Source of the DNA: Hormiphora californensis | Lineage: Eukaryota; Animalia; Ctenophora | Length of the DNA stretch: 64,000 nucleotides | Direction of reading: 5' to 3' | Assembly (NCBI GenBank): GCA_020137815.1 | Contig: CM035360.1 | Span: forward strand, 5,518,001 to 5,582,000 | In this document: piece after piece, positions 1-64,000 of the stretch | How positions within the stretch are numbered: position 1 is the stretch's first letter | Layout of the letters: each line of letters begins with the position of its first letter | Translations under genes and position numbers: made by a program | The notes under the pieces: model-generated | Told to the model about the DNA's origin: nothing | Seen by the model: only the letters and a program-made list of their open reading frames with translations | Databases searched by the model: none

Positions 1-1985
1 GTTATTTGCGGTCAAAGTATGCCAAATCAGCCGAAAATGCCAAAAAATTAGTTAATTGGTCTACTTTGACCGCAAATAACGCCAAAACGGTAAGAGATAG
101 GCTCTAAACTTTTCCACAACTCTTAGATTGAAATTTGTTTCTGAACAAAATGGCACCAATGAAAAGTCGATAAACCATTCCTAAGTGGCTATAGCCATAT
201 GGCCAAAAATGTCTATGCCCAGACCTAATTATCAAATTATCTAATTAACCAGATGAGATAGAGACTTAATTCCAGCACCTACCCCCACTAATTCGAGGAC
301 GCTGAACATTTTAGTGCCCTTGGTTTTGTCTCTACTCCTTTCCTAACATGGCTATAGCCATATGGCCAAAAACGGCTATGCGCAGAGCTAATTATCCAAT
401 TATCCAATTAACCAGATACAATAGAGACTTAATTCCAGCACCTACCCCCACTAATGCGAGGACGCTGAACACTCTAGTGCCCTTAATTTTGTCCCTACTC
501 CTCCCCTAAGCGCAGTTTTGGAGTTTTTTGCCTCAGGCTCAAAACATAGGTACAAGGGCGTGGCCCGGAAACCCAACTTCTTCATCCACCAAATCGCGAA
601 CATTTTTTTTGGTGGTTCTAGGGACCCAATAGGACCTCCTAGAAGTGGAATTAGCTTTATAACAATTATGCCGAAAATCACCATGAAATTGACATCATAT
701 GCCCTGACTATATCTGCGATTAGCTATCGCGATTAGCAATCTGCGATTAGCTATCTGCAATTGGTTACTAAAAGTCAAGACTAATATATTACTTATTCGC
801 GATAAGTTATCGTGGTTAGCTATCCGCGATTACTATTATTTATTGGTTATCACTTATCAGCGATTGATATCCGCGATTGGTTCTCCACGATTGACGATTC
901 TTCTATGATTTTGATTATCATTCACGGATAATGATCACGGATAAGCATTGGTAATAAGATATATCTGATACAATCAGCTTCTAGATGCTAAATCGCTCTT
1001 TTATCGGTGGTTTTTAAAATCGTCATATATTTAAGACAGTCATAACTCTAGATATGACTACCGATTATAATTGAAAATGCGGCAGTTAACCTAATTTTAT
1101 AAAATAAATTTGTTTCAATTACAATTTAGACTCTGAATCGCTTTTTTCTAGGTGTTTTTAAAATCGTCTTAAATTTAAGACAGTCATAAATCTAGATATG
1201 ACTACCAATTATATATGAAAATACAGCAGTTGACCTACGTTGGCAAAATATATGTGATAAAATCATGATTTATAGTTTAATTTGCTCTTTTCTAGGTTTT
1301 TTGAAAATCGTCTTAAATCTTAATACAGTCAGATGTCCGTAACTGTAGAACCGTAACTCGGATTTGCTTGAAATTTTGAACGTGTGTTCAAGATGTCAAG
1401 GCAACACCACGTACCAAGCGGCGTATTCGTAGAACGACGGGAAGGCTGTCTTAGGCGCCAAAGAAAACTTAAGACAGTCATAATTTTTGTTATGACTGTC
1501 CGTTTTCTCTGTCCAAGCTTTAATACAAGGTACACCACTAGACCTACCGACTCCCAAAGTTTAATGGTGATAGCTTTAAAACTGTGGCCTCTATTGTGTA
1601 CGCAAAAAAGTGGTTATTTTACGGTGGTTCGTGACGCGAAAAACGGACATTTTGTCTAAAATACGACCCTCTGTAACGTAAAAACCGTAACTCCGATTTG
1701 CATGAAATTTTAAACGTGTGCTCTAGGTGTCAAGGCAACACGAACTACCAAGCGGCAAGTTCGTAGGACAACGGGAAGGTTGTCTAAAACAAAGTTGAAA
1801 TTGCCGATTTCAGACAATAAGTATAGTAGCGCTGTCAAAATTTTCAAAAATTTTCAAAAAATTTTTTTCTCGCTTTTTCGATTTTCCATTCACTGGAAGC
1901 AAGAATGCTTGGAAAATTGACATTTTTAAGGGAAGGATGGTTGGGGGGAGGGAGGATTGGGCCCCGGGCGCTTGCCAGCGCTATG
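1..1985. repeat. Nested repeat/transposon-derived DNA in the ammonium transporter intron
   Basis: ~160-bp tandem duplication (~186-345 vs ~348-510: TGGCTATAGCCATATGGCC...TTCCAGCACCTACCCCCACTAA); GCGATTAGCTAT short repeats at ~715-880; duplicated blocks at ~990-1330 and at ~1340-1450 vs ~1685-1790. No credible ORF. Family not identifiable from sequence alone. Confidence 0.6.
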
Positions 1986-2016
1986 ATAAAAACATTTTTG
2001 GTGCTGGCAATGTTAC

Positions 2017-2430
2017 CAATATATCTGTTATTTTCCCCGTAGGCAAACGCGTAACCGAACAGATAAAAGGTGAGAGCTCCAATGCAGGCATCGAACAAAT
2101 TCTTAGTCAGGATGTTTTTCGTGTTTTTCATTGACACCGATCCAACTTCCACCAATGCAAAACCGGTCTGAAGAGAAATGAGTTAATCTAAATTACTCGA
2201 ATCATCCTGTAGTAAAAACAAGGACACCATGAGTGTGTAATTGAGTGGATTATACACTGACCTGCATAAAGAAGACGAGTGAAGCAGATACAATAAGCCA
2301 GACAATATCAATAGAATGGTTGGCAGCTGAGGTTGCAGGGTTAACAGCTCCCCCGATCATCTCCTGCACCATCTCCATGAAGTCATCGTAACTCTCAAAG
2401 GAAACCCCCTTTCCATCCGTAAATTCTAAT
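2017..2430 (-). CDS. Ammonium transporter (Amt/MEP family), first exons; the gene continues beyond the left edge
   Basis: Exon ending at 2262 (...IDIVWLIVSASLVFFMQ|gtcag) splices in phase 0 to exon 2167-2017 (TGFALVEVGSVSMKNTKNILTKNLFDACIGALTFYLFGYAFAYG). This is the Amt TM1-TM2 signature (FMQxGFxxxExGxVxxKN...GYAFAxG). Start codon uncertain. Confidence 0.88.
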
Positions 2431-3045
2431 CCCCGGCATGATGATGACGGTCGCAATCAGACACACAGAACACGCAACCCAAATCAACTGAATCAACAAT
2501 AGGCACACTGACACAGTGTGTGTTGTTGTCGGGGTGGTGGCGTGAGTGTGTTGTTTAGATAAACAGGAAGTCTGAGCTGCTGCTGCTGAGGCGATCAGGG
2601 GTGACATCACAAAGAACAAACACATACAGCTGACCTTAGATAGACATTTCTAACGGTGAACATATATTTTGTCGAAGTTAAGGACTGATCATTTCACAAG
2701 AATTATTTCTGTGAACCGTGAGATTCTTCATTTTCAGTCCCTAAAACTATGAAGATTGAGACATCATAGTATCACGAATTAATAGATATGATGGGGATCT
2801 ACGGTACGTGGTCGAACTCGTCATATATCTTCTCACCAGCTAACCACACTACATGCACCGTCTAGTATAAACAATCACCCATCATTCAAAAGAAAACAAC
2901 AGATACTGATCCTTCACTGAGCTATCTCCCCATAATATCTTACCTCTCCCGCCCTTACCAACTTTCCTTTCCCTCTAGAAGAAACTTTCCTTAACCACGA
3001 TACTTCTCTCTAGACTAGACTTATGTCGCCTGGAACTCCGACATT

Positions 3046-6000
3046 ATGGCGAGTGTAGAACAGCTGTTCTCCCTATTAGACAGTGATGGGGATGGACAGA
3101 TAACCCGTTCTGACATCCTTGCAATATGTGATAAACTTGAGCTAGAGGAAGGTGCGGAGGCGTTCCTTTCCAAACTTGGCCTCACCGATGAATACAGGTA
3201 TATATCAAGAATGAGTATATTGGTCTCTTGTTCAAAGCTCTGTGTTTACGATTCTCTGATCTAACCGTTCTACCTTCCCACCTTTTACAGGCCAATCACA
3301 ATTGATGATGTATACCACAGTGGGATTTTCGACAGTGTTGGCCAGAGCGATATCTCCCATAGCCTCGCCTCGATCTCAGACTCAAACTATGAAGCCATTT
3401 TTGATCTGCTGCTGGTGCTCCAGAAGACCACAACTAACTACCTGAGAAACAAGAGTTATGAGATGGAGAGTGATTTACAACAAGCCATATCTGAGAGGGA
3501 TAACTTTAAGAGGGAAATGATTATTTTACTTCAGGTAATTCGAGTAACGACTGATCTAACAATCGTTGCTAGGAAACGAATTAATTTTGACACTTTGGTG
3601 ATCTTGGTTACCATGGTTACCACCCGTTACCCTAGTAACACCATTCTTCCTCCTTCTCAGGAATGTGATGACAGAGAAAGGACAATATCGGAACTCAATG
3701 TCAGGGAGAAACAGTTGAAACAAGAGATTTCCAGTTTATACGAACAACTGGAACTGTGCGAACAAAGGGACAGGACAGGAACAGAGGGGAGCTTTCGATC
3801 ACGTATGGGTAATTGAGCACACCCTTCAAGCATAGATTATAGAATACTTGTCTTTCCCGCCGCCGTCTTGCTAAGAAACAAGAAATCTTCAGCAAATGGT
3901 AGCAAAAACCAAACAACTATTCAGGATCGGTTTCTAGTGTCCACACTCCCTCTGATATTCGCTTTCATTTGCCCTGGTTTAATATAGCTCGAGATCGTAA
4001 GGAAACCTCGTACTACACAAATTACACTGACTTTTTGACCGTTTTTTGTTACTGATTTCGTAACCTGTGAGCCATGATTCATGTAACCAACGTTTCCGTA
4101 ATCTATTGGGTTTTAAAATTCTGATCCAAACAAGCATCACATTTTCAACTCGATTTTAGGATCTGAGAATCAGCAGAAATCTGTGGTCAGTGGTTCCAAG
4201 TCAACGGAAAGCGTCCAATCCTCACTAAAAAGTGGGGATGAGAATAACCATGTTTGTGAAAACTGCCAAAGGTAAATAACATCTGACTGATTTGTATTGA
4301 TTACCATCTAACCACTATACCAACTCTTTCTCGCTTTTTTCTAGTACTAGAAAGCCCGTGGAGTTAGACCTCGTTGACCCTAATACCTGCTCTCTCTGAC
4401 TCAAAAATGAGCAATCCTTTCACCCTACCCCCCTCTATATCTCTCGATCTCTTTCCGTCCCTCTTTCGCTGTCTCTATCTCTCCTTCTCATTCTTCCCTA
4501 TCTTTTTATCTGTATTTCTTCATCATTGAAGAGATTTAAAAAATAAAACACATTTTTTATAAATGTCAAAAAGTTGTGTAACAAAGTAAGTGATAGATGA
4601 GTTCCTCCGTTATGTACTCTTGATAGCGTTGATTCGTTTATTTTCCACAGATATGGCCTAACACTTTGTTGGGAGTCTATTGGTCTCTTGATAAGATGGG
4701 TGATGGTAGTGTAACTGACTTGCATGTAATTGGCATTTGTAGTTAAACTTGACCATTCTTTAGCTTTATTGAATCAATCTAAGAGAGAAGAAGGGAATAG
4801 CATAGATAGGTAAAAAAACTATATGTTATTGGTTTTTATGGATTTCAATGAAAAGAAATGTTCATGAATGATATGTGACTCAGTCATTGGGATTCTGAGT
4901 TGCAGTTTACATCCACATATGTTTGGAATTTTGGATTTATACAATGAATTTGAATAGATGAAGTGAATGATTTTAAGTTGAGAACATGTACGATGATTTA
5001 AGGAATTGAAAATTTTATCGAGCGAACTAAATTTTGGGACATATGTGGATGCCCTCACTTGACACAATCAAAGATTGGTAAGATCATTGGAAAGTCAACA
5101 ATCAATAAATTAACGAACTCTAAAATCATGAACAACATTTACAGTCCTAACTAAGTTATTACCTTTGTCGAAGAGCTGGGAGATACCACTTTTTACCTGA
5201 ATAAAGATGCTACTATACCGCTTAGCCCTTGAGAATGCAACGTAGAGCTGGCCATGTGAGAAAACTGGAGAGGGTAAGTAGATTCCAACAGTGTCGAACT
5301 CCTGGCCTTGGGACTTGTTGATGGTGATGCAGTAGGACAGAATGATAGGGAATTGCAAACGTTCAAATCTGAAGGGAAAAGCAGTATCTGAGGGACATAA
5401 TTTAATGCGTGGAATGAAAGCCTCCTTGCCTATAAAATTACTGTTACCACTAACTATCCTAACCTTCAAAACATTCCTACCTAACATAACTACTTGTAAT
5501 CGAGTTCCATTGCATAGGCCATTCCTAGGATCTAAATTTCTTAATAGCATTACAGTACAACCTTGTTTGAGCTTGAGTAGGTGAGGTGGAAGTCCGCTGA
5601 TACGTAAACTGTTGAGGAACTCTGTGGTGACTTGTCGTACTTGAGTGTTCTCGTCCTCAACAACTCGATCAACACTCAAGTATTCCCTGGGTAATGTTTG
5701 TGGTTCATATCTGTCTAAAATCGAATCATTAAGTTTGTCAGCATCGTCATTCAGTGGTGTTACAATTACAGATCTAGATCGGTCAGTGTTAAAATCAGGG
5801 AATACGGAGGTTGCAATATCGTCAGTAAAATTACAGTCAGTTGGAATGTCAACTTCACCTCGAATTCCTTCAGCGCTGGTGAGGGTTCCGTCGCCCAACT
5901 CCAACAGCCAAGTCTTGAAGGAAGTCTCTGCAGGGTCCGCTCGCACGTTCTTCGTCAGGTCCAAGTGTGTCACGTATTGCCAAAGGGGCGACCTGAAAAT

Positions 6001-8391
6001 GCAGTTTTCAATGATCACAGGAGTGGATGCCCTGGGAACAATGGGGAGTGTTTGACGAAAATCACCGGCCATTAAAATCAACTTTCCACCGAACGGTACA
6101 CTGTTGTTGGTGATGTCACGGAGCAGGATGTCGATGGCCCTAAGTGCATCCAGCGGTATCATACTGGCCTCGTCTATGAATATCAAGCTGAGGGAACGAA
6201 GGTGGTCAGCTTGTCTCGAGTTAGGCCTTACTGAACACGTAGAAGTACTATTGATAGGCACGGGCAGCTTGAACAGTGAGCACAAAGTTGTCCCTGCTAT
6301 CAATAGTGTTCCTGCAATCCCTGTCCATGCAGCATTTGCAAATTTGAGTGAGTTGGCAATACAATGCATGGACAGGGTATTGGCTAAGAACGTCTTCCCG
6401 CATCCACCACTGGCATGAATGAAGTAGATGCGGGGTCTGTCAAAGGAGGGGGTTGCTCCATGGGAAAGCTCGTGGATAATTGTGTCAGCTATGAACTTTT
6501 GTTCTTCGTTCAGCTTCTCCAAATTATCCTCGGCCATGAGGGTATAGTCGTCAGTGTCATAGTCGGAAGTAGGCAGTCGCGTAATTGGGGAGGGTAAATC
6601 AAAACCAAAGTTAGTAATGGGGATACGATAAACAGACATTAAAGAGGAATGGATACTCATCAAGGCGTGTTGGTGAGATTCCTCCTCGGTAAAGCCGTTG
6701 AAGTGGATGAAATCCTCAGACATGTCGTCCTTGAAATCTCTCCAGATATCTAATGGGGATGATGTGTTACAGTTGGCTAATACAGTCGCAAATAAAAAGC
6801 GAAGCTGACTTGGTGTAGAAGTCAGTTTCGCTTCATTCATACAATCAATCCAAGTCTGATCTGACTCTAAAATACCCATAGCCCGGCAAGTGGCTTCGAA
6901 CGTGTCGTATACAACACCCTCGTGCGTCTTCAAGTCCCTGAAAGAAGTAGCACCGCGGGCTCGCAGTAAAATTAAACGAAGATAAAATCGATCTGTGTCT
7001 CTTGGTGAAACATAGTATATCCTAGGAACAATCTTTAAAATCTCACTATTACCTACACTCCTCTTTCTAACCACCCACCCTTTATTACCGGTGTATGTGT
7101 AGAAATAAGGAATCTCGGAGTAGAGATGACGGCGTGCTGAGTGGTCCTTGGCGTTGAGAGACATCCAGTGAGTCAATGTAGTGCCAGAGTCCCGCTCAAG
7201 TACGTCGTCAGGTAGTTCTCCTGTACGAAAATGTATCATATGGTTGTTTTCAAGGTGAACAGCAAGCCTCACAATAGCGTGACTTTTGGAACATAAATTG
7301 AATTCGCGAATACGCCAAACAGCCTCCATTGCAGCTATATATCGGCAGTCGACATATTCGCGAATTTCGTCTAACTGATCACGTGAACTTACCGTTTTCT
7401 CGACATATGCACTATCATAACCTTTATGTAAATACTTAAACAGATATTTAATTGAACTAATTGACATGCAAGCCTCTGTATTAATATGTGACCTATATTT
7501 TAGCAAGAGATAAGGATTGTAGGGGACAACGTACCTATTATCCAGATAATTACCATTCCTCTCGATGCGAGTTCCATCATTCCTACGCTTGTAGATGACT
7601 CTCCCAGTGTCACTGTCGAAGCTCGTACTGTCCGCAAAGTCCTTAGGGAAGCCTTTGGTACAGTTGCCTTGTTGCAAACAGCGACCTGGGGAGCACTGGT
7701 GCATCATCATTGTACTTACAATCCTATACAACTCTGGCTCTAACTCGGGATCGGGAATCTCAGCTCTAATGAATTTATCTATTTGATCTACTCTCTTCAA
7801 TTTATGCTCACCTTTAAGCCAAAGTGCTAAATGAGTGTGGGGCAAACCTCTCTTCTGGAACTCGATGACGCTAGTGATGGCCTCCTGCTCGCCTAATACA
7901 AACCTCATGTCCTTGTAGAATTCGTCTGTGTGTAGTTTAAAAGTCGCAGTAACAATGTCGGGTCGGTCATTGGGCTGAAGTTTAGGTGCCCCCTGCAAAT
8001 ACTGGTTTCCTAGGTTGTCAACTATGTCGGGGTGTGTGGGGTTGCACGTGAAAGTAATGAAAAAGTCAGGCTTAGAAAACTTAGCGGTAAGCGCCATGCT
8101 GTCTTGATACTGCTGTTGCAGCCAGCGCTTACCGCCAGTAAAACTGGAAGGTAAAATGGAGGGGATACCGGGATTGTACTCACAATCCCCATTGTTGGTA
8201 TCCTCTCGGTGCATCATCAGTCCCTCAGAAGTCTCCTTTCGGTAGTCAGGTTGATTCTTTCGTAGGTACAGGAGACGGCCCGCCTCAATCCGAACCTGTA
8301 AAATGTAATTTTAGATCCTAATGAAAAGATAATAATGAGAGATATAAATATTTTGATATTATCATGGACACGTAATTAAATTAATTGAGAG

Positions 8392-8474
<83 letters not shown>

Positions 8475-11400
8475 ATTTAATTGCGGGGCGTGCAAAGACA
8501 GTCTAGCTATGCAAGTATTTACCTGGTGATCAACAGTAAACTGTTGAAAGAGTTTCCTGCTGAAATGAAGAGGTGAAAATGGGGAGGAACGGAAAGCTAT
8601 TCGGTGCTGGGCAAATTCAAGAGCGGTGAGTCTGGAGCGGCCATTCAGTTGCTTCAGATCGGTACACCAACCTTGTTCACCTATAAAATAAGGAATGATA
8701 AGATTATTATGAAAAAATAATCTTTTATTATAAACTTAAACGGTGATAGAAAATGTGTATTATAGTAGTGATAGAAAAAATACTTAACTTACCATGGGGG
8801 AACAGTAGAGGGTATGTCATGGGGTCCAAGTGGTTGGAGCAGTGACTGATCTGTTGTAAACTATAATCCAGTCTAATTGGAAACTGATACCTTAGGAACT
8901 GTGTGTTAATCATAGTTGCAGTGAATAGTTGTTGTCTTAAAAGTACTGATTTCCTACCACAGTCGTAACTACATTTAATCGTCATTGTCTGTCGATCGAT
9001 ACACTTTACCGTCAGTCTAGTGTTTATGTCCAAGTCAGATACTCCCGGGACAGCGGCCAAAAGCACAACTCTACAGTAGTTCTTGAGGCGGAGATGGTGT
9101 CGGGGAAGTGTAGGTTGGTCATAACCACGCATGTCAGTCAGGCTAAGAGCACTACCTGAAAGGGCATTGTTAGAAGTGTTTTCACTAAAAAACTCATGTA
9201 ATTGCCCACGTCGTGCATCTAATGCACGCTCAGCATCTTTGTAGACGGTGAAACCGGGAGCTGAAGGCATCCCTGAATCATCGCCTACAAAGATAGCTGC
9301 GACATCACCCTCATGAACAGGGGTGTTGTAGGTCCTCGTATCAGAACCTCGCCTGAAAAACATGCTCACAGAGCGGGGGTTAGTGGGACTCCTCTCTGTC
9401 TCTTCTCTCTCTATCTGGGCCATTCTAATGAAAGCATTCTTATACGGGTTGTTAATATCAGAGAAGATCCTATGAATAAACGACATCAACCTACGATCAC
9501 AGCCAGAGTTACTTGGGTGGTTGAGACGATGTTGCAATGCTCCGCTCCCTTCAATCACGTAGAGTTGACTGAACTGCGGAGTATCGGTCTCGTGCCCATG
9601 TAGTACTCCCACGCTGTGACGGATCTGGCCATGTACTCGGAAAGTGAAAGGTCCTGGTCTTCCTGCTAATAATTTGTCTTCATTAGAATTTTGTGATGCG
9701 AATGAAAAGGCAGAATTGAAACTCCTAATATTGTCAAACAAATTCGAAACTGGTCCTATGCCTAGTGTTGGGTCAGTAATAGCGCCTGTAATAAGTAGTT
9801 GAAGGTCCTCGGGGTAGGGTTGTAGACGACACTGAGCAGGCAAGACAGACTTCCCACCATTACAGCAAGAAGCGGTCTTGTGAAGCTCCTGCTCGTACAG
9901 CAACGCACCACAGCCCCAAGTACAGGATCTATCACGCAAACCTAGTCTGAACAGAGTGGGGGTTATATTACGATCAATAGCAGCGGTCTCTAGTCGTGAA
10001 AGCAATTGTCTGTGGTCACGGGCTTGTCGCTGTTGTCGCTGTCTGTCACGGAGTTGTTGTCTCTGTTCGTCAGTCATACTTGCTACCTGTTGACGTCTTC
10101 TTTCGTTCCTGGAAGCTCGGTTAGCAGCATCTCGATCTCTCCTAACACTATTCAAAGACTCGCTATTCTCCTGTCTATATTCTCTCTGGCTAGAATTCAA
10201 ATCATCCCTATTCTGATCCCTATGCTCTCTTCTATTGCTATTCAAAGATTCCCTATTCTGATCCCTATAATCTCTCTGATTGCTATTTACCTGTTCCCTA
10301 TTCTCATCTCGGTACTCACGCTGGGATGCATTGACAGCATCACGGTTGTCTTGGCGGTGTTGACGTTTGCGGGCATGAAGTTCTTGACTGTGTTCCTGGC
10401 TGTAGAGTCGCATCTGCTCCAAGCGGTCGGCACAGAGTCCGGTACTTGGGCCAGGTAGCTCGTCCGCGGCTGAAACACTCTGTACATCAGTATCAAAGAT
10501 ATCAGAATCAACTTGCATTAGGTTAGAGTTGGACATAATAGCACAATCAATAACGAAGAAATCACTTAACTTTGCTTGTAGGGGTGAGAAATATCACAGA
10601 GGTATCGAGTTGCAACGTAATACAGAGCAAAGCGAAGGTAAAGAAAATAACAGTAGTGGCACTTTTCAGGAATACTCCTTCATAAAATATTTTGGTGCAA
10701 AGTTCTCAAAAGTTGATTTCCCGGCTTCTGGAATTTCTCTCCACGTCAAAATAAACAGCACGTGCATTTCTATTGTTACCCCCCACTACCTCACATACCC
10801 CTCCCAGGGCACCTCCTTGGCAACCCCCCTCTATTTGCACGTGAGGATAGGACATCATCACCATCACGCCACTCATTTGCATCTTTTAATTAAGATATCT
10901 TTGGTTACACCTAGCACTCACCCAGTGTCAAAAAACCACGAATATGCGAATCTAATTTCCAATGCTTTTAGAAAAAATAATGCCAAAATAATGCCAAGCC
11001 TAGTTCCCCAATCACACACATTTGTCTGTAAATTACAGTGTAATGTGAACCCAAAACAAGAAATTATACAGCTGTTTCTCCCCTCACTCTCTCCCTCTCT
11101 CCTCTATTCTTCTCTCTCTTTCTCTCTGTCTATCTCTATCTCTCTCTCTCCCTCTCTCTCTCTGTCTTTCTCTCTGTCTTTCTCTCTGTCTCTCTCTCAC
11201 CCACTCTCTCTCTTTCTCTCTCTCTCCCTCTAATTAGCTCGTGTTAATAAGGTAGTATGGTAGGTATCAGATTTCATGGGATTCTGAGATTCTAAGGCAT
11301 TATTTTTGCGTGTTAATTGGGACTCTGAGGGACTCTGGGGCATTATTGGGACTCTGGGGGCATTATTGGGACTCCAGAATCCAAATAATGCCCTCCTAAG

Positions 11401-14400
11401 TTTATCACTCATAACTGTTTTTTTAACCTTAGAAAAAGATTCTACGAGATAGACAAGCATTAAAAGGGTCATATAAAATAAAATAGGGAGAGTTAATATG
11501 TCACAAATTAGAACAATTAACCTAGTTTATAATTAACTTAATTAAAAAATTAAATTATTAAAAAAAAATTTCTTCAAAATTCGCCAGATTTTGATTCAAA
11601 ATGATAGGGAATGGTTCCCTGGGGCTCTATAAAATCATTCCAAGCACTAAATTCATGCAAAATTGACAAATTTCAACAGAGTCTCAAGATGGCATTATTA
11701 GGCATTATTTAAACAGATGCCCGAATAAACGAATTAACTGTTAACTAATGTCTTCTATGTACTATCTAATATTGCCAACACTTTTTAGTTAGAAAATAAT
11801 GCCTTTTTAAGAAATTTTCAGAGTCTAATGCCTTTCGAAATAAGTTGACACTGGGAGCACTCATATAGCCACCTCCCCGTTATCATAGATTGATGGAGGA
11901 TATCAAGAATTCTGAGGCATTAGTTGAGCGGATAAATGAGGAAAAGAAGCGGATGAATGTTAAGGTGCACGCAGCAGATACCTACCTGACGCAAGTGAAG
12001 GAACTTGAATCCGCTTACAGGTACAGGAAATATCTGGTGATAATCATGGCCTGGTCATAGTGATCTGATCCATCCAAAACCAATAGTTGAATTTAATTGG
12101 CTGGATTTAAAGAATACATAACCCTTTTCTATATTAAACAACTGATCGTGCCAAATAGGAATCTAAAGAATACAACCCTATAATAATAACCAACTGATAT
12201 ATCTTGTCAGGAATCTAGAGCAGCATACAATGCAGATGGGCAGTGAGCATGATGCAGTTCTAGCAGAGTACGAGGAGGTGAGGGGTAACTTTGAGGAGCT
12301 GTCACAACGGTACGAGGAGCTGAAAAGTAAAATTAGCTCCGGAGATCTGGGTGGTGTAAGCGCGGCGACACTGGGCAGTGTGAATAACGTGAGTAGATCA
12401 TTGTGGGTGACAAACAGGGTTATACCAGGATTTACAGACCCGAACCACTCATAGAGAAGTGAGAACATAGTCATTGTGGACGTTTCTAAACATTAGGTCC
12501 GGGTCCCTGTTATGATTTCTAACAATTTCACAATATCACAATCCCCCTCTCTCCTTCCCAGTTGGATACCTCAGCGTACACTACTGGCCACAACACAACG
12601 GGAGGTTTCAGTTTCGCTGACGAACTTGCAGACACCGAATCACGGTATTACATATTAAATTACTGATCTACGGATGTCTGACGTCTGTGTTAGGTGTATT
12701 TGGTGTATTTGGTGTCTGTATTATTATAGTATGGAGTGGCCCACCTATATGGTGTACATTGATATGTGACCCACGCTGTTATCTCGTATCTCTAAGGATT
12801 TCACTGCTTCTTTCAATTCCCCTACTATTGATAATCCGGTACTCTGATATCACTTTATCTCTCTGTAATTATGTGGAGCAAGCTACCCTTCAATACTTGC
12901 TACTTGAGCAACGTTGCAGATCTGTTTTGGTTCGTCCAAGTTTGTGCCCCTTTCTTTCGTTCCTTTCATTTTGTAACATGCACAAATCTCACATGCAGTA
13001 CTGGAAACGTGTACAATACAAGTGATACAATCTCTACACAACTCTATGGTCTTCATTACATCATGTCTCACATCATTTTCCACAGCACAACATAACGGAG
13101 ATATGTGGTTAAAATGTAACCGTTTTGTTGAGTCATCTCCACAATTCCACACTCCTGTCTGCCACTGTTCGCAGATCTCACTTACTTCAATGAGAGAAAA
13201 CCTCACGACTTATTCCGCCTAGTTCCTACTTCATACCCTCATAATTTCCCAGGGATCAGATAGAAGCGCTCCAAGAGGAGAATGAACGTCTCAAATTAAA
13301 GGTTCTCCAGTATGAGTCACGTGACCTCCCTGATGCAGATCTCTTATCTCGGGAGTTGGATCTAGCAGCTGCTGATCCGGGGGATGTTATACCCCTCATC
13401 AATAACGATCAGGTGAGTAGGAGATTGGGTTTAGGAGTCAGAAGAGACGATGGAGGGAAGATAGGGTTTAGGATTCAGAAGAGAAGATGGAGAGAGATTG
13501 GGTTAAGCTAGGGGATAGTCTGTGTATTCGAGTGAGAGAGAGACTGGGGATTGAGGGGGAAAGAGAAAGAGCGAGATGATACGTGATGGGGTATACTAAT
13601 TATGTATGAGTTAGGTTCCCAAATTATGCAAGGTTACTCGTCTCCCCGAGTGTTTTATCTCTCCCCCTCATTTAACACACACACACCCACAGAATTTGGA
13701 AGATGTGTCTCCCCGTGGTTTATCGTCCCCTACGGATGGGATATGTGGCCATGTCCTGATTGGAACTGCTAAACTGTTCCTACACTGTTTGCGGCATGAT
13801 ATTGGGGTCAGCTATTCTCCGCCCATTGTGGATAAGAATGGACAGGTAAGACATTCTGTGTAGAATCAATTAGAGGAATCAAGACTCGACCATGAAAAGG
13901 TCTAACATGACCAATGGGTATTTGTTTTTGATTGGAGGTTATAAGTCTTAAATAGTAGTAAGGGAAAGAAAGGATTATATATATGGTCTGCTGAACCCCA
14001 GCTCACACCAATATTCTCCAGGTGTTTGGTCATCTGAAGGTGAAGCTCCAACGTCTCTCATCCTCCCACGGTAACCTGAACAATCAGCAAACCACCGGGG
14101 AACAATCCGTCATGGGAGATCTCATGTTAGGTACTAATGTTCTGGCAGATTTCCAGTAAATCCAGCATCCCAAATGTTGAGATAGGGAGAACAAAATCAC
14201 AATTCCGATGGTCATGTTTCGTACCATTGGTCATGTTTCACACCGTCTAATAATCAATCTCGCAGGTAGCACAGTGACTGTTCATATAGGGGTGATTGAG
14301 GCAAACGGGCTGCCAACTAGGCTAAACAACTACGTCTTCTGTCAGGTTAGTTTTACCCCCTTCTGCAGTCCGATGATTTTATGAAAACAAATCCCACAAA

Positions 14401-17400
14401 TCTATTAACTGCCTGGCCAATGCTCTGACCACAATCCACATTTCTCGTGCGCTCCGCATGCAGAACCTTATTTGAAGAAAATAAGAATAGGGTCAGGCTG
14501 ATGCTCTGACAGCCTATTAAAAGTTCTCAACATTCCAACATTTCCCTCGTTACGTCCTGAAACCCAACCCTTGCCTTATCTCACTCCGTGTTACATGTTG
14601 CAACCTTTGCAGCGTGTAGGTCGTAGGAGTGGGCTTTTTCCGGTTTTTTATTCTGAAATAAGACTGAAGACCGTGAATTATGAATTATCATACCATTTAA
14701 AACTATTTTTCAGTATAAGTTCTGGGACATCAAAGACATGATAATCCCTGGATTAGAATTCCAACAGCACCTCCCCCGAAACAACACAACTGTCTTTGAA
14801 CATCAGGAAACATACACAGTGACAGTGACCCAACAGTTCCTGAACTATGTCAATGATGGCTTGTTGGCCATTGAGGTATGGGGTCTAAAACTGGAGGAGG
14901 AGAGCGATATACCCAGGGCTGGGTCCATGATTGTGACTAATGCCACTGCACCGCTGTATGATCGATGGAGTGAAATGATGACGAGGCTTCAACTTTGGGT
15001 TGAGGTTAGTTGTGTTTTACACGTGCTGAAATTATTGGATAAGTAGATGTCCTGCCTTGCCCGACCCTGTTTTCCGCGCCCGCCCGGTAAAGGAGGGTTA
15101 GAACATATATCAATATAGTTGTCCTGCTTTCTCACAATTTCAAAAGTAATATAAATTGAGATCGTATTATTGGCGGAAAAGTGAACCAGACTTTATTTCT
15201 TATTTCTAATTTCTATTCCCAGCTCGCCTCTCTCTCGATATTAATAATCCATCCTCCTTCATTTCTCCATCAATCTCTTTCCTTTTCTCGGTTCTCTCTC
15301 TTTCGTTGAATGTGTATACAAGGAAGTCTTTTGCACTCTCTCACACGCAGACACACACATCTCTTGATGTGCATACATTGTGGGAGAGAGAGAGAGAAAA
15401 GACAAGGAGAGAGATTGAGAGAGGGATTGAGAGTGTCGTGTAGTCCTAAAAAAGGAAACCCCGATAGAAACATTAAGCACGATCTAGAACCTCCTTCAGT
15501 AGTTTGGAGCTGTAGAAGTAGGAGTTGTAGAAGGGGGTAGAGCCGAGAGAGTGGTGAAAGTTGAGGCAGGGAGAGAGAGCTAACTTCTCCCAAAATAGCT
15601 ACACACGTGTTCCCGCTCTCTCGAAGAGCTGCCCCTGGATCTGTGCCCAGCGGAAGTAAACTCTACCTTTGTCTCCCCTCGTTTCCAACTTTCTCTCTCT
15701 GCACTATTCTCTAAATTCTTTTATATTCTTGCTCTCTATTATCTGCTTACACAAAGTAGCACTATGTTTGAACTGTTTGTTTCGAACAAACATTTCACAC
15801 AAAAGAGCTGTTCAACTTCGCACTTCACACATTGTTGTTCAGCTTCACACACATTACATGTGGGATTTAGAAGAGCGATGATGATGATGCAGATGAGTAT
15901 CCGTTTTAAAAACACGAAAGTTAGAGTCTGCGTGATCATACGGATATCGCTCTAATAGCTCTGCAGGCTTTATAATGAGCAAACGAGAGTCAGATCATCT
16001 CAGATAGAGATAGCGAGAGAAGGAAAGATGGAGTGATAGATAGAGAGGTAGATGGAGAGATAGAGAAAGAATGTGAGAAGTAGATGGCGAGATGCCTAGA
16101 GATAAATGGATGTACAATAGCGAGAGAGCTAGAGATAGAGAGTACACCTCCAAAGGAACTTGACAGAGGTCTCGTTACATCCACCTCATTTCACTGCCAA
16201 CAATATCACAAGAAGAGTTGGGGACATGTCAGATGGGTTTTATGAGAGTTCTATCACCTGGGGAGTTATTTAACATGCCATCAAGTACAGATGTAAAGTC
16301 TTAGGATAGTTGTAAGGTTTCGACGATGAGGTGTCAGGTTGATCTACTGAACCCTCACAGAAATAAAATGCGGTGGGGGGGGGAGAGTCAGGCAACTACT
16401 ATATAGTAAACTATAACATCAGCATAAACATCAGTATAAATCAGTATTAAAAACTTTCCTTTCATTCAGGTACTAGAGATTAATGATAATGGGATATATT
16501 CTGCGGTTGAAGTTCAGCAGCGATCTGACATCAAAACAGGAGGAGTTTACCAGGTACAAACTACACAGGATAATATTTAAATTCATCTAGAATTTAAATT
16601 CATTCTTCATCTCACCAACTCAAGATTGGTTTCCTGGTTGCCATGGACCACTACATTTGATCGGAATCAATCGGTCATTTATCATTAACCGTATATATCT
16701 CCCCTATTTCAGCTCCGACAAGGTCTCTCCCGGCGCATCCTAGTCCGAGTCCTCCCCGTGGGGGCGGGAGGAAGTATCGCTTGTAAGAGTATCTCTGGTA
16801 TTAGTATTGGCAACATCACTACATCCAGTAGACACCAGGCTGCCCTGGATAGTTACCAGAATGAGGATCTGTTGAAATTGAGGTGTGCCTGGTCCGAGGC
16901 TCTGGAGACCGTACAGAATAGGATAGGTGCGTGTGTAACATGCTGTGTGTGTAATATGTGTTGTGTGTAACATGTGTTGTTGTGTAATGTGTAGTACTAA
17001 ATCAGTGAACTATTGTATTGAGCGCTATAAAATCTGTCTGTCTATCTGTCTGTCACAGGTCTCGAGTTTCTGAACTAATGCGTTTTGATTTTCTGAACTA
17101 ATTATCTGTACCAGGTGATCAGCTCCACAAGTTGACTGAGAAGGAAGTATTGTCCGATGCAGAGGAAGAGGAACGTGGCAAACTACTCGAGGAATGGATC
17201 AGGTAATGACGTCATAATGACGTCAACAAATATGAAGGCATGATTTATAGTAACTGACTGGCTTCATGTCGATCTCCCTTCATAGAAACTCTCTAAATAC
17301 TTTCTATCAACATATAACTGTCCTAATTTGGAAGTTTGCCCTGACGCGTTTCCAATCAAACACAGGTTACTAAGGGAACGAGATGCGGTTCTGATACCCA

Positions 17401-19353
17401 AGGAAAACTCGGGTGTACCAGGGGCCCGGGATACACGACCTGTACCACAAGGTAAGTTCACAATTCTGAGATCGCCCTACAGTAATCGATTATTTTCAGT
17501 TTGTCGATAAACTTCCAGCAACTTACTGTATTTTTATTATACTTTCCCAACTCTGTATCCCGTTTTAACTTTTACCCCATCGCTCTCTGCCAGGTATGGA
17601 GGTAAGGATACCGACACTGTTTGTAGATGTAAACGAGCAGCTGCGTCAGAACCCTAAACATCGCATAGTTATCGGGGAGAGGAGTAATTTGAGTGGCCAG
17701 GATGATGGACAGATGATTAAACTCTCCACGGTACATACAGACAAACAAACACGACATCATGTAACGGTACACACAGACAAACACAGTGACAAACATATAC
17801 ACGATATCATTTAACATTGCATTTGTTATAGAGAGGATACACAATTGCTGCAGCCTTTAGATGATGCACTATATTTATTTGATATTTGGTAAAAATGGTC
17901 GTTTTGGGAAAGTTATAAAACATTATTTTAGTGGTTCGGCTGCATAATATTCAGGATTTTTACTGTTTTTCTCTCTACCGTCTCGGCTCTCTCACTCTCT
18001 TTCTCGCCTCTCATTCCATCTCTCTATCACTCTTTTCCTCCTCCTTCTCTCTCCTCGCTACATATATTCATTTCAATCCCCAACTCTATCCCACCTAACC
18101 ATCACACTAAGTGATGTACACGTTCTACATACACTCTCCAACATCTTAGTTCCTTCTCTTACTCGACTCTTTAAATCCTCTCGCGGAATGTTAGGTACTT
18201 AAGATTTCGAATGCTTGAAGAGTACGTTGTTAAAATAATCAGATATATCACAGATGAGAGAAATCTGTACAATAATTACATTCATGCTAGAATTCGTACG
18301 TTCATATCGTACTCAACTCACGGCTCATGAATTATGATGTGATGGATCTCAGTCGGCTGTCCCCCACGGCCAACCCTTCCCAACACTTGTCCCGCCGACT
18401 ACCCGCATCCTTCCCAACCCTTGTCCCCACCCTTGTCAGTAACACCTGGACAGCTCCTTCCCAACCCTTGTCCCCATCCTTGTTAGTAACACCTGGACAG
18501 CTCCTTCCCCTCCCTTGTCCCCACCCTTGTTAGTAACACCTGAACAGCTCCTTCCCAACCCTTGTCCCCACCTTTGTTAGTAACACCTGGACAGCTCCTT
18601 CCCTTGTCCCCACCTTTGTTAGTAACACCTGGACAGCTCCTTCCCCTCCCTTGTCCCCACCTTTGTTAGTAACACCTGGACAGCTCCTTCCTCCGCAGGT
18701 TAAACACGATCAACACCGGGTCTGTGCCATTGCAGCCTGGGACAGTAGCACTCACGAATCGGAGAGTCCTCAATTGTCTGACCGAGCCTGAACAGAGAGG
18801 TAAGTTAACTTTACTTACTTTACTTACTTTACTTATTCTATTCAAAACCCTTTTCTAAAAAACAGAGAAAGGATCCTGGGACGAATGACGATCCCTCTCC
18901 ATTTACCGTAAACTGTAACGGGAGAGGGATCATTTCTCTGTTTTCCGACAAGAAAGGAAAGACGAAATGATATGTTTGTGTTTGTTTTCACTGCATTTGC
19001 CCATCTCACACTCCTTCTCTCTCAATCTATTTCCGCCTGATGCCTGCCGGCTATTTTAGTCCGGAATTTGACAGATCTCATAATTTCACCAACAGGCACA
19101 GATCTGTAATATCCGATTTGGATGATTTCCAAATTATTTAGACCAAATTATATATGTCCTGAGATCTGCCTAAGTATAACAAATCTACCCCCGCCCTTCA
19201 GGTGTACCTTATACTGAATGTTAGTGTCGATGTATCACTACCGTACGGTATGGAGATGGAACTGGTCCTTCGAAAACGGGTATGTAGAGAGAGAGGAAGG
19301 GAGAAACGGGGAGAGATATTGGACACACAGCTTCAGTAATGAACATTTTCCGA

Positions 19354-19390
<37 letters not shown>

Positions 19391-20416
19391 GTATAGACAG
19401 CAAAACTCATAAGAAAAACATCTGAAAAACAGTTCTGTAGTGTATCAAAAATACCCCTTTGCTGCAAATGCCATGCACACTTTCCTTTACACACAAACTT
19501 TTCTGCAACAAAATAACCTCAACAGAGCATTATAAGAGTATCAATAAGCAGTGTTTATGTCTAATAAAAACCCTCTTTTTACAACTATTCATGCAAGTAA
19601 TAAGCAGTGTTTATGTCTAATAAAAACCCTCTTTTTACAACTATTGATGCAAGTAATAAATTTTCCAGGTGTGTGTACGGGTTTACAAGAAGAAGAGTTT
19701 GCGGGACAGCATGAGAGGATTTATGCAGGACATCCCTAAAAGGTACTAAATACTGTCAGACCAATGCTCTTGTCCGCTCCCCTCTTTGAAAGAACTGAGA
19801 ATTATAGGGCCAGGACAATGCTCTGACAGTTATTACTGTGGTTATACTGAATATATGTACTATCTTTGGCAGAATCCTTGCTGACAGATTTCTATCCTTA
19901 GAATAATTACTTTCTCTTCTCTCTGACAATAATACTTTCTCTTCTCTCTCTCTGATATTCCTGGCATATTTCCAATTGTCATTCTTCCCTCAAATATATC
20001 TCATTTCCTCTGTCCAGATGTGGAGTAATGTATGAAGTCGTGACAGGGATACCACTTTTCTCACACTACAACATAGATTCACTCGGCAAAAGGTGAGACA
20101 CGCTTCCAACAAACCAGCCTGTGTATGTTTTATTAATCTGCCTAAATTCCTGAGTGGTCCTGAATAGGTTCCCCTAATTCCAATCTAAGTCTCCAGTATG
20201 TACAGGTTTTAATTTGAGCACTCTAAATACATCTCTCATTAGAATGAGACAGATCTATAATGCTTGCTTCATCTGCTTTGTATTACATCCTTCACACACA
20301 GGTCCTCTACACCAATCAAGGATACTCAAATAAACGAAGAAGGATGGGGAGGAAGAGAAATCCAGTTTCCAGAATTCCACCGAGAACACAATAAAATCAT
20401 CGAATGGACTGAGTGA
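3046..20416 (+). CDS. EF-hand / coiled-coil / C2-like / kinesin-3 (KIF13-like) stalk protein lacking motor and FHA domains, ~22 exons
   Basis: First exon has an EF-hand loop (DSDGDGQITRSD). Coiled-coil exons at 3291-4271 and 11890-13412 stay in phase across the 7.6-kb intron (CAAAG|gt ... ag|ATTG). Later exons read TVTVTQQFLNYVNDGLLAIEVWG, RWSEMMTRLQLWVE|VLEINDNG..VEV..TGGVYQ|LRQGLSRRI, LDSYQNEDLLKLR..W, ERDAVLIPKENSGVPGA, AAWDSSTHES, LVLRKR|VCVRVY and CGVMYEVV, which are KIF13/KIF1 tail (DUF3694-region) motifs. Stop TGA at ~20414-20416. Confidence 0.8.
5110..10536 (-). CDS. Helitron Rep-Pif1 helicase (RepHel), 3 exons, ~1695 aa
   Basis: Exons 10536-8793, 8680-8523 and 8295-5110 join in frame through GT-AG introns (PH|GEQGW; DHQ|VRIEAGRL). 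HUH Rep motifs FITFTCNP, VIEFQKRGLPHTH and KYLFKYLHKG. Pif1 motifs ASGGCGKT, IDEASM, GDFRQTLP, TINKSQG and HGQLYVAFSR. N-terminal CxxCGA...CC zinc-finger-like motif. Confidence 0.95.
8390..8470. repeat. (GA)n microsatellite in Helitron intron 2
   Basis: Direct reading of the sequence. Confidence 0.95.
10921..11855. mobile_element. Non-autonomous TIR element with 8-bp TSD (hAT-like)
   Basis: TIRs CCCAGTGTCAA (10921) and TTGACACTGGG (ending 11855). Exact 8-bp direct repeat AGCACTCA on both sides (10913-10920, 11856-11863). Internal GGCATTATT / AATAATGCC subterminal motifs. No transposase. Confidence 0.85.
18370..18692. repeat. Intronic minisatellite, ~43-48-bp unit, ~6 copies
   Basis: Unit CCCTTGTCCCCACCTTTGTTAGTAACACCTGGACAGCTCCTTC repeats up to the 3' splice site at 18698. 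Confidence 0.9.
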
Positions 20417-21444
20417 TAATGACGATTCAATAGATCCTATAGTTACAGGATAGGGGGACTTGATTTTACGTAGAAAATAGGGGTGTTAGAAAATATGAAA
20501 GTTAAAAAAAGATAAATCGTGTATCAGACATATGTTTTGTTTTTACCTTGTATGTATTTGTTCTTAGAAAGTGTGTGAGTGTGTTTCAAAAACAACAACG
20601 GGCTAAAATATCTTTTTAGATGATATTGATAGAGATCAACTGTGATATTATGTATGTGCGTGATATATGCGAGTGTTTTTTGTATCATATATAACTTTTT
20701 AATCTACTGATAATGATGATGATAAGATCTGTGCTGAAAGAAATATCGTGTTTATGCCTTCTCCCCCTCACTTGGCACAAAACAATGAACTCGCATTGAG
20801 CATTCTCTAGGGCGATGAGAGTTCGGTGGTTATGTGTCGGAACTCAAGTTGTATATGGGGAGTTTGACCAAAGACGTACGGCGCGACGAGGTTTTTGTGA
20901 TATGACACGTTAGCGCAACACTCGCAGCGCGCACGGATTTGGCACGCGCAAAAATCAATCCGCGCGAGTGTCGATTTTATCGCGCGGGTTGTTATTTGCG
21001 CGTGTTATTTGTTGCGCATTGTGAAGGACTGACAATTGTGTGGTTTGTACACAGTTGACAAATTCAGCGCGCGATGAACCTGGATATTTGTTGTTTTGAT
21101 GTTCTAATTTTGGAACTTGGAATCTTCAACTACACGGAGATACAGGGCGGACAAAGCCAATTAAAACAGTTGAAACGACATTGAAATATGCACTTTAGTC
21201 AATAAAAACATCCCAAAATAGTGTCTCTATCTCTCTCTCTTGGCTGGTGACTGTCTCTCTGTATTATCATCGGATCGTGTCAGGTGTTTTCCCATTTCAC
21301 TGCCACACATTCACCAGCTATAGTCACAATGTGATGCCTGCAGGAGAGAATGGGAGTTAGGAAAACATATTTCCAAGGTGAAGAAAGGCTAGAATGTGCA
21401 GTTGGGAAAACTTTGAAAGCCAATAGGCCAACAGATGGAGGGAG

Positions 21445-21474
21445 AGAGAGAAAGGGAGAGACATACTGAGAGAA

Positions 21475-21573
<99 letters not shown>

Positions 21574-22307
21574 GTAATTACCTTCGAACAGTGGAGTGTG
21601 TGTAGGAGTGTCCAAGAATAGAACACACAGACCCGGATATCTTTCAGCCTCTCTCAATAACTTCCAACACTCTGAAGGAAGGAAGAAGTGGTTAAAACAG
21701 GTCTCTGTGGGTATTAGGTCTCCCCCTCTTTCTTTCTTTCCTTGTTGGCCTAAATCTCTCTCTATTGGTATAAAACTATCTCTGTTCATCCAGCCACCCT
21801 CTCTGTTTCTCAGCAGTACATGCTTGCGTGGCTGCTGATAGGCGATAGCAAGCAACGGTATTAGCTATAAACTACCTCTCTACTCAGCTATCCATCCTAC
21901 CTCTACTATTTCCTAATTGTTACCGCATCTATCTCTCTCTCTTTCTCTCTCTACTATCTGTTATCATCTTTCTCTCTTTCACAAGCAAGCTATCTCACTT
22001 CTGTGTGTGTGTTGGCCAGTCAAGTGTTTGTTTATCAGAGTGGCCCCCAGCTAACTGCCACACTCACACTCATGATCTCACACACTGTTCTCTCAACCCT
22101 ACAGCTCACAATACACTGCCATCTCCTCTCATCTAATTATCCTATGTCTCTCACTTCCTCTCTCTCCTAATTATCCTATGTCTCTCACTTCCTCTCTCTC
22201 CTATTTTATCTCATTTCTCTTACTTCCCCATTTCTATCTGCCCTCTAGCAAGTTCAAACATGTCTCTCACTCCCCCTCTCTCTCCTATTTTATCTCATGT
22301 TTCTCTC

Positions 22308-22399
<92 letters not shown>

Positions 22400-22540
22400 A
22401 TTTTATCTCATGTTTCTCTCTTCCCCATCTTGATAATCTTATTACCTTTCACAGAGAGAGAGAGCTGGATTCTGGAAAGTGTCTCAAGTTACAGCACACC
22501 AAGATGTCACAGGTCACTGTCAGCAGTGTGTGTAGTAGAG

Positions 22541-22602
<62 letters not shown>

Positions 22603-22615
22603 GAGAGAGAGTTGA
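21445..22615. repeat. Cluster of (GA)n/(CT)n microsatellites
   Basis: Tracts at ~21445-21570, ~22310-22395 and ~22545-22610. They explain the SLSLSL/ERERER ORFs in the track. Confidence 0.95.
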
Positions 22616-24345
22616 GAGAGATCTTGAGTACCGGCCTCAATTCACTGTTTTTATCTCCCTGCTTGAAAAGGGTTAAACACACGCCACACGGACTGACACA
22701 CAGGAAGGACAGGCAAAGATTCTAGAAAAAACTGACAGAGAGACTCCAGGGAGTGATAATGAGAGAGATGTACAGACGAACACAGAGAGACAGGTGTTGT
22801 GCTAATAGAAGAATAGAATTAGCACACGTTGCATTACACTCACACTGACGGGACAGAATATCTGTCAGATTCACAAACATGGAACAGGTGGTGTCACATT
22901 GTGACGTCACACAGGTGTTGGACAAAAAAGAAGGAAGAGAGATACAAGAAACATAGAGACAGGGGAGGAATATAGACGTCACATTATGATGGTTTTAGAA
23001 CACGAGGGATATATTAGATCATTAGGAGTGGTTGGTATGGTTACGAATCATTAGAACGGCGGGATGAGGTCATGCATGATAATTGTCACAAGAGTAGGAG
23101 GCAGTTAAAAAAGCAAAAATAAAGAGCATGTAAAAACTAGTAAAAAGTACTAAAACGCTACTTTGAATTCTTGATTTAATTCTTTTACATTCCAAGTGAA
23201 AAACACAAGGTTTGTAAAAAAATGTCCCACCACATTCCCACAGGCACGGTAGTCCTGCACACCAAGAATCCAGAGTAGGTTTGAAAAGGTGTGAAGAAAA
23301 TAAAGCTCCTTCGTATGTCGAGAGGTTCCTGTGTCCCAGTATGGGACCGGACCCTTCACTCGAAACTCGGGGGCGAAAGTTATAAAATGTGGGGGTGTGA
23401 AGAGTACTCAAGCTTCGTCGCGGCGACGGTGCAGTTGGGTAGACGAGGAGGATGGCTACTTTTTGGCGAATCGACGGCGTATCGACGGAGGTGGTTTGTC
23501 CATTGCATATATCGTGTTCATAGTGCAGTGCCTTAAACAAATTGGGGGTAAACACTGACAAACAGGGGATTTGTGCGGAGGCCATGGAGAGATAGAGCCA
23601 GAGAGGAGAGATGGGGAGGAGGAGAAGTGTCCTACTTGGGTGGTAAAGTTGGTGAAGGTTGTAGAAGATCGCTGCGATGTGCGATGAAGGAAGGAGGGAC
23701 ACACACACGAACAGTCGGGTAGTTGTAGTAGGGGAGGAGGAGGAGGGGTCTGGCTGTATTCAGTCTCTTTTATCATTTCTTTCTCACTTCTTCTTCTTCT
23801 TCTTCGGGGGCGAGAGAGAAAAAGAGAGAGAAAGATGAGGAAACCCGGCATTATATCTCATCATCACCAACAAACCAACACGCATCTTTCTCAGTTGCCG
23901 CGACGAACGGAGGGGAGGTGTGATGATGTTGAGAAATATCTGGGCTCCAGAACACAGAGGGAGATAGTGGTAGAGATATAGAGGTATAATTGGAACACAG
24001 TAACAAGGCAGGGTGGGGTGCGATGGCAGCCGGGGGACCCTCTGGTGACATGCTGCAGGCTGCCGCTACTCGTCACGATCCCCCTCATGCATGCACCACC
24101 ACGGGGGAGGGATGAAGGAAGAGAGAGCATGTACAGAGAGAGTCTTATCATCATCATTATCACACACACAAACATAGTTATCATCAATTTAGTTCACAGT
24201 TCAACTTATACTACTACTTTACTCCTAATCTACAATTAAACCACTTTTATCAATTTGACGTTGCGAGTTCCCAGATATTTATAAAATCAAACAGTAACAG
24301 TGTGCGTGCGTTTCATCCCTAGGCTGGAAAATAGAAGGGGGGTTT

Positions 24346-27300
24346 GCCGAGAGCGCTCAGCTTGAGAAACTATGATAAAGTCGAGAACACTCGACGAAAC
24401 AGCAATCCTTTTCCCGATATTTGATAACCGAAAAGTGGCCACAATTATAACGATAGCATTTGATTTACACCAAGATCTTTAAACCTTCCCTCTCATCCTC
24501 CTGCTACAATCCCTCCCTGTCCCTTCTCTACACTACCTTCACACATAAAGAGGCCTTCTACAATTAAATATGAAGCCATTGAAATCAAGCACAGATAGTT
24601 CGACATAAAGGGCACGATGAACGCAGCTAGGGCTTAAATCACAATTTGGCCAGCTCAGAAGTCTCTCTTTCGCACGCTCACTTCACGGAATAGCATCTTG
24701 CTGCCGTACTACTCATATCGACCGGACTATATAGGGAATATATTTATATTATACCTGGTCTAAATGTCTACTAAGTTCTAATGGTGTCGAGAGGATACTC
24801 AACTAAAGGGTTTTGCCCCGGGTTTTGTGAAGTACCAAGACAAGCTTGGTTGCCGAGGGCACTCAGCTAGATACTTTATAAATTGTCGAGAGTGCTCGAC
24901 TACGACACTTCCGGAATATTAGAGGTGACCCCTTTTCTTGTTGAGGACACTCAACTAAACAGCTTCACAGACTGGTGAATCGCCCTTTTCAGCCCTTCTC
25001 AGGGTACCCCGGGCTGCACCTTTGAAGTACAGGTAGAACTACAGAATAGGTTGTCAGAACAGGATTTCATTAGGTCAGTAGGTTGGAGTAAACGGAGAGG
25101 GGTTCAGAAGGGTTTTCAGAAGGTTTATTTCAGAAATATCATCCCAGTGAAGGGTTACAGGAATTGGTCAGTACATCAAGCAGAAATTGCCGAGAACACT
25201 CAGCCATCGGGGAGTTGAGATTGCTCAACTTTGTAGAATATTGAGAACACTCAACTCAGTTCCCATGGAGGTAATTCCTCCGGTGTATTGGGAACAAATT
25301 TGTATGGATTGTTGAGAATACTCAACTGTTTAACTTGGTTGAGAACACTCAACTACCTCAGGCTTTCTGAGGGGTTTTAGCCCTTTTCTCGCGATCCCCT
25401 GAGTAGGGATCGGGAGTGCGTTGCTAGGATACTGAGAACACTCAGATAACTTATACCAGAACAGATACTATCTACCTTGGGGCCCAGTAGCAGTCTCATC
25501 GACATTGCCAGCTGGGTTATTGAGAATTCTCAACAATTTGATCTTGTACTGGATATTTGTCGAGAACACTCAACGCCATAGAACTGGCCAGAAACCTTTT
25601 TCCCGATTCTTTCGGCATTTGCCCTGAAAGAAGCTGGACTGTTGAGAGCACTCAACGAAGGATCAATAGAAATTTGGTCGAGAACACTCGCCTCGAGAAC
25701 ACTGCCACTGGCAGTGTTGCTCTGATTTTTCTTCGGTTGAGAATGCTCAACTATGGAACTTTTACGGAGTAATTCTCCAAATCTCCAAATCTCTCAGTGA
25801 GGAACACTCACCCTAGCACAAGCCGCTGGCTAAACACTAGAAACCTTTAAATCGAGAACACTCGACTAAATTCCTTAGCATTCTGTTCCAAGCTTGGAAC
25901 GAATCTGGTTGAGAATACTCAACTATTTTTGGTCCTTTTGGGATATAGCGCCAGTGCTGTGCATGTTGCGCTGTAGGGTGCTGCGTGTCCTCCAATGGTG
26001 GACAAGAAGAGAGATAGAGATAAAAGAAAGCGGAGATCGACGCCGTCGCAGCACGGGCCGATGAAATACCGCGATCAATTGCAGGCTGTTACCGTTGGGC
26101 GCTTGTCGCTGACAAGTTTTGAATTTGAAAGACCAGCCAATTCAAGTTTACCAACTTCCAGAGCCATACGTTCCGTTTGTAGGTCAATGGTGTAACTCTC
26201 TTCGATGTAGTGCGTGGACTCGGTGGCCAACAACACACTGAATGTAAACACCTAGCCTGTTTGTAAATCCCCGCTGGGATTACTAACATGTGACACATAT
26301 ATTGTAAGGTAGCCCGCCTGTGGCAGGCTGTGTCAAAATTGTTCATGGTTGTAAGGCTGTCAGGGTTTGAATTTGTTTTAGTCCGTTTTGCAATGTCCAT
26401 TTCGAAGCCATAAGACCCAGGGAAAGATGAAGACGACCAAGGACCGATCCAATATTCCACTTGCAATGTGCTACCGTAGTTGGCGAGAGGGGTAACCCGC
26501 CGGTTTCACATGATTGGCACGCGTTTCCAAGGCCACGTAATGGCACATCGCCAGCAAAGAATGACCGCATTTCATGCATGGCCGGGAACAGCAAGATGTT
26601 CAACGCAGCAGGTAAGACGGGATAAATTATTCTTCAGCGTAACACGTTGGGCCCAAAGCGACAATCGGGGTTCGCTCGAAATACACAAATCGGAAACACG
26701 GAAGTCCGTTATAAGCGGCGCAAAATCGTTGGGCTGTAGTTCCTATGAATGACATGCCAGGCAGCAGTTGATGTCGAGAACACTCGACTTTGTTTGGGGG
26801 AATAGATGTTTGTTGAGAGCACTCAACTAATAGGGTCCTTTTGTTTGGTATCAGGGGTTTGTATCTTCGAGCATTCTGCCGATGCTAGCCTTTCTGGGTA
26901 CCCCGATAAATCTGCGAGAGTAGTGCTGACACGTCTTCGAATTCAGTGTACTATCATGGTGAACGGTTACACATCCATTAGGGCTGACATGTACACACGT
27001 GCCGAGAGAGAGAGATAGAGAGGAGCTGATAATCCTAAAGGGGTGAAGATCAGCGTTGTGAGGGTATGTGTGAGAGAGAGAGTAATGCAAAGTGTGAGAT
27101 GTCATACCACGATATACCGTATACCAAAGAGGATGTGTTTCTGCTCCAAATTGTGCTTGTCCTCCATTTATGGGCTCGGGGGCCTAGTGTGCAACGGGAA
27201 TTTCCTGACGGTTATACCTCACTCTCTGTGGACCAACAGGACATTACATCAAACAATCGCTCTCTCATCACTTCTACCAGCAGGAATTGCTGAAACCCTG

Positions 27301-28240
27301 AAACAGCAACAGGGCTGACATCTCTCTCACAACTATTTAGTTAGTAACGGGAGTTTGCAGATACCAATACAATTATTCCACGGACACCACTTGTAATACT
27401 ATAACTGTGTGTAGTCAGAGATCTGAACATCACCATAAACCACGGACGGAGAGAGATCCATAAACACAGGACGGGGGGACATCACTATCTCTCTTGCTCT
27501 CACCATAACACCAGGGGGGACGGGACGACGTCTGTGCTGCCGAGAGTTCTCAGCTAATAGTAAAATAGAAGGGGTTGTCGGGAGCGCCCGACTGACTTGT
27601 GACCTTTTCAACGGAACCCTTGAGTAACACCGCGTGCAAACATACACATGGGGGCAGTCAACTAACGATCTCTCTCCCCACCACTGGACTACGACCTGGG
27701 ACGAGGGACAACAGGTATGTACATCTCTCTCCCGATATATTATCTCCCCGTGCGATCCACAGATCCTACATGAAGATGTTCACCTCTCTGGGCAGTGAAG
27801 GGGGTGTTGAGAGCGCTCAACTGGTTTGTGGGTTAGAAGATATATGAAGGTGTTGAGAACGCTCAACTAATATCCAACCTTTGCTAGTCGGTCTCTAACT
27901 TTAACCCCTCTTATCTCGTGCGATGTTGGTGCGATGCTTCCTCTTACATGGCGTTATCTTATCTCCCTAGCTCCCTCCTTCTCCAGATACTCCCCAAGTT
28001 TTGTGATGTTGAGAACTCTCAACTAATAAATTTGGTTTTAAAGTTTTGTCGAGAACACTCAACTGTCGTGGACCCTTTTCTTTTTTTTTCTTTCTCTCTT
28101 CCTTCTCCCCTCTTAGTAGCTAGATACATCTCTCTGTCAACCCGTCGCGTTATTATCTTCTGTCGAGAACGCTCGACTTAATTTTATAGATTTATAGAGG
28201 GCGTTGAGAACACTCAACTTGGATTGGGGGCCTTTTCTTT
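24346..28240 (-). other. Hairpin-motif block 1: ~30 copies of a 6-bp stem/4-nt loop element (minus-strand consensus GYYGAG-NRYY-CTCRRC), many linked to an upstream (G)AAAAG|G
   Basis: Copies at about 24346, 24380, 24786, 24852, 24885, 24940, 25189, 25214, 25240, 25311, 25338, 25431, 25519, 25559, 25641, 25677, 25736, 25796, 25851, 25908, 26773, 26812, 27538, 27577, 27806, 27852, 28008, 28048, 28162 and 28203. Flanks are non-homologous. Function is inferred, not shown. Confidence 0.85.
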
Positions 28241-29576
28241 CCCAGCACATATCAGCTCTCGGATAATCCCGGCTAGTCTCGCTCATATATATTCCCTGGT
28301 GACTGAGTAGTGTGTGCAGTATTTATGCTTCAGATATATCAGCGCCCCGCCCGGCTGTAAGTGGCGCAACTCTCTCCCAAGCGACAGATCTCTCATCATC
28401 AATCCAATACCCCTGCTGTGCACACAAAAGGTAGAAAGCAAGCCACACAATAAGATTGTTTTGTGAATCGATATAACATTGGATGAAGTTTGCGGCCGGC
28501 AGACGCACTTACCAAAAAAGTTAGGTTTATACGTCGAGCTTGCACGTGTCATATCGCACCGCAATTATCACATTTTCTAAACACCGAACCTGATGGATCC
28601 CTAGCTCCTCTCTCCCATCCCATGATGTTGATATCCCCTGCTGGTGAAACTGATCCTATGACCCCTCTCTACGGTAACAAATCTCCTTATAACCACCGTG
28701 TGTGTATCAGATGTCCGAGTTGTGCGAAAGAAATTGGTGAAAATTCTGAAATTTGAGTTGGTATTGAGCAGCGAAGAAAAATTTGTTGCCAAATCAACGT
28801 TGATAAGGAGTGCGATTCGGTCGGAGTGGTTGGTCCCACCTTCATACCTTAGTGCAATGAGTACAAGTCCCCTGTTTGATGGTTTAGTTTGAGCTCAGTG
28901 AAGAGAGATAAGAGAGCGAAGAAAATGTCGAAAACAGATCTGCTGGCAGCGTGGAAATGGTGCTCAGCGACACATGCACATGAAGCTGCGAACTCCGCAC
29001 TGTAAGAAAAGATGAAATGCTGAACTCTTGCTCTGAAAATGGTTGGGGAATTTTAGGTTTAGGCGTCAAATCACAGCTGTCGTTTTTGACATCAATGATC
29101 AATTGCATATCAAGGTGCATCAAATCTGACATTTAGTTACCATTTAGTGTGTCTAATTAGAGATGATGATGGCGCACTCTTAATCGACTTTGAATTTCAC
29201 TCCTTCAACTCTTGATCTTGTACGCGATGAAAACTATCTATCCACTACTCCTGACGACTGATACCCTGACATCCCTGATACCCGATTCATCGAACAATTT
29301 TCGAATCTGACTTCCGTTCAAATGCAAAGGTGATGGAATTTTCAACCAAATTTGACCTGAAAACATAACCATGCCATAGCCATAAATTCGATCTTGAAAA
29401 GGAGTAGTCGATAGAAATCGGAAATCGTTGCATACCTGAACCATCTGACCTCCAGTCACTGTTCTCCCTTCAACTTCACACACGTCTAATACACGTCCTG
29501 ATCCTATCGCTGTTCAGATTCTTTGTACTTGCTAGCACTATCGTCTTCATAAGAAAAGGAAGGGCAGTGGCGTTTC

Positions 29577-29960
29577 TTATCAGTGAAGGCAGCTAGGTAT
29601 TCTTTATCAGTGAAGGCAGCTAGGTATTCCTTATCAGTGGAGGCAGCTAGGTATTCCTTATCAGTGAAGGCAGCTAGGTATTCCTTATCAGTGAAGGCAG
29701 CTAGGTATTCCTTATCAGTGGAGGCAGCTAGGTATTCCTTATTAGTGAAGGCAGCTAGGTATTCCTTATCAATGAAGCCAGCTAGGTATTCCTTATCAGT
29801 GAAGGCAGCTAGGTATTCCTTATCAGTGAAGGCAGCTAGGTATTCCTTATCAGTGAAGGCAGCTAGGTATTCCTTATCAGTGAAGGCAGCTAGGTATTCC
29901 TTATCAGTGAAGGCAGCTAGGTATTTCTTATCAGTGAAGGCAGCTAGGTATTCCTTATCA
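29577..29960. repeat. 27-bp minisatellite, ~14 copies
   Basis: Unit TTATCAGTGAAGGCAGCTAGGTATTCC. It generates the spurious KAARYSLSV ORF. Confidence 0.95.
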
Positions 29961-30449
29961 GGTCCTTCTAAGGCAGTGCGTTGCGTCTACTTGATAACTT
30001 CAGCCAGGCCTGTTTAGGTGCAGTGCTGTTGGCGTTCAACTTGTGTAGACAAAAACCTGAGGAACAAAGATAATGTAGATGGTCTGGAGTCAAGATCATT
30101 CAGATTTCAAAAAGAACAAGATAAATCGTTTGTTTAGAAAGCCAGTTCTAGTACCTGTTAAAAAGAGGACCGGAGTAGTTTTCCCTTGCACGTGGTTAGA
30201 TCCTACAGGCGAATTATCACTCCCAATATCGATTCTACTTCTCTTGATCTTGTAACCCTCCAAACTTTGGATGCTGTAACAAAACCCCTCTCAGATGTTC
30301 TCCCCTGCGCTTTTCGTGACAGTCCTTATGTAGGGCGTAGGCCAATGAATACTTTCCAGACGTTTCATACAAATGTTACTGCACGTTTTCTATTTCTCTC
30401 ACAACTGGCAATTGGGTTTGTTTTTGGTGAACCGACACACAGGTTTTAC

Positions 30450-33400
30450 CATTGAAGATGTTGGTGGGAGCAGGTCTTACAACGAAGCTTTGTCGAACGC
30501 CCAAGTTGAATAAGGGAATGAAGCATGGTGGCATGTTTTCGGTTCAGTGTGTCTTACTCGTTCCTGTCAAACATAATTAGACCCACCCAGAACCCAGATG
30601 CAGAAACTTGAAGTCATCAGATTCAAAACTTACAGTGGAATCACATGCTGTTTATTGTCCGACTTTCCAGGCCTCATGTCCTACTCATGTTTCTGAAACC
30701 CCGTCCTATGCTTTTCTGGGAGATCCTAACAGTCCTCACACCGGCCTGCTAAACTGGTTATGGAATTCAAACACACACACAGGGCTCACCAATCGATCAA
30801 GCGGGTCTTGCATCGAAGCTTTGTCGAACGCCACATCACGAGATAGGGCAGTGCACTGGTACCAAGAGGTCTTTACAGTGGGATGGTTAGAAGGCTGACT
30901 TAGGTTCTGGTAAAGCTGTGTCTTATTCCCTGCAACTCAGTGAAAAAGGTTCACCCAACCCCACCCAGAAAGTCAAAGGATCGATCGCGATTACTCATAC
31001 CAGTGTTTCAAGAATTCCTTTCGTTGCAAGTTCGATGCGGATGTATCGGTGCTATCAACTCTCACGTGTGCCACGATTCAATTCTGTCAACAGGGTTATC
31101 CCACCCAACCCATGGAAAAGCGAGAAGAATGCAAGAGGAATCAATTGTAATCTAGGCACTTTACCGAACTCACGGGATCCAGTCAAATGGTACAGCAGTT
31201 GGGAATTACTTCGATTCAGTTGGTCCATACACGGCTAATCTTTGTACCCATTTTCAATCAACACTGTAACAGAGTGAACCCATTTCCCGCCCGAAGATCT
31301 GAGATTTAAATCAAGCATGGTTTTCTTAGCTGACTGCACGATGGAAGTAGGTGAAATAGGTCCTAGCTCCTGACGCTGTTTCATTCTGTTCAATATCTCG
31401 TCATTCTCATTCAGCTCTGCCAAAATGGTTAGCCCAAACCACCCGAGTTTTGAAATTGAAGGAGAGAGAAAATGTGAATCCAGTGAAACTCACAGGTCGA
31501 GGGAGAGATAATTGAAGCGGGTCTTACGACGAACTTTATCGAGTGCCATGGATCGGTGGGTAGAAATTCTGGGTTGTTCCTATTTCCGTCACTATTAGCT
31601 CTGTGAACATGGTTATAAGATCCCTTACCCTCCCCAAAAGTAGGTAGCCTATCGGATTGTGGTCGGTCGGTGTCCTTCCTTACTGTCACAGGTCACTTCA
31701 TCAAATTCCATGGATACTAACAGTCCAATTCGTAACATCCTACGTGATCTCTGTACGGCTCTGTCAACAAGGTTAGCCCAACCCATGCCCAGGGGAATGT
31801 TTAAGAGGGGGACGAAAATGGGAGAGATACCAGGTATATGGCTGATGATGATGGTAGAGAGAAGAAGGAAAACTGCGACGAACCCAGGAAATAGCCATCA
31901 TCATAACCTCTGATACTGCAATACAATCGTCTACGGTCTACTGTATGAATTTGCGTCACTAACAAGCTCTCGTCACTTAAGCTCTGCCAACAGGGTTAGA
32001 CCAAACCACCCGATTACCGAAAATATATGGGAAAATTTGCAGGGATTCCAGAAAAACTCACATTTCGAGGGAGAGAGAAAAGCCGGTGATCCTAAATGAT
32101 GGCTGTAGCCTGCAACTCCTATTTTAACTCGAATTCATCTGTTTTTACCGTGAATGAAGCGGGTCTTACGACGAACATTATCGAGTGCCATGGATAGGTG
32201 GGCAGAATTCCTTGATCGGGTAAATTTGTTCCTGTTTTTATCACTACCTGCTCTGTGAACACGGTTATAAGCCCCGTACCCTCCCCAAAAAGTGATGGCA
32301 GATGGATGCTTACTATCTTGGCAGGTCAATGTCCTTACTGTCATTTCTTCAACTTTCCAACGTGAACAAATCTCCGATTCGTAACATCCTACGTGATCTC
32401 TGTACGGCTCTGTCAACAAGGTTAGCCCAACCCATGCCCAGGGGAAGTTTAGAGGGGGGAAGTTAGAGGGATAAATGAGTTAGATACCGGATGATAGGCG
32501 TCAGGCGATGATGGTAGAGAAGGAAGAAGGAAGAACTGCGACGAACCCAGGAAATAGCCATCATCGGAAACCCTAATACTGCAAGACTGCTTTACACTCC
32601 TTTACACTCTACTGCTTAGTAACACTTCACTGTTTCATTCTGTTCTATCTCAGTTCAGTGCCATGTATCGGTGGGTAGAATTCCTGGATTGTTCCTATTT
32701 CCGTCACTATTAGCTCTGGGAACATGGTTATAAGACCCCTTACCCGCCCCAAAAGTAGGTAGCCTATCGGATTGTGGTCGGTCGGTCCTTCTCTTACTGC
32801 CACTTCATCAAATTCCACGGAGACTAACAGTCCAATTCGTAACATCCTACGTGATCTCAGTACGGCTCTGTCAACAAGGTTAGCCCAACCCATGCCCAGG
32901 GGGAAGTTTAGAGGGGAAGAAAATGGGAGAGATACCAGGTAGATGATAGGCGATGATGATGGTAGAGGGAAGAAGGAAAACTGCGACGAACCCAGGAAAT
33001 AGCCATCATCATAACCCCTGATACTGCAATACAATCGTCTACGGTCTACTGTATGAATTTGCGTCACTAACAAGCTCTCGTCACTTAAGCTCTGCCAACA
33101 GGGTTAGACCAAACCACCCAATTACCGAAAATATATGGGAAAATTTGCAGGGATTCCAGAAAAAAACTCACATTTCGAGGGAGAGAGAAAAGCCGTGATC
33201 CTAAATGATGGCTGTAGCCTGCAAATCCTATTTTAACTCGAATTCATCTGTTTTTACCGTGCTTGAAGCAGGTCTTACGACGAACAATATCGAGTGCCAT
33301 GGATAGGTGGGCAGAATTCCTTGATCGGGTAAATTTGTTCCTGTTTTTATCACTACCTGCTCTGTGAACACGGTTACAAGCCCCGTACCCTCCCCAAAAA

Positions 33401-36000
33401 GTGATGGCAGATGGATGCTTACTATCTTGGTAGGTCAATGTCCTTACTGTCATTTCTTCAACTCTCCAACGTGAACAACTCTCCGATTCGTAACATCTTA
33501 CGTGATCTCTGTACGGCTCTGTCAACAAGGTTAGCCCAACCCATGCCCAGGGGAAGTTTAGAGGGGGGAAGTTAGAGGGATAAATGAGATAGATACCGGA
33601 TGATAGGCGTCAGGCGATGATGGTAGAGAAGGAAGAAGGAAGAACTGCGACGAACCCAGGAAATAGCCATCATCGGAAACCCTAATACTGCAAGACTGCT
33701 TTACACTCCTCTACACTCTACTGCTTTGTAACACTTCACTGTTTCATTCTGTTCTATCTCAGTTCGCACGTCGTATTTAGCTCTGCCAACAAGGTTAAAC
33801 CAAACCACCCGATAATTACAGAGGATAGAAGAAAATGAGAGTGATTTCAGTTAAACTCACGATTCGAGGGAGAGAGAAAAGTTGGTATTGTAGGATCCTA
33901 GACGATAGTTGTGGCCTGCAAATTCTACTGTAACAGTCTCAAATTGTGGAGCAACACCGATCTGTTTCACTGTGATTGAGGCGGGTCTTACGTCGAACTT
34001 TATCGAGTGCCGTGGAACAGGCCAAGATGAAGAATAATGCATTTCAGTGTGTAGAATCAGATGAACTTTTTCGTACTTCTATCATTATCAGCTCTGTGAA
34101 CACGATTAGGCCCCAAAACCGACCCAAAAGAAGTGATTGATCTTACTATCTTGGTTGGTCCTTAGTGTCCTTACTGTCATTATATCTCCAACGTGATTAA
34201 CGTGCATACATCTCTCCGTTTCGTAACATCTTACGTGACCTCAGTACGGCTCTGTCAACAAGGTTAGCCCAACCCATGCCCAGGGGAAGTTTAGAGGGGA
34301 AGTTAGAAGGGGGAAGAAAGAGAGAGATACCGGATGATTGGCGAAGATGATGGTAGAGGAAGATGGTAGAATGATAAACTGCGACGAACCCAGGAAATAG
34401 CCATCACCGGAACCCCTCTAAGCTAAGACTGCTCCATACTTCATAATCGTCTGCTGAACTGCATGGCTTTGTGACACAGGGTTGATCATACTTAGTAGTG
34501 GATTCAGGCGGGTCTTATAACGATTCCTTGTCGAATGCCTTTCAGTGCAGTGGGATGGGGTAGCGGCCAGCGTGCAGTTATTTGGTGGGTGGTTAGTTAT
34601 CAAGCACGTTTCAACTGTTATCACCTTCGTGAACAGGGTTAGCCCTATACCCTCCCCAGAATATCAATTGAATTTGTTAGCCTAGCTTCTAGTCACTGTG
34701 AGAAATATGCTCGCCTGCTCAGATGGTTGGAGAGAATACAACTTCTTCATTTCCTTACTGGTCCCAGATGAATGCCCCAGCTGTCTTTGGAATCTCCCAA
34801 CGTGTTCAACTCTGACAAAAAGGATTAGCCAAGCCCTTAGCCCACCCAGAGAAGAAAGCATTACCAATATCATAGGGGAGATATACCCTTAGCTGCAAGC
34901 TGTTGTTATAGCAGATCTTATCAGTGCAATCCCTGTTCAATATCCTCTATCCAACTAACTGAGGCCAGGTATTTCCAGAGATATGAAGACAAGGCAATGA
35001 CGACTTTTATTCGTGGCTGATCCGTGATCGTTTGCAACACCACTTTCTCACTCTTTCATCTGACAACAAAGTTAGAAAACACCCACAGCCCAATCATCAA
35101 TGAAGTTACCAGACAGCTACAGTCAGAACTCAGAGAGGAGCGAAGTCACTTTTCTTCATACTGCCGGTACCTTCCCAACCTTGTTAGCTCACTCTGTCGT
35201 TCACAACGTTCTGTCAAAAGGGGTTAGCCCTACCCACCAATGAGAGATAAGAATGTAGACGATAGACTTACTTATGTCAGTGCTGTTCATCAATTGGTGC
35301 GATATTCAGTACAAGCGAGTTGTCTTAGCAGTCCTAACTGTTTAACGATCAGCAATGAAACGCAGGTTGGTTGTATGGCGTGCTTCTACCTGGTTCCATT
35401 TCAGTATAATACGCTTCACCTCTGTGGAACACGGTTAACCCAACCCGCCCAGGAAATGATGGAAGAGTTGAAGTAGAAGAGAAATGGATGATGAATGATG
35501 GTTACCAGTTGGATGACGATGATCTGCGATGTCCTATGCCTGTATTTCTAATCTTCATAGATCTTTATACCGAATCTGATGGGCTGGTTTAGATGATACA
35601 CGTATTTAACCAAGGTTTAGATGCAGTGGGTTAACGGACTAGTCTTGTGTCCTTTTCAGATAATGTAGTATTTTGCTTGACAGACAATGATAAATGCCGT
35701 ACCGCATAACCTGTACTGTCAAATATCGGTTAGTAGCCCAACCCCGCCCAGACGATCCTCATTCCCAGCAACCAAATTATAGACGTCTTTTTAGAAAACT
35801 ACGAACCTCATCAGGCTAATTTCAGAGATGTCTTACAATCAATTTCCGGATGTCATCCTAATAGTAAGGACAGGTCTTACAACGAATCTTTGTCGAACGC
35901 CACATCGCAAGCTCAGCATCGTAGGGTCCTATTGCTTTTACTCCAACAGCTCTGCCAAATAGGGTTAGCCAATCCCGCCCAGAAAACTTCAAATTGATGT
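30450..36000 (-). other. Tandem array of ~24 short exon-like cassettes (G-rich + CTAAC branchpoint + CAG|AG acceptor; GTAAG/GTGAG/GTAGG donors)
   Basis: Plus-strand motif CTCTGYSAAMANGGTTAGCCCAACCC (minus: GGGTTGGGCTAACCTTGTTGACAG|AG) recurs every ~150-350 bp. Donor-like GGTCTTAC, GTCCTTAC, CATCYTAC and AAACTCAC motifs lie between copies. The core (31400-34400) is a three-cassette unit repeated ~5 times. Confidence 0.7.
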
Positions 36001-36903
36001 GAGGAAGGTGGCATAAAAGTTGAATATTTCCAAATTCCAGAGGATAATTATCCTTGTCTGGCCAGTGCCGTAATTTGCAAGAGACTTGGGAAATGCTATC
36101 GAGCGTGTCTAATTTTCTGTTTCCTCTTAGGGCACGTGTCAACTCCGATCGCGGTGCATGCTGATTTGTGGACAACTCCGTGACAGGCAAAATGCGTCTA
36201 TTGCGAAAGGGATAAACCTGAAAAGGGATTGGAGAGCTAACGCAGTGATACTTTGAAAAAAAAAACAACTAACGATTAAGACCATTTATTATTACACCAA
36301 ACTAAGACTTTGCAATTTACCTTGAACAGGTATTCAAATTATTCCGGGAAGCGATCTAACTTTAATTTGTAATCTTTAATTTCTTGGTTCTGAAAATAAA
36401 GCCGATATAAAACATGCGAGGACTATGAAATAAGAGAGATTGGAGTGACCAAAAGTTTATGAAAATATGAAAAGTGGGAAACAGAATATTACCTAGATAT
36501 GATGGATTCCGTCACTCCAAAGGCTGATATTTTATCGCATGGCAGTTTGCTCGAAGATGAGTGCAGATACATTCATGTTCCTGATACCAGTTCAGTGCAA
36601 TCTCAGAATCACCCAACAGATGCTTCCCATACAACACCCCAGTCCTGATCCTTACAAATGTCGGAAAGCAATCCCGGTGGTGGTGGTGGCTCGCTAGAGA
36701 ACATTACGCGAGGGTGCTCACAAAAATTGTTTAAACTAGAAACTGACATGCTTGCGACGAAGATAGAAGGCATTAGAATTAGAAGTCAGCATATTTAGCC
36801 CAATGGAGATGTCGAATGAATGTCAGCTTAAATTAAACACATGGAAATTAGGGAGGCCGAGAACATGCAATTAGTGCATATAATATGTAGGGGGAGGTAA
36901 GTT

Positions 36904-39900
36904 AGTGAGGACACTCACTTGGTTCGAGAACACTCGACGCACCTTTTCAGCCTTATGCCAACCAGACGCAAAGGCAACCAAGCACACAGCATAGCTCTAG
37001 GCTACCGGCTATCAAGCCCCAATCACCACATGGATATATGAAACCACAGCGTAGAGGAGAGCTTAGAACCCGCTGACAGCTACAGGTTGCCTTCGGATCC
37101 AGCTATTCAGGCCCCAGAAATCTGGCTGTAGAAAACAATGAAAAGAAAGAAAGTGTTTGGGTGGTGAGAGCGCTCACCTGGAGTCGAGAACACTCGACGT
37201 TACCTTTTCTTGGCCTTTTCTTTTATTATAACTGATGGTCAGTTATCCATGACCAGGATTTAACACTATCAGTATCGGGCGTCCGAAGGTCTATAGCAGC
37301 TCTCAAGCTCCGCTAAACTGTGCCATATCACAAACTCAAGTCGTGGTTTATCAAGTTGTGGCAGGTAACAGCTCGCGATAATACCAAGACGTTCACTATC
37401 GACCAACGGCAAGTTATTCTGTAAAGAGTATCAGCACTGATTCTCTGCTCGACTAATATTAATATTTCTCGTGTCTAAAATACGGCTGCACAATATAATT
37501 GTAATACACGTATTATTAGCCGTTATCGGGCGGATAAGTATTTAGACTAGGGGCTAAGCCCACAACTTTTCTACTGATGTTACGAAATATTGACCGGAAT
37601 TCGGACATTACACAACAGTGTGCAAAAACAGCCACACAGTGTGGATCAGATTCACATAAGGCATACCAAACATTGGTAGCATTTCTGAACATCGCAAAGC
37701 GATTCAATATTTCGAATAATATGAGCACACAGACTCAACTCACTTCAACTGAGTGGTATCATTGGACGCTACGAAGGCGTAAACATTTTCACTACAAGCG
37801 ACTGTAGCTGTCAGAAATACACGTTAAAATAACCTTGAAGGATCAAATACCTTCACAATTTTGCTCGCATAGCGGCTGACTGAACATTCAGGTTGTTATC
37901 ACAGACCTCTGTACGGGTGGTAGAATTTTAGTGGGGAGGCAAGTACGCTTGCAATAGTAGCTGTCACGACGTCACGCTGAGGTGGTTAGGCCACTGAAAG
38001 AAGTTCAACTTTTATCAACCCCCTTTAAAACATTAAACTACAGATACTTCATTACCAATTAGCTTACGGCTTGGTTGCTGAGAGTGCTCAGCTGAGAATA
38101 TAGATGGATGTTGAGAACACTCAACTGCCAATATGTGACCTTTTCTTGCCACTAAGGCTTCATGAGATAATGTAGAACGGGCCGTGTTAGTCAGGCACTG
38201 TAGGTTGAGTGTTGCGGATATATAAACTTGCATGCTGGATATTATGGCATGTTCCAAATTTTCCTCAAATTTCCTCTCCTAAGAGGTTTAAAGTATGTCA
38301 AGAATTTGTGTCAGTGTACACTGTATTTTCATTTTCCCTCACTCAAACAGTGGGCCTCATAAACTCTCAAGAGTCATGTCAGATACTTATTTCGTTTGGG
38401 TCGAGAGCACTCGACAGAGATAGAGCCTTTTCGGGGTGGCGCTATGTCGGGTTGGAAAGGCTGGAAGTGGGCGAATGGATACGGCAAGTAGTGGTTGAAG
38501 GTGGTTACAGCGAGGAGGACAGGCGAACGTTTGATTGCAGGGATGTGTAGCGGGGTGTCTGCTTGAAGGCGATTGAACACACACACTGGAAAAATGGATT
38601 GCATGGTGTCAGAGGTGGATATATAAAAGAGTTGGCTGTACTTGCCGAACTGATACACACAATATTACCAGACTTATCTGGGTTGGGCATGAGCTGTCAT
38701 GGTGGCTGTTGCTGTGTTTGGGCTCCTAGAGCTGCACTGATTGGTTGTCGGCTGTGTTGGCCTTCTCAGAACCTGCTGAGAGCACTTTGAAAAGAAGGTT
38801 TTAAAACACTGCATGTCTGATACATGGTTACCACGCTATACCCAAAGCCCTGAATGGTTGAAGGATAGTCGCTGTAAATTTTCCTATCACACAAGTGTGT
38901 TCTGTGGTCCAGGGCTATCCAGCGGGGCCATTAAATGCCAGCGCCTGACAGAAAAAGGAAAGAGATATAGGAGGCTTATCGTCAGCTTGCCACTCATGAA
39001 AGCAATTAATTTTTTGTTCAGATTAAAAATGAACTACCTATCCTATTCTTACTGTACGTTGAGAACTCTCAACTGTTTGTTTGGGCGAGTTGATCATATG
39101 CTGAGAACACTCAGCTGAGCTTGGACCTTTTTGAAAATGCCAGAGCGGCAGAGCCAGGGTCAAAGAATACATTGGAACGGCAGCGGGGAGAGAGAACATA
39201 ACTCGTAAGCAGTAGAACATGTGCACTGAAGGGGATACACCAAGTTAACATTTAATGACGAGCAGGGGCAAGCATAGATACATGTGGGTTACCTCGAATA
39301 TATATATATAGTTACCCAACGGTATTACTTATTGTACACTCTGTGCAGTAGACGAATCACTCTTTATCACTAGGTCTTCTGTTTGCTACAACACTCTCCA
39401 GATAGACAAATATAGATGTATCAAGCCCCAAAATAACGGTTCCTTTCGGAGGTAGAACAACAAACCATGTGTAATATATTTATCACGTGTTGAGAGTGCT
39501 CAACTTTGAACTAGATTTACATAGAGGTTGTGTTGGGAGCGCCCAACTAGATCACAACGGTGGGCCTTTTCGTTTAGATTTTAGAGAGATCTCAAACGGT
39601 AGCTTCCTGCTTCACATGAACCGGTCTGTAAACAGAGAAAGATCGAAAACAGAATGTGATGTTTTAGTTGACCACGGGTGGTTGTGTGTTGCAGGGAAGG
39701 GCGGGTTTCCAAATGCCAATCATAAAATAGTACTTAGAATTTGAAACCACTGATTGATTTGCGGCAGTAATGCAGTTATATGATAGATGCATAAGAAGTG
39801 TAGCGCAGGTCCAACAGGTATAAATCAAACCGTCCAGGCATAGAAATATATATAGAGAGAGATAGATAGAGTTCTGTAACGAGAGAGAGAGATATAGATA

Positions 39901-41198
39901 CATATTTATATATAGATGGCAGCCATCGAGGGTTTTAACTCGCTGCTGAGAACTCTCAGCTTGTCGTGGGGGCCTTTTCCTCTGAACCAGGAGAGTTCAG
40001 GTAACATGCATGCAACACGAAACAGCTCGGGATGGAGATATGGAGGCGATAAAGAGAGGTGGATTGAGTCACAGGTGTTTCAACAGCTATCATACGCTTT
40101 TTTTTCTCTCGCTTATCAGGAATTGGCACATCTCAGATCTGATCAACGCAAAGGGGGATGAAAGTTACCAGGATCACACAATGAGGTGAGAGTGGGGGCC
40201 CATGCGGCTACAATTGCTGCTCTGTGTATGTTGCCTGGGAATAGTGTTTCTGACAGATAAAAGCTGGTAAAAAGTATGGCCCCGTTTTGGAGATGATGAT
40301 GATTATTGATAAATACACGCTGCAACATTACCAAATCGAAGGGGGAAGAGTGAAAACATCTACCACAGCTCATCTAACCTTGCGGAGGCGGGAATCAAAA
40401 GAGCAGCCTGGGAGAAATAGAGATATATTCTCACGTATACACTGATATAGAGATAGAGTGGACATTTATATATCTGACTCCACGGGGGAGGAGGGTGCTC
40501 GCTAAGAAATATATCATCACGGTTGTATCTGAATTTAGCCACTTCAATATTAATCTGATGGATACATGTGCTGCACAGATCAGATGGGGGAGAGATAACT
40601 CACAACCAGCGGGTCCATGCATGCGCCTAGATCTCTCTTGTTATCTTTCTGCTGTTATATCTTTACACTATATCTTTGTTATATATCATGCTCTTCAGAC
40701 GACGGTAGAGATACGTATATCTATATATTATGTTTATTATAATTCCATATATTATATTTCTTTGTGCTGATCTCTGTAAGAGATGATTGAATATATGCCG
40801 AGAACGCTCAGCTGTAATTGTGGGCCTTTTCATTTAAAGGAATATAAAAATTCTAAGAACATACCCCTGCACACACGGCGTGCTCACTGATCCAGAAACA
40901 GAGACTGAAAAAGGATTTCGTAAGGACGATATAAGGAAGTTACAATTTCAGGATTTAAATTTAGATCTGCGATAAGATTTCAGATATTTCAAAAGGATTA
41001 TAGATCGATAGACTTCAACTTTCAATTTCACGAGACAAAAACAAGACCAAACTTTCTCTGGAAGTCACAAAAACAAAGTTACCCCATTTTCGTTAACTCA
41101 CGCTCTTCTCATACTTTTGTCATCATATTATATCGATATTATATATATTGTATATTTGGATTGTTAGTGTCGAGAACACTCGACGATGATACCTTTTC
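36904..41198 (-). other. Hairpin-motif block 2: ~14 copies, nearly all linked to GAAAAG|G
   Basis: Copies at about 36904, 36923, 37163, 37183, 38077, 38110, 38400, 39058, 39100, 39489, 39532, 39945, 40797 and 41169. On the plus strand each single copy or pair is followed by CCTTTT(C) within ~2-18 nt. Confidence 0.85.
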
Positions 41199-41289
41199 TC
41201 GTATAAAAATGATCTGAAACACCCGATAAAAACACCCCCGTTCGTGCTTCCATCTCCAAAAATCAATTTCGACCAAAATCAGAAGAAGA

Positions 41290-41870
41290 GAAAAACATTC
41301 GCTCGAACACGCGTGTACCGGTACATGCGCGACGATATTGCGAAACACTCACAGCGCGAATAATAAATGGGTGTGGATACCCCAGACAATCACAAAACAC
41401 TGCTTCCATTAACTATCAGGTTCATCACATATCACGAGAAGAATAATAGCATAACAAACATAATCATGTGATTTTAGCGTGTATCAGTCTGTCAGTTTGT
41501 GTGTGTGATTTTAGCTGCTGGTGAAACAAAACATAGCGAGACGGAGAGATAATGATGTTGAAGAAATTACACATGCCTCTAGAGGCTTTAGATCACGCTC
41601 ACGTGGGGTCACATGACACAAAGCACATGACAAATGTAAGCCAATTAGAGCACGATTCGAGAGCACATGACACAAGAACACACACAAAGAAACGAGCACG
41701 AGAAGACAGTGGACGCGTTAGAACAGGTCACGAGGTATCGCTCGACGTCAAGGGCAACCTCTTGCGGAGGAGATCTGGCATGAGATTTCAAATAATAAAT
41801 CACAGCGCGCAGCTGCGCGCTACAATCTACGAATTGCGCGTCACTATCATTTGACGCCGCGCAATAAAAG
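41290..41870. promoter_or_regulatory. CpG/CGCG-rich intergenic segment, possible (bidirectional) promoter
   Basis: Local enrichment of GCGC/CGCG between the last hairpin block and VPS33. Inferred from composition and position only. Confidence 0.3.
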
Positions 41871-42530
41871 TTACATTTTCATTTCTCAAATTCACTTTTT
41901 TTTAAATCAAAATTTGAAATTCTGGAAAGTTTTGTTCGAGCCTCTCTTGGCTCTCGAGAGACCCTCAGTGGTCATCCATACCCAGCACAATGTTGCGTTT
42001 ACTTTCTACTGAATGATAGATTTAATAAGTGGAATGTTTAAAGTCTGGAATTTTTTTAAAGATCGGAGCCACCCTCCCTGCAGGGAGTGGTACTGGTTAT
42101 GGGAGTGCGAACGAGATTCCTGATATTTGACGAATGAAATACTCATCCGTGCCGACGATGCACAGGCGCCCTAAGTAAGGGCCCCTTACCGATACCAAAT
42201 CAAGCGTTCTGGACTTTTGTATGATCGAGGGCTAATTTATTAACAATTTAATTTATTCTTTTTTTAGTGTTTTTAATAAGTTGTGTTTTGAAGTTGCTCC
42301 GGTTGTTGCGAGCAAATATTTCCTGAAGTTCATAAAGACAATGTAATCCACTTGAGAAAGTGATACTTTAGAGAGTGCGTTGGCACCATTTTTCTGGGTA
42401 TATATTCACTATTGAGTGGGATATTAAGTGCATAATTTACATTTACATTTACATACATTGCAATTTTCCAAAAAGAGTTGAAAAGTGCCAAAGTGGCAGG
42501 CTGTACTCAACTTTTGAAACATTTTAGCTG

Positions 42531-45500
42531 ATGAATGACTATTCATCTGATGGTATAAAGGTTTCATTTCTGCGTGAACTAGCACGAAGCGACCTCCTAG
42601 ATCACATCAAACTATGCGAGGGATCCAAGGTAAGATTGAAGATCACAAAAAACTAGCTGAAATCTAACCTGGAATTCTCAATTTTCAGGTATTATTTTGG
42701 GATCCTGCCCTAAAAGGACCGTTTAATCTGATTATTGACTGGCCAATACTCAAGAAACATGGCGTGGTTAAAATGTTCGACTTGCAAGAGCACATACCCT
42801 CAGAAGTGCTAGAAAACAAATGGCAAAATGTTGTTTTATTGATCAGGTAAGAAATAACACAATTTACTAACAGAGCGAGCTGGTGGTTCACAATTTGAAT
42901 GATCACAGATCAGAATATCTAATTTATATACCGGCACCCTTCCTAATGGGGTCTCAATAATTAGGTTTCAAATTTCACCCCAATTAGACGTTCACCACTG
43001 GCCCCCACACCTTCAGCATGGGAACTGAGTGGGTGTCTAATTAGGTTACATACACCCACATAATCTCATTACTTAGCAGCTATGAGCTACTCCAATTACA
43101 CAGATCTCTAGTAAAACTTACACGTACAAACTGACAGCTCGAATTAATAAAATGGATTTTTGACAGCCCTCTTTTCCCACAGACCCGAAGTGAAGATGAT
43201 TGACCTCATCTACCGCTCCATCCGATCAATTTCATCCTCTCAACGTCGGGAAATAGATTTCCACATCATCTTTGTATCTCGGAAGTCTACCATGTGCATG
43301 AGAAGACTTGAAGAATACAAGATCGTGGGAGAATTCAAGAATATTCTGGAGCTAGAGTTAGATCTGATACCATTCGATCACGATCTGATGACCCTGGAAA
43401 ACCCGGCCAGTTTCAAGGACATATTCGTGGAACAGGATGATTCTTGTTTGTTTCAAGTTGCACGATCTCTCATGACACTCCAGGCGTTCTTTGGCGTTAT
43501 TCCGAATGTCACTGTGCTGGGGGAGAGTGCCAAAAAGGTATATTTGAAATCTGCTCCACCAATGTACTCAAACATTGTCTCATGCACTGACTCATTATTT
43601 ACTCACTTCAAACTTATTTTAGGTTCTGGAGATGATAGAAAGGATGCGTCAGGAAGTACCTGCAACAGATAAACCCATAGTACCGAAGATTGAAAACCTC
43701 ATCCTGATTGACAGGAGAATCGATCTGATGACCATGATGTCGTCGCAGGTCACGTACGAGGGACTTATTGATGAGTTATATGGGATCAAAAACACCCAGG
43801 TATTACACCACCCTCTCAGTAAAATATTTATTGTATTCAACATCAAGTGTGTTATACCGGCCCTTGTGTGTGTTATGTTCTAACCCTCATTTACATTTGT
43901 AAAGAGGGTCAAACAAGGGAACATCAAGTGTGCTATACCCGACCCTTGCTCGACCGTCTCTCACCTCACACAAATGTTATAAAGAAGAACATAACAAACC
44001 CGGCCAATATCAATTTAGTTATACCCTTCTTTAATTCCACCTCTCTCAGGCGACCTTCCCTGGAGCTGCATTTCAATACGACGAGGATGTTCAGGAGACA
44101 GCCGCGTCTAAAATGGTGGCTCTAAACAGCAGTGATCCGATATTCAAGGAGGCCCGGGATTTACATTTTAATGCAGTGGGTCTCTTTCTCACAAGCAAGG
44201 TTTGTTGTATGCCAATGCCCATATATGGCCCGATTGTGAAGTTTCATACCCATATATGGCCCGATTGTGATATACCACACTCCCGTTACAGGCACGACAG
44301 ATCAGTGCAGCATATGATGAGAAAAAGGACGCTAAATCGCTGAGTCAGTTAAAGAATTTTGTGGGGAAGTTGCCCCACATTCAGGCGGAAAAGAGAGCCC
44401 TGGAAATCCAAACCTCAATCGCTGCATTGGTGTGTGTGGGGGGGGGGTCTGTGTTATTGATTGCATTGAGTTATGGATTGGATGTCGTGGAGAGAAGGAG
44501 ACAGAGAGAGATAGAGTAGTTGCTGTGTTATCCTTTCTCGTATGGGGCTAGAACTATCTTCATTTCTACCCACTACACCCTATAATACTCCCTCCTTTTC
44601 TAATAACCTCTCCCCCTCCACCCCCAGATAAGGAAAGGACTGAATAAGCAGTACTACGAGAGCTTTGCAGTGGAGCAGGAGCTAAGGGAGGGACTTGATG
44701 TGGAGAAGATGAACACTTTCATTGAGGTAGGTAATAGTGCAGCTGCCAGGTGCAGTGAGACACACTAAGTGAGGGCCTCACTGACCACTGTGAGCCACAC
44801 TACTGCTGGTAGATATTATGATTATTTTATTGTTATACTTTCTCGAAATCGTGTTTTCTCCGCCCCCAAGACCCTTCAAAAAAAGGTTTTCCACTATGCA
44901 TCATCATTGGTCATTACCATAGTGTTTTCTCCAGCCTCTTTATTTACCCAATAGGAGATGATCTACAGACAAGAATCACTAACTAAGATAATTCGACTGA
45001 TTGCCATCCAGTGTATTGCAGGAGATGGACTCCGGCCCAAGTTGTATGGTAAGTTAACATGTTATGAGTAATATCACTTGAACGGTGACTATTGATTTCC
45101 TATAACTATTTGCCTAGCACATTATTTTTATCATTGTTGCATGATTATTCACTTTTTTCAAAACTTCAAATTTAACCTTTTTACAGAATTTTATAAAAGG
45201 GAGATAGTTCAGGCGTACGGGTATCACCACCTACTGACATTCGACAGGTAACACTTAATTTGTCCATTTCCACGAACTCTTTCAATTAATACTTTCACAC
45301 CCATCTGGTATTCTGTGTTTCACCCCCAAATACAACATCAGGTTAGAGAAATGCAAGTTGATCTACATGCAAGAAAAGAACCAAGTTATATCCTATCCTA
45401 CACTCCGATCCAAGATGAAACTTTGCATCGACAACGTTAATGAGGTGATCAACAAACACAGCTTTTAGAATTGAAGAACTAGAATTTATTCATACTCAGA

Positions 45501-46150
45501 ATAATCAGTAAACGATGTTCATCATAATTCCTTTTCCCTACTAATTTACTACTGCAAATTCCTAACTTATTCTCTCTCTGTTACAGAAAGACCCCACGGA
45601 TATCTCCTATGTGTTCAGTGGTTACGCTCCTCTCACAGTCCGCCTGATTAACTGGTTAACCCAGGGATCTCAGCGGGATGGCCTGACCTACCTAGATGAC
45701 ATTGTTAAATACCTTCCCAAACCTTGCTTTGGGAAGAAACAGAAGAACGCTGCTACTACTCAGGTAAATGGGGGGGGGGCGTGGGGGGGGGACGGGTGTA
45801 ACATCCCAATTGAGGGATTGTAGTTAGGATAAAACATGCATGTATGTAGGCCGTTGTAGGGTCATCTTATCCAATCAAATCAAATAACTTTTGTTCCTCT
45901 CTCTTTCTCCTTCTCTTCTCTAACACCCCCCCCCCCCCATTAGGAACGTTCTGATGGTGAGATCCACACATTGGTCTACTTCATCGGTGGATGCACCTAC
46001 GCAGAGGTCAGCGCCCTCCGATTCCTTGCTCAGAACCACCCCAACAAGCAGTTTACAATCGCAACCACTAAAATGCTAAACGGGAATACCCTCTTGGACT
46101 CAATTGTTGAGCCGTCACCCCGAGATATTATCCCCGATTTCCTGACTTGA
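42531..46150 (+). CDS. VPS33A: Vacuolar protein sorting 33 (Sec1/Munc18 family, HOPS/CORVET), multi-exon
   Basis: MNDYSSDGIKVSFLRELARSDLLDHIKLCEGSK|VIILGSCPK/IFWDPALKGPFNLI-type exon, ELELDLIPFDHDLMTLE, LILIDRRIDLMTMMSSQVTYEGLIDE, ARDLHFNAVG, YVFSGYAPLTVRL and LVYFIGGCTYAEVSALRFL. Stop TGA at 46148-46150. Confidence 0.92.
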
Positions 46151-46408
46151 TAGTTACTGCCAAAACTTTTTATAACATAGCTGTCTGGCAGGGATCTGGT
46201 CATTGTGTTTGTGGGTCGTGTGTATTTTGATGATTTTGATGTGTTTTGTGTTTTCTGGATAATCCAATATTGTTGATTTGTTTCAAAAAGTTTTTATTTT
46301 TTTTCCCCCTTGCTCCTTGTTCGACCCTCTCTCTCCGTGCCCCACACAAATTTAAAGGAGGATCAGAACATTACAACCCCCTCCCCTGACACACACACCA
46401 TCAGTTTA

Positions 46409-47281
46409 ATGGCACGTGGGTGGAAAGTTTCAATTAACGACCTCACAAAAGCTTGTCGAGCCAAGTGGAGCGAATCAGAATGTACTGCTCGGTGTCGCCT
46501 AGCAACAGCCTATCATCTTGTATCACGACTAAAATGGGACGAACTGATATACGGACATCTGACTCTCCGTGTCCCTGGAACAGATCACTTTCTAATCAAC
46601 CCTTTTGGGATCCCCTACTCCCTGATTACTGCCCGGTCCCTCGTTAAAGTTGATCTTGATGGAACTGTTGTTGATCCAGGGTGCAGTAAATTCTCCTTCC
46701 AACGGACTGGTTATGTGATTCATTCAGCGATACACGAAGCGAGAAAGGACTTGAACGCTCTGATTCACATCCATACCAGTGAAGGTATGGCAGTGGCGAG
46801 TTCAGTAGAGAGACTCCAACCTGTCTGCCAACATAGCGTGTTCATCGAGCCTGTTTCATATCACCCCTACCGTGGTATAGTAGTGGACCAAAAGGAAAGA
46901 GCCGAGTTAGCCAGGAACTTTCCCGCCCCCAGTAAGTGTCTGGTTATGAGGAACCACGGTCTTCTGACAGGGGGAGGGACTATCGAGGAAGCATTCCTTC
47001 TCATGTTTTATCTTCATGCGGTGTGTAAAGTATACGTTGATGCTGGTTATACACACCGATCTGTACCTGAACAGTTTGTTGTTTCACCGGGTATTGTTGA
47101 GAAATCTGTACGGGATACACTCGCGAATAACTTTGCGGACGGGAGCTTTGGTTTGAAGGACTTTCAGGCGATGGCATTGGAGTTGGACAGGGAGGGAATG
47201 TGTACGGGGTACCCTTATTCGGAGGAAATTTCGAAACTTTTAGGTTGGCATGATGTTGATAATGAAACATGTGGTAGTTGA
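46409..47281 (+). CDS. Class II aldolase / adducin head-domain protein, single exon, ~290 aa
   Basis: RCRLATAYHL..LKWDELIYGHLTLRVP, HFLINPFG, GYVIHSAIH, IHIHT, MRNHG, and a C-terminal LDREGMCTGYPY resembling adducin LDNLGYRTGYPY. ATG at 46409 is in frame with the listed ORF. Confidence 0.9.
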   Translation: MARGWKVSINDLTKACRAKWSESECTARCRLATAYHLVSRLKWDELIYGHLTLRVPGTDHFLINPFGIPYSLITARSLVKVDLDGTVVDPGCSKFSFQRTGYVIHSAIHEARKDLNALIHIHTSEGMAVASSVERLQPVCQHSVFIEPVSYHPYRGIVVDQKERAELARNFPAPSKCLVMRNHGLLTGGGTIEEAFLLMFYLHAVCKVYVDAGYTHRSVPEQFVVSPGIVEKSVRDTLANNFADGSFGLKDFQAMALELDREGMCTGYPYSEEISKLLGWHDVDNETCGS

Positions 47282-47404
47282 AATTAATTGGACACATATT
47301 GTTTTGTCACTTTATATTGCCCAAACTTCATAGTGATAGTTGTGTGGCGTTTGTATTTAAATCCATCATGCTAACACCGATTTTGTCTTCCATTTTATAG
47401 CCCA

Positions 47405-48754
47405 ATGGAGCAGAATATTTATTCGCCAAACCGAGACCTGGAAATCCCTCTGAAAACAGAACCAGCAGACTATGACATCGCCACGTTATGTAACAAGTGT
47501 GAGTGCTGCGGGCAGCGGATTCCCTCACTCTCAGTCGAAATGGCCATCCAGACAGATCCCATCGTTTCAGTAGCTAAAGAAGCGTTTACCCAAACTGGAG
47601 ACACCTTCTTAGGAGCAGGACCCCACCCGATATACACCATCATCAACACCATCTTCCCTGACATGTCATCAGAACTGGTGAAGCAGGAAGAAGTGATGAC
47701 TGTTCCTGATCATGTTGCTGTTCAAGGTCATGTCTCTGATCAAGATTTAGGTCATGTTCCTGTAGTCTCTGATGTTGCTTTTTCTGATCACGTTCCTGTT
47801 GTCTCTGATCAAGATCTAGGTCATGTTCCTGTAGTCTCTGATGTTGCTTTTTCTGATCACGTTCCTGTTGTCTCTGATCAAGATCTAGGTCATGTTCCTG
47901 ATCAAGTTTCTGTAGTCTCTGGTCATGTTGCTGTTCCTGATCAAGATCATCTTCTTCGTGTTCCTATTGTGCCTGAGTTGATTCCGCCTGAATACCTGTC
48001 AGTCAAGAAGGAAGTAGTGAACTACGAGGAGGAGGACCCACAAACTGCACTTCCAATGGAGATATCTCTGCCGGGATCATCTACACTGATATCGCAGCAA
48101 CTCATTCAATTGTACGAGTGTGAGGAGTGTGAAATGACTTTTGATGGACCTAACCAACTGGTAGATCATATGAAATGGCACTCATCGGGAGAATTACAAA
48201 AGTACAAATGTGAGACGTGTGGAAAGCGATTTTGGGGTTCGAGTTCTCTCAAAAAGCACGTCCGAACGCACACCGGAGAGCGGCCCTACTCTTGTGAGGT
48301 GTGTGGAAAAACTTTTAACCAAGCTGTACACGTCAAAGTTCACTTTAGGAGGTGTCATAGCGGCGAACGGTCACACAAATGTGAGGAGTGTGGAAAAGGG
48401 TTTTTTAATGCTACTGACCTCACTAGACATGTGAGGACTCACACTAGAGATCGGCCGTATGAATGTAAGGAATGTGGAAATAAATATCCTACATCTGATA
48501 AACTAAAAGCTCATGTGCGATCTCATACCGGAGAGCGGCCCTACGAATGTAAGGTGTGCGGGAAACGATTCTTGATTTCTGGAACTTTAAAACAACACAT
48601 GACACTACACACTGGGGAACGGCCATTCAAATGTAAGGAGTGTGGAAAGAGTTTTACTCGATCTACTACACTAAATAATCATATGAGGAAGAATCATAAT
48701 GAACACCCTGTAAATAGTGATACGTCTCAAGTGGGTTGTGTACGAATGAGTTAG
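47405..48754 (+). CDS. C2H2 zinc-finger protein (7 fingers)
   Basis: Repeated CxxC-x12-HxxxH with TGERPY/F linkers. The N-terminal region has a 23-aa (69-bp) tandem repeat HVPVVSDVAFSDHVPVVSDQDLG. Confidence 0.93.
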   Translation: MEQNIYSPNRDLEIPLKTEPADYDIATLCNKCECCGQRIPSLSVEMAIQTDPIVSVAKEAFTQTGDTFLGAGPHPIYTIINTIFPDMSSELVKQEEVMTVPDHVAVQGHVSDQDLGHVPVVSDVAFSDHVPVVSDQDLGHVPVVSDVAFSDHVPVVSDQDLGHVPDQVSVVSGHVAVPDQDHLLRVPIVPELIPPEYLSVKKEVVNYEEEDPQTALPMEISLPGSSTLISQQLIQLYECEECEMTFDGPNQLVDHMKWHSSGELQKYKCETCGKRFWGSSSLKKHVRTHTGERPYSCEVCGKTFNQAVHVKVHFRRCHSGERSHKCEECGKGFFNATDLTRHVRTHTRDRPYECKECGNKYPTSDKLKAHVRSHTGERPYECKVCGKRFLISGTLKQHMTLHTGERPFKCKECGKSFTRSTTLNNHMRKNHNEHPVNSDTSQVGCVRMS

Positions 48755-48849
48755 GGTGATTTCCTTGGCAAGGAATCCTTGCGATATGAAATTAATTTTA
48801 GTTGATTGAATGTAACTTGATTGATTGTTATATAATTGTCAACTATTTA

Positions 48850-49021
48850 CAGTCGGACCCCGATTTACCGAGCCCCGATTTACCGGAACCCCGATTTACC
48901 GGGAGGATAAACTTCCCTCGATATGGGAAAATAATGGTATTTGACCCCGATATACCGGGCACCCCGATTTACCAGGCAAAACCCTTTCCCCCGAGCATCC
49001 CGGTAAATCGGGGTCTGACTG
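48850..49021. mobile_element. MITE, Tc1/mariner-type (TA TSD)
   Basis: TA|CAGTCGGACCCCGATTTACCG ... CGGTAAATCGGGGTCTGACTG|TA, with internal CCCCGATTTACCG repeats. Confidence 0.88.
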
Positions 49022-49311
49022 TATGTACATAAATGTCAAATAATGAATAAGAGATATTAAATATTTCCTTAGTTTTAACTACTAGAAACACCGATCGCAA
49101 ATCTAGGGAAAACTTCATTCCCTGTCCTTGTGCTGGCGATTATGAGACGTAGAAAACTCCTCCACCGAATCAGCAGGAAAAACACCACACAACAATTCGC
49201 ACATGCAGTATTATCCACTATCCACTATCCAGTATCCAATAACCACCCAATCTTCCCGTCAATCCTCTTAACCACGAACCATAAAATGTGTGTAAGGGGA
49301 TCTGCATTTAA

Positions 49312-49468
49312 TAGTCGGACCCCGATTTACCGGGATGCTCGGGGGAAAGGGTTTTGTCCGGTAAATCGGGGTGCCCGGTATATTGGGATCAAATACTGTT
49401 AATTTCCTATTCCGGGGAAAGATTATCCTCCCGGTAAATCGGGGTTTTAGTAAATCGGGGTCCGACTG
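49312..49468. mobile_element. Second copy of the same MITE, inverted
   Basis: Reverse-complement match to 48850-49021, ending GGGGTCCGACTG|TA. A further remnant lies at ~61985-62090. Confidence 0.85.
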
Positions 49469-49682
49469 TAGTAAGATTTCACCCCAACCGTGTTTCCATA
49501 GCAATGAAGCCTACATCTATGGCTCACATACCTTTTTTGCAATGATACCTTCGAGAACTGCTTAGTCACCCTAGCCCGTAATTACGCGACTATCTGACAC
49601 AATTCCGACAGTAGAAATAATGCCTCCAATCTCCATTTTTAGCTGAAATGATACCTGAGATTCATGGTGCAACAGTTCTCAA

Positions 49683-52600
49683 ATGAATGTAAGTGTAAGT
49701 ATATCTGGTACATAGATATATTCCTGGTATATTCTCGGATTGTCTAAGAACTTTCTATTTTCTAACTAACGGGGAAACCGGAGACGTGCGTCTAGTGGTG
49801 TGCGGACTCTAGTGCTACACAGTACACTCTAAGTCTAAAGAGGACTCTATATCTAAATTTAGATTTAGATAAAGAGTCCAAATAATTCTAAACTCTAGGA
49901 GGACTCTTTTAAATCGAAAAAGTCTACACAGGGCGGACTCTTTATCTAAAAAGTCTAAACAAAGTGGACTCTATATCTACATAAATCTAAATTAGATATA
50001 GAGTCCGCCTTTCGCTGCGAACTCGAGATTTCGGCCGTTAGGCCGGAAACGAGAGTTTGCTCTACCCCTATACTAATTTAGAAGTGTTAGGGCCGTTATT
50101 TGGGTTCGAGGTTAGGGTTAGGGTTAGTGTTAGGGTTAGGTTTTGGGTTGGGTTAGGATTTTAGACAGAGTCCGGGTTGGAGGATTTGGCGCCAAAATGT
50201 ACTAGAGGACTCTATATCTAAAAATTCTACACAGGGCGGACTCTTTATCTAAAAAGTCTACACAGGGAGGACTCTTTATCTAAACTTTTTTCAAAATCTA
50301 ACTGTAGATAAAGAGTCCGTTTTTAGATATAGAGTCCGCCTTGGATTTAGATAAAGAGTCCGTTAGCACTAGAGTCCGCCCACCGCGTCTAGTCTGCCTA
50401 GACAATTCCACACCTTCCCATGTGAGGGAAAGGGATTCGGTGTAACAAATATTTATATAGCCTGCTTGGAATGGCAGTCGTACCATTGATCCCAAACCCG
50501 TCCGTCACGCTTCTATTTTCAGAATTCTCAGCCGTCTCCAAAAGAAAGAGCGTTTCCAAAACGAAGCAATGAAATTGAAAAACTCAATGCCCAGGTAAGG
50601 GAAATATCTTTTTCAAGCTACGAAATCAGCATGTTCTTTATTTGTGTCTAACTAAAAGTCAATAAATTTCTCAAGGTGCACTATATGCTGTTGTGCAAGG
50701 ACAGAAAAGAGGTCAAAAAGCCTTCAAAAGAGGCTTTAGAGTTTGATTCGGGCAGCAGTAATTCTGACGTCTCAGGGGACGTCTCAGAGCAGCAGGATTC
50801 TGACGTCTCAGGGGACGTCTCAGAGCAGCAGGATTCTGACGTCTCAGGGGACGTCTCAGAGGACACACAGGACTCATTGCCTTTTAGCCGGGTACGTAGA
50901 GATTGAATTTGTAAAGAAATCTCTGGCAAGTGGCCACTATAAATTTAGCTAGTAGCCACAATTGTATGCAACAAAGGCTATTAGATGTTTAACTCCAAAC
51001 GACCTCGCCTATATCAGAGAATCAGGGTCAGGAGAATCAGGGTCAGGAGAATCAAACTGACTGAAGAGGAAGAATATGTACCTGTAGGGAAAACAGGACC
51101 ATTCACCTATACCAGGGAGGAAATGATCCAACTGAGGGAGGCACAAGATAAACCCCTCGCTGATCTCCCTAAGTTCGACTGTATCATGGATAAGCCCATT
51201 CTGAAGTGTGAGCCCATGAAGGTCAGGAACAGGAGTATGGATAAGAACCACCATTCTATGGGACATTCCTCCGCTGCTCCAATGATTATTGATCACGTTC
51301 TAGCGACCCCAGTGGTAGGTATTACGCTCCAGTTACAGATTGGAGGCTGGCGCCAGCCTCCAATCTGCAACTGGCGCAAGCTGGGAGAGTCCCTGTGCGC
51401 GCGAAATCTTCGTTGACTAGCAGGGTTTTCGATGTGATTTGCATCTAGAGTGGCGCACGCGGCAGTGTCAGCAGTGTCAGCAGGGGCCTGCACCATTGTA
51501 ACTAACTTCGGTCGCAAAATCTCTAACTGGACCTAGCAATTACATACATAATTATATGGGTATTTCCCCCGTGTTCTAACTCTCCCTCCCACATATCCGA
51601 AAGAAGAGTAGCAATCCCTGGTTGGCAAAGAGAGAGCAAGAAGGTAAACCTAAAAACAAGGACGCCAAAAAACTTATGCGTAGGTGGTGGAGTAGTATTT
51701 GGGGTTGGATTGTGCATTTTTTCATTCTCCCTCTTGACCCTCACACCCTCCCCTGACCATAATAGCACTAATCAAGTTCAATTAAGGATCAGTTAGTATG
51801 TGCTGTTCTTCTATGTGACGTTTAGTACCTAGGAAGCAGATTTTATAGATCCCTTATCCCCCTTTAGAAGGTATCAAAGAAGATGAGAGATCCAGACAAA
51901 AGGAGGAGCTGCTGTACAAGAGAACAAAGATGAAGGAGGAGAAATTTGGTAACATCAAGTTTATCGGAGAACTATTCAACTTGGATCTTATCGACAAGAT
52001 TGTTATCCTTAAGGTAGAGAGATGACCTGATGACCCACTTCGAGCCCCTTTCCTTTGAGTTAGGTCCTCAGTTCGTCGCTTTTGTTTTACACACCGCCTA
52101 GGGGTGAACTTCATTACCAATTATCCTGCGTAATCAATTGCCTCCCTATTTCCCAAGCCTTCCCCTAACCAACTAACTCCATGCAATGCTTTAGTACATC
52201 GACACACTGTTGAAGACCAAGAAGGATGAAGATACAGGACTAATGGAGAATATAGAAGATGAGAATATCGAATGTCTCTCTAAACTCTTCACTATAGCGG
52301 GACAGAAACTGGAGGGAGAATGCAAGTCTGGGCTTAGGAAGCGGCGGTGGGAGCAGTTCTTTGGAACCTACAGTAAACTCCAGTCAGGTACTTACATATT
52401 AGTGGTTATTATAGGCAGGATATATTATATATATGTTTAGAAATCAGAACGTAACTGACTGAACTCTATTCAACATCCCATTCGATCAACACAGCATCAC
52501 TTTTTTAGATAAGAACTACCCCTACCGTATCCGGTTCATGATCCAGGATGTAATGGATCTCCGTAGCAACGGATGGACTCCCAGGAGACCGGAGGTGAAG

Positions 52601-55600
52601 CCCCAGAAGATTGAGGATATCCACATACAGCACATGAAGGCAGAGCTGGAGCAAGAGAAAATGATGGAGGCGATCCAATCGACCGTGAAGGACCATGGCC
52701 AGGTACCCCATACCTTAAATTATATTGTTGGTTAACTTGTTACTGTAAACTGTAGTGTATATTTTGTAATAATTGTAATGACGTGGTATAGTTTTCTTCC
52801 ATGGAACAATTCCCTCACACATAATGCTCTCTTTTCGGAGCGTGTTCGTCTACACATTGCGCGTCGCGGGTGAACGAGCTAACCCGGGTGAACGAGCTAA
52901 CAATAGTGAACTTACATGCGATATACTGCATCGCGCGCATGTAATTGCACTATTGTTAGCTTGTTCACCCGGGTTTGGTACAGCCTGCGACGCGCAATGT
53001 TGAGACAAACACGTTCCGAAAATGCAGGATTATGCTCAACACACACGCCCTATCAATATACTAAATCTAACCCTTCCTCCCTACAGGATTCCTCGCAATC
53101 CTCGCAATCCTCGCAATCCTCGCAGTCCTCGCAGTCCTCTCAGTCCTCGATAAGGAGCACCAGCACCGAGAAGGTAGACAAGCCTGACAAGAAGATTCAG
53201 GACATCGACGTAAGTTGCCTTGCTCGACCGCACACATAACAAGACGTACATTGTTGAGAGTTTCATTTTACCAATCACAAATTTAGGATCAGAATTTGAT
53301 AAAACGAAACGAACTATTGAAGAAGAAGGTAAGAACAATATTACAGATCTGAAATACAAAAAAGCTGAAAAGTATCGATCAATTCATCATGTTTTTAGTA
53401 TCTTACTAAAAGTAAACGAATTCCTCAAGGTGCTTCACTATAAGCTGTTGTGCAAGAGCTTGAAAAAAGAGGTCGAAAAGCTTTCAACGGAGGCTTTAGA
53501 GTGTGATTCAGACGGTGATTCTGGCAGTAATTTGGATTTTGACGTCTCAGAGGATACACTGGACTCAGTGGTAAGTAACTGATCGTGCAGATAAAAAGCC
53601 GAAAGCAAATTATACTTCAAACTGTGAACAGCAAAATCGTTTTTAAAACTATGTTCTGAATAAATTCCTAGTTAGATTTAGAAGTTTGTATCCTGGTAGA
53701 GTGCTCGATCCGGGGATGCGGAGAGCTGAATTATTGTGACAAGTGAAACAAGGTTTTACAAAAGCCTTGTTTCACTTGTCACAATAGTTCTGAATAAATT
53801 CGAAATTTGCCTTTCTCGACCCTCTTTTCGAGAGCTTATATGTAAAATAAAATGGGTTTTAACAAAATAATGCGAAACCACAAATTTTACTTTTTTCTAC
53901 CCGGTCGATCAGTCATTTTTTAACAGGAAGACCCAAAAATTAGGAAACCGTACCGGACACCCAGTCACTTCCTCAAGCATAACATTAACAAATTATAGTG
54001 TACCGTGTGGCGTAAAAAAGACTCCCCTAGACTAACATAACTAATACCCTAGACTAAAGCTCTCCGCGACACCCGGAGGGGATTAGGGGTCCCCATTATG
54101 CCTAACATAATAATATTTGTAATAACAAGAACTTATATACCGCCCTTATTCGGCTCCCCAGTAGCAGAGCAATACATTTGACACTGAACTGCAGAATAAT
54201 CAGTAGGGGTTGCTAAGCTTAGCAATCCCTACTGATTATTCGACCCCTAATAATCAGAGCACACTAAATTTGTTTATAGTTAAAAGTATTAATTACTAGC
54301 TTATATCTTTTCAGGGGGTTTTATCCACACTTAAAGTCAATTCAACGAAACGGGACAAGGACGATAAATGGCTGTTTGGTACAGTAAAATATCCTCCACA
54401 GTTTATAGAGCCGTTCCAACAGTTACCAGAGGCATTTTACCAGAATAAAGATGTGTTTATGTTCGACGAAACACTCGACGGAAGGAGTTATCTACCTGCA
54501 CTTAAAAGGGGAGACGTCGTAAAATTTGAGCTAGTCCATGCAAAAAATGCTAAGCCAAACATGAGAACTCCGGGTGGAAAAGTAAAGCCAAGGGCGTATC
54601 AAGTAAAAATAGACGCTTTCATCGGTCAACGGACACTGAGGGAGATGCACGATTACTTTGATTCTCTGATTGACTCTCTTCAAGATAATGGGACAAGAAC
54701 GGGAGCTGTTACCACTATCATGACATGTCCAGCCCTGTGGGATTTCCTACTGAAAGCAAGAACTGATCCAGTTACTGAATTTGAAAGCTATATTCGATGC
54801 CTTTTCTCCTTTATTATGGATGTAATGCCACATATGGCAGGATTTCCGAGCCAGAAGTCACAAATCTTGGAAATGCTGTCAACTTCGAAGTTATCTAGCC
54901 GAATAACAAGTGACAAAACGAGGGGTAAAATCAATTTATGGCAAATTGAGCAGCAGATAGAAATTGATCCATCCAAATTGAAAAATTGTCTGCCATCCTT
55001 GGGCGAGGTAGTGAGGAGTTCTAACACAAAAGAAGCCAAATTTCTGCACCGTCTACTTCTAAAAACAGCTCACTTGGTAGACCTTGAAAAATGGCAAGCG
55101 TTGGAGACGATTCCTTCTATGCAAGAGATGTTTGGTGACCCCCTTGAAAAAATTGCTTATTTAAAGCCTGTGCATGCCAAAAGCCCTTACGACAGTGTGG
55201 ACCAATACCTCGACATCTATTACAGACTTCTTCGTGCAGAATGCTTTTCTAGTATTCAAAAGGGCATCAACGACTTCAACAATGGTCGGCTCGATCCGCG
55301 TGATATGAACATGTACTACCGAGTAGGAGTAGTAAACATTGACATGAACAGGTCAAACATTGTTTTCTACATGAGTTTCAAAACAGATCGTCCTGTAAAT
55401 AATTGGAATAAGTCTCGGAAACTAATGTTTGGGAACCTTCTTTGTGCATCTGCGAAAGGGGACTTTAGTGATGCGATATGGCTGACTGTTAGTGACAGGG
55501 ACCCCAGAAAGTTGGAGAAAGGCCCATTCATCGGCGTGGAATTGGTATCTTTCTCTTCTGACAACACTCTCACAGATTCTGCTTTAACTCTTTTAAAACA

Positions 55601-58600
55601 TTCTGGCAGTTTGATTATGGCTGAGAGTCCAACTTACTTTCAGTCATTTCGACACATTCTCGAAAGTCTTCGAATGAGTGAGTTGAAAAGCTTTAACCTG
55701 TGCGACGTTATATTAAAGGCAGAATCGACTGATATCCCACTGGATATCGATTCATCACTAATGCAAAAGGTCGGCTATGGCGATCTTGAAGATTCCCAAA
55801 AAGCTGCTTTTGACCATGCCTTAAAATCCCCTCTTGCAATTATTCAGGGTCCTCCGGGAACTGGAAAAACATTCATTGGAGCAAAACTGGCTCATCTTTT
55901 GTACCTTGTCAACAAAGGTACCCTAGAGTTTCTGGATCTGGATCATGATGAGGATATTTACGAGCCTCCAATTCTTGTCCTAACCTACAAAAACCATGCT
56001 CTGGATGAATTCTTGAAGCACTGTCTCGAATTTTGCTCAAAAGATGAGCTTCTGAGGATTGGTGGCCAGTCGAAGGAGAAAGAGCTCAAGGACTGTCTGA
56101 TGAGAAATAAAATGATGAGCACGGGGTATTTCCGGATTTCAAATCGAGATATACTGTTCGATATTGGCGATGAGTTTGACACCTTTCAGAAGTTACTGGA
56201 TGAGTTTAAGATGAAGTCCAAGTTCGATCTTGTGAGTTTCTGTGAATTAGTGACTCCAGAACAGTTGGATAATTTCTTTTTCAATGCAGTTAAATACAAA
56301 GGTGCACGGATAGAGTATTCTAGACTGAGAGCAGAGGATGATTTCAAATTGCAGTTTACTAAAATGCTTCGGTATCCTGACCATACGACGGGATGGTTTG
56401 TCAACATTTTCCAAACTGCGTTCTATGGGTGGCTACCCGACAAGGGCAAATTGACCGAACTCACTAAACTGTTTCACAGAACGGTGAAAGAAAGGAATAC
56501 ACCAACATGGGGCTGGGGAGATAATGGAAATGAAAACGACGTTGAAGGTGACAAAGAAGAAAATAATGAGATTGACGAGGACTATTTGAATGAGCTTGCA
56601 GCACAGAGGGAAGTTTGGGATGAAGATGATGAAGATAATGAATCTAAAGCCACACGTTTAAAGATTGAGGATATGATTTCATCGATGAAGCAAATGTCTT
56701 CTTCCATATATGAGTTCCGGCTTTCAGATTTTTCTGCTGATTTTAGCATGAAGAGTGAACTTTTAAGTGAAAAGGAACTGCATACGCTTGACGAAATTGA
56801 TCGGTTCTGCTTTATTTATGCGTCACTCACCACTGCTCTGGGTGAAGTCATTGAAAAGATGAAAAAATCTTTGGAAAATCTCAACATATACCGCTCTAAG
56901 GAGAAGGAGATTGGAATAAAAAACAAGATCAGCGTTTTGAAAAGGCAGAAGATCGTCGGTGCTACAATTGTTGGGGCATCAATCCAGTTGGGGCTTTTGC
57001 AGAAATTGAACCCGAAAATTGTGATCGTCGAAGAGTGTGCTGAGATAATGGAGCCCTGTTTGGTTGGAATTCTGACGAAAAGTGTTGAAAGACTGATTTT
57101 AATAGGAGATCACCAGCAGCTCAGGCCTCAGATCGACACCTATTATCTGAAGAAAAACTACCATCTCGATATTTCAATGATGGAAAGACTGATTAGGTCC
57201 GGTTTGCCATTTAAAACTCTTTTGAAACAGGGAAGAATGAGACCTGAGTTTTCAAGATTGCTTCTTGATATTTACCCCTTTTACCAAGACTTCCCAAATC
57301 TGGATAAAAAGAATCCTCCTCTTAACTGCTTAAAGCATTCTATGTTTTGGTGGAGTCATAGTTACCAAGAGGAAAAGGATAAAACTGTGAGAAATAACCC
57401 TGAAGCAGGAATGGCAGTATCTCTTGCTCTTTACATGATTGCAAGTGGTGTATGCAGCAAAGAAATCACAATCATCTGTGGGTATATCGGCCAGGTACAT
57501 GCAGTGAGGAAACTGTATCGCTCATTGGACGCAAAACAACTCTGCCTTGATCTGAAATCTGTTGACATTAGATCTATTGATGAGTATCAGGGGGACGAAA
57601 ACAACTATGTCATCATTTCTCTCACTCGGTCAAATCCTGAATGTAATATTGGTTTCATGAAAGAATTAGAAAGGAGGTGTGTGGCTCAGTCTCGAGCGAA
57701 ACGAGGAATGTATTTTGTTGGTAATGTGCAAACCTTTGAAAAGCATGGAACGTGGCTACCAATCATCAAGCCATTGCGAACGAGCGGTTTAATCGGAGAG
57801 AATATTTTTCTGCAGTGTTATCAGCATCCGCATACTGCTGTTTGCGCTGGGCATGTTGAGGATCTAGAAAGGGACCTCAAAGGACAGTGTAACGATCCTT
57901 CAAAAATCTCATACTACGTCCAAAATTCAAAATCCTGGTGTAGTGAGCCATGCAAACGGTTGTACAATTGTAAGCTTCCGGAACATCAATGCACAAAATT
58001 CTGTGCACCGAGGCACGATCATTCGAACTGTTTGGTTTTAATTGATTTCACTTTTGCAGACTGTGGTCACCAAACTTCTTACCACTGTTATAAGGATCCG
58101 AAATTGTTGAAATGTGCCGCAAAGCTACAAAAAAAACTCCCCAAGTGTTGCCACCTGAAAGAAGTTCAATGTCATCTGTGGAAAACCAATCCAAGTGGAA
58201 TTATGTGTAACGAAACATGTAAAGAATACTTCACCTGTCCAGAGAAGCACAAGTGTGAAACAGTTTGCGGAGTTGAGCACTCACACCAAGCCGACCGGTG
58301 CCCAGTTCAAGTTGAGTTCACAATCGATTCCTGTGGACATGTCGCTCACTTCAAAAAAGTTTGTGGGAATGTAAAACCTGTAGTAAATGACTGTCGGTTC
58401 CAATTGGAGTACGTCAGTCAGACTTGTGGACATGGTCAGAGGAGGAAATGTAGTGAAAAAGAGAGTTGTCGAAATCCGTGTGTTCGAAAAAGACAAGACT
58501 GTGGTCATCCATGCAAGCTAGACTGCTCCAAGAGTTGTTTGTCTGAAGATTGTGAGTTATGCAAGGCAGAGTATGAGAAGGCTGTCCTGGCGAAAAAAGC

Positions 58601-59786
58601 AGCGGCTAAAGAGGCGTTTGTTAAAGCAAAGAAGGAAGCAGAAAATGACGGAGTGAATGCGACTTTGGTACCAGTGGTCGACAACCAGCAGCTTCAAGAT
58701 GACCTAGAGTACAAATGTCAACAGTTTTTCAGGCACAGCGTCGCATACGAGATTGAGAGTATCTGTCAGTGCTACAAAGTAAAATGCCCAAAGAATTCCG
58801 AGGAATTTTGGAACGCTGTGGCGAATAAAACTCACGGTTCTCTGCAACAGGAGCTCTTTAAAGTTCTCAGAAATCCTATTATTCCTGGTGAAATAGTTGA
58901 TGTTGCTAGCTTAACAAGGCTCATCAAAACCGGAGATTCGTTCAACTTTTCAAAAGGTGCCATCGATGATTGTCTCCCAACAACCAATGATGGGACTATC
59001 TCACTTTTCATTGGAAATCTACTCGTTGGCAATTCTATTACGGAACATGAGGTAAAAGAACCACCCAAGGGTTATCTTAAAAAGAATAAAAAAGATTCCA
59101 TACTTGTCTCCCAGATGGATCAACCAGCAAAGTATCGAGTTTATGATCGTACCCAGTTTCACTTTCAATACCTCGTACAACTTCGTTTGAAGCCGAAGGG
59201 TGTGAAGATACACGAGACTGAGCTCATGTCCAACTTTCCCGAGGGTGAAACTCGGTACAAGATATCTGACTACGATATGAGAAATGTTAGTGATCCGACG
59301 GTAGAGCTACTTCAAAAAGCGATTTCAATTTTCGATGGAGCGTGCTCAAAAAGAACTGCATATCAGGCAAGGAACCAGAATTTAGAGGTCAAATATATTG
59401 GGAACATCTCTAACAAGAATTCTGAAGACAGATATGCTGAAAGCAAAAGTGGTGATGGAAAAGCAATTGAAATTTACGCCTTCCACGCCACTGCAAAAGA
59501 AAATATCGCAAGTATCATCAAGACTAACTTGGATCCCAACCGACCTGCAGCCCATGGTAGAGTGCATGGGGATGGCTGCTATTTTTCTGAGTACCCGGAG
59601 TTTAGTTCGGGTTATGGTTCAGAGTGTATGATAATCTTCAAACTGTTGCTATTCGATGGACAGTACACCAAAGTGAAACCAGATAGTGCAGGGTTTTGTG
59701 AGCAGCTTGTTCTGAACGACGCTGCGTTGTTTAAACCGGTTTTTGTATTGTGGTTCATCGACGATCCTCCTTCTAATTCTCCTTAG
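49683..59786 (+). CDS. ZNFX1: ZNFX1-like SF1 helicase with C-terminal PARP-like domains and an upstream eIF4G-derived N-terminus (predicted ~2300 aa)
   Basis: Large terminal exon 54315-59786: [60 protein letters not shown]1-type CGHxC repeats, then FHAT...HGDGCYFS...SSGY. Upstream exons 49683-49688, 50523-50594, 50676-50891, 51018-51318, 51868-52013, 52195-52387, 52509-52702, 53087-53209, 53287-53328 and 53430-53570 join in phase. ZNFX1 identity is high confidence; the single-transcript fusion is inferred. Confidence 0.8.
49797..50384. mobile_element. Non-autonomous TIR element with 9-bp TSD (Mutator-like) containing a TTAGGG tract
   Basis: TIRs GGTGTGCGGACTCTAGTGCTA and TAGCACTAGAGTCCGCCCACC. 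Exact 9-bp TSD GCGTCTAGT (49788-49796, 50385-50393). Many GGACTCTWTATCTA subterminal repeats. Confidence 0.88.
51868..52702 (+). CDS. Partial MIF4G domain of eIF4G type (3 exons, within the model above)
   Basis: [35 protein letters not shown] and [30 protein letters not shown] match the C-terminal half of the eIF4G middle HEAT domain (GNIKFIGEL; IRFMLQDVxDLR..W). Confidence 0.88.
52831..53021. repeat. Foldback (long inverted repeat) element in intron
   Basis: TTTTCGGAGCGTGTTCGTCT...CATTGCGCGTCGC pairs with GCGACGCGCAATG...AGACAAACACGTTCCGAAAA; the inner arms CCCGGGTGAACGAGCTAACAATAGTG / CACTATTGTTAGCTTGTTCACCCGGG also pair. Confidence 0.85.
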
Positions 59787-60093
59787 TCTGAGAAATAGAC
59801 TCAAGAACCCACTGTAAGACACTGTAAGACACTGTTTTTTATGTTTTCAATCATTTTGACATTATATAATGTGTGTTAATTTTTGTGTGGAAAAATGTTG
59901 TACGTAATCCTATTTTTACACAATCTTTTAAATCTTTTATTTTTTACTGTGAAAATGTTTTTATAATTCAAGAATCAAGTTAAATTACACTTTTTTTCAT
60001 TCCCTGTGTCATTCCTTACCACTCCCACTCCCTGTCCCTTGATTAGAAAGGTTATACCTCGCAATTATCTATCTAAGTGTATCCCTTCTAGCA

Positions 60094-61029
60094 ATGAAAC
60101 GATCTGCAAAACGCCGTCGTCTTGATAATACCCCTACTGCTGCAGTGAAGCAATCAAAACTGCACAACTTTTTCAAGACACCCGCCCAGGTGAATCTTAA
60201 CTTGGGGAACAAGACCACCAACTGTACACAATACCGCGAACGCAAAATATTTAGCTCCAAAAAAGACTCTCCAGTTGATTCCATCACATTAAAAAACGAA
60301 CGTGCTGTTGTTCAAAGTACTAGAGAAGAATCATCTGATAATTGTTTCACAGCTCAAAATTCTGTAGGCGCCTCTTCGTCTCACCACGTTGAACTTCCTC
60401 ATGTTTTCCCAAAGAATGATATTTCGGATGAATCTGCTATTTCAGTTGAAAGTCTTCCTATTTCCCAATCATCAGTATCCAACAACTCCGATCATGTCTT
60501 TACCCTACCACCTGTAACTCCAATAAAACCGACCTCACCAGCATCTTCTCCATCACCTTGTTCGTCCCCAGGCAGCCCGGTCCTGGATTTAAATTCCGGA
60601 GTTTGGTCGCTACCTGCATCTGTCGCCGTGACAACCACTGACCTGCTGGGAGACTCACTAGAGGACGATGTTACTATAGCAACCCTCCCAGCTAGCGGGG
60701 CAGTTGATATTAGATCCGGTGATCACAGGGACTCTTTAACAGCTAGTTTAAACGAGCATGATGATGCAACACATGGGAGTATATCCAGTGTATCAGAGAA
60801 TTCTCATATCATCAGTATAGCTACCCAATCAACTGATAACGATACTGTCGTCAGGACATCACCTGTTAATTTGGAGAAAGAGTCATTCCAAACTGTCAGT
60901 CCCATCAAAGGACCAGACACGTATTTCTGTGAGAAAGTCAGTGAGAAGGTCGGGGAGGATGAGAGTTGTGGTGGACAGTTGACTTGTAGTCCAATACGGG
61001 GGCCTGCGTCATTACTACTTAACTTGTGA
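60094..61029 (+). CDS. Ser/Pro-rich, probably disordered protein with an N-terminal NLS-like and PIP-box-like motif
   Basis: 311-aa single ORF with KRSAKRRRL and QSKLHNFF (Qxx[LIM]xx[FY][FY]). No recognisable domain. Confidence 0.55.
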   Translation: MKRSAKRRRLDNTPTAAVKQSKLHNFFKTPAQVNLNLGNKTTNCTQYRERKIFSSKKDSPVDSITLKNERAVVQSTREESSDNCFTAQNSVGASSSHHVELPHVFPKNDISDESAISVESLPISQSSVSNNSDHVFTLPPVTPIKPTSPASSPSPCSSPGSPVLDLNSGVWSLPASVAVTTTDLLGDSLEDDVTIATLPASGAVDIRSGDHRDSLTASLNEHDDATHGSISSVSENSHIISIATQSTDNDTVVRTSPVNLEKESFQTVSPIKGPDTYFCEKVSEKVGEDESCGGQLTCSPIRGPASLLLNL

Positions 61030-61243
61030 CATGTTTCATGGTGTTTTATTAAATTGCGTTTAATTCAATGTTTAATGATTACCTTCGTGACCTTTACCGC
61101 CCGCATGTACAATAATTGTACATGAGGGCGGATTGTACATTGTACAATACCACCTTCACTTCCCATCTATATAATCAGTTATTCTTCCTGTAATAAATTA
61201 ACTACCTCTCTTTATCCATATAATCATTATACTATCCAGTAGA

Positions 61244-63918
61244 ATGAACTTCAGTAAACGATTCAAGAACACCAGTACCCCTGTATTCTCGCCATGTGCC
61301 AAGATGGTGGCAGCCGCTAACGGTCAGAAACTTGTTATCCATGATGTGGAGACACTGCAAATGGTAAGTGCAGGTGTGTGATCAGTTGAACGATCTCAAG
61401 TGTGTTTGTAGTTGTGTGTTGTACAAACCTACACTCTATAGTGGTAGATGGTGATATAGCGATCCTACAATCTCCTAGCCTTAGTTTTTAGAACCGAATC
61501 TGAATGTCATGGTACAAGTGATGTTAAAAACAATATCCACAAACCTAATACCTCTTTCTCTGCAGGTACAGACGTGGGTGTGTTGTGGACCAGTGAAAGA
61601 CATGGTATGGAGTCCAGATACCAAGTACATTGCAACCACATCTGGAAACAAAATACAGGTGAGGGCAACACAAAAAGGACTCTGTTTAAATACCTCAGCT
61701 CCCCAGTCGCCACGGTGCAAACGACATTACCAACCCCGACAATAAGATTGCTATAAAAAATATTGAATGATTGCTACTTTGTCTTCATCTAAACCGCATT
61801 GATACCCTGATCACATGTCTCTGTTATAGTTGTGGTCGATGAGTGATGGTACATGGCGTAGTACAATACCTGATACGGATGATGGCGTGGACCATGTCAT
61901 GTTCTCACCGTGTGGCCGGTACCTTCTGATACTTCACGAGTTCTCCCTTCTTATCACCATCTGGTCCCTTGAGGTGAGTTCTAAACTCCGATATTTACCG
62001 GATTATGGCCGATATAATATGCGATGAGGATAATTTTCCCCGGCATACCGGGCAAAACCCTTTCCCTGAGTATTCTGGTAAATCGGGGTTGGATTTCTCG
62101 AGAATCAGATGCAGCTTATAACTTTTTATACCGCGCGGCCCAAAAAAAACTAAGGGTACGTCGGCCTTCTTTTCTCCTAGAAATTTAATTTCAATCACTC
62201 TGATATTTTGGCATAATATTTGTATGGTTACTCATTCGAGGAATCCAGAGTTTCAGCTCTCTGGATGAAAATTCATTTTTTTCGCCCGAATGAACATTCG
62301 ATGAACGCCAAAACGGGACCATATTTTGGTACCAAAGTTTTACAAATTTGTTTGGCTATCGATTTTCTTTCGAACGCGACCAGTTTGAGCTTAATTGGAT
62401 CATCACAAGAATCACAGTGTCCAGTTTACCAAGCCTAGGTTGGGTCATGTGATCCCCATCAAATTATGACGTGTTAGGAAGAGAACTTACATTCTAACGG
62501 ACGCTGTATCGGTATACCGTCCTAATTAGCAGATGTGATACGTGATACGCGACCGTTACACCTGCTTATTGGCACTTATTAATGACGCTAGCGGTTCAAT
62601 AGGGGTCACTTGACCAGACCTAGTGTCGGAAAAGTGGCCACTGTGTCTGTTGCGGTGGTCCAATTGAGCTAAAATTAGTCGCGTTTGAAAGGAAATCGTT
62701 ACCCAAAGGCGATTGTGAAATTCCGGTTTGGAATATTTTTCTTGTTTTCAAGTTCATTTAGGATTCATTCCAGTCGTAAAAATGAATTTTTAGATAGAGA
62801 GCCGAAATTCTGGCTAACATCAATATCGATCAAGTGTAATGGCCGTACGAATTTTTAGCGCCTGAATTTACCAATTTCTTGTCAAAACGGGTTAAAATCG
62901 ATGTTTGGTAAAAATGACCGTTTTTTAATCATTTATTTCACCAACTAAACTTGATCCATTTTTAATAAAAACTCGGATTGCCATTTATTATAGTTTACTC
63001 TAATGCATGGTTGCTATTTTTAAGAATAAAATTTAATTTAACCATGAGAAAACGTGGAAAAACCCGAAAAACGAAAAAATGGGTTCATTCATGAACTTCA
63101 CACTTTTATGTTTTGAAACTCCGGATTCCTCGAATGAGTAACCATACAAATATTGTGACAAAATATCAGAGTGATCGAAATTCTGGGAGAAAAGAAGGCC
63201 AACGTACCCTTAGTTTTTTTTGGGCCGCGCGGTATGTTACAATTGTTTGTCCATTTCGAACATATTTAATCACTTATAAATGTATGTTTTATTTCAGTTT
63301 GCGACGCAGTTCTTTATCAAAAACCCAAAAGGAACGCTTTTCAAGTTCTCCAAGAACGAGAAGTACCTTGCCGTGATCGAACGTAGCGAGTGTAACGATT
63401 GGCTTGCTATATTTGAGACCAAAACGTGGAAGCTAACGAACCACTTCAAGTTACCCACTATTGACGCGGCTGGGTTTGAATGGTGCCCCTCATCCTCCCG
63501 GATGTGTGTATGGGATCACGCTTTTGAACACAGGCTTTATGTGTACTATCTGGATGGTACACTGTCTTTCACACATGAGGTAGACCGAATAGCAATCTTA
63601 GAATCCTAACTACCTGCTTTCTGGGTTAGTTAATCAATCAAACCTGTTTCCTAGGTAACCAAACCTGTTTCTTAGGTAACCAAACCTGTTTCCTAGGTAA
63701 CCAAACCTGTTTCCTAGGTAACCAAACCTGTTTCCTAGGTAACCGAACCTGTTTCCTAGGTAACCGAACCTGTATCCTAGGTAACCAAACCTGTTTCCTA
63801 GGTTACCAACCCGATAGTTATGGGCCTCCAGGTGGTCTCATGGTCTCCTTGTGGCCAGTACCTAGCATTAGGTACCCACACCCACACCGCCTATCTTGTT
63901 AACACCTCCAACGGAAAG
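61244..63918 (+). CDS. WRAP73: WD40 protein WRAP73/WDR8, 5' exons; continues past the right edge
   Basis: MNFSKRFK..FSPCAK, VWSPD, LWSMSDGTW, FSPCGRYLLILHEFSLLITIWSL, IKNPK, YLAVIERSECNDW, WCPSSSRMCVWD..EHRLYVYYLDG and LQVVSWSPCGQYLALG, spread over in-phase GT-AG exons. Confidence 0.88.
62131..63232. mobile_element. Non-autonomous Tc1/mariner-type element with long TIRs in a WRAP73 intron
   Basis: TA|CCGCGCGGCCCAAAAAAAACTAAGGGTACGT ... ACGTACCCTTAGTTTTTTTTGGGCCGCGCGG|TA. Inverted similarity extends ~120 bp, and there is a second internal inverted pair (~62370-62450 / ~62600-62700). Confidence 0.88.
63640..63802. repeat. 21-bp intronic minisatellite, ~8 copies
   Basis: Unit AACCTGTTTCCTAGGTAACCA, running up to the acceptor at ~63802. 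Confidence 0.93.
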
Positions 63919-64000
63919 GTCAGTAAATGGGTAAATTCATTGTTGAATTTGGTGGATTATGATTTGGGGTATTGAAGTTGGGATGTGTTGGAATTGACGA

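What the first reader, a model, noticed from the sequence alone, without database searches (positions are those of the whole stretch)
21000..41300. A ~20-kb gene-free locus organised into blocks of minus-strand splicing-like signals: candidate undescribed RNA-processing system
Seen: no convincing long ORF, yet an ordered layout read on the minus strand from a CpG-rich segment at ~41300. The order is hairpin block (41200-36900), acceptor/donor cassette array with no hairpins (36000-30450), 27-bp minisatellite, degenerate coding-like exons (29500-28560), second hairpin block (28240-24340). The two block types use opposite donor styles. One has a strong exon side and weak intron side (GAAAAG|GN plus hairpin). 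The other has a weak exon side and strong intron side (GTC|, ACA|, CAC| or AAT| followed by GTAAG/GTGAG/GTAGG). Known: 5' splice sites fall broadly into AG|GU (U5-loop favoured) and |GURAG (U6-favoured) classes. Inference: one long, combinatorially spliced, largely non-coding transcript that may act as a splicing sensor, switch or decoy. A decayed multi-exon gene or a ssDNA-hairpin system are alternatives.
Basis: partly seen in the sequence, partly recalled or inferred. Interest (0 to 1): 0.9.

Follow-up and report, generated by a model that had tools for sequence, protein, structure and literature searches.

The report
Conserved hairpin-studded ctenophore non-coding RNA
This 20-kb "gene-free" stretch of a comb-jelly chromosome is a conserved, transcribed, conventionally spliced non-coding RNA gene carrying about 45 copies of a small RNA hairpin that the genome's retrotransposons also carry, so it more likely binds or soaks up a hairpin-binding factor than represents a new splicing system.

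Summary

**Hairpins.** About 42-45 hairpins of 16 nt (A-GYU-GAG-NRYU-CUC-ARC-A) lie in two blocks, 41.2-36.9 kb and 28.2-24.3 kb. They fold on the minus strand only: non-Watson-Crick pairs are 15 G.U against 0. Their outer pairs covary. Stems change four times more slowly than flanks between near-orthologues.

**Module.** Most hairpins sit in a module of G-AAAAGG-U, 7-13 nt, hairpin, a G-poor linker, then a second hairpin. Diverged relatives from marine metatranscriptomes keep this module in the same order. The central motifs are kept in Pleurobrachia bachei.

**Splicing.** RNA contigs run colinearly through every "GAAAAG|G donor" they cover. Only 62% of these sites have GU. Three ordinary GT-AG introns of about 100 nt are removed from the minus strand. 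The hairpin blocks are therefore giant exons of a non-coding gene, head-to-head with VPS33.

**Retroelements.** The same hairpin occurs in the UTRs of a LINE, an LTR element and a third RT element in this genome (137 sites against 6 in the control).

**Best reading (about 0.45).** A NORAD/Gomafu-like multivalent RNA platform or decoy for a hairpin-binding factor that retroelements exploit.

The central array of branchpoint-like and donor-like motifs is real and conserved; whether it is spliced is untested beyond its edges.

The parts
41000..42100 (.). CpG-rich intergenic region between the non-coding gene (minus strand) and VPS33 (plus strand, ATG near 42535). Probably a bidirectional promoter. 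The exact transcription start is not mapped.
   Evidence: CpG observed/expected is 1.4-1.6 against 0.66 for the locus. RNA contigs of X5, X9 and X10 run past 41400. Sec1-family exon at 43160-43672 on the plus strand.
36493..41400 (-). Giant exon carrying hairpin block 1. It holds 14-16 hairpins from 41184 to 36904, most in AAAAGG-led single or double modules.
   Evidence: Colinear RNA contigs: X1 39883-41385, X5 36530-38257 and 39043-40319, X9 37484-39012. L009 covers 39051-36493 at 94.5% identity. Hairpin list.
36390..36492 (-). Canonical GT-AG intron of 103 nt, removed.
   Evidence: The joint 36389->36493 has ends CT..AC on the plus strand, seen in X1 and X5. X1 depth is 0.57 inside the intron against about 6 beside it. 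L009 jumps from 36493 to 36394.
36173..36389 (-). Exonic sequence downstream of intron 1. It diverges faster than the hairpin exon.
   Evidence: L009 positions 2554-2773 match 36394-36173 at 81% identity.
30400..36000 (-). Central array. It holds 25 copies of motif A (G-runs + CUAAC + UGUUnACAG), 4-5 copies of motif B (UCGAYAAAGnUUCGUYGUAAGACC) and many GTRAG words. It includes a 1.1-kb tandem duplication of 94-96% identity at about 31540-33700. It has no hairpins and no conserved reading frame.
   Evidence: Both motifs are unique to this locus in the genome. Both are present in Pleurobrachia bachei gene models, where motif B is read in two different frames. The X1 RNA contig 35728-36006 is colinear across one acceptor-like and one donor-like site.
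29576..29961 (.). 27-bp minisatellite of 14.3 copies at 96% match. Whether it is exonic is unknown.
29033..29140 (-). Canonical GT-AG intron of 108 nt.
   Evidence: L005 joins 29141 to 29032. The sequence is read.
28848..29032 (-). Internal non-coding exon of 185 nt.
   Evidence: L005 alignment.
28746..28847 (-). Canonical GT-AG intron of 102 nt.
   Evidence: L005 joins 28848 to 28745. The sequence reads AAG|GTATGA...TTTCAG|.
23706..28745 (-). Giant exon carrying hairpin block 2, with about 28 hairpins from 28218 to 24346. It includes a dense cluster at 25920-25190. The 3' end is not mapped; it lies between 23706 and about 20400.
   Evidence: L005 is colinear over 28747-26266 (88.7%) and L007 over 26545-23706. 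Hairpins. The KIF13-like exons are on the plus strand up to about 20400.
39145..39167 (-). A 23-nt block (UGGCUCUGCCGCUCUGGCAUUUU) just upstream of the AAAAGG of the 39112 module. It is identical in four diverged lineages.
   Evidence: Alignment of the window with L010, L014 and L016.

Best explanation
The locus is one long non-coding RNA gene, or possibly two adjacent ones, of a cydippid-type ctenophore. It is transcribed on the minus strand from a CpG-rich promoter shared with VPS33. It is processed by ordinary splicing of a few introns of about 100 nt. Its two giant exons display about 45 copies of a 6-bp/4-nt RNA hairpin. These are mostly organised as modules of G-AAAAGG-U, 7-13 nt, hairpin 1, a 16-28 nt G-poor linker with a YCUAU word, then hairpin 2.

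Shown: the transcription, the splicing, the RNA-level selection on the hairpins and AAAAGG, the conservation of module order across diverged lineages, and the presence of the same hairpin in the UTRs of three retroelement classes.

Inferred: the RNA works as a multivalent platform, sponge or decoy for a protein or complex that recognises this hairpin. Retroelement RNAs also recruit that factor, for example for export, stability or translation of unspliced RNA. The central array of branchpoint-like and 5'-splice-site-like motifs may likewise hold splicing factors without being spliced, as in Gomafu.
For: **Non-coding.** No ORF has a domain match. There are 85-118 stops per frame in the centre. 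Motif B is translated in two frames in the P. bachei models.

**Transcription and splicing on the minus strand.** Three GT-AG introns are removed. Contigs from 4 of 4 RNA runs of 4 studies cover the locus. X1 lacks the intron, so it is RNA. The stretch is held by 20 runs from 10 studies.

**Hairpins are RNA structures on the minus strand.**
- Non-Watson-Crick pairs are 15 G.U + 7 mismatches on the minus strand, against 0 G.U + 22 mismatches on the plus strand.
- 37 of 44 GAG-N4-CUC cores have all three outer pairs, against 1 of 22 elsewhere in the window.
- 42 cells carry double changes, against 7.3 in shuffles.
- One orthologous hairpin has A-U changed to G-C.

**Purifying selection against near-orthologues.** Sites changed: stems 2.8%, AAAAGG 4.5%, loops 12.2%, all other sites 11.7%. 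Fisher p = 1e-12. Stem changes keep G.U pairing.

**Diverged lineages.** Only the modules and a few flanking blocks align, and they lie in the same order.

**Module uniqueness.** The full module occurs only at this locus.

**Bare hairpin elsewhere.** It occurs 137 times genome-wide against 6 in the control. It sits right after LINE ORF2, after an LTR pol and beside a third RT ORF. Similarity is limited to the hairpin and its flanking A residues.

**Linkers.** They are 5% G against 22% background, as expected for segments kept single-stranded.

**Precedents.** NORAD repeat units with short conserved stem-loops (PMC4947167). Gomafu UACUAAC repeats binding SF1 (PMC3116199). Retroviral and cellular CTEs (PMC4338338).
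Against: - No binding partner is known or predictable from the sequence.
- Loops evolve at the neutral rate. That is unusual for loop-reading RNA-binding proteins and fits a purely structural role as well.
- High abundance is inferred only from assembly in small metatranscriptomes. No silent control stretch could be laid.
- One of the LINE hairpins (GCUGAG..CUCAAC) pairs better on the antisense strand.
- Continuity of block 1, the centre and block 2 in one RNA is not shown.
- The hairpins could simply be cis-acting export or stability elements for an RNA whose real function lies elsewhere.
Confidence: 0.45

Rival explanations
1. First reader's model. A combinatorially spliced transcript uses two donor styles (GAAAAG|GN + hairpin, and weak-exon|GTRAG) as a splicing sensor or switch.
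For: Splice-like words are strongly enriched on the minus strand of the centre. AAAAGG is complementary to the U5 loop 1 sequence as I recall it (from memory, not tested). Contigs drop rare isoforms, so minor spliced forms cannot be excluded.
Against: Every covered GAAAAG|G site is read through by RNA contigs in X1, X5 and X9 and in L005, L007 and L009. Only 62% of sites have GU. Many 'exons' in the centre would be 17-18 nt, with 2-3 donors each. The verified introns use ordinary UUUCAG acceptors without motif A. The cassette at 35728-36006 and motif B at 30.5 and 30.8 kb are colinear in RNA.
Confidence: 0.1
2. The hairpins are cis-acting elements, CTE-like export, stability or anti-decay signals. 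They only let this long, poorly spliced RNA accumulate. The function lies elsewhere, for example in the central array or in the act of transcription next to VPS33.
For: The same hairpin sits immediately after ORF stops in unspliced retroelement RNAs, where export or anti-NMD elements are expected. CTEs are shared by retroelements and cellular RNAs (PMC4338338).
Against: About 45 copies with a conserved upstream AAAAGG, a fixed order of orthologous modules and a module form unique to the locus is far more than a cis element would need.
Confidence: 0.2
3. The locus is a precursor cut at or near the hairpins into many small or medium RNAs, as in a polycistronic small-RNA host gene.
For: There are regularly recurring structured modules with G-poor linkers. 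The host-gene-like repeated units of the centre recall SNORD116/115 hosts (from knowledge).
Against: There is no Rfam or tRNA match apart from low-complexity noise. The stems are only 6 bp. Contigs of 1.5-2.6 kb span many modules at even depth. Linker sequences are not conserved between lineages.
Confidence: 0.1
4. The locus is an expressed graveyard or trap of retroelement UTR fragments, like a piRNA cluster, without function of its own.
For: The hairpin is shared with three retroelement classes.
Against: Similarity to the elements stops at the 16-18 nt hairpin. No retroelement ORF remnants are present. The hairpins are in sense orientation. The modules are orthologous, ordered and under purifying selection across lineages, while the flanks are saturated.
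Confidence: 0.05
5. The palindromes are double-stranded DNA sites for a dimeric DNA-binding protein, or ssDNA hairpins.
For: Conserved half-sites GAG/CTC around a variable 4-bp centre look like a dimer site.
Against: The outer positions covary within each site. All wobble pairs fall on one strand, 15 against 0. A duplex DNA site would not produce this. The elements are in expressed RNA.
Confidence: 0.03

Closest known systems
NORAD (mammalian lncRNA, Pumilio/SAM68 decoy; PMC4947167, PMC8192489)
   Same: Both are conserved, readily detected, largely unspliced long non-coding RNAs built from a dozen or more repeat units. Each unit combines a short single-stranded motif with short stem-loops that carry structure-preserving substitutions. 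In both, the spacers diverge while the motifs are kept.
   Different: There is no sequence relation and no UGURUAUA motif. This locus is about four times longer and has two hairpin blocks plus a separate central array. The bound factor is unknown. Localisation and copy number per cell are unknown.
Gomafu/MIAT (tandem UACUAAC branch-point repeats binding SF1; PMC3116199)
   Same: The central array keeps 21 CUAAC branch-point-like words (25 motif A copies) inside RNA that is not spliced there, at least at the array's edges. This recalls Gomafu's exonic branch-point repeats.
   Different: Exact UACUAAC occurs only once. Motif A also has G-runs and a CAG. Donor-like GUAAGA motifs are present too. 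SF1 binding was not tested. The interior of the array was not covered by my one reads call.
Constitutive transport elements of simple retroviruses, IAP-type elements and NXF1 intron 10 (PMC4338338)
   Same: A structured RNA element is shared by unrelated retroelements and a cellular RNA. In the retroelements it lies downstream of the coding region of unspliced RNA, and it is reiterated.
   Different: A CTE is a long stem of about 100-160 nt with internal loops, whereas this is a 16-nt hairpin. No NXF1 link was tested. The copy number here is about 45.
Histone mRNA 3' stem-loop and Roquin CDE-type decay hairpins (from knowledge)
   Same: The geometry is the same class: a 6-bp stem with a 4-nt loop, as in the histone stem-loop. 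The design is a conserved upper stem, a Y-R-Y-rich loop and a freely covarying lower stem, as in the CDE.
   Different: The sequence differs: GAG/CUC with an NRYU loop, against GGYYYU/UYUN or UUC-YRY-GAA. The copies are internal and multiple, not at an mRNA 3' end. No histone gene is nearby.
Xist A-repeat (from knowledge)
   Same: Both have tandem short double-hairpin units separated by pyrimidine/A-rich linkers in a long non-coding RNA that recruits a protein.
   Different: The A-repeat is one compact array of 7-9 near-identical units. Here the modules are dispersed over two 4-5 kb exons with unique sequence between them.

Membership tests
Spliceosomal 5' splice sites (for GAAAAG|GN) | Near-invariant GU (rarely GC) at intron positions +1 and +2 | tested here: not met
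   The base after AAAAGG is U in 26, C in 9, A in 6 and G in 1 of 42 modules from six lineages.
Spliceosomal 5' splice sites (for GAAAAG|GN) | Exon-exon junctions at the site in RNA | tested here: not met
   Contigs of X1, X5 and X9 and loci L005, L007 and L009 are colinear across all covered sites. The only joints are three GT-AG introns elsewhere.
Alternative cassette-exon array (central 36.0-30.4 kb) | Acceptor and donor motifs used as junctions | tested here: inconclusive
   The edge cassette 35728-36006 and motif B at 30.5 and 30.8 kb are unspliced in X1 and X9 contigs. The interior was not covered. Contigs cannot show minor isoforms.
Protein-coding gene | An open frame conserved between species, or a domain match | tested here: not met
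   No Pfam match. There are 85-118 stops per frame in the centre. The P. bachei 'proteins' read motif B in two different frames. Two ORF searches found nothing.
Dispersed transposable-element family | Copies of the unit elsewhere in the genome | tested here: not met
   The full module patterns and covariance model R1 hit only this locus. Motifs A and B hit only this locus. Only the bare 16-nt hairpin is dispersed, inside retroelements.
Known RNA families (Rfam 15), tRNA | A covariance-model match | tested here: not met
   There are four sub-threshold hits. The strongest (snR86, 61 bits against a gathering score of 120) falls on TC/GA microsatellites. No tRNA was found.
Repeat-module decoy/scaffold lncRNA (NORAD-like) | A conserved non-coding transcript made of repeated units with motifs under purifying selection | tested here: met
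Repeat-module decoy/scaffold lncRNA (NORAD-like) | Demonstrated multivalent binding of a specific RNA-binding protein, with an effect on its other targets | not testable with these tools
   This needs pull-down or CLIP and perturbation.
Branch-point-repeat lncRNA (Gomafu-like) | Tandem UACUAAC in an exon, binding SF1 | tested here: inconclusive
   There are 21 CUAAC words against 4.8 expected, and 25 motif A copies. Only one is an exact UACUAAC (35749 copy). Exonic status is shown only at the edges. Binding is not testable here.
piRNA-cluster-type transposon trap | Nested transposon fragments make up the locus | tested here: not met
   BLAST of the retroelement UTRs against the locus aligns only 14-27 nt around hairpins. 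No RT, IN or APE remnants are present.

The most novel reading that the evidence does not exclude
There is host-retroelement RNA mimicry. An ancient ctenophore lncRNA displays about 45 copies of the very hairpin that LINE, LTR and a third RT element place in their UTRs. It competes with them for the hairpin-binding factor. This would be an RNA-decoy arm of genome defence, or the reverse: the retroelements copied a host 'self/export' tag from this RNA. Its central array in parallel sequesters splicing factors.
Probability: 0.2. Interest if true: 0.85.

Novelty: new variant of a known kind. Interest (0 to 1): 0.6.

Why it matters
Conserved, structured lncRNAs with clear covariation are rare anywhere.

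This one offers an unusually clean handle. It has a 16-nt hairpin with compensatory changes, a fixed upstream motif and dozens of orthologous copies. The same hairpin has been recruited by three unrelated retroelement classes.

Identifying the factor that reads the hairpin would reveal a post-transcriptional pathway of an early-branching animal. It would also show how that animal's retroelements use the pathway.

The work also corrects gene models. Two Pleurobrachia bachei 'proteins' in EukProt are translations of this non-coding array.

Tried and rejected
- **Coding.** ORF lists and Pfam gave nothing.
- **Known RNAs.** Rfam and tRNA scans gave nothing credible.
- **Virus.** The module pattern is absent from IMG/VR.
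- **Recombination or back-splice joints at hairpins.** Rejected. The loose ends match the flanks of paralogous modules at 24.9, 27.5 and 27.8 kb, and motif B copies at 30.5 and 30.8 kb. They are short partial alignments.
- **The 152-nt skip at 36961->37114 (X10 only).** It has a 5-nt direct repeat and GG..GG ends. It is a deletion or template switch, not splicing.
- **The extra genome hit C2:5311038.** It is not a hairpin.
- **Eleven of the 21 metagenome loci.** These are unrelated chance matches with no BLAST similarity.
- **Consensus fold for motif A.** None was found.
- **Cross-pairing of the two hairpins of a module.** This appeared as one MFE alternative. It is disfavoured because 15 of 23 modules have different outer stems in hairpins 1 and 2.
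- **dsDNA palindrome.** Rejected on the G.U strand bias.
- **Contigs of the central array through spurious ORFs.** Two word-index searches were blank.
- **Synteny through VPS33.** I searched one exon by reference only and joined no exons. Only contigs of 2.2 kb or less came back.

Full report
**Setting.** The window is G000:C11:5518001-5582000 of a 110.7-Mb, 45-contig genome. Other agents of this scan took it for a ctenophore. I support that indirectly. The only library proteins resembling translations of the locus are two Pleurobrachia bachei (Cydippida) gene models in EukProt. The stretch also turns up in marine and seawater RNA libraries from ten studies.

Flanking genes:
- Sec1/VPS33 exons lie on the plus strand from about 42.5 kb.
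- KIF13-like coiled-coil exons lie on the plus strand up to about 20.4 kb.

A minus-strand gene in between is therefore head-to-head with VPS33 and tail-to-tail with the kinesin.

- There is no ORF with a domain match, no tRNA and no credible Rfam match.
- The hairpin core pattern gives 39 hits against 4.1 expected, and 38 of them lie in 24349-41184.
- Read on the minus strand, the hairpins are NNN-GAG-NRYU-CUC-NNN, with a 6-bp stem and a 4-nt loop.
- The centre (36.0-30.4 kb) has one such core only. It holds 25 copies of GGGnGGGuuGGGCUAACCnUGUUnACAG and several copies of UCGAYAAAGnUUCGUYGUAAGACC.
- In the centre, GTRAG, CTAAC and CTAAY..CAG are enriched on the minus strand well beyond simulation.
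- The 27-bp minisatellite, a 1.1-kb tandem duplication and the CpG-rich segment are all there.

**The hairpins are RNA structures under selection.**
- Among about 45 hairpins, the non-Watson-Crick pairs are 15 G.U and 7 mismatches on the minus strand. On the plus strand they are 0 G.U and 22 mismatches.
- A test free of my selection rule: of 44 GAG-N4-CUC cores in the blocks, 37 have all three outer positions paired (about 5% expected). Elsewhere in the window the figure is 1 of 22. In five related loci it is 43 of 45.
- On 89 hairpins from six lineages, outer pairs switch between U-A, C-G and U.G, and pair 5 switches between A-U and G-C. That gives 42 double changes against 7.3 in shuffles. 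Slid registers collapse to 35-49% paired.
- In one orthologous hairpin (window 39548), GUUGGG..CCCAAC replaces the GUUGAG..CUCAAC of two other lineages.
- Against three near-orthologous RNA contigs (75-94% identical), the share of changed sites is 2.8% in stems, 4.5% in AAAAGG, 12.2% in loops and 11.7% at all other sites (Fisher p = 1e-12). The stem changes are A/G or C/U switches that keep a wobble pair on the minus strand.

**The module.** The unit has these parts:

| Part | Finding |
|---|---|
| Upstream motif | G-AAAAGG, followed by U in 62% of sites |
| Spacer to hairpin 1 | 7-13 nt |
| Linker to hairpin 2 | 16-28 nt, 5% G against 22% background, often with a YCUAU word |
| Consensus fold | RNAalifold returns just the two hairpins, with AAAAGG invariant and unpaired |

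Exact module patterns and a covariance model built from 23 modules hit only this locus in the genome.

**Transcription and processing.** I had one reads call, on 35500-41400, with four runs from four studies.
- All four gave contigs. The long ones are colinear with the genome: X1 39883-41385, X5 36530-38257 and 39043-40319, X9 37484-39012. All cross several 'GAAAAG|G donors'.
- The one clean joint is 36389->36493. It has CT..AC ends on the plus strand, so it is a GT-AG intron on the minus strand. X1 and X5 both show it.
- X1 has depth 0.57 inside that intron against about 6 beside it, so X1 is RNA.
- A scan of JGI metagenome and metatranscriptome contigs with the module pattern brought 21 loci, ten of them related.
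- L009 reads 39051-36493 and then 36394-36173, with the same intron removed.
- L005 reads 29269-29141 | 29032-28848 | 28745-26266. That defines two more GT-AG introns, of 108 and 102 nt.
- L007 reads 26545-23706.

Both hairpin blocks therefore lie inside exons of 5 kb or more in spliced RNA. The proposed donors are not used in any dominant form. The other 'joints' and loose ends at hairpins, and at 35871-35906, match the flanks of paralogous modules or motif B copies. They are partial alignments. As a by-product they show that 24.9, 27.5, 27.8, 30.5 and 30.8 kb are expressed too, and that motif B's GUAAGA is retained there. The X1 contig 35728-36006 is likewise colinear across one motif A and one motif B. 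I could not test the interior of the central array, nor whether one RNA links both blocks.

**Conservation.**
- In L003, L008, L010/L012, L011, L014 and L016 (GC 0.35-0.46), BLAST aligns only 50-200 nt around modules. Yet the modules recur with the same design.
- Where anchors exist, the modules are in the same order and at similar spacing. Window modules 40809, 39957, 39576 and 39112 correspond to L014 843, 1726, 2135 and 2463.
- A 23-nt block upstream of the 39112 module is identical in four lineages, while the sequence beyond it is saturated.
- The central motifs are old as well. The two P. bachei models carry motif A three times and once, in both of its sub-types. They carry motif B twice, in two different reading frames. 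This is nucleotide-level conservation, not protein-level.

**The retroelement link.** The bare hairpin is not private to the locus. GTTGAG-N4-CTCAAC occurs at 137 sites in the genome against 6 for the reversed control, and 15 of those sites are in the window. The sampled sites outside the locus lie in:
- a LINE, with an APE+RT ORF2 ending at L023:7369, followed at once by five or six hairpins;
- an LTR element, with six hairpins 300-770 nt after the RT-RNaseH-integrase ORF (L027);
- a third RT-encoding element, with two hairpins just 5' of its ORF (L030, L031);
- ORF-less arrays of five hairpins.

Similarity to the locus stops at the hairpin and its flanking A residues. The locus is therefore not made of retroelement debris. 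Three unrelated elements and a conserved host RNA use the same small structure. I described these elements only and built no consensus.

**How it most likely works.**

Shown: a conserved, expressed, spliced non-coding RNA whose selected features are a short single-stranded motif, two small hairpins and G-free linkers, reiterated about 20 times (about 45 hairpins).

Inferred: such an arrangement is what a multivalent binding platform looks like. NORAD has repeat units with short covarying stem-loops (PMC4947167). Gomafu has exonic branch-point repeats that hold SF1 (PMC3116199). The lncRNA would then concentrate, buffer or compete for it.

I put this at about 0.45. The purely cis-acting reading gets 0.2. 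The remainder goes to the transposon-trap and DNA-site readings.

Weak points:
- The loops drift neutrally.
- No partner is known.
- Abundance is indirect.
- One LINE hairpin pairs better on the antisense strand.

Noticed in passing
L023:7370-7900 (G000:C3), L022, L025, L026: A LINE (ORF1 with a weak OSK/SGNH-like hit, ORF2 with APE+RT) carries a reiterated unit of about 195 nt directly after the ORF2 stop, holding GUUGAG-N4-CUCAAC hairpins. One hairpin type (GCUGAG..CUCAAC) has a C-A mismatch on the sense strand and a U.G pair on the antisense strand.
   Followed up: partly
L027:4573-5041 (G000:C12): An LTR-type element (RT, RNase H, integrase) has six copies of the same hairpin downstream of pol. 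The sequence just 3' of the hairpin (AYCCCGUUA..) resembles that in the LINE.
   Followed up: partly
L030:5495-5589, L031:4648-6578, L029 (G000:C1, C5): A third RT-encoding element (RVT_1 plus a weak C1-like zinc finger, ORF of about 1000 aa) has two of the hairpins just upstream of its ORF. Its class was not determined.
   Followed up: partly
L024:5123-5604 (G000:C1:285122-285603) and four similar places: Arrays of five hairpins without a nearby long ORF. They may be a non-autonomous, SINE-like derivative of the LINE tail.
   Followed up: no
EukProt EP00116_Pleurobrachia_bachei_P014225 and P006660 (P0005, P0006): Two annotated Pleurobrachia bachei 'proteins' are translations of the non-coding central array. 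Motif B is read in two different frames within one model.
   Followed up: partly
window 39990-40010 (-) and L010:631-680, L014:1686-1735: A second conserved small hairpin (CUGAAC-loop-GUUCAG), preceded by GCAUGCAUGUUAC, lies just upstream of the AAAAGG of the 39957 module in three lineages.
   Followed up: no
L016:4100-4506 and L011:2350-2444: The related loci also end in short tandem repeats (ATCTACCC-type and a 31-nt unit). Minisatellites may be a recurrent part of this gene in relatives.
   Followed up: no
window 5110-8217 (-): An intact-looking Helitron Rep/PIF1-helicase ORF of 1035 aa.
   Followed up: no
window 54453-59786 (+): A single 1777-aa ORF combining a ZNFX1 domain, a superfamily-1 helicase (AAA_11/AAA_12) and a PARP catalytic domain.
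   Followed up: no
G000:C6:8447218-8451532: A satellite whose unit contains GGGTAACCATGGTAACAGAG. It surfaced as a one-mismatch hit to motif A and is unrelated to the locus.
   Followed up: no
window 21438-22621: GA and TC microsatellites in inverted arrangement (arms of about 100 nt, 90-98% complementary, about 740 nt apart). They lie at the left edge of the finding. They are not shown to be part of the transcript.
   Followed up: no

Follow-up and report, generated by a model that had tools for sequence, protein, structure and literature searches.

A ctenophore non-coding RNA gene of about 18 kb studded with a small RNA hairpin that recurs in retrotransposons

An approximately 18-kb spliced, non-coding, single-copy gene of a ctenophore, very probably Hormiphora californensis, whose published spliced leader (PMC8527503) occurs 627 times in the genome, carries 42 copies of one small RNA stem-loop on its transcribed strand. 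The same stem-loop is found in arrays of 5-7 copies just 3' of the stop codon of pol in Ty3/gypsy elements and of ORF2 in a LINE of this genome, on their sense strands, which suggests that an as yet unidentified RNA-binding factor is shared by host and mobile elements. The analysed window comprises 64,000 nucleotides (contig CM035360.1 of assembly GCA_020137815.1, positions 5,518,001 to 5,582,000), to which the coordinates of the locus refer. While the motif, its orientation, its covariation, its presence in a spliced RNA and in retroelement 3' UTRs, and the conservation of the module in a second species have been observed, the factor itself and the consequences of binding are inferred, and the overall reading is held with no more than moderate confidence.

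Results

Sequence, orientation and covariation of the hairpin

The element consists of an A, a 6-bp stem GYYGAG/CUCRRC enclosing a 4-nt loop (mostly UGUU; Y-R-Y-U), and a further A, with G-poor flanks. The pattern GYYGAGNNNNCTCRRC gives 32 exact matches in the window, all of them between 24346 and 41184 and on the + strand, whereas none appeared in 100 dinucleotide-preserving shuffles. Upon inclusion of variant stems, 42 hairpins are counted at 24346-28218 and 36904-41184, all in one orientation, of which 29 have six Watson-Crick (WC) pairs, 10 have one G·U that exists only on the minus strand and 3 have one mismatch, while none has a wobble that exists only on the plus strand. The variant stems listed in the initial annotation (plus-strand forms GGTGAG/CTCACC at 37163, AGTGAG/CTCACT at 36904, GTTGGG/CCCAAC at 39532, GTCGGG/CCCGAC at 27577, and GCTGAG/CTCAGC) are all present. 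Read on the minus strand, the hairpins are the following.

41169..41184 (-), GUCGAG-UGUU-CUCGAC, 6 WC
40797..40812 (-), GCUGAG-CGUU-CUCGGC, U·G at pair 3
39945..39960 (-), GCUGAG-AGUU-CUCAGC, 6 WC
39532..39547 (-), GUUGGG-CGCU-CCCAAC, 6 WC, compensated pair 5
39489..39504 (-), GUUGAG-CACU-CUCAAC, 6 WC
39100..39115 (-), GCUGAG-UGUU-CUCAGC, 6 WC
39058..39073 (-), GUUGAG-AGUU-CUCAAC, 6 WC
38400..38415 (-), GUCGAG-UGCU-CUCGAC, 6 WC
38110..38125 (-), GUUGAG-UGUU-CUCAAC, 6 WC
38077..38092 (-), GCUGAG-CACU-CUCAGC, 6 WC
37183..37198 (-), GUCGAG-UGUU-CUCGAC, 6 WC
37163..37178 (-), GGUGAG-CGCU-CUCACC, 6 WC, compensated pair 2
36923..36938 (-), GUCGAG-UGUU-CUCGAA, mismatch at pair 1
36904..36919 (-), AGUGAG-UGUC-CUCACU, 6 WC, compensated pairs 1-2
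28203..28218 (-), GUUGAG-UGUU-CUCAAC, 6 WC, folds as predicted
28162..28177 (-), GUCGAG-CGUU-CUCGAC, 6 WC
28048..28063 (-), GUUGAG-UGUU-CUCGAC, U·G at pair 3
28008..28023 (-), GUUGAG-AGUU-CUCAAC, 6 WC
27852..27867 (-), GUUGAG-CGUU-CUCAAC, 6 WC
27806..27821 (-), GUUGAG-CGCU-CUCAAC, 6 WC
27577..27592 (-), GUCGGG-CGCU-CCCGAC, 6 WC, compensated pair 5
27539..27554 (-), GCUGAG-AACU-CUCGGC, U·G at pair 3
26812..26827 (-), GUUGAG-UGCU-CUCAAC, 6 WC
26773..26788 (-), GUCGAG-UGUU-CUCGAC, 6 WC
25908..25923 (-), GUUGAG-UAUU-CUCAAC, 6 WC
25851..25866 (-), GUCGAG-UGUU-CUCGAU, G·U at pair 1
25736..25751 (-), GUUGAG-CAUU-CUCAAC, 6 WC
25677..25692 (-), GGCGAG-UGUU-CUCGAC, mismatch at pair 2
25641..25656 (-), GUUGAG-UGCU-CUCAAC, 6 WC
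25559..25574 (-), GUUGAG-UGUU-CUCGAC, U·G at pair 3
25519..25534 (-), GUUGAG-AAUU-CUCAAU, G·U at pair 1
25431..25446 (-), UCUGAG-UGUU-CUCAGU, mismatch at pair 1
25338..25353 (-), GUUGAG-UGUU-CUCAAC, 6 WC
25311..25326 (-), GUUGAG-UAUU-CUCAAC, 6 WC
25240..25255 (-), GUUGAG-UGUU-CUCAAU, G·U at pair 1
25214..25229 (-), GUUGAG-CAAU-CUCAAC, 6 WC
25189..25204 (-), GCUGAG-UGUU-CUCGGC, U·G at pair 3
24940..24955 (-), GUUGAG-UGUC-CUCAAC, 6 WC
24885..24900 (-), GUCGAG-CACU-CUCGAC, 6 WC
24852..24867 (-), GCUGAG-UGCC-CUCGGC, U·G at pair 3
24380..24395 (-), GUCGAG-UGUU-CUCGAC, 6 WC
24346..24361 (-), GCUGAG-CGCU-CUCGGC, U·G at pair 3

To avoid selection bias, sites were also picked by the core GAGNNNTCTC alone, which gives 39 minus-sense sites in the locus and 4 in the other 47 kb. 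The three outer pairs of these sites are paired in 111 of 117 cells, compared with 94 +/- 2 in 10,000 shuffles, with pair 3-14 reading C-G 10, U-A 21, U·G 6 and C·A 0. Equally, in an alignment of 62 hairpin sequences 98.9% of cells are paired, 4 of 6 pairs change on both sides, and 26 cells are compensatory against 6.9 +/- 1.9 in shuffles, a value reached by 0 of 500 shuffles, although the copies are related by duplication and shuffle tests thus overstate their independence. The stems are only 6 bp, and while the hairpins form in minimum-free-energy folds of the units, local folds of host units are only modestly better than shuffles (z -0.45 to -1.9) and neighbouring hairpins can also pair with each other in some of these folds. 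The two hairpins of a pair often have different stems, each compensated internally, with pairing within hairpins in 249 of 252 cases and pairing between neighbours in 229 of 252. The element matches no Rfam family and is distinct from the histone stem-loop.

Modular organisation and transcription of the locus

In the host gene the hairpins come as modules composed of GAAAAGG, 3-30 nt, hairpin 1, usually followed after 3-55 nt by hairpin 2, with 21 adjacent pairs having gaps of 3-55 nt. Of the 21 minus-sense AAAAGG in the locus, 20 are followed by a hairpin within 30 nt. The AAAAGG boxes are located as follows.

41192..41197 (-), 7 nt 5' of hairpin 41169
40825..40830 (-), 12 nt 5' of hairpin 40797
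39973..39978 (-), 12 nt 5' of hairpin 39945
39565..39570 (-), 17 nt 5' of hairpin 39532
39126..39131 (-), 10 nt 5' of hairpin 39100
38426..38431 (-), 10 nt 5' of hairpin 38400
38139..38144 (-), 13 nt 5' of hairpin 38110
37203..37219 (-), two boxes (37219, 37208) 5' of hairpin 37183
36942..36947 (-), 3 nt 5' of hairpin 36923
28231..28236 (-), 12 nt 5' of hairpin 28203
28074..28079 (-), 10 nt 5' of hairpin 28048
27603..27608 (-), 10 nt 5' of hairpin 27577
26837..26842 (-), 9 nt 5' of hairpin 26812
25934..25939 (-), 10 nt 5' of hairpin 25908
25595..25600 (-), 20 nt 5' of hairpin 25559
25382..25387 (-), 28 nt 5' of hairpin 25338
24984..24989 (-), 28 nt 5' of hairpin 24940
24931..24936 (-), 30 nt 5' of hairpin 24885
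24407..24412 (-), 11 nt 5' of hairpin 24380

The two hairpin clusters flank an array of other repeated cassettes, and the locus as a whole is organised as follows.

23100..41600 (-), approximate extent of the non-coding transcription unit; both limits are inferred, with the start upstream of 41532 and the likely last exon near 23150-23260
36904..41184 (-), hairpin cluster I with 14 hairpins and 10 GAAAAGG boxes, inside a long unspliced exon of at least 5 kb
36390..36492 (-), 103-nt GT-AG intron, removed in RNA contigs of three runs (joint 36389/36493, ends CT..AC on the + strand)
36331..36389 (-), 59-nt exon, followed by the donor caag/gtaaat
30931..35990 (-), array of about 14-20 cassettes carrying GGGYGGG..GGCUAACCnUGUUGnCAG/AGC, which looks like a branch point plus acceptor; the motif is found nowhere else in the genome
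29576..29961 (strand not assigned), 27-nt tandem repeat of 14.3 copies between the cassette array and cluster II
24346..28218 (-), hairpin cluster II with 28 hairpins and 10 GAAAAGG boxes
23221..23268 (-), conserved single-copy element preceded by a good 3' splice site

RNA contigs assembled from marine metatranscriptomes hold 36493-41300 unspliced, joined to two GT-AG introns that read on the minus strand. One such contig of 5059 nt (X7 record 26) runs contiguously over 36493-41300 with the 103-nt intron removed, while a second donor lies at 36331, where loose ends are seen, and RNA contig coverage reaches to about 41532. The hairpins therefore lie on the transcribed strand of a spliced RNA. 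These contigs, many of them 3-10% divergent from the reference, do not, however, represent reads of this animal, and transcription of cluster II rests on one contig from the 27.8-kb unit in an oligo-dT RNA run and on a metagenome contig from another species (L038, below). The neighbouring genes are on the + strand.

Occurrence in retrotransposons and in a second species

The initial annotation had noted no copies outside 24.3-41.2 kb, which is true for the window but not for the genome. Genome-wide, GYYGAGYRYTCTCRRC occurs 80 times, compared with 2 in the reversed control, with 26 occurrences in this locus and nearly all the rest inside retrotransposon copies. In a LINE (L016; ORF 1324-4872) the hairpin array begins 4 nt after the stop. 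In a Ty3/gypsy element (gypsy A, L012), the pol ORF of which has protease, reverse transcriptase, RNase H and integrase domains, the array lies 160-500 nt after the stop, and in a further element (gypsy D, L022) it follows the integrase ORF, with further copies in L245 and L246. The U·G wobble is on the sense strand in all gypsy arrays, whereas one hairpin of the LINE array has a C·A mismatch on the sense strand. Host and retroelement copies share extended flanks, CCCMAAMCAA-hairpin-AAC, and sense-strand matches are much better than antisense ones. On the other hand, an intron of a plus-strand gene 0.93 Mb away (L244) has AAAAGG-hairpin units whose loops are inverted relative to the box.

The metagenome contig L038 (GC 35%) has three modules of the form AAAAGG-N7-8-hairpin-N15-36-hairpin. 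It also has an 88% match to 23221-23268 of the window in the same order and orientation, an element of which it has two copies, while everything else between the two sequences has diverged.

Discussion

The element is best explained as a new cis-acting RNA stem-loop, with each hairpin most likely a binding site for one trans-acting RNA-binding factor that reads both sequence and shape, although this mechanism is inferred and neither a factor nor binding has been demonstrated. The host RNA would then be a platform with many binding sites, a scaffold or a sponge, and the retroelements would carry the same sites to recruit the factor to their unspliced genomic RNA for export, protection from decay, translation or packaging.

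The core inference of the initial annotation, a selected single-stranded structure (RNA, or possibly ssDNA) read on the minus strand, is supported by the covariation and one-sided G·U bias, which hold even when sites are picked by the core alone, by the RNA contigs with minus-strand introns that contain the whole 36.5-41.3 kb cluster, by the location of the hairpin on the ORF sense strand of retrotransposons and by the preservation of the module in a contig from another species with otherwise diverged sequence. RNA is therefore favoured over ssDNA. The proposed binding of a protein, perhaps as a dimer, remains an inference, and the variable gap of 3-55 nt between paired hairpins does not argue for a rigid dimer. 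The GAAAAGG box, the retrotransposon copies and the occurrence of the motif beyond this locus had been missed. The locus is not repeat debris and not coding, as its DNA is single-copy in the genome, it holds no remnants of transposable-element proteins and no ORF has a Pfam domain.

Hairpin inventory and pairing

Within the analysed interval, positions 5518001-5582000 of contig C11 in a 110.69-Mb assembly of 45 contigs, all perfect 6-N4-6 inverted repeats of the GNNGRG type lie at 24380-28218 and 36904-41184. The pattern GYYGAGNNNNCTCRRC gives 32 matches against 0 in 100 shuffles, and allowing variant stems gives 42 hairpins, every one of which has the same orientation. Read on the minus strand, the loop is Y-R-Y-U, with UGUU observed 16 times, followed by CGCU, CGUU, AGUU, CACU, UGCU and others. 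Of the 42 copies, 29 have six Watson-Crick pairs, 10 have one G·U that exists only on the minus strand, 3 have one mismatch and none has a wobble that exists only on the plus strand.

To avoid choosing sites by their pairing, sites were picked by the core GAGNNNTCTC alone, which gives 39 minus-sense sites in the 17-kb locus and 4 in the remaining 47 kb. The three outer pairs, which played no part in the choice, are paired in 111 of 117 cells, against 94 +/- 2 in 10,000 shuffles, with pair 2-15 reading U-A 28, C-G 8, G-C 2 and pair 3-14 reading C-G 10, U-A 21, U·G 6, C·A 0. Although CpG decay could turn GUCGAG/CUCGAC into GUUGAG/CUCAAC, it would produce the C·A intermediate as often as the U·G one, and the C·A intermediate is absent. 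Equally, on an alignment of 62 hairpins from the host locus, the other-species metagenome contig L038 and three element families, 98.9% of cells pair, four of six pairs change on both sides and 26 cells are compensatory against 6.9 +/- 1.9 in shuffles, while sliding the 3' partner by one to three columns drops pairing to 35-48%. The copies are related by duplication, and these figures thus overstate independence; the spacers, however, cannot be aligned. Any two copies of a palindrome can pair with each other, and some minimum-free-energy folds of units do so. However, in 15 of 21 adjacent pairs the two stems differ and each is compensated internally, with pairing within hairpins in 249 of 252 cells and between neighbours in 229 of 252, which favours local hairpins.

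Transcription and organization of the locus

The sequencing runs that contain this DNA are seawater and marine metatranscriptomes and metagenomes. A 5059-nt contig (record 26 of run X7, a DNase-treated metatranscriptome) covers 36493-41300 without a break and extends about 230 nt beyond. It subsequently skips 36390-36492, the ends of which are CT..AC on the plus strand and thus GT..AG on the minus strand, preceded there by uuuauuuucag, continues through 36389-36331 and leaves the reference at a caag|gtaaat donor. The same joint is present in two further runs, X1 and X5. A spliced minus-strand RNA therefore contains all of cluster I as one long exon of at least 5 kb, while for cluster II an oligo-dT run (X10) holds a contig whose loose ends match the 27.8-kb unit. 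As these are assembled contigs, several of them 3-10% divergent from the reference, they show presence and strand but not abundance. The features of the locus and its surroundings are as follows.

roughly 41.6 kb down to 23.1 kb, minus strand: the transcription unit, which stands alone
36904-41184, minus strand: hairpin cluster I
36390-36492, minus strand: intron removed in the RNA contigs
36389-36331, minus strand: exonic sequence ending at a caag|gtaaat donor
30931-35990, minus strand: about 14-20 repeated cassettes with GGGYGGG..GGCUAACCnUGUUGnCAG|AGC
29576-29961: 27-nt tandem repeat, 14.3 copies with 96% matches
24346-28218, minus strand: hairpin cluster II
23221-23268, minus strand: element of roughly 45 nt, GACUnCnGUGCCUGUGGGAAUGUGGUGGGACAUU, probably a conserved exon of the same non-coding gene
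8728-10536, minus strand: 602-aa ORF upstream of the Helitron-type ORF
5110-8217, minus strand: Helitron-type Rep/PIF1-helicase ORF of 1035 aa, unrelated to the hairpins

No ORF on either strand of 23-42 kb has a Pfam domain and no long ORFs are present, which does not support a coding repeat such as leucine-rich repeats. The 212-aa ORF at 23070-23708 is not conserved in the other-species contig beyond one nucleotide element. Furthermore, 4 kb of cluster II and 6.2 kb of the middle region are single-copy in the genome, and a tblastn search with the LINE and gypsy proteins finds nothing in the window. The flanking genes, a coiled-coil/kinesin-tail gene up to about 20 kb and a Sec1-family gene from about 43 kb, are on the plus strand.

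On the minus strand, 20 of the 21 AAAAGG in the locus are followed within 30 nt by a hairpin, with a gap of mostly 7-17 nt. The box is usually G-AAAAGG-N-C, nothing upstream of it is conserved, and a second hairpin often follows after 3-55 nt. The bases just 5' and just 3' of the stem are mostly A (33 of 42 and 30 of 42), and the flanks hold 12% G against 22% in the locus overall, the effective motif therefore being A-stem-loop-stem-A in a G-poor, presumably unpaired, context. The cassettes between the clusters, which look like a branch point plus acceptor, include 1.1-kb duplicated blocks and a 60-nt inverted repeat GGCGAUGAUGG...CCAUCAUCG, and their 20-nt core occurs nowhere else in the genome. 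The 27-nt tandem repeat, which lies between the cassette array and cluster II, creates a spurious 144-aa ORF on the plus strand and is the only sequence to qualify as a tandem repeat or satellite.

Occurrence in retroelements and in another species

Genome-wide, GYYGAGYRYTCTCRRC occurs 80 times, against 2 in the reversed control, with 26 of the occurrences in this locus. A covariance model of the hairpin finds 146 matches at E up to 1, a lower bound as only 150 candidates were scored. A LINE (families B and C; copies L016-L021, L247 and L248) has a 1182-aa endonuclease and reverse-transcriptase ORF that ends at position 4872 of L016 and is followed 4 nt later by an array of 5-6 hairpins, with a tail of short repeats near 5800. 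Proteins related to this LINE at 43-89% identity exist in other species, including Mnemiopsis at 43%. In Ty3/gypsy family A (copies L012-L015 and L246), the pol ORF carries protease, reverse transcriptase, RNase H and integrase domains, and a 61-nt tandem array of hairpins lies 160-500 nt after the pol stop. Ty3/gypsy family D (copies L022, L023 and L245) is 77% identical to family A in the reverse transcriptase region, and its own array follows the integrase ORF. In every case the array is on the ORF sense strand. All gypsy hairpins read GUUGAG...CUCGAC there, a U·G wobble that would be C·A on the other strand, while one LINE hairpin, the single exception, has a C·A on the sense strand. Sense-strand comparison of the element UTRs with the locus shows shared flanks (CCCMAAMCAA-hairpin-AAC; best E 2e-4), whereas antisense comparison gives only chance-level hits. 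On the other hand, an intron of a plus-strand protein-coding gene 0.93 Mb away (L244, C11:6472600-6478600, positions 2770-3090) holds three or four AAAAGG-N8-11-hairpin units with loops AACA, UACA and AAUU, which are inverted relative to the main locus; the units resemble the antisense strand of the gypsy-A 3' UTR array.

A scan of JGI metagenome contigs for two hairpins 36-66 nt apart returned 120 loci, nearly all of them an unrelated perfect palindrome, GTTGAGCCGGCTCAAC or GTTGAGAATTCTCAAC. Many contigs from a few samples carry clusters of the perfect 16-bp palindrome GTTGAGCCGGCTCAAC at about 35-95 nt spacing, a different repeat from unidentified organisms. The one relevant contig, L038 (Ga0314705_10000902, 4167 nt, GC 35%), has three modules, AAAAGG-N7-8-hairpin-N15-36-hairpin, all on one strand. 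About 1.6 kb downstream on that strand, at 293-343 and 449-491, it has two copies of the roughly 45-nt element, which match window 23221-23268 at 88% (E 5e-10) in the same order and orientation as here, while nothing else aligns. The element is single-copy in this genome and is preceded in all three copies by a good 3' splice site. L038 is read as the orthologous gene of a different species, in which the box, both hairpins and their order have been kept while the spacers diverged completely. A scan of viral contigs gave single chance or phage matches only.

Interpretation and alternative explanations

A strand-specific, covarying RNA hairpin with conserved loop and flanks is thus present 42 times in a host non-coding locus and in arrays directly after the last ORF of two unrelated retroelement classes. 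It is inferred, with a likelihood only somewhat better than even, that the hairpin is the binding site of one trans-acting factor, as a 6-bp hairpin is too weak to act through stability and its loop and flanking A's are conserved as in protein-recognised stem-loops. The shared use by a LINE and by LTR elements points to a host factor that acts on long unspliced RNAs, for which export, protection of RNAs with long 3' UTRs from decay, translation, localisation or packaging are candidate roles, none of them likely when taken singly. The host RNA with its many spaced sites would be a scaffold or sponge for this factor. The motif has covariation support in a phylum where almost no regulatory RNA is known, and its link between a host non-coding RNA and the 3' UTRs of two unrelated retrotransposon classes suggests a shared RNA-binding pathway. 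Knowledge of the factor would show how ctenophore retroelements handle their unspliced RNA and what a repeat-built non-coding RNA does in one of the earliest-branching animal lineages, and would also give a compact, portable RNA tag for work in ctenophores. A more far-reaching possibility, considered unlikely on present evidence, is that the long non-coding RNA evolved as a decoy or hub that titrates or sequesters the factor on which LINE and Ty3/gypsy RNAs depend, or the elements' own RNA-binding proteins, as an RNA-sponge arm of transposon control or of germline RNA handling.

Alternatively, though unlikely, the hairpin might be recognised by a retroelement-encoded protein, such as LINE ORF2p or its C-terminal CCHC knuckle or gypsy Gag nucleocapsid, as a cis-preference, packaging or template-recognition signal, with the host RNA as a decoy that soaks up this protein and restricts retrotransposition. 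The arrays indeed sit immediately after the stop codon of the LINE ORF, which ends in a CCHC motif, and of gypsy pol, where a newly made protein could bind its own RNA; LINEs of the stringent type are known to need a 3' stem-loop (PMC5135761), and the host locus has far more copies than any single element. However, sharing between two unrelated element classes is easier to explain by one host factor, the LINE array lies about 450-950 nt from the 3' tail and not next to it, no retrocopies of the host locus exist, and the host module with its own GAAAAGG box is conserved in a second species. That the locus is an old, functionless pile-up of fragments of retroelement 3' UTR arrays, for example from heavily 5'-truncated insertions, which happens to be transcribed and in which only mutationally robust palindromes are still recognisable, appears improbable. 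The hairpin and its C/A-rich flanks are shared with the element arrays and the intronic site L244 looks like an antisense fragment of a gypsy-A array, but the locus is single-copy, has no remnants of transposable-element proteins and shares nothing beyond about 30 nt with the element UTRs. In addition, all 42 copies have one orientation, compensatory stem changes and the absence of C·A argue for continued selection, the GAAAAGG box is tied to the hairpins here but is not part of the sense-strand element units, and the module is kept in another species although the spacers have diverged beyond alignment.

Equally doubtful is a role in splicing, in which GAAAAG|G would be a non-canonical 5' splice site and the hairpins just downstream would control its use, for instance in the choice among many alternative 5' exons that join the downstream cassette acceptors. 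The association of box and hairpin, the reading AAAAG|GU of all three boxes in L038 and the about 14-20 acceptor-like CUAAC...CAG|AG cassettes in the middle of the gene are in line with this view. On the other hand, the base after G|G is U, C, G or A in this genome and positions +3 to +6 show no donor consensus, while real donors here read GUAA. The 4.8-kb RNA contig is unspliced across all ten boxes of cluster I while a nearby canonical intron is removed, and the retroelement arrays have the hairpin without the box. Least likely, the 16-mers might be double-stranded DNA palindromes bound by a dimeric DNA-binding protein, as a cluster of enhancer or insulator sites, or products of palindrome-correcting template switching with no role in RNA. 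A near-perfect inverted repeat with a 4-bp spacer is found in many dimer binding sites, arrays of binding sites are known in the untranslated regions of LTR elements, and template switching can make the two arms match. Selection on half-sites, however, would not favour the same rare change in both arms, as seen at pair 2-15, which shows no U·G or C·A. The wobble pairs are all on one strand, which is the transcribed or sense strand in the host gene and in every gypsy array, and the asymmetric loop keeps one orientation in 42 of 42 host copies.

Comparison with known RNA elements

No Rfam family reaches a gathering score, with only sub-threshold hits at E up to 10, and no tRNA or tmRNA was found. 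A bacterial or organelle repeat is excluded as the window is from a 110.7-Mb eukaryote. A stem-loop in the 3' UTR of stringent-type LINEs, shared with partner SINEs as in eel UnaL2 (PMC5135761), is likewise a conserved structure also found in other RNAs, but those stem-loops occur once and lie next to the 3' terminal repeats. In the LINE copy L016, the array is at 4876-5370 and the tail repeats are near 5800-5830, and the hairpin is also present in LTR elements, which do not use target-primed reverse transcription. The constitutive transport element (CTE) of simple retroviruses, the direct repeats of Rous sarcoma virus and the CTE in NXF1 intron 10 may offer a parallel, in that a structured RNA element between the last ORF and the 3' end of a retroelement appears to recruit a host factor to unspliced RNA and a host gene seems to use the same element on an RNA that retains an intron. 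The position is comparable, as the array in the gypsy A copy L012 is at 4694-5032, between the pol stop (5195) and the element's end (3414), on the sense strand, and that in the gypsy D copy L022 follows the integrase ORF. However, the CTE is probably a stem of about 150 nt with internal loops in one or two copies, while here a 6-bp hairpin with a tetraloop, 16 nt in length, occurs in arrays of 5-7 in the elements or 42 in the host. Repeat-built long non-coding RNAs such as roX with its roX boxes, Xist with its A-repeat hairpins and NORAD with its Pumilio sites presumably also consist in their conserved parts of many copies of one short protein-binding motif between drifting spacers, but show no sequence relation to the present RNA, and a link to retroelement 3' UTRs does not seem to be a feature of them.

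Competing RNA pairing of the Dscam docking/selector type does not fit, as compensation is within each 16-mer and pairing between copies is poorer than within them. Equally, the absence of transposable-element protein remnants, the single-copy DNA and the sense orientation of the hairpins do not fit a uni-strand piRNA cluster, although without small-RNA data. A Helitron 3' terminal hairpin is not indicated, as the copies lie in retrotransposon UTRs and in a unique transcribed locus, no CTRR end follows them, and the Helitron ORF at 5110-8217 has only a chance 2-mismatch site. The published spliced leader of Hormiphora californensis (PMC8527503) occurs 627 times in this genome and 0 times in the reversed control, but no copy is present in the window, where the best match has 3 mismatches in 17. 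Six genomic copies of the 44-nt leader inspected on contig C1 (L024-L029) are followed by unrelated sequence and only one by GU, and most of the roughly 630 copies therefore look like retro-copied 5' ends of trans-spliced mRNAs or parts of other elements, not leader-RNA genes.

The nearest known architecture is the histone mRNA 3' stem-loop (Rfam RF00032) bound by SLBP, with a 6-bp stem, a 4-nt pyrimidine-rich loop, an A-rich 5' flank and an A/C-rich 3' flank, both being short hairpins that are probably read by a protein rather than acting through stability. The similarity is one of geometry only. The stem sequence differs (GYYGAG against GGCUUU), the second loop base is a purine, the element occurs in 42 internal copies in a non-coding RNA rather than once at an mRNA 3' end, and the purine box GAAAAGG lies 5', not 3', of the hairpin. 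RF00032 finds 38 sites over its cut-off (34 bits), all in histone clusters on contigs C2, C3, C4, C7 and C9, and none in 22500-42000 even at E up to 10. An SLBP paralogue as binder was not supported, as only one gene with an SLBP RNA-binding domain is detectable. In the histone clusters inspected on C3, C4 and C9 (L249-L252), this ctenophore's own histone stem-loop, which a strict bilaterian-style pattern missed, reads CAAAA-GGCUUU-UUUC-AAAGCC and is followed, after ACCCAAAUAU, by AAAAAGAAAC, the presumed U7-binding element.

Follow-up and report, generated by a model that had tools for sequence, protein, structure and literature searches.

Several described proteins come close to one or other part of the locus analyzed here. 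ZAP (PARP13) and PARP12 are RNA-binding proteins with a C-terminal PARP domain, which act on viral RNA and on translation, and an antiviral role is known for both of them as well as for ZNFX1. For the eIF4E-binding part the small eIF4E-binding proteins 4E-BP, 4E-T and GIGYF2 form the comparison set, and the stretch of eIF4G that runs from the eIF4E-binding site across the linker into HEAT1 is cleaved or bound by many viruses. Furthermore, TRIM5-CypA and the integrated decoys of plant NLRs are cases in which an expanded, fast-evolving family gained a housekeeping fragment by duplication or exon shuffling and kept it under selection.

We analyzed a stretch of 64,000 nucleotides of the ctenophore Hormiphora californensis (GCA_020137815.1, contig CM035360.1, positions 5,518,001 to 5,582,000), referred to as the window. 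An earlier note, made from the letters alone, had proposed an eIF4G-like/ZNFX1/PARP chimera in it, and this three-part architecture is real at the DNA level. We show from sequence where each part comes from, that the frame is open, that the locus is collinear with its paralogs and that both the eIF4G-derived and the helicase exons are under purifying selection. On balance they favor the prediction that a captured eIF4G segment and a ZNFX1-PARP gene here constitute a lineage-specific chimeric gene.

Results

Gene model

The model comprises 12 exons on the plus strand (E1 to E11 and one further exon, x4b) and is open throughout, with 6978 nt and 2325 codons. The predicted mRNA would run, possibly behind a spliced leader (SL), from E1, E2 and E3 through the block E4-x4b-E5-E6-E7-E8 to E9, E10 and E11, and would encode 2325 residues. 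The predicted protein would open with a short N-terminal stretch, continue with the eIF4E-binding part of eIF4G, a linker and the second half of the MIF4G HEAT domain, and proceed through the leader exon to the SF1 helicase of ZNFX1 type, its Cys-rich region and, at the C-terminus, a PARP12/ZAP-like ADP-ribosyl-transferase domain. The upstream exons fall into two sets, the family exons E1, E2, E9 and E10 and the eIF4G-derived exons E4-E8, and all inserted exons or exon groups start and finish in phase 0.

All of the ten upstream exons and the big exon of the earlier note are present with AG/GT borders, their lengths were given correctly, and the chain is open and in phase. However, the boundary of its 301-nt exon (51018-51318) is probably wrong and one 76-nt exon (51604-51679) was missed; that chain stays open only via the weak donor GTATTA at 51319. 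Based on the alignment to the parent eIF4G gene, the 301-nt version was dropped for the homologous donor 51314/GTAGGT in combination with x4b. Because copies of two MITE families dominated the result of a DNA search with the complete 5' region, exon-wise protein searches took its place; all searches were run exon by exon.

The helicase-PARP exon

E11 (54315-59786, 5.47 kb) comprises 1823 codons and a stop and was characterized via Pfam, PDB and the dN/dS to its paralogs. Pfam places a ZNFX1 domain (PF25396, 59.6 bits versus a cut-off of 27) at residues 329-438 (55299-55628), followed by a UPF1-like SF1 helicase core of AAA_11 (55785-57134, 86.4 bits) and AAA_12 (57165-57728, 96.5 bits), both above their cut-offs. 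Helicase motifs, one of 14 residues and GDHQQLRP, are visible in the translation, and the top PDB match is ZNFX1 itself (9q9z, E 5.9e-97). A Cys/His-rich, NFX1-like region lies 3' of the helicase, where the 9q9z alignment reaches residue 1286 and Pfam gives no match to zf-NF-X1; a degenerate PARP-like stretch is encoded additionally. The PARP catalytic domain (59358-59621; PF00644, 41.6 bits versus a cut-off of 26.7) covers residues 1682-1769 and model positions 15-101 of 199. For the catalytic triad (H-Y-E or H-Y-hydrophobic), a His (AFHAT) and a Tyr (GCYFSE) align to PARP12; the third position lies beyond every alignment and is, by eye, the E or Q in FCEQLVL. The nearest solved PARP domains are those of PARP12 and ZAP, matched weakly (E about 3e-3) and over the His and Tyr region only. 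A likeness of the start of E11 to a cold-shock domain, noticed by eye, was dropped, as Pfam found no match.

Against two intact paralogs E11 shows a dS of about 1.07 and a dN/dS of 0.15-0.17, so that on sequence comparison it is under purifying selection. The big exon is indeed open upstream of its first Met, as had been claimed: the first in-frame Met is codon 49 and the preceding 48 codons are conserved in the paralogs.

Family exons and the start of translation

The 5' region of the paralogs, which form a tandem cluster on contig C10, occurs in the window in the same order, with E1 at 49636-49696, E2 at 50504-50616, E9 at 53285-53309, E10 at 53419-53578 and E11 from 54301. This collinearity, obtained from the survey of paralogs that the earlier note had suggested, assigns to the helicase gene both the start exon of 6 nt and the exons that immediately precede the helicase. 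E1 (49643-49688) shares 87% identity with the first exon of a C10 paralog across 62 nt; the homology begins at a conserved AG acceptor, which is probably the spliced-leader acceptor. Its coding part consists of 6 nt (49683-49688, ATG AAT) followed by a gtaagt donor, and the TGA of a 12-codon uORF (49648-49686) overlaps the main ATG at 49683. The family's second exon E2 (50523-50594, 72 nt, phase 0-0) matches paralog L027 (8672-8572) with 70% identity across 113 nt, and the third, E9 (53287-53328, 42 nt, phase 0-0), matches the third exon of L027 and L030 with 88% identity across 25 nt. E10, the leader exon (53430-53570, 141 nt, phase 0-0), lies ahead of the big exon in every paralog on C10 and shows a dN/dS of 0.31-0.36 against them. 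E3 (50676-50891, 216 nt, phase 0-0) is a diverged duplicate of E10 (direct repeats D2-D5, dS 0.67, in-frame indels only) and carries three 36-nt tandem repeats at 50761-50868.

Neither E9 nor E10 contains an ATG, and E1 and E2 exist in a single copy; a second copy near E9 (53200-53400) was sought and none was found. The helicase must therefore be translated from upstream, and the same follows from the 48 conserved codons of E11 ahead of its first Met together with the ATG-free E9 and E10. Furthermore, neither AATAAA nor ATTAAA occurs from 50662 to 53658, i.e. from E3 to the end of E10. All three observations disfavor the opposing scenario named in the earlier note, in which ZNFX1 has its own promoter near 53200-53400 and the eIF4G-like exons are polyadenylated apart or untranscribed.

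The eIF4G-derived exons

Between E2 and E9, where the paralogs have one intron, the window carries a rearranged, partial DNA-level copy of the eIF4G gene at C4:8415539-8419155 (MIF4G and MA3), with its introns copied too. The eIF4E-binding exon E4 (51018-51314) is 90-92% identical at the nucleotide level to C4:8419153-8418822 (dN/dS 0.18). Its homology to the parent begins at 51054-51055, includes a 66-nt in-frame deletion and leads to the phase-0 donor 51314/GTAGGT described above; an alternative in-frame acceptor at 50985 would open the exon with an ATG. Within E4 a core of 44 residues (51090-51221) is identical to the parent protein and carries silent changes only. The core holds YTREEMIQL, correctly reported before and located at 51108-51134, and a downstream stretch of 15 residues, the two presumably forming the bipartite eIF4E-binding region. 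The motif Y-x4-L-hydrophobic upstream of MIF4G takes the form YTREEMI (51108-51128) with Met replacing Leu. Four exon fragments of ctenophore type (P0023-P0026) conserve the core as well, with the motif in the form Y[TS][RK]EEM[IVL]. Reading it as a GIGYF-type motif is unnecessary: YTREEMI is what the eIF4G of this animal itself and related sequences of ctenophores carry.

x4b (51604-51679, 76 nt, entered in phase 0 and left in phase 1, 88% nucleotide identity) corresponds to the 5' portion of the parent exon with which MIF4G begins and includes a stretch of 12 residues given for it; it is 79% identical at the amino acid level over 24 codons, shows a dN/dS of 0.18, ends in the donor C/GTAGGT and recovers the reading frame from the homologous E4 donor into E5. 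Its 5' splice site and the intron start behind it (51680-51758) are grafted, being a copy of the intron start that follows E7 in the parent (phase-1 donor). That the 80 nt 3' of x4b might be a dispersed repeat was rejected because their sole other match in the genome is the parent (C4:8416514-8416587).

The MIF4G part continues with E5 (51868-52013, 146 nt, model positions 86-117, 67% amino acid identity to the parent, dN/dS 0.23), E6 (52195-52387, 193 nt, 124-173, 75%, 0.24) and E7 (52509-52702, 194 nt, 184-202 and hence the end of MIF4G, 89%, 0.15). E7 is the parent's E7 fused in-frame to the terminal ~30 nt of the exon that follows it there. E8 (53087-53209, 123 nt) is the 5' part of the parent exon leading into MA3, with 84% nucleotide identity between 53136-53202 and C4:8415605-8415539 and an added Ser-Gln repeat; homology stops at about 53202, and a new phase-0 GTAAGT donor follows 7 nt on. 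According to Pfam, model positions 86-202 of 203 are encoded, i.e. the C-terminal half of MIF4G only; a deletion has removed the parent's exons that encode positions about 1-85, so that a complete MIF4G (HEAT1) is not encoded. MA3 (HEAT2) and the C-terminal eIF4G domains are absent as well, the homology ending just before the parent's MA3. As only half of MIF4G remains, its fold and its binding to eIF4A are doubtful. The window's own exons are not among the matches of a Pfam MIF4G scan of the genome, each being too weak alone.

Two repeats lie in the introns of this block: a MITE-like element after E4 (51322-51534) with many genome copies at about 90-99% identity, and a palindromic MITE after E7 (52820-53035) with the inverted repeats I1 and I2 and dozens of copies at 92-99% identity.

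Selection on the captured exons

Compared with the parent, the eIF4G-derived exons give a dS of 0.51, a dN of 0.11 and a dN/dS of 0.22 over 303 codons, the latter being uniform over the six exons (0.15-0.24 each). The exons differ from the parent by three indels of 66, 3 and 6 nt, each a multiple of 3, whereas the introns show K values of 0.46-0.51 and eight indels in 302 nt. In a neutral simulation, in which the in-frame codon blocks were strung together solely for counting stop codons, the probability of finding no stop was at most 0.012 and that of the indel pattern about 4e-5. The rearrangements are likewise all phase-preserving, namely the grafted phase-1 donor after x4b, the in-frame fusion in E7 and the new phase-0 donor of E8. 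By these measures the copy is under purifying selection and still protein-coding, which supports the eIF4G-like part of the earlier note. For E4 and E7 (dS 0.26-0.30) the low dN/dS could partly reflect gene conversion from the parent.

Origin and distribution

The recipient is a dispersed member of the ctenophore ZNFX1-helicase/PARP family whose other copies form the cluster on C10. The eIF4G piece arrived from contig C4 by DNA-level duplication and rearrangement, together with the duplicate of the family's leader exon (E3). With a dS of 0.51 its capture postdates the divergence from the C10 paralogs (dS about 1.07), which fits its presence in this copy alone; in this genome the eIF4G-derived exons are found only at this locus and in the parent gene.

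The intact family paralogs are 71-74% identical, the nearest proteins of other species about 40%. The order ZNFX1 plus PARP is found in predicted proteins of other ctenophores, e.g. the hypothetical proteins ACHWQZ_G017831 and G017830 of Mnemiopsis leidyi, and of ENA sources, with 37-42% identity over 69-100% of the big exon. None of the 22 protein matches of the big exon contains MIF4G (PF02854) or another eIF4G domain. Among the proteins found, only the eIF4G addition is unique to this gene; ZNFX1 plus PARP alone is not. In the protein collection searched no near-identical protein to the whole big exon was found, its first 200 residues had no match, and the collection contained no transcript-derived fragments of the protein; a literature search for ZNFX1-PARP or eIF4G-ZNFX1 proteins yielded none that had been described. 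A small sequencing run labeled with this species gave at the locus just a 34-nt repeat match and a 50-nt match and is uninformative rather than negative; the contig of the 50-nt read match continues as different, parent-like sequence.

Discussion

One chimeric transcript over E1-E11 is the likeliest reading of the locus, to which we assign a probability of roughly 0.55 from the sequence evidence. That every exon enters a single mRNA, constitutively or as an alternative cassette, is the step we infer. The introns other than 1 and 10 are short (77-384 nt), which favors exon inclusion. The locus may instead give two products, which we regard as possible though doubtful. The eIF4G-derived exons would then be a nested, small 4E-BP-like gene of roughly 340-450 residues in the second intron of the helicase gene, starting at E1-E3 or via SL addition before the ATG at 50985 and ending by read-through or polyadenylation before E11, and the helicase-PARP mRNA would join E2 (or E3) to E9. 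In H. californensis at least 56% of the mRNAs are trans-spliced and 12% of the exonic bases lie in nested intronic genes (PMC8527503), so that separate same-strand mRNAs are common; the spliced leader is present in about 390 genomic copies. The acceptor at 50985 is immediately followed by the ATG in frame with E4, from which a small eIF4G-like protein of its own could be initiated. Since the paralogs join E2 directly to the equivalent of E9, skipping of the inserted block is frame-compatible. AATAAA occurs in intron 10 at 53659, 53793 and 53846, read-through of the E10 donor leads to a stop after 3 codons, and purifying selection on E4-E8 suits a nested gene as well as a fusion. Against two products speak the short introns and the lack of a polyadenylation signal from E3 to E10, and also the new consensus GTAAGT donor of E8, which would be useless in a terminal exon. 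In addition, E3, an open and splice-competent copy of the leader exon 126 nt before E4, ties the block to E1-E2.

Two further readings were considered. The block might be a decaying, untranslated intronic relic of a segmental duplication that is open by chance, and the heavy rearrangement of the copy, the loss of half of MIF4G, of MA3 and of the N-terminus, the two MITEs inserted in its introns and its absence from the one small run examined would agree with this. Yet such a relic should hardly combine a dN/dS of 0.22 at a dS of 0.51, uniform over six exons, with exon indels that are all in frame next to introns full of indels, with the low probabilities of the neutral simulation for both the open frame and the indels, and with an unchanged 44-residue eIF4E-binding core; this reading is already disfavored and very improbable. 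An assembly artefact wrongly joining eIF4G sequence to a ZNFX1 gene is barely credible. Nothing specific speaks for it, the divergence (dS 0.51) and several rearrangements mean that the window copy cannot be misplaced reads of the C4 gene, and the family exons on both sides of the block occur, within 4 kb, in the order seen in the paralogs.

If the chimeric transcript is made, the eIF4G-derived module would bind eIF4E and bring the helicase-PARP part to capped mRNAs or initiation complexes. At the cap the helicase-PARP part might examine the RNA and ADP-ribosylate nearby targets; alternatively, the chimera might compete with eIF4G in the manner of a 4E-BP and shut down cap-dependent translation. 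By analogy with its relatives such a cap-linked mechanism would fit an antiviral role. We also consider, as an improbable variant, that the eIF4G segment is an integrated decoy, whereby the attached ZNFX1 helicase and PARP effector would be set free or activated once a viral protease or eIF4G-binding factor attacks the bait; besides the eIF4E-binding site, the captured segment takes in the linker and part of HEAT1. In such a decoy the earliest-branching animal lineage would have an equivalent of the integrated decoys of plant NLRs. An expressed fusion would physically tie the cap-binding complex to an RNA helicase and ADP-ribosyl transferase of an antiviral-linked family and suggest that in a ctenophore translation initiation is directly connected to RNA surveillance. 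The locus moreover offers a clean, datable gene birth by exon shuffling, in which source, recipient family, breakpoints, grafted donor and later selection are readable in one genome.

Comparison with known systems

The likeness to TRIM5-CypA and the plant NLR decoys is conceptual only. With the parent eIF4G the chimera shares the Y-x4-(L/M)-hydrophobic motif and about 30 identical downstream residues as well as the last three MIF4G exons, whereas it has neither the N-terminus nor the first MIF4G half, and MA3 with all that follows is missing as well. It cannot serve as a scaffolding eIF4G; a role as competitor or tether like the 4E-BPs is more likely. ZAP and PARP12 have the closest solved PARP domains, but the RNA-binding part of the chimera is a helicase with putative NFX1-like fingers instead of CCCH fingers. 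The predicted ZNFX1+PARP proteins of Mnemiopsis leidyi and others have the same order of helicase and PARP without any eIF4G domain. With ZNFX1, finally, E11 has in common the ZNFX1 domain, the UPF1-like SF1 core (AAA_11 and AAA_12) and the Cys-rich region behind it, whereas the chimera belongs to a fast-evolving, multi-copy family and adds a C-terminal PARP domain and a unique N-terminal module derived from eIF4G.

The helicase-PARP exon and its paralogs

The 5.47-kb exon E11 (54315-59786, forward strand) presents an open frame of 1823 codons behind the acceptor ttttcag. Its Pfam matches, each exceeding the respective cut-off, are ZNFX1 (59.6 bits), AAA_11 (86.4 bits), AAA_12 (96.5 bits) and PARP (41.6 bits), and among solved structures ZNFX1 itself (9q9z) is the closest relative (E = 5.9e-97), followed by the helicases UPF1, Aquarius and SEN1. 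Domains and structure agree with the earlier, sequence-only reading of this exon as ZNFX1 plus PARP. A degenerate PARP-like stretch lies N-terminal to the PARP region, and the nearest named relatives of the exon are proteins of Mnemiopsis leidyi. Within the same genome, tandem ZNFX1-PARP relatives occupy C10:519000-564200; two copies are intact, with 74% and 71% identity to the window copy, and several others are fragmented or interrupted by stop codons. Against both intact copies E11 shows dS ~1.07 and dN/dS of 0.15-0.17 over the full length, and judged by these ratios it is part of a working gene. The tandem expansion, the broken copies and the fast divergence of the family would fit an immune role. 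The N-terminal regions of the C10 paralogs consist of phase-0 mini-exons (a coiled-coil-like exon and a leader exon), which are tandem-duplicated in one locus (L030).

The 5' region of another C10 paralog (locus L027) starts with an AG acceptor and a 12-codon uORF, whose TGA overlaps ATGAAT/gtaagt. E2-like and E9-like exons, four short coiled-coil-like exons, the leader and, 82 nt past it, the big exon follow in this order. Projected on the window, this region is collinear with 49636-49696 (87% identity), 50504-50616, 53285-53309, 53419-53578 and 54301 onward, and within 48000-54400 neither E1 nor E2 recurs. Because of this collinearity and the single-copy state of E1 and E2, the exons E1, E2, E9 (53287-53328) and the leader exon E10 (53430-53570) are family exons. 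On the same mapping, the 6-nt start exon of the earlier note is real. Neither E9 nor E10 contains an ATG in any frame, and E11 has no in-frame Met before codon 49, which is preceded by residues conserved in the paralogs. Helicase translation must therefore start 5' of E9, and the claim that the big exon requires upstream exons is sustained by the same conserved residues. The first exon (49643-49688; 8838-8793 on the minus strand of L027) opens at a conserved AG acceptor, likely a spliced-leader site; its 12-codon uORF encodes, in a C10 paralog, MAPEVHGATASK followed by a stop. The overlap of the uORF TGA with the main ATG as ATGA suggests regulated re-initiation.

Origin of the eIF4G-derived exons

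Exon-wise tblastn against the MIF4G loci of the genome (110.69 Mb, 45 contigs) and blastn revealed a single source of the eIF4G-like exons, a gene at approximately C4:8415500-8419160 on the minus strand. This parent also encodes the first MIF4G half and MA3 and is therefore an eIF4G-type gene. Since the introns between E5, E6 and E7 align to the parent as well (71% identity over 859 nt by blastn), the copy arose at the DNA level. Homology begins at 51054-51055, at about the first base of the parent's eIF4E-binding exon, from which 22 codons were lost by a 66-nt in-frame deletion. An extra exon between E4 and E5, x4b (51604-51679), corresponds to the first 76 nt of the parent's next exon, the remainder of which is absent; the only other genomic copy of the 80-nt piece that follows is the start of the parent intron after parent E7, including its phase-1 GTAGGT donor. 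The parent exons for MIF4G positions ~1-85 are missing, E7 is an in-frame fusion of parent E7 with the tail of the parent's next exon, and at least one more parent exon was lost ahead of E8. Homology stops at 53202, just 5' of the MA3 sequence, and a consensus GTAAGT donor in phase 0 lies 7 nt further on. The block is preceded by E3, which duplicates the leader exon E10 in diverged form and includes ~40 nt of the intron upstream of that exon; with dS 0.67 between E3 and E10, this duplication is of similar age to the eIF4G capture.

These alignments also revise the exon chain of the earlier note. Its open frame was reproduced, and the boundary of its 301-nt exon at 51018-51318 is probably wrong: that exon ends at a GTATTA donor, and the parent-homologous donor is the phase-0 GTAGGT after 51314. 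From this donor E5 would be out of frame, so that x4b (phase 0 in, phase 1 out) is needed; x4b shares 79% protein identity with the parent over 24 codons (dN/dS 0.18). Both chains are open, and the 12-exon chain (6978 nt, 2325 codons, no internal stop) is preferred because its splice sites are conserved and stronger.

Several repeats and neighbouring features were recorded alongside. Two MITE-like families of ~210 nt each are represented at 51322-51534 and 52820-53035 (the latter palindromic); both have dozens of copies at ~90-99% identity on many contigs, with one further copy at C11:5597897. E3 carries, at 50761-50868, three young 36-nt in-frame tandem units, two of them identical, and the E8 region (53087-53150) contains a young in-frame Ser-Ser-Gln repeat that the parent gene lacks. 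Intron 1 harbors a repeat-rich element (49800-50400) of 31-nt units with inverted ends (49828-49857 and 50322-50351), inside which lies a telomere-like run of TTAGGG (~50099-50160). Immediately 5' of the gene, 46310-48754 on the forward strand contains two ORFs, one with a class II aldolase/adducin domain and one with multiple C2H2 zinc fingers. A long ORF at 5110-8217 on the minus strand encodes a Helitron transposase, recognized by its Helitron_like_N, PIF1 helicase and Pif1 2B domains.

Coding constraint and transcript structure

Over 303 aligned codons the captured exons differ from the parent by dS 0.51 and dN 0.11, giving dN/dS 0.22 (0.15-0.24 for each exon), where at least 0.5 is expected if the copy is neutral and the parent alone is constrained. 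The introns diverge from the parent by K 0.46-0.51 with 8 indels in 302 aligned nt, and the exons carry three indels (66, 3 and 6 nt) in 763 aligned nt, a pattern with P ~4e-5 under neutrality. In neutral simulations a stop-free frame persisted in 1.2% of the replicates at 0.10 change per site and more rarely at higher rates. E5 and E6 have reached the divergence level of the introns, yet their dN/dS is ~0.23. The dS of E4 and E7 is lower (0.26-0.30), and therefore some gene conversion from the parent is possible there. The 44 residues at 51090-51221 match the parent's exactly, with only silent differences between the copies; this core also occurs in four short predicted proteins (P0023-P0026) that look like the corresponding exon from other ctenophores. 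When P0023 serves as a rough outgroup, the exon flanks show four changes and the deletion in the window copy versus one change in the parent, and the core is without such an excess. From these substitution and indel patterns we conclude that the captured exons are coding; that they are a dead relic is highly improbable.

A chimeric mRNA that contains these exons, constitutively or as a cassette, is slightly favored, with a probability of about 55%. A single transcription unit is indicated by the single-copy E1 and E2, by E9 and E10 without start codon, by E3 as an open leader-exon copy 126 nt ahead of E4, by short introns within the block (77-384 nt), by the preservation of phase through every rearrangement and by the consensus phase-0 donor gained by E8. 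Neither AATAAA nor ATTAAA occurs in 50662-53658 either, and separate products from the locus are the less likely reading. In their favor, an ATG in frame with E4 (50985) immediately follows an alternative acceptor, the paralogs use the frame-compatible junction E2 to E9, and an AATAAA in the long intron 10 would permit a short isoform ending three codons past E10. Moreover, trans-splicing and nested genes are common in H. californensis: at least 56% of its mRNAs carry a trans-spliced leader and nested intronic genes hold 12% of the exonic bases (PMC8527503). The 44-nt spliced leader published for that species has ~390 genomic copies with at most three mismatches (reversed control: 0). That the assembly is wrong here is improbable, given the divergence between copy and source (dS 0.5) and their several rearrangements.

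Intron 10 (53571-54314) measures 744 nt, whereas its counterparts in two paralogs span 66-82 nt; its extra sequence looks like an insertion and may provide an alternative 3' end. Three AATAAA signals occur in it, as does a hairpin with a perfect 30-nt stem (53728-53790), on either side of which the 15-nt direct repeat GTTCTGAATAAATTC is found. The single 44-Mb sequencing run examined contained no part of the locus; its one match there, of 50 nt (51171-51220), came from an 849-nt contig (word depth 160) that continues as different, parent-like sequence and most likely represents the parent eIF4G mRNA. The protein collection searched contained no near-identical protein or fragment of the gene.

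Proposed function and comparison with known proteins

Of eIF4G, the gene retains the eIF4E-binding region plus the last three MIF4G exons, and has lost the scaffold functions, which comprise the first HEAT repeats, MA3 and all remaining parts. The predicted protein could bind eIF4E, yet could not substitute for eIF4G. Joined to the ZNFX1 helicase and a PARP12/ZAP-like domain, the module could either tether an RNA-remodelling, ADP-ribosylating enzyme to capped mRNAs or compete with eIF4G in the manner of a 4E-BP. We infer this mechanism as a whole, and a decoy role of the captured segment is possible but unlikely. Vertebrate ZNFX1, ZAP and PARP12 are antiviral and influence translation, and PARP12 and ZAP are the nearest, though weak, relatives of the E11 PARP region.

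The gene can be classed as a ZNFX1-family member and a probable fusion through exon shuffling, and elsewhere in the genome the captured exons are found in the C4 parent alone. The earlier note knew of no described protein with the whole combination. ZNFX1 plus PARP alone is not unique, as such proteins already exist as unnamed predictions from Mnemiopsis and other sources, for which no literature description was found. The eIF4G addition does stand apart: none of those predictions contains eIF4G sequence, whereas the gene in the window does.
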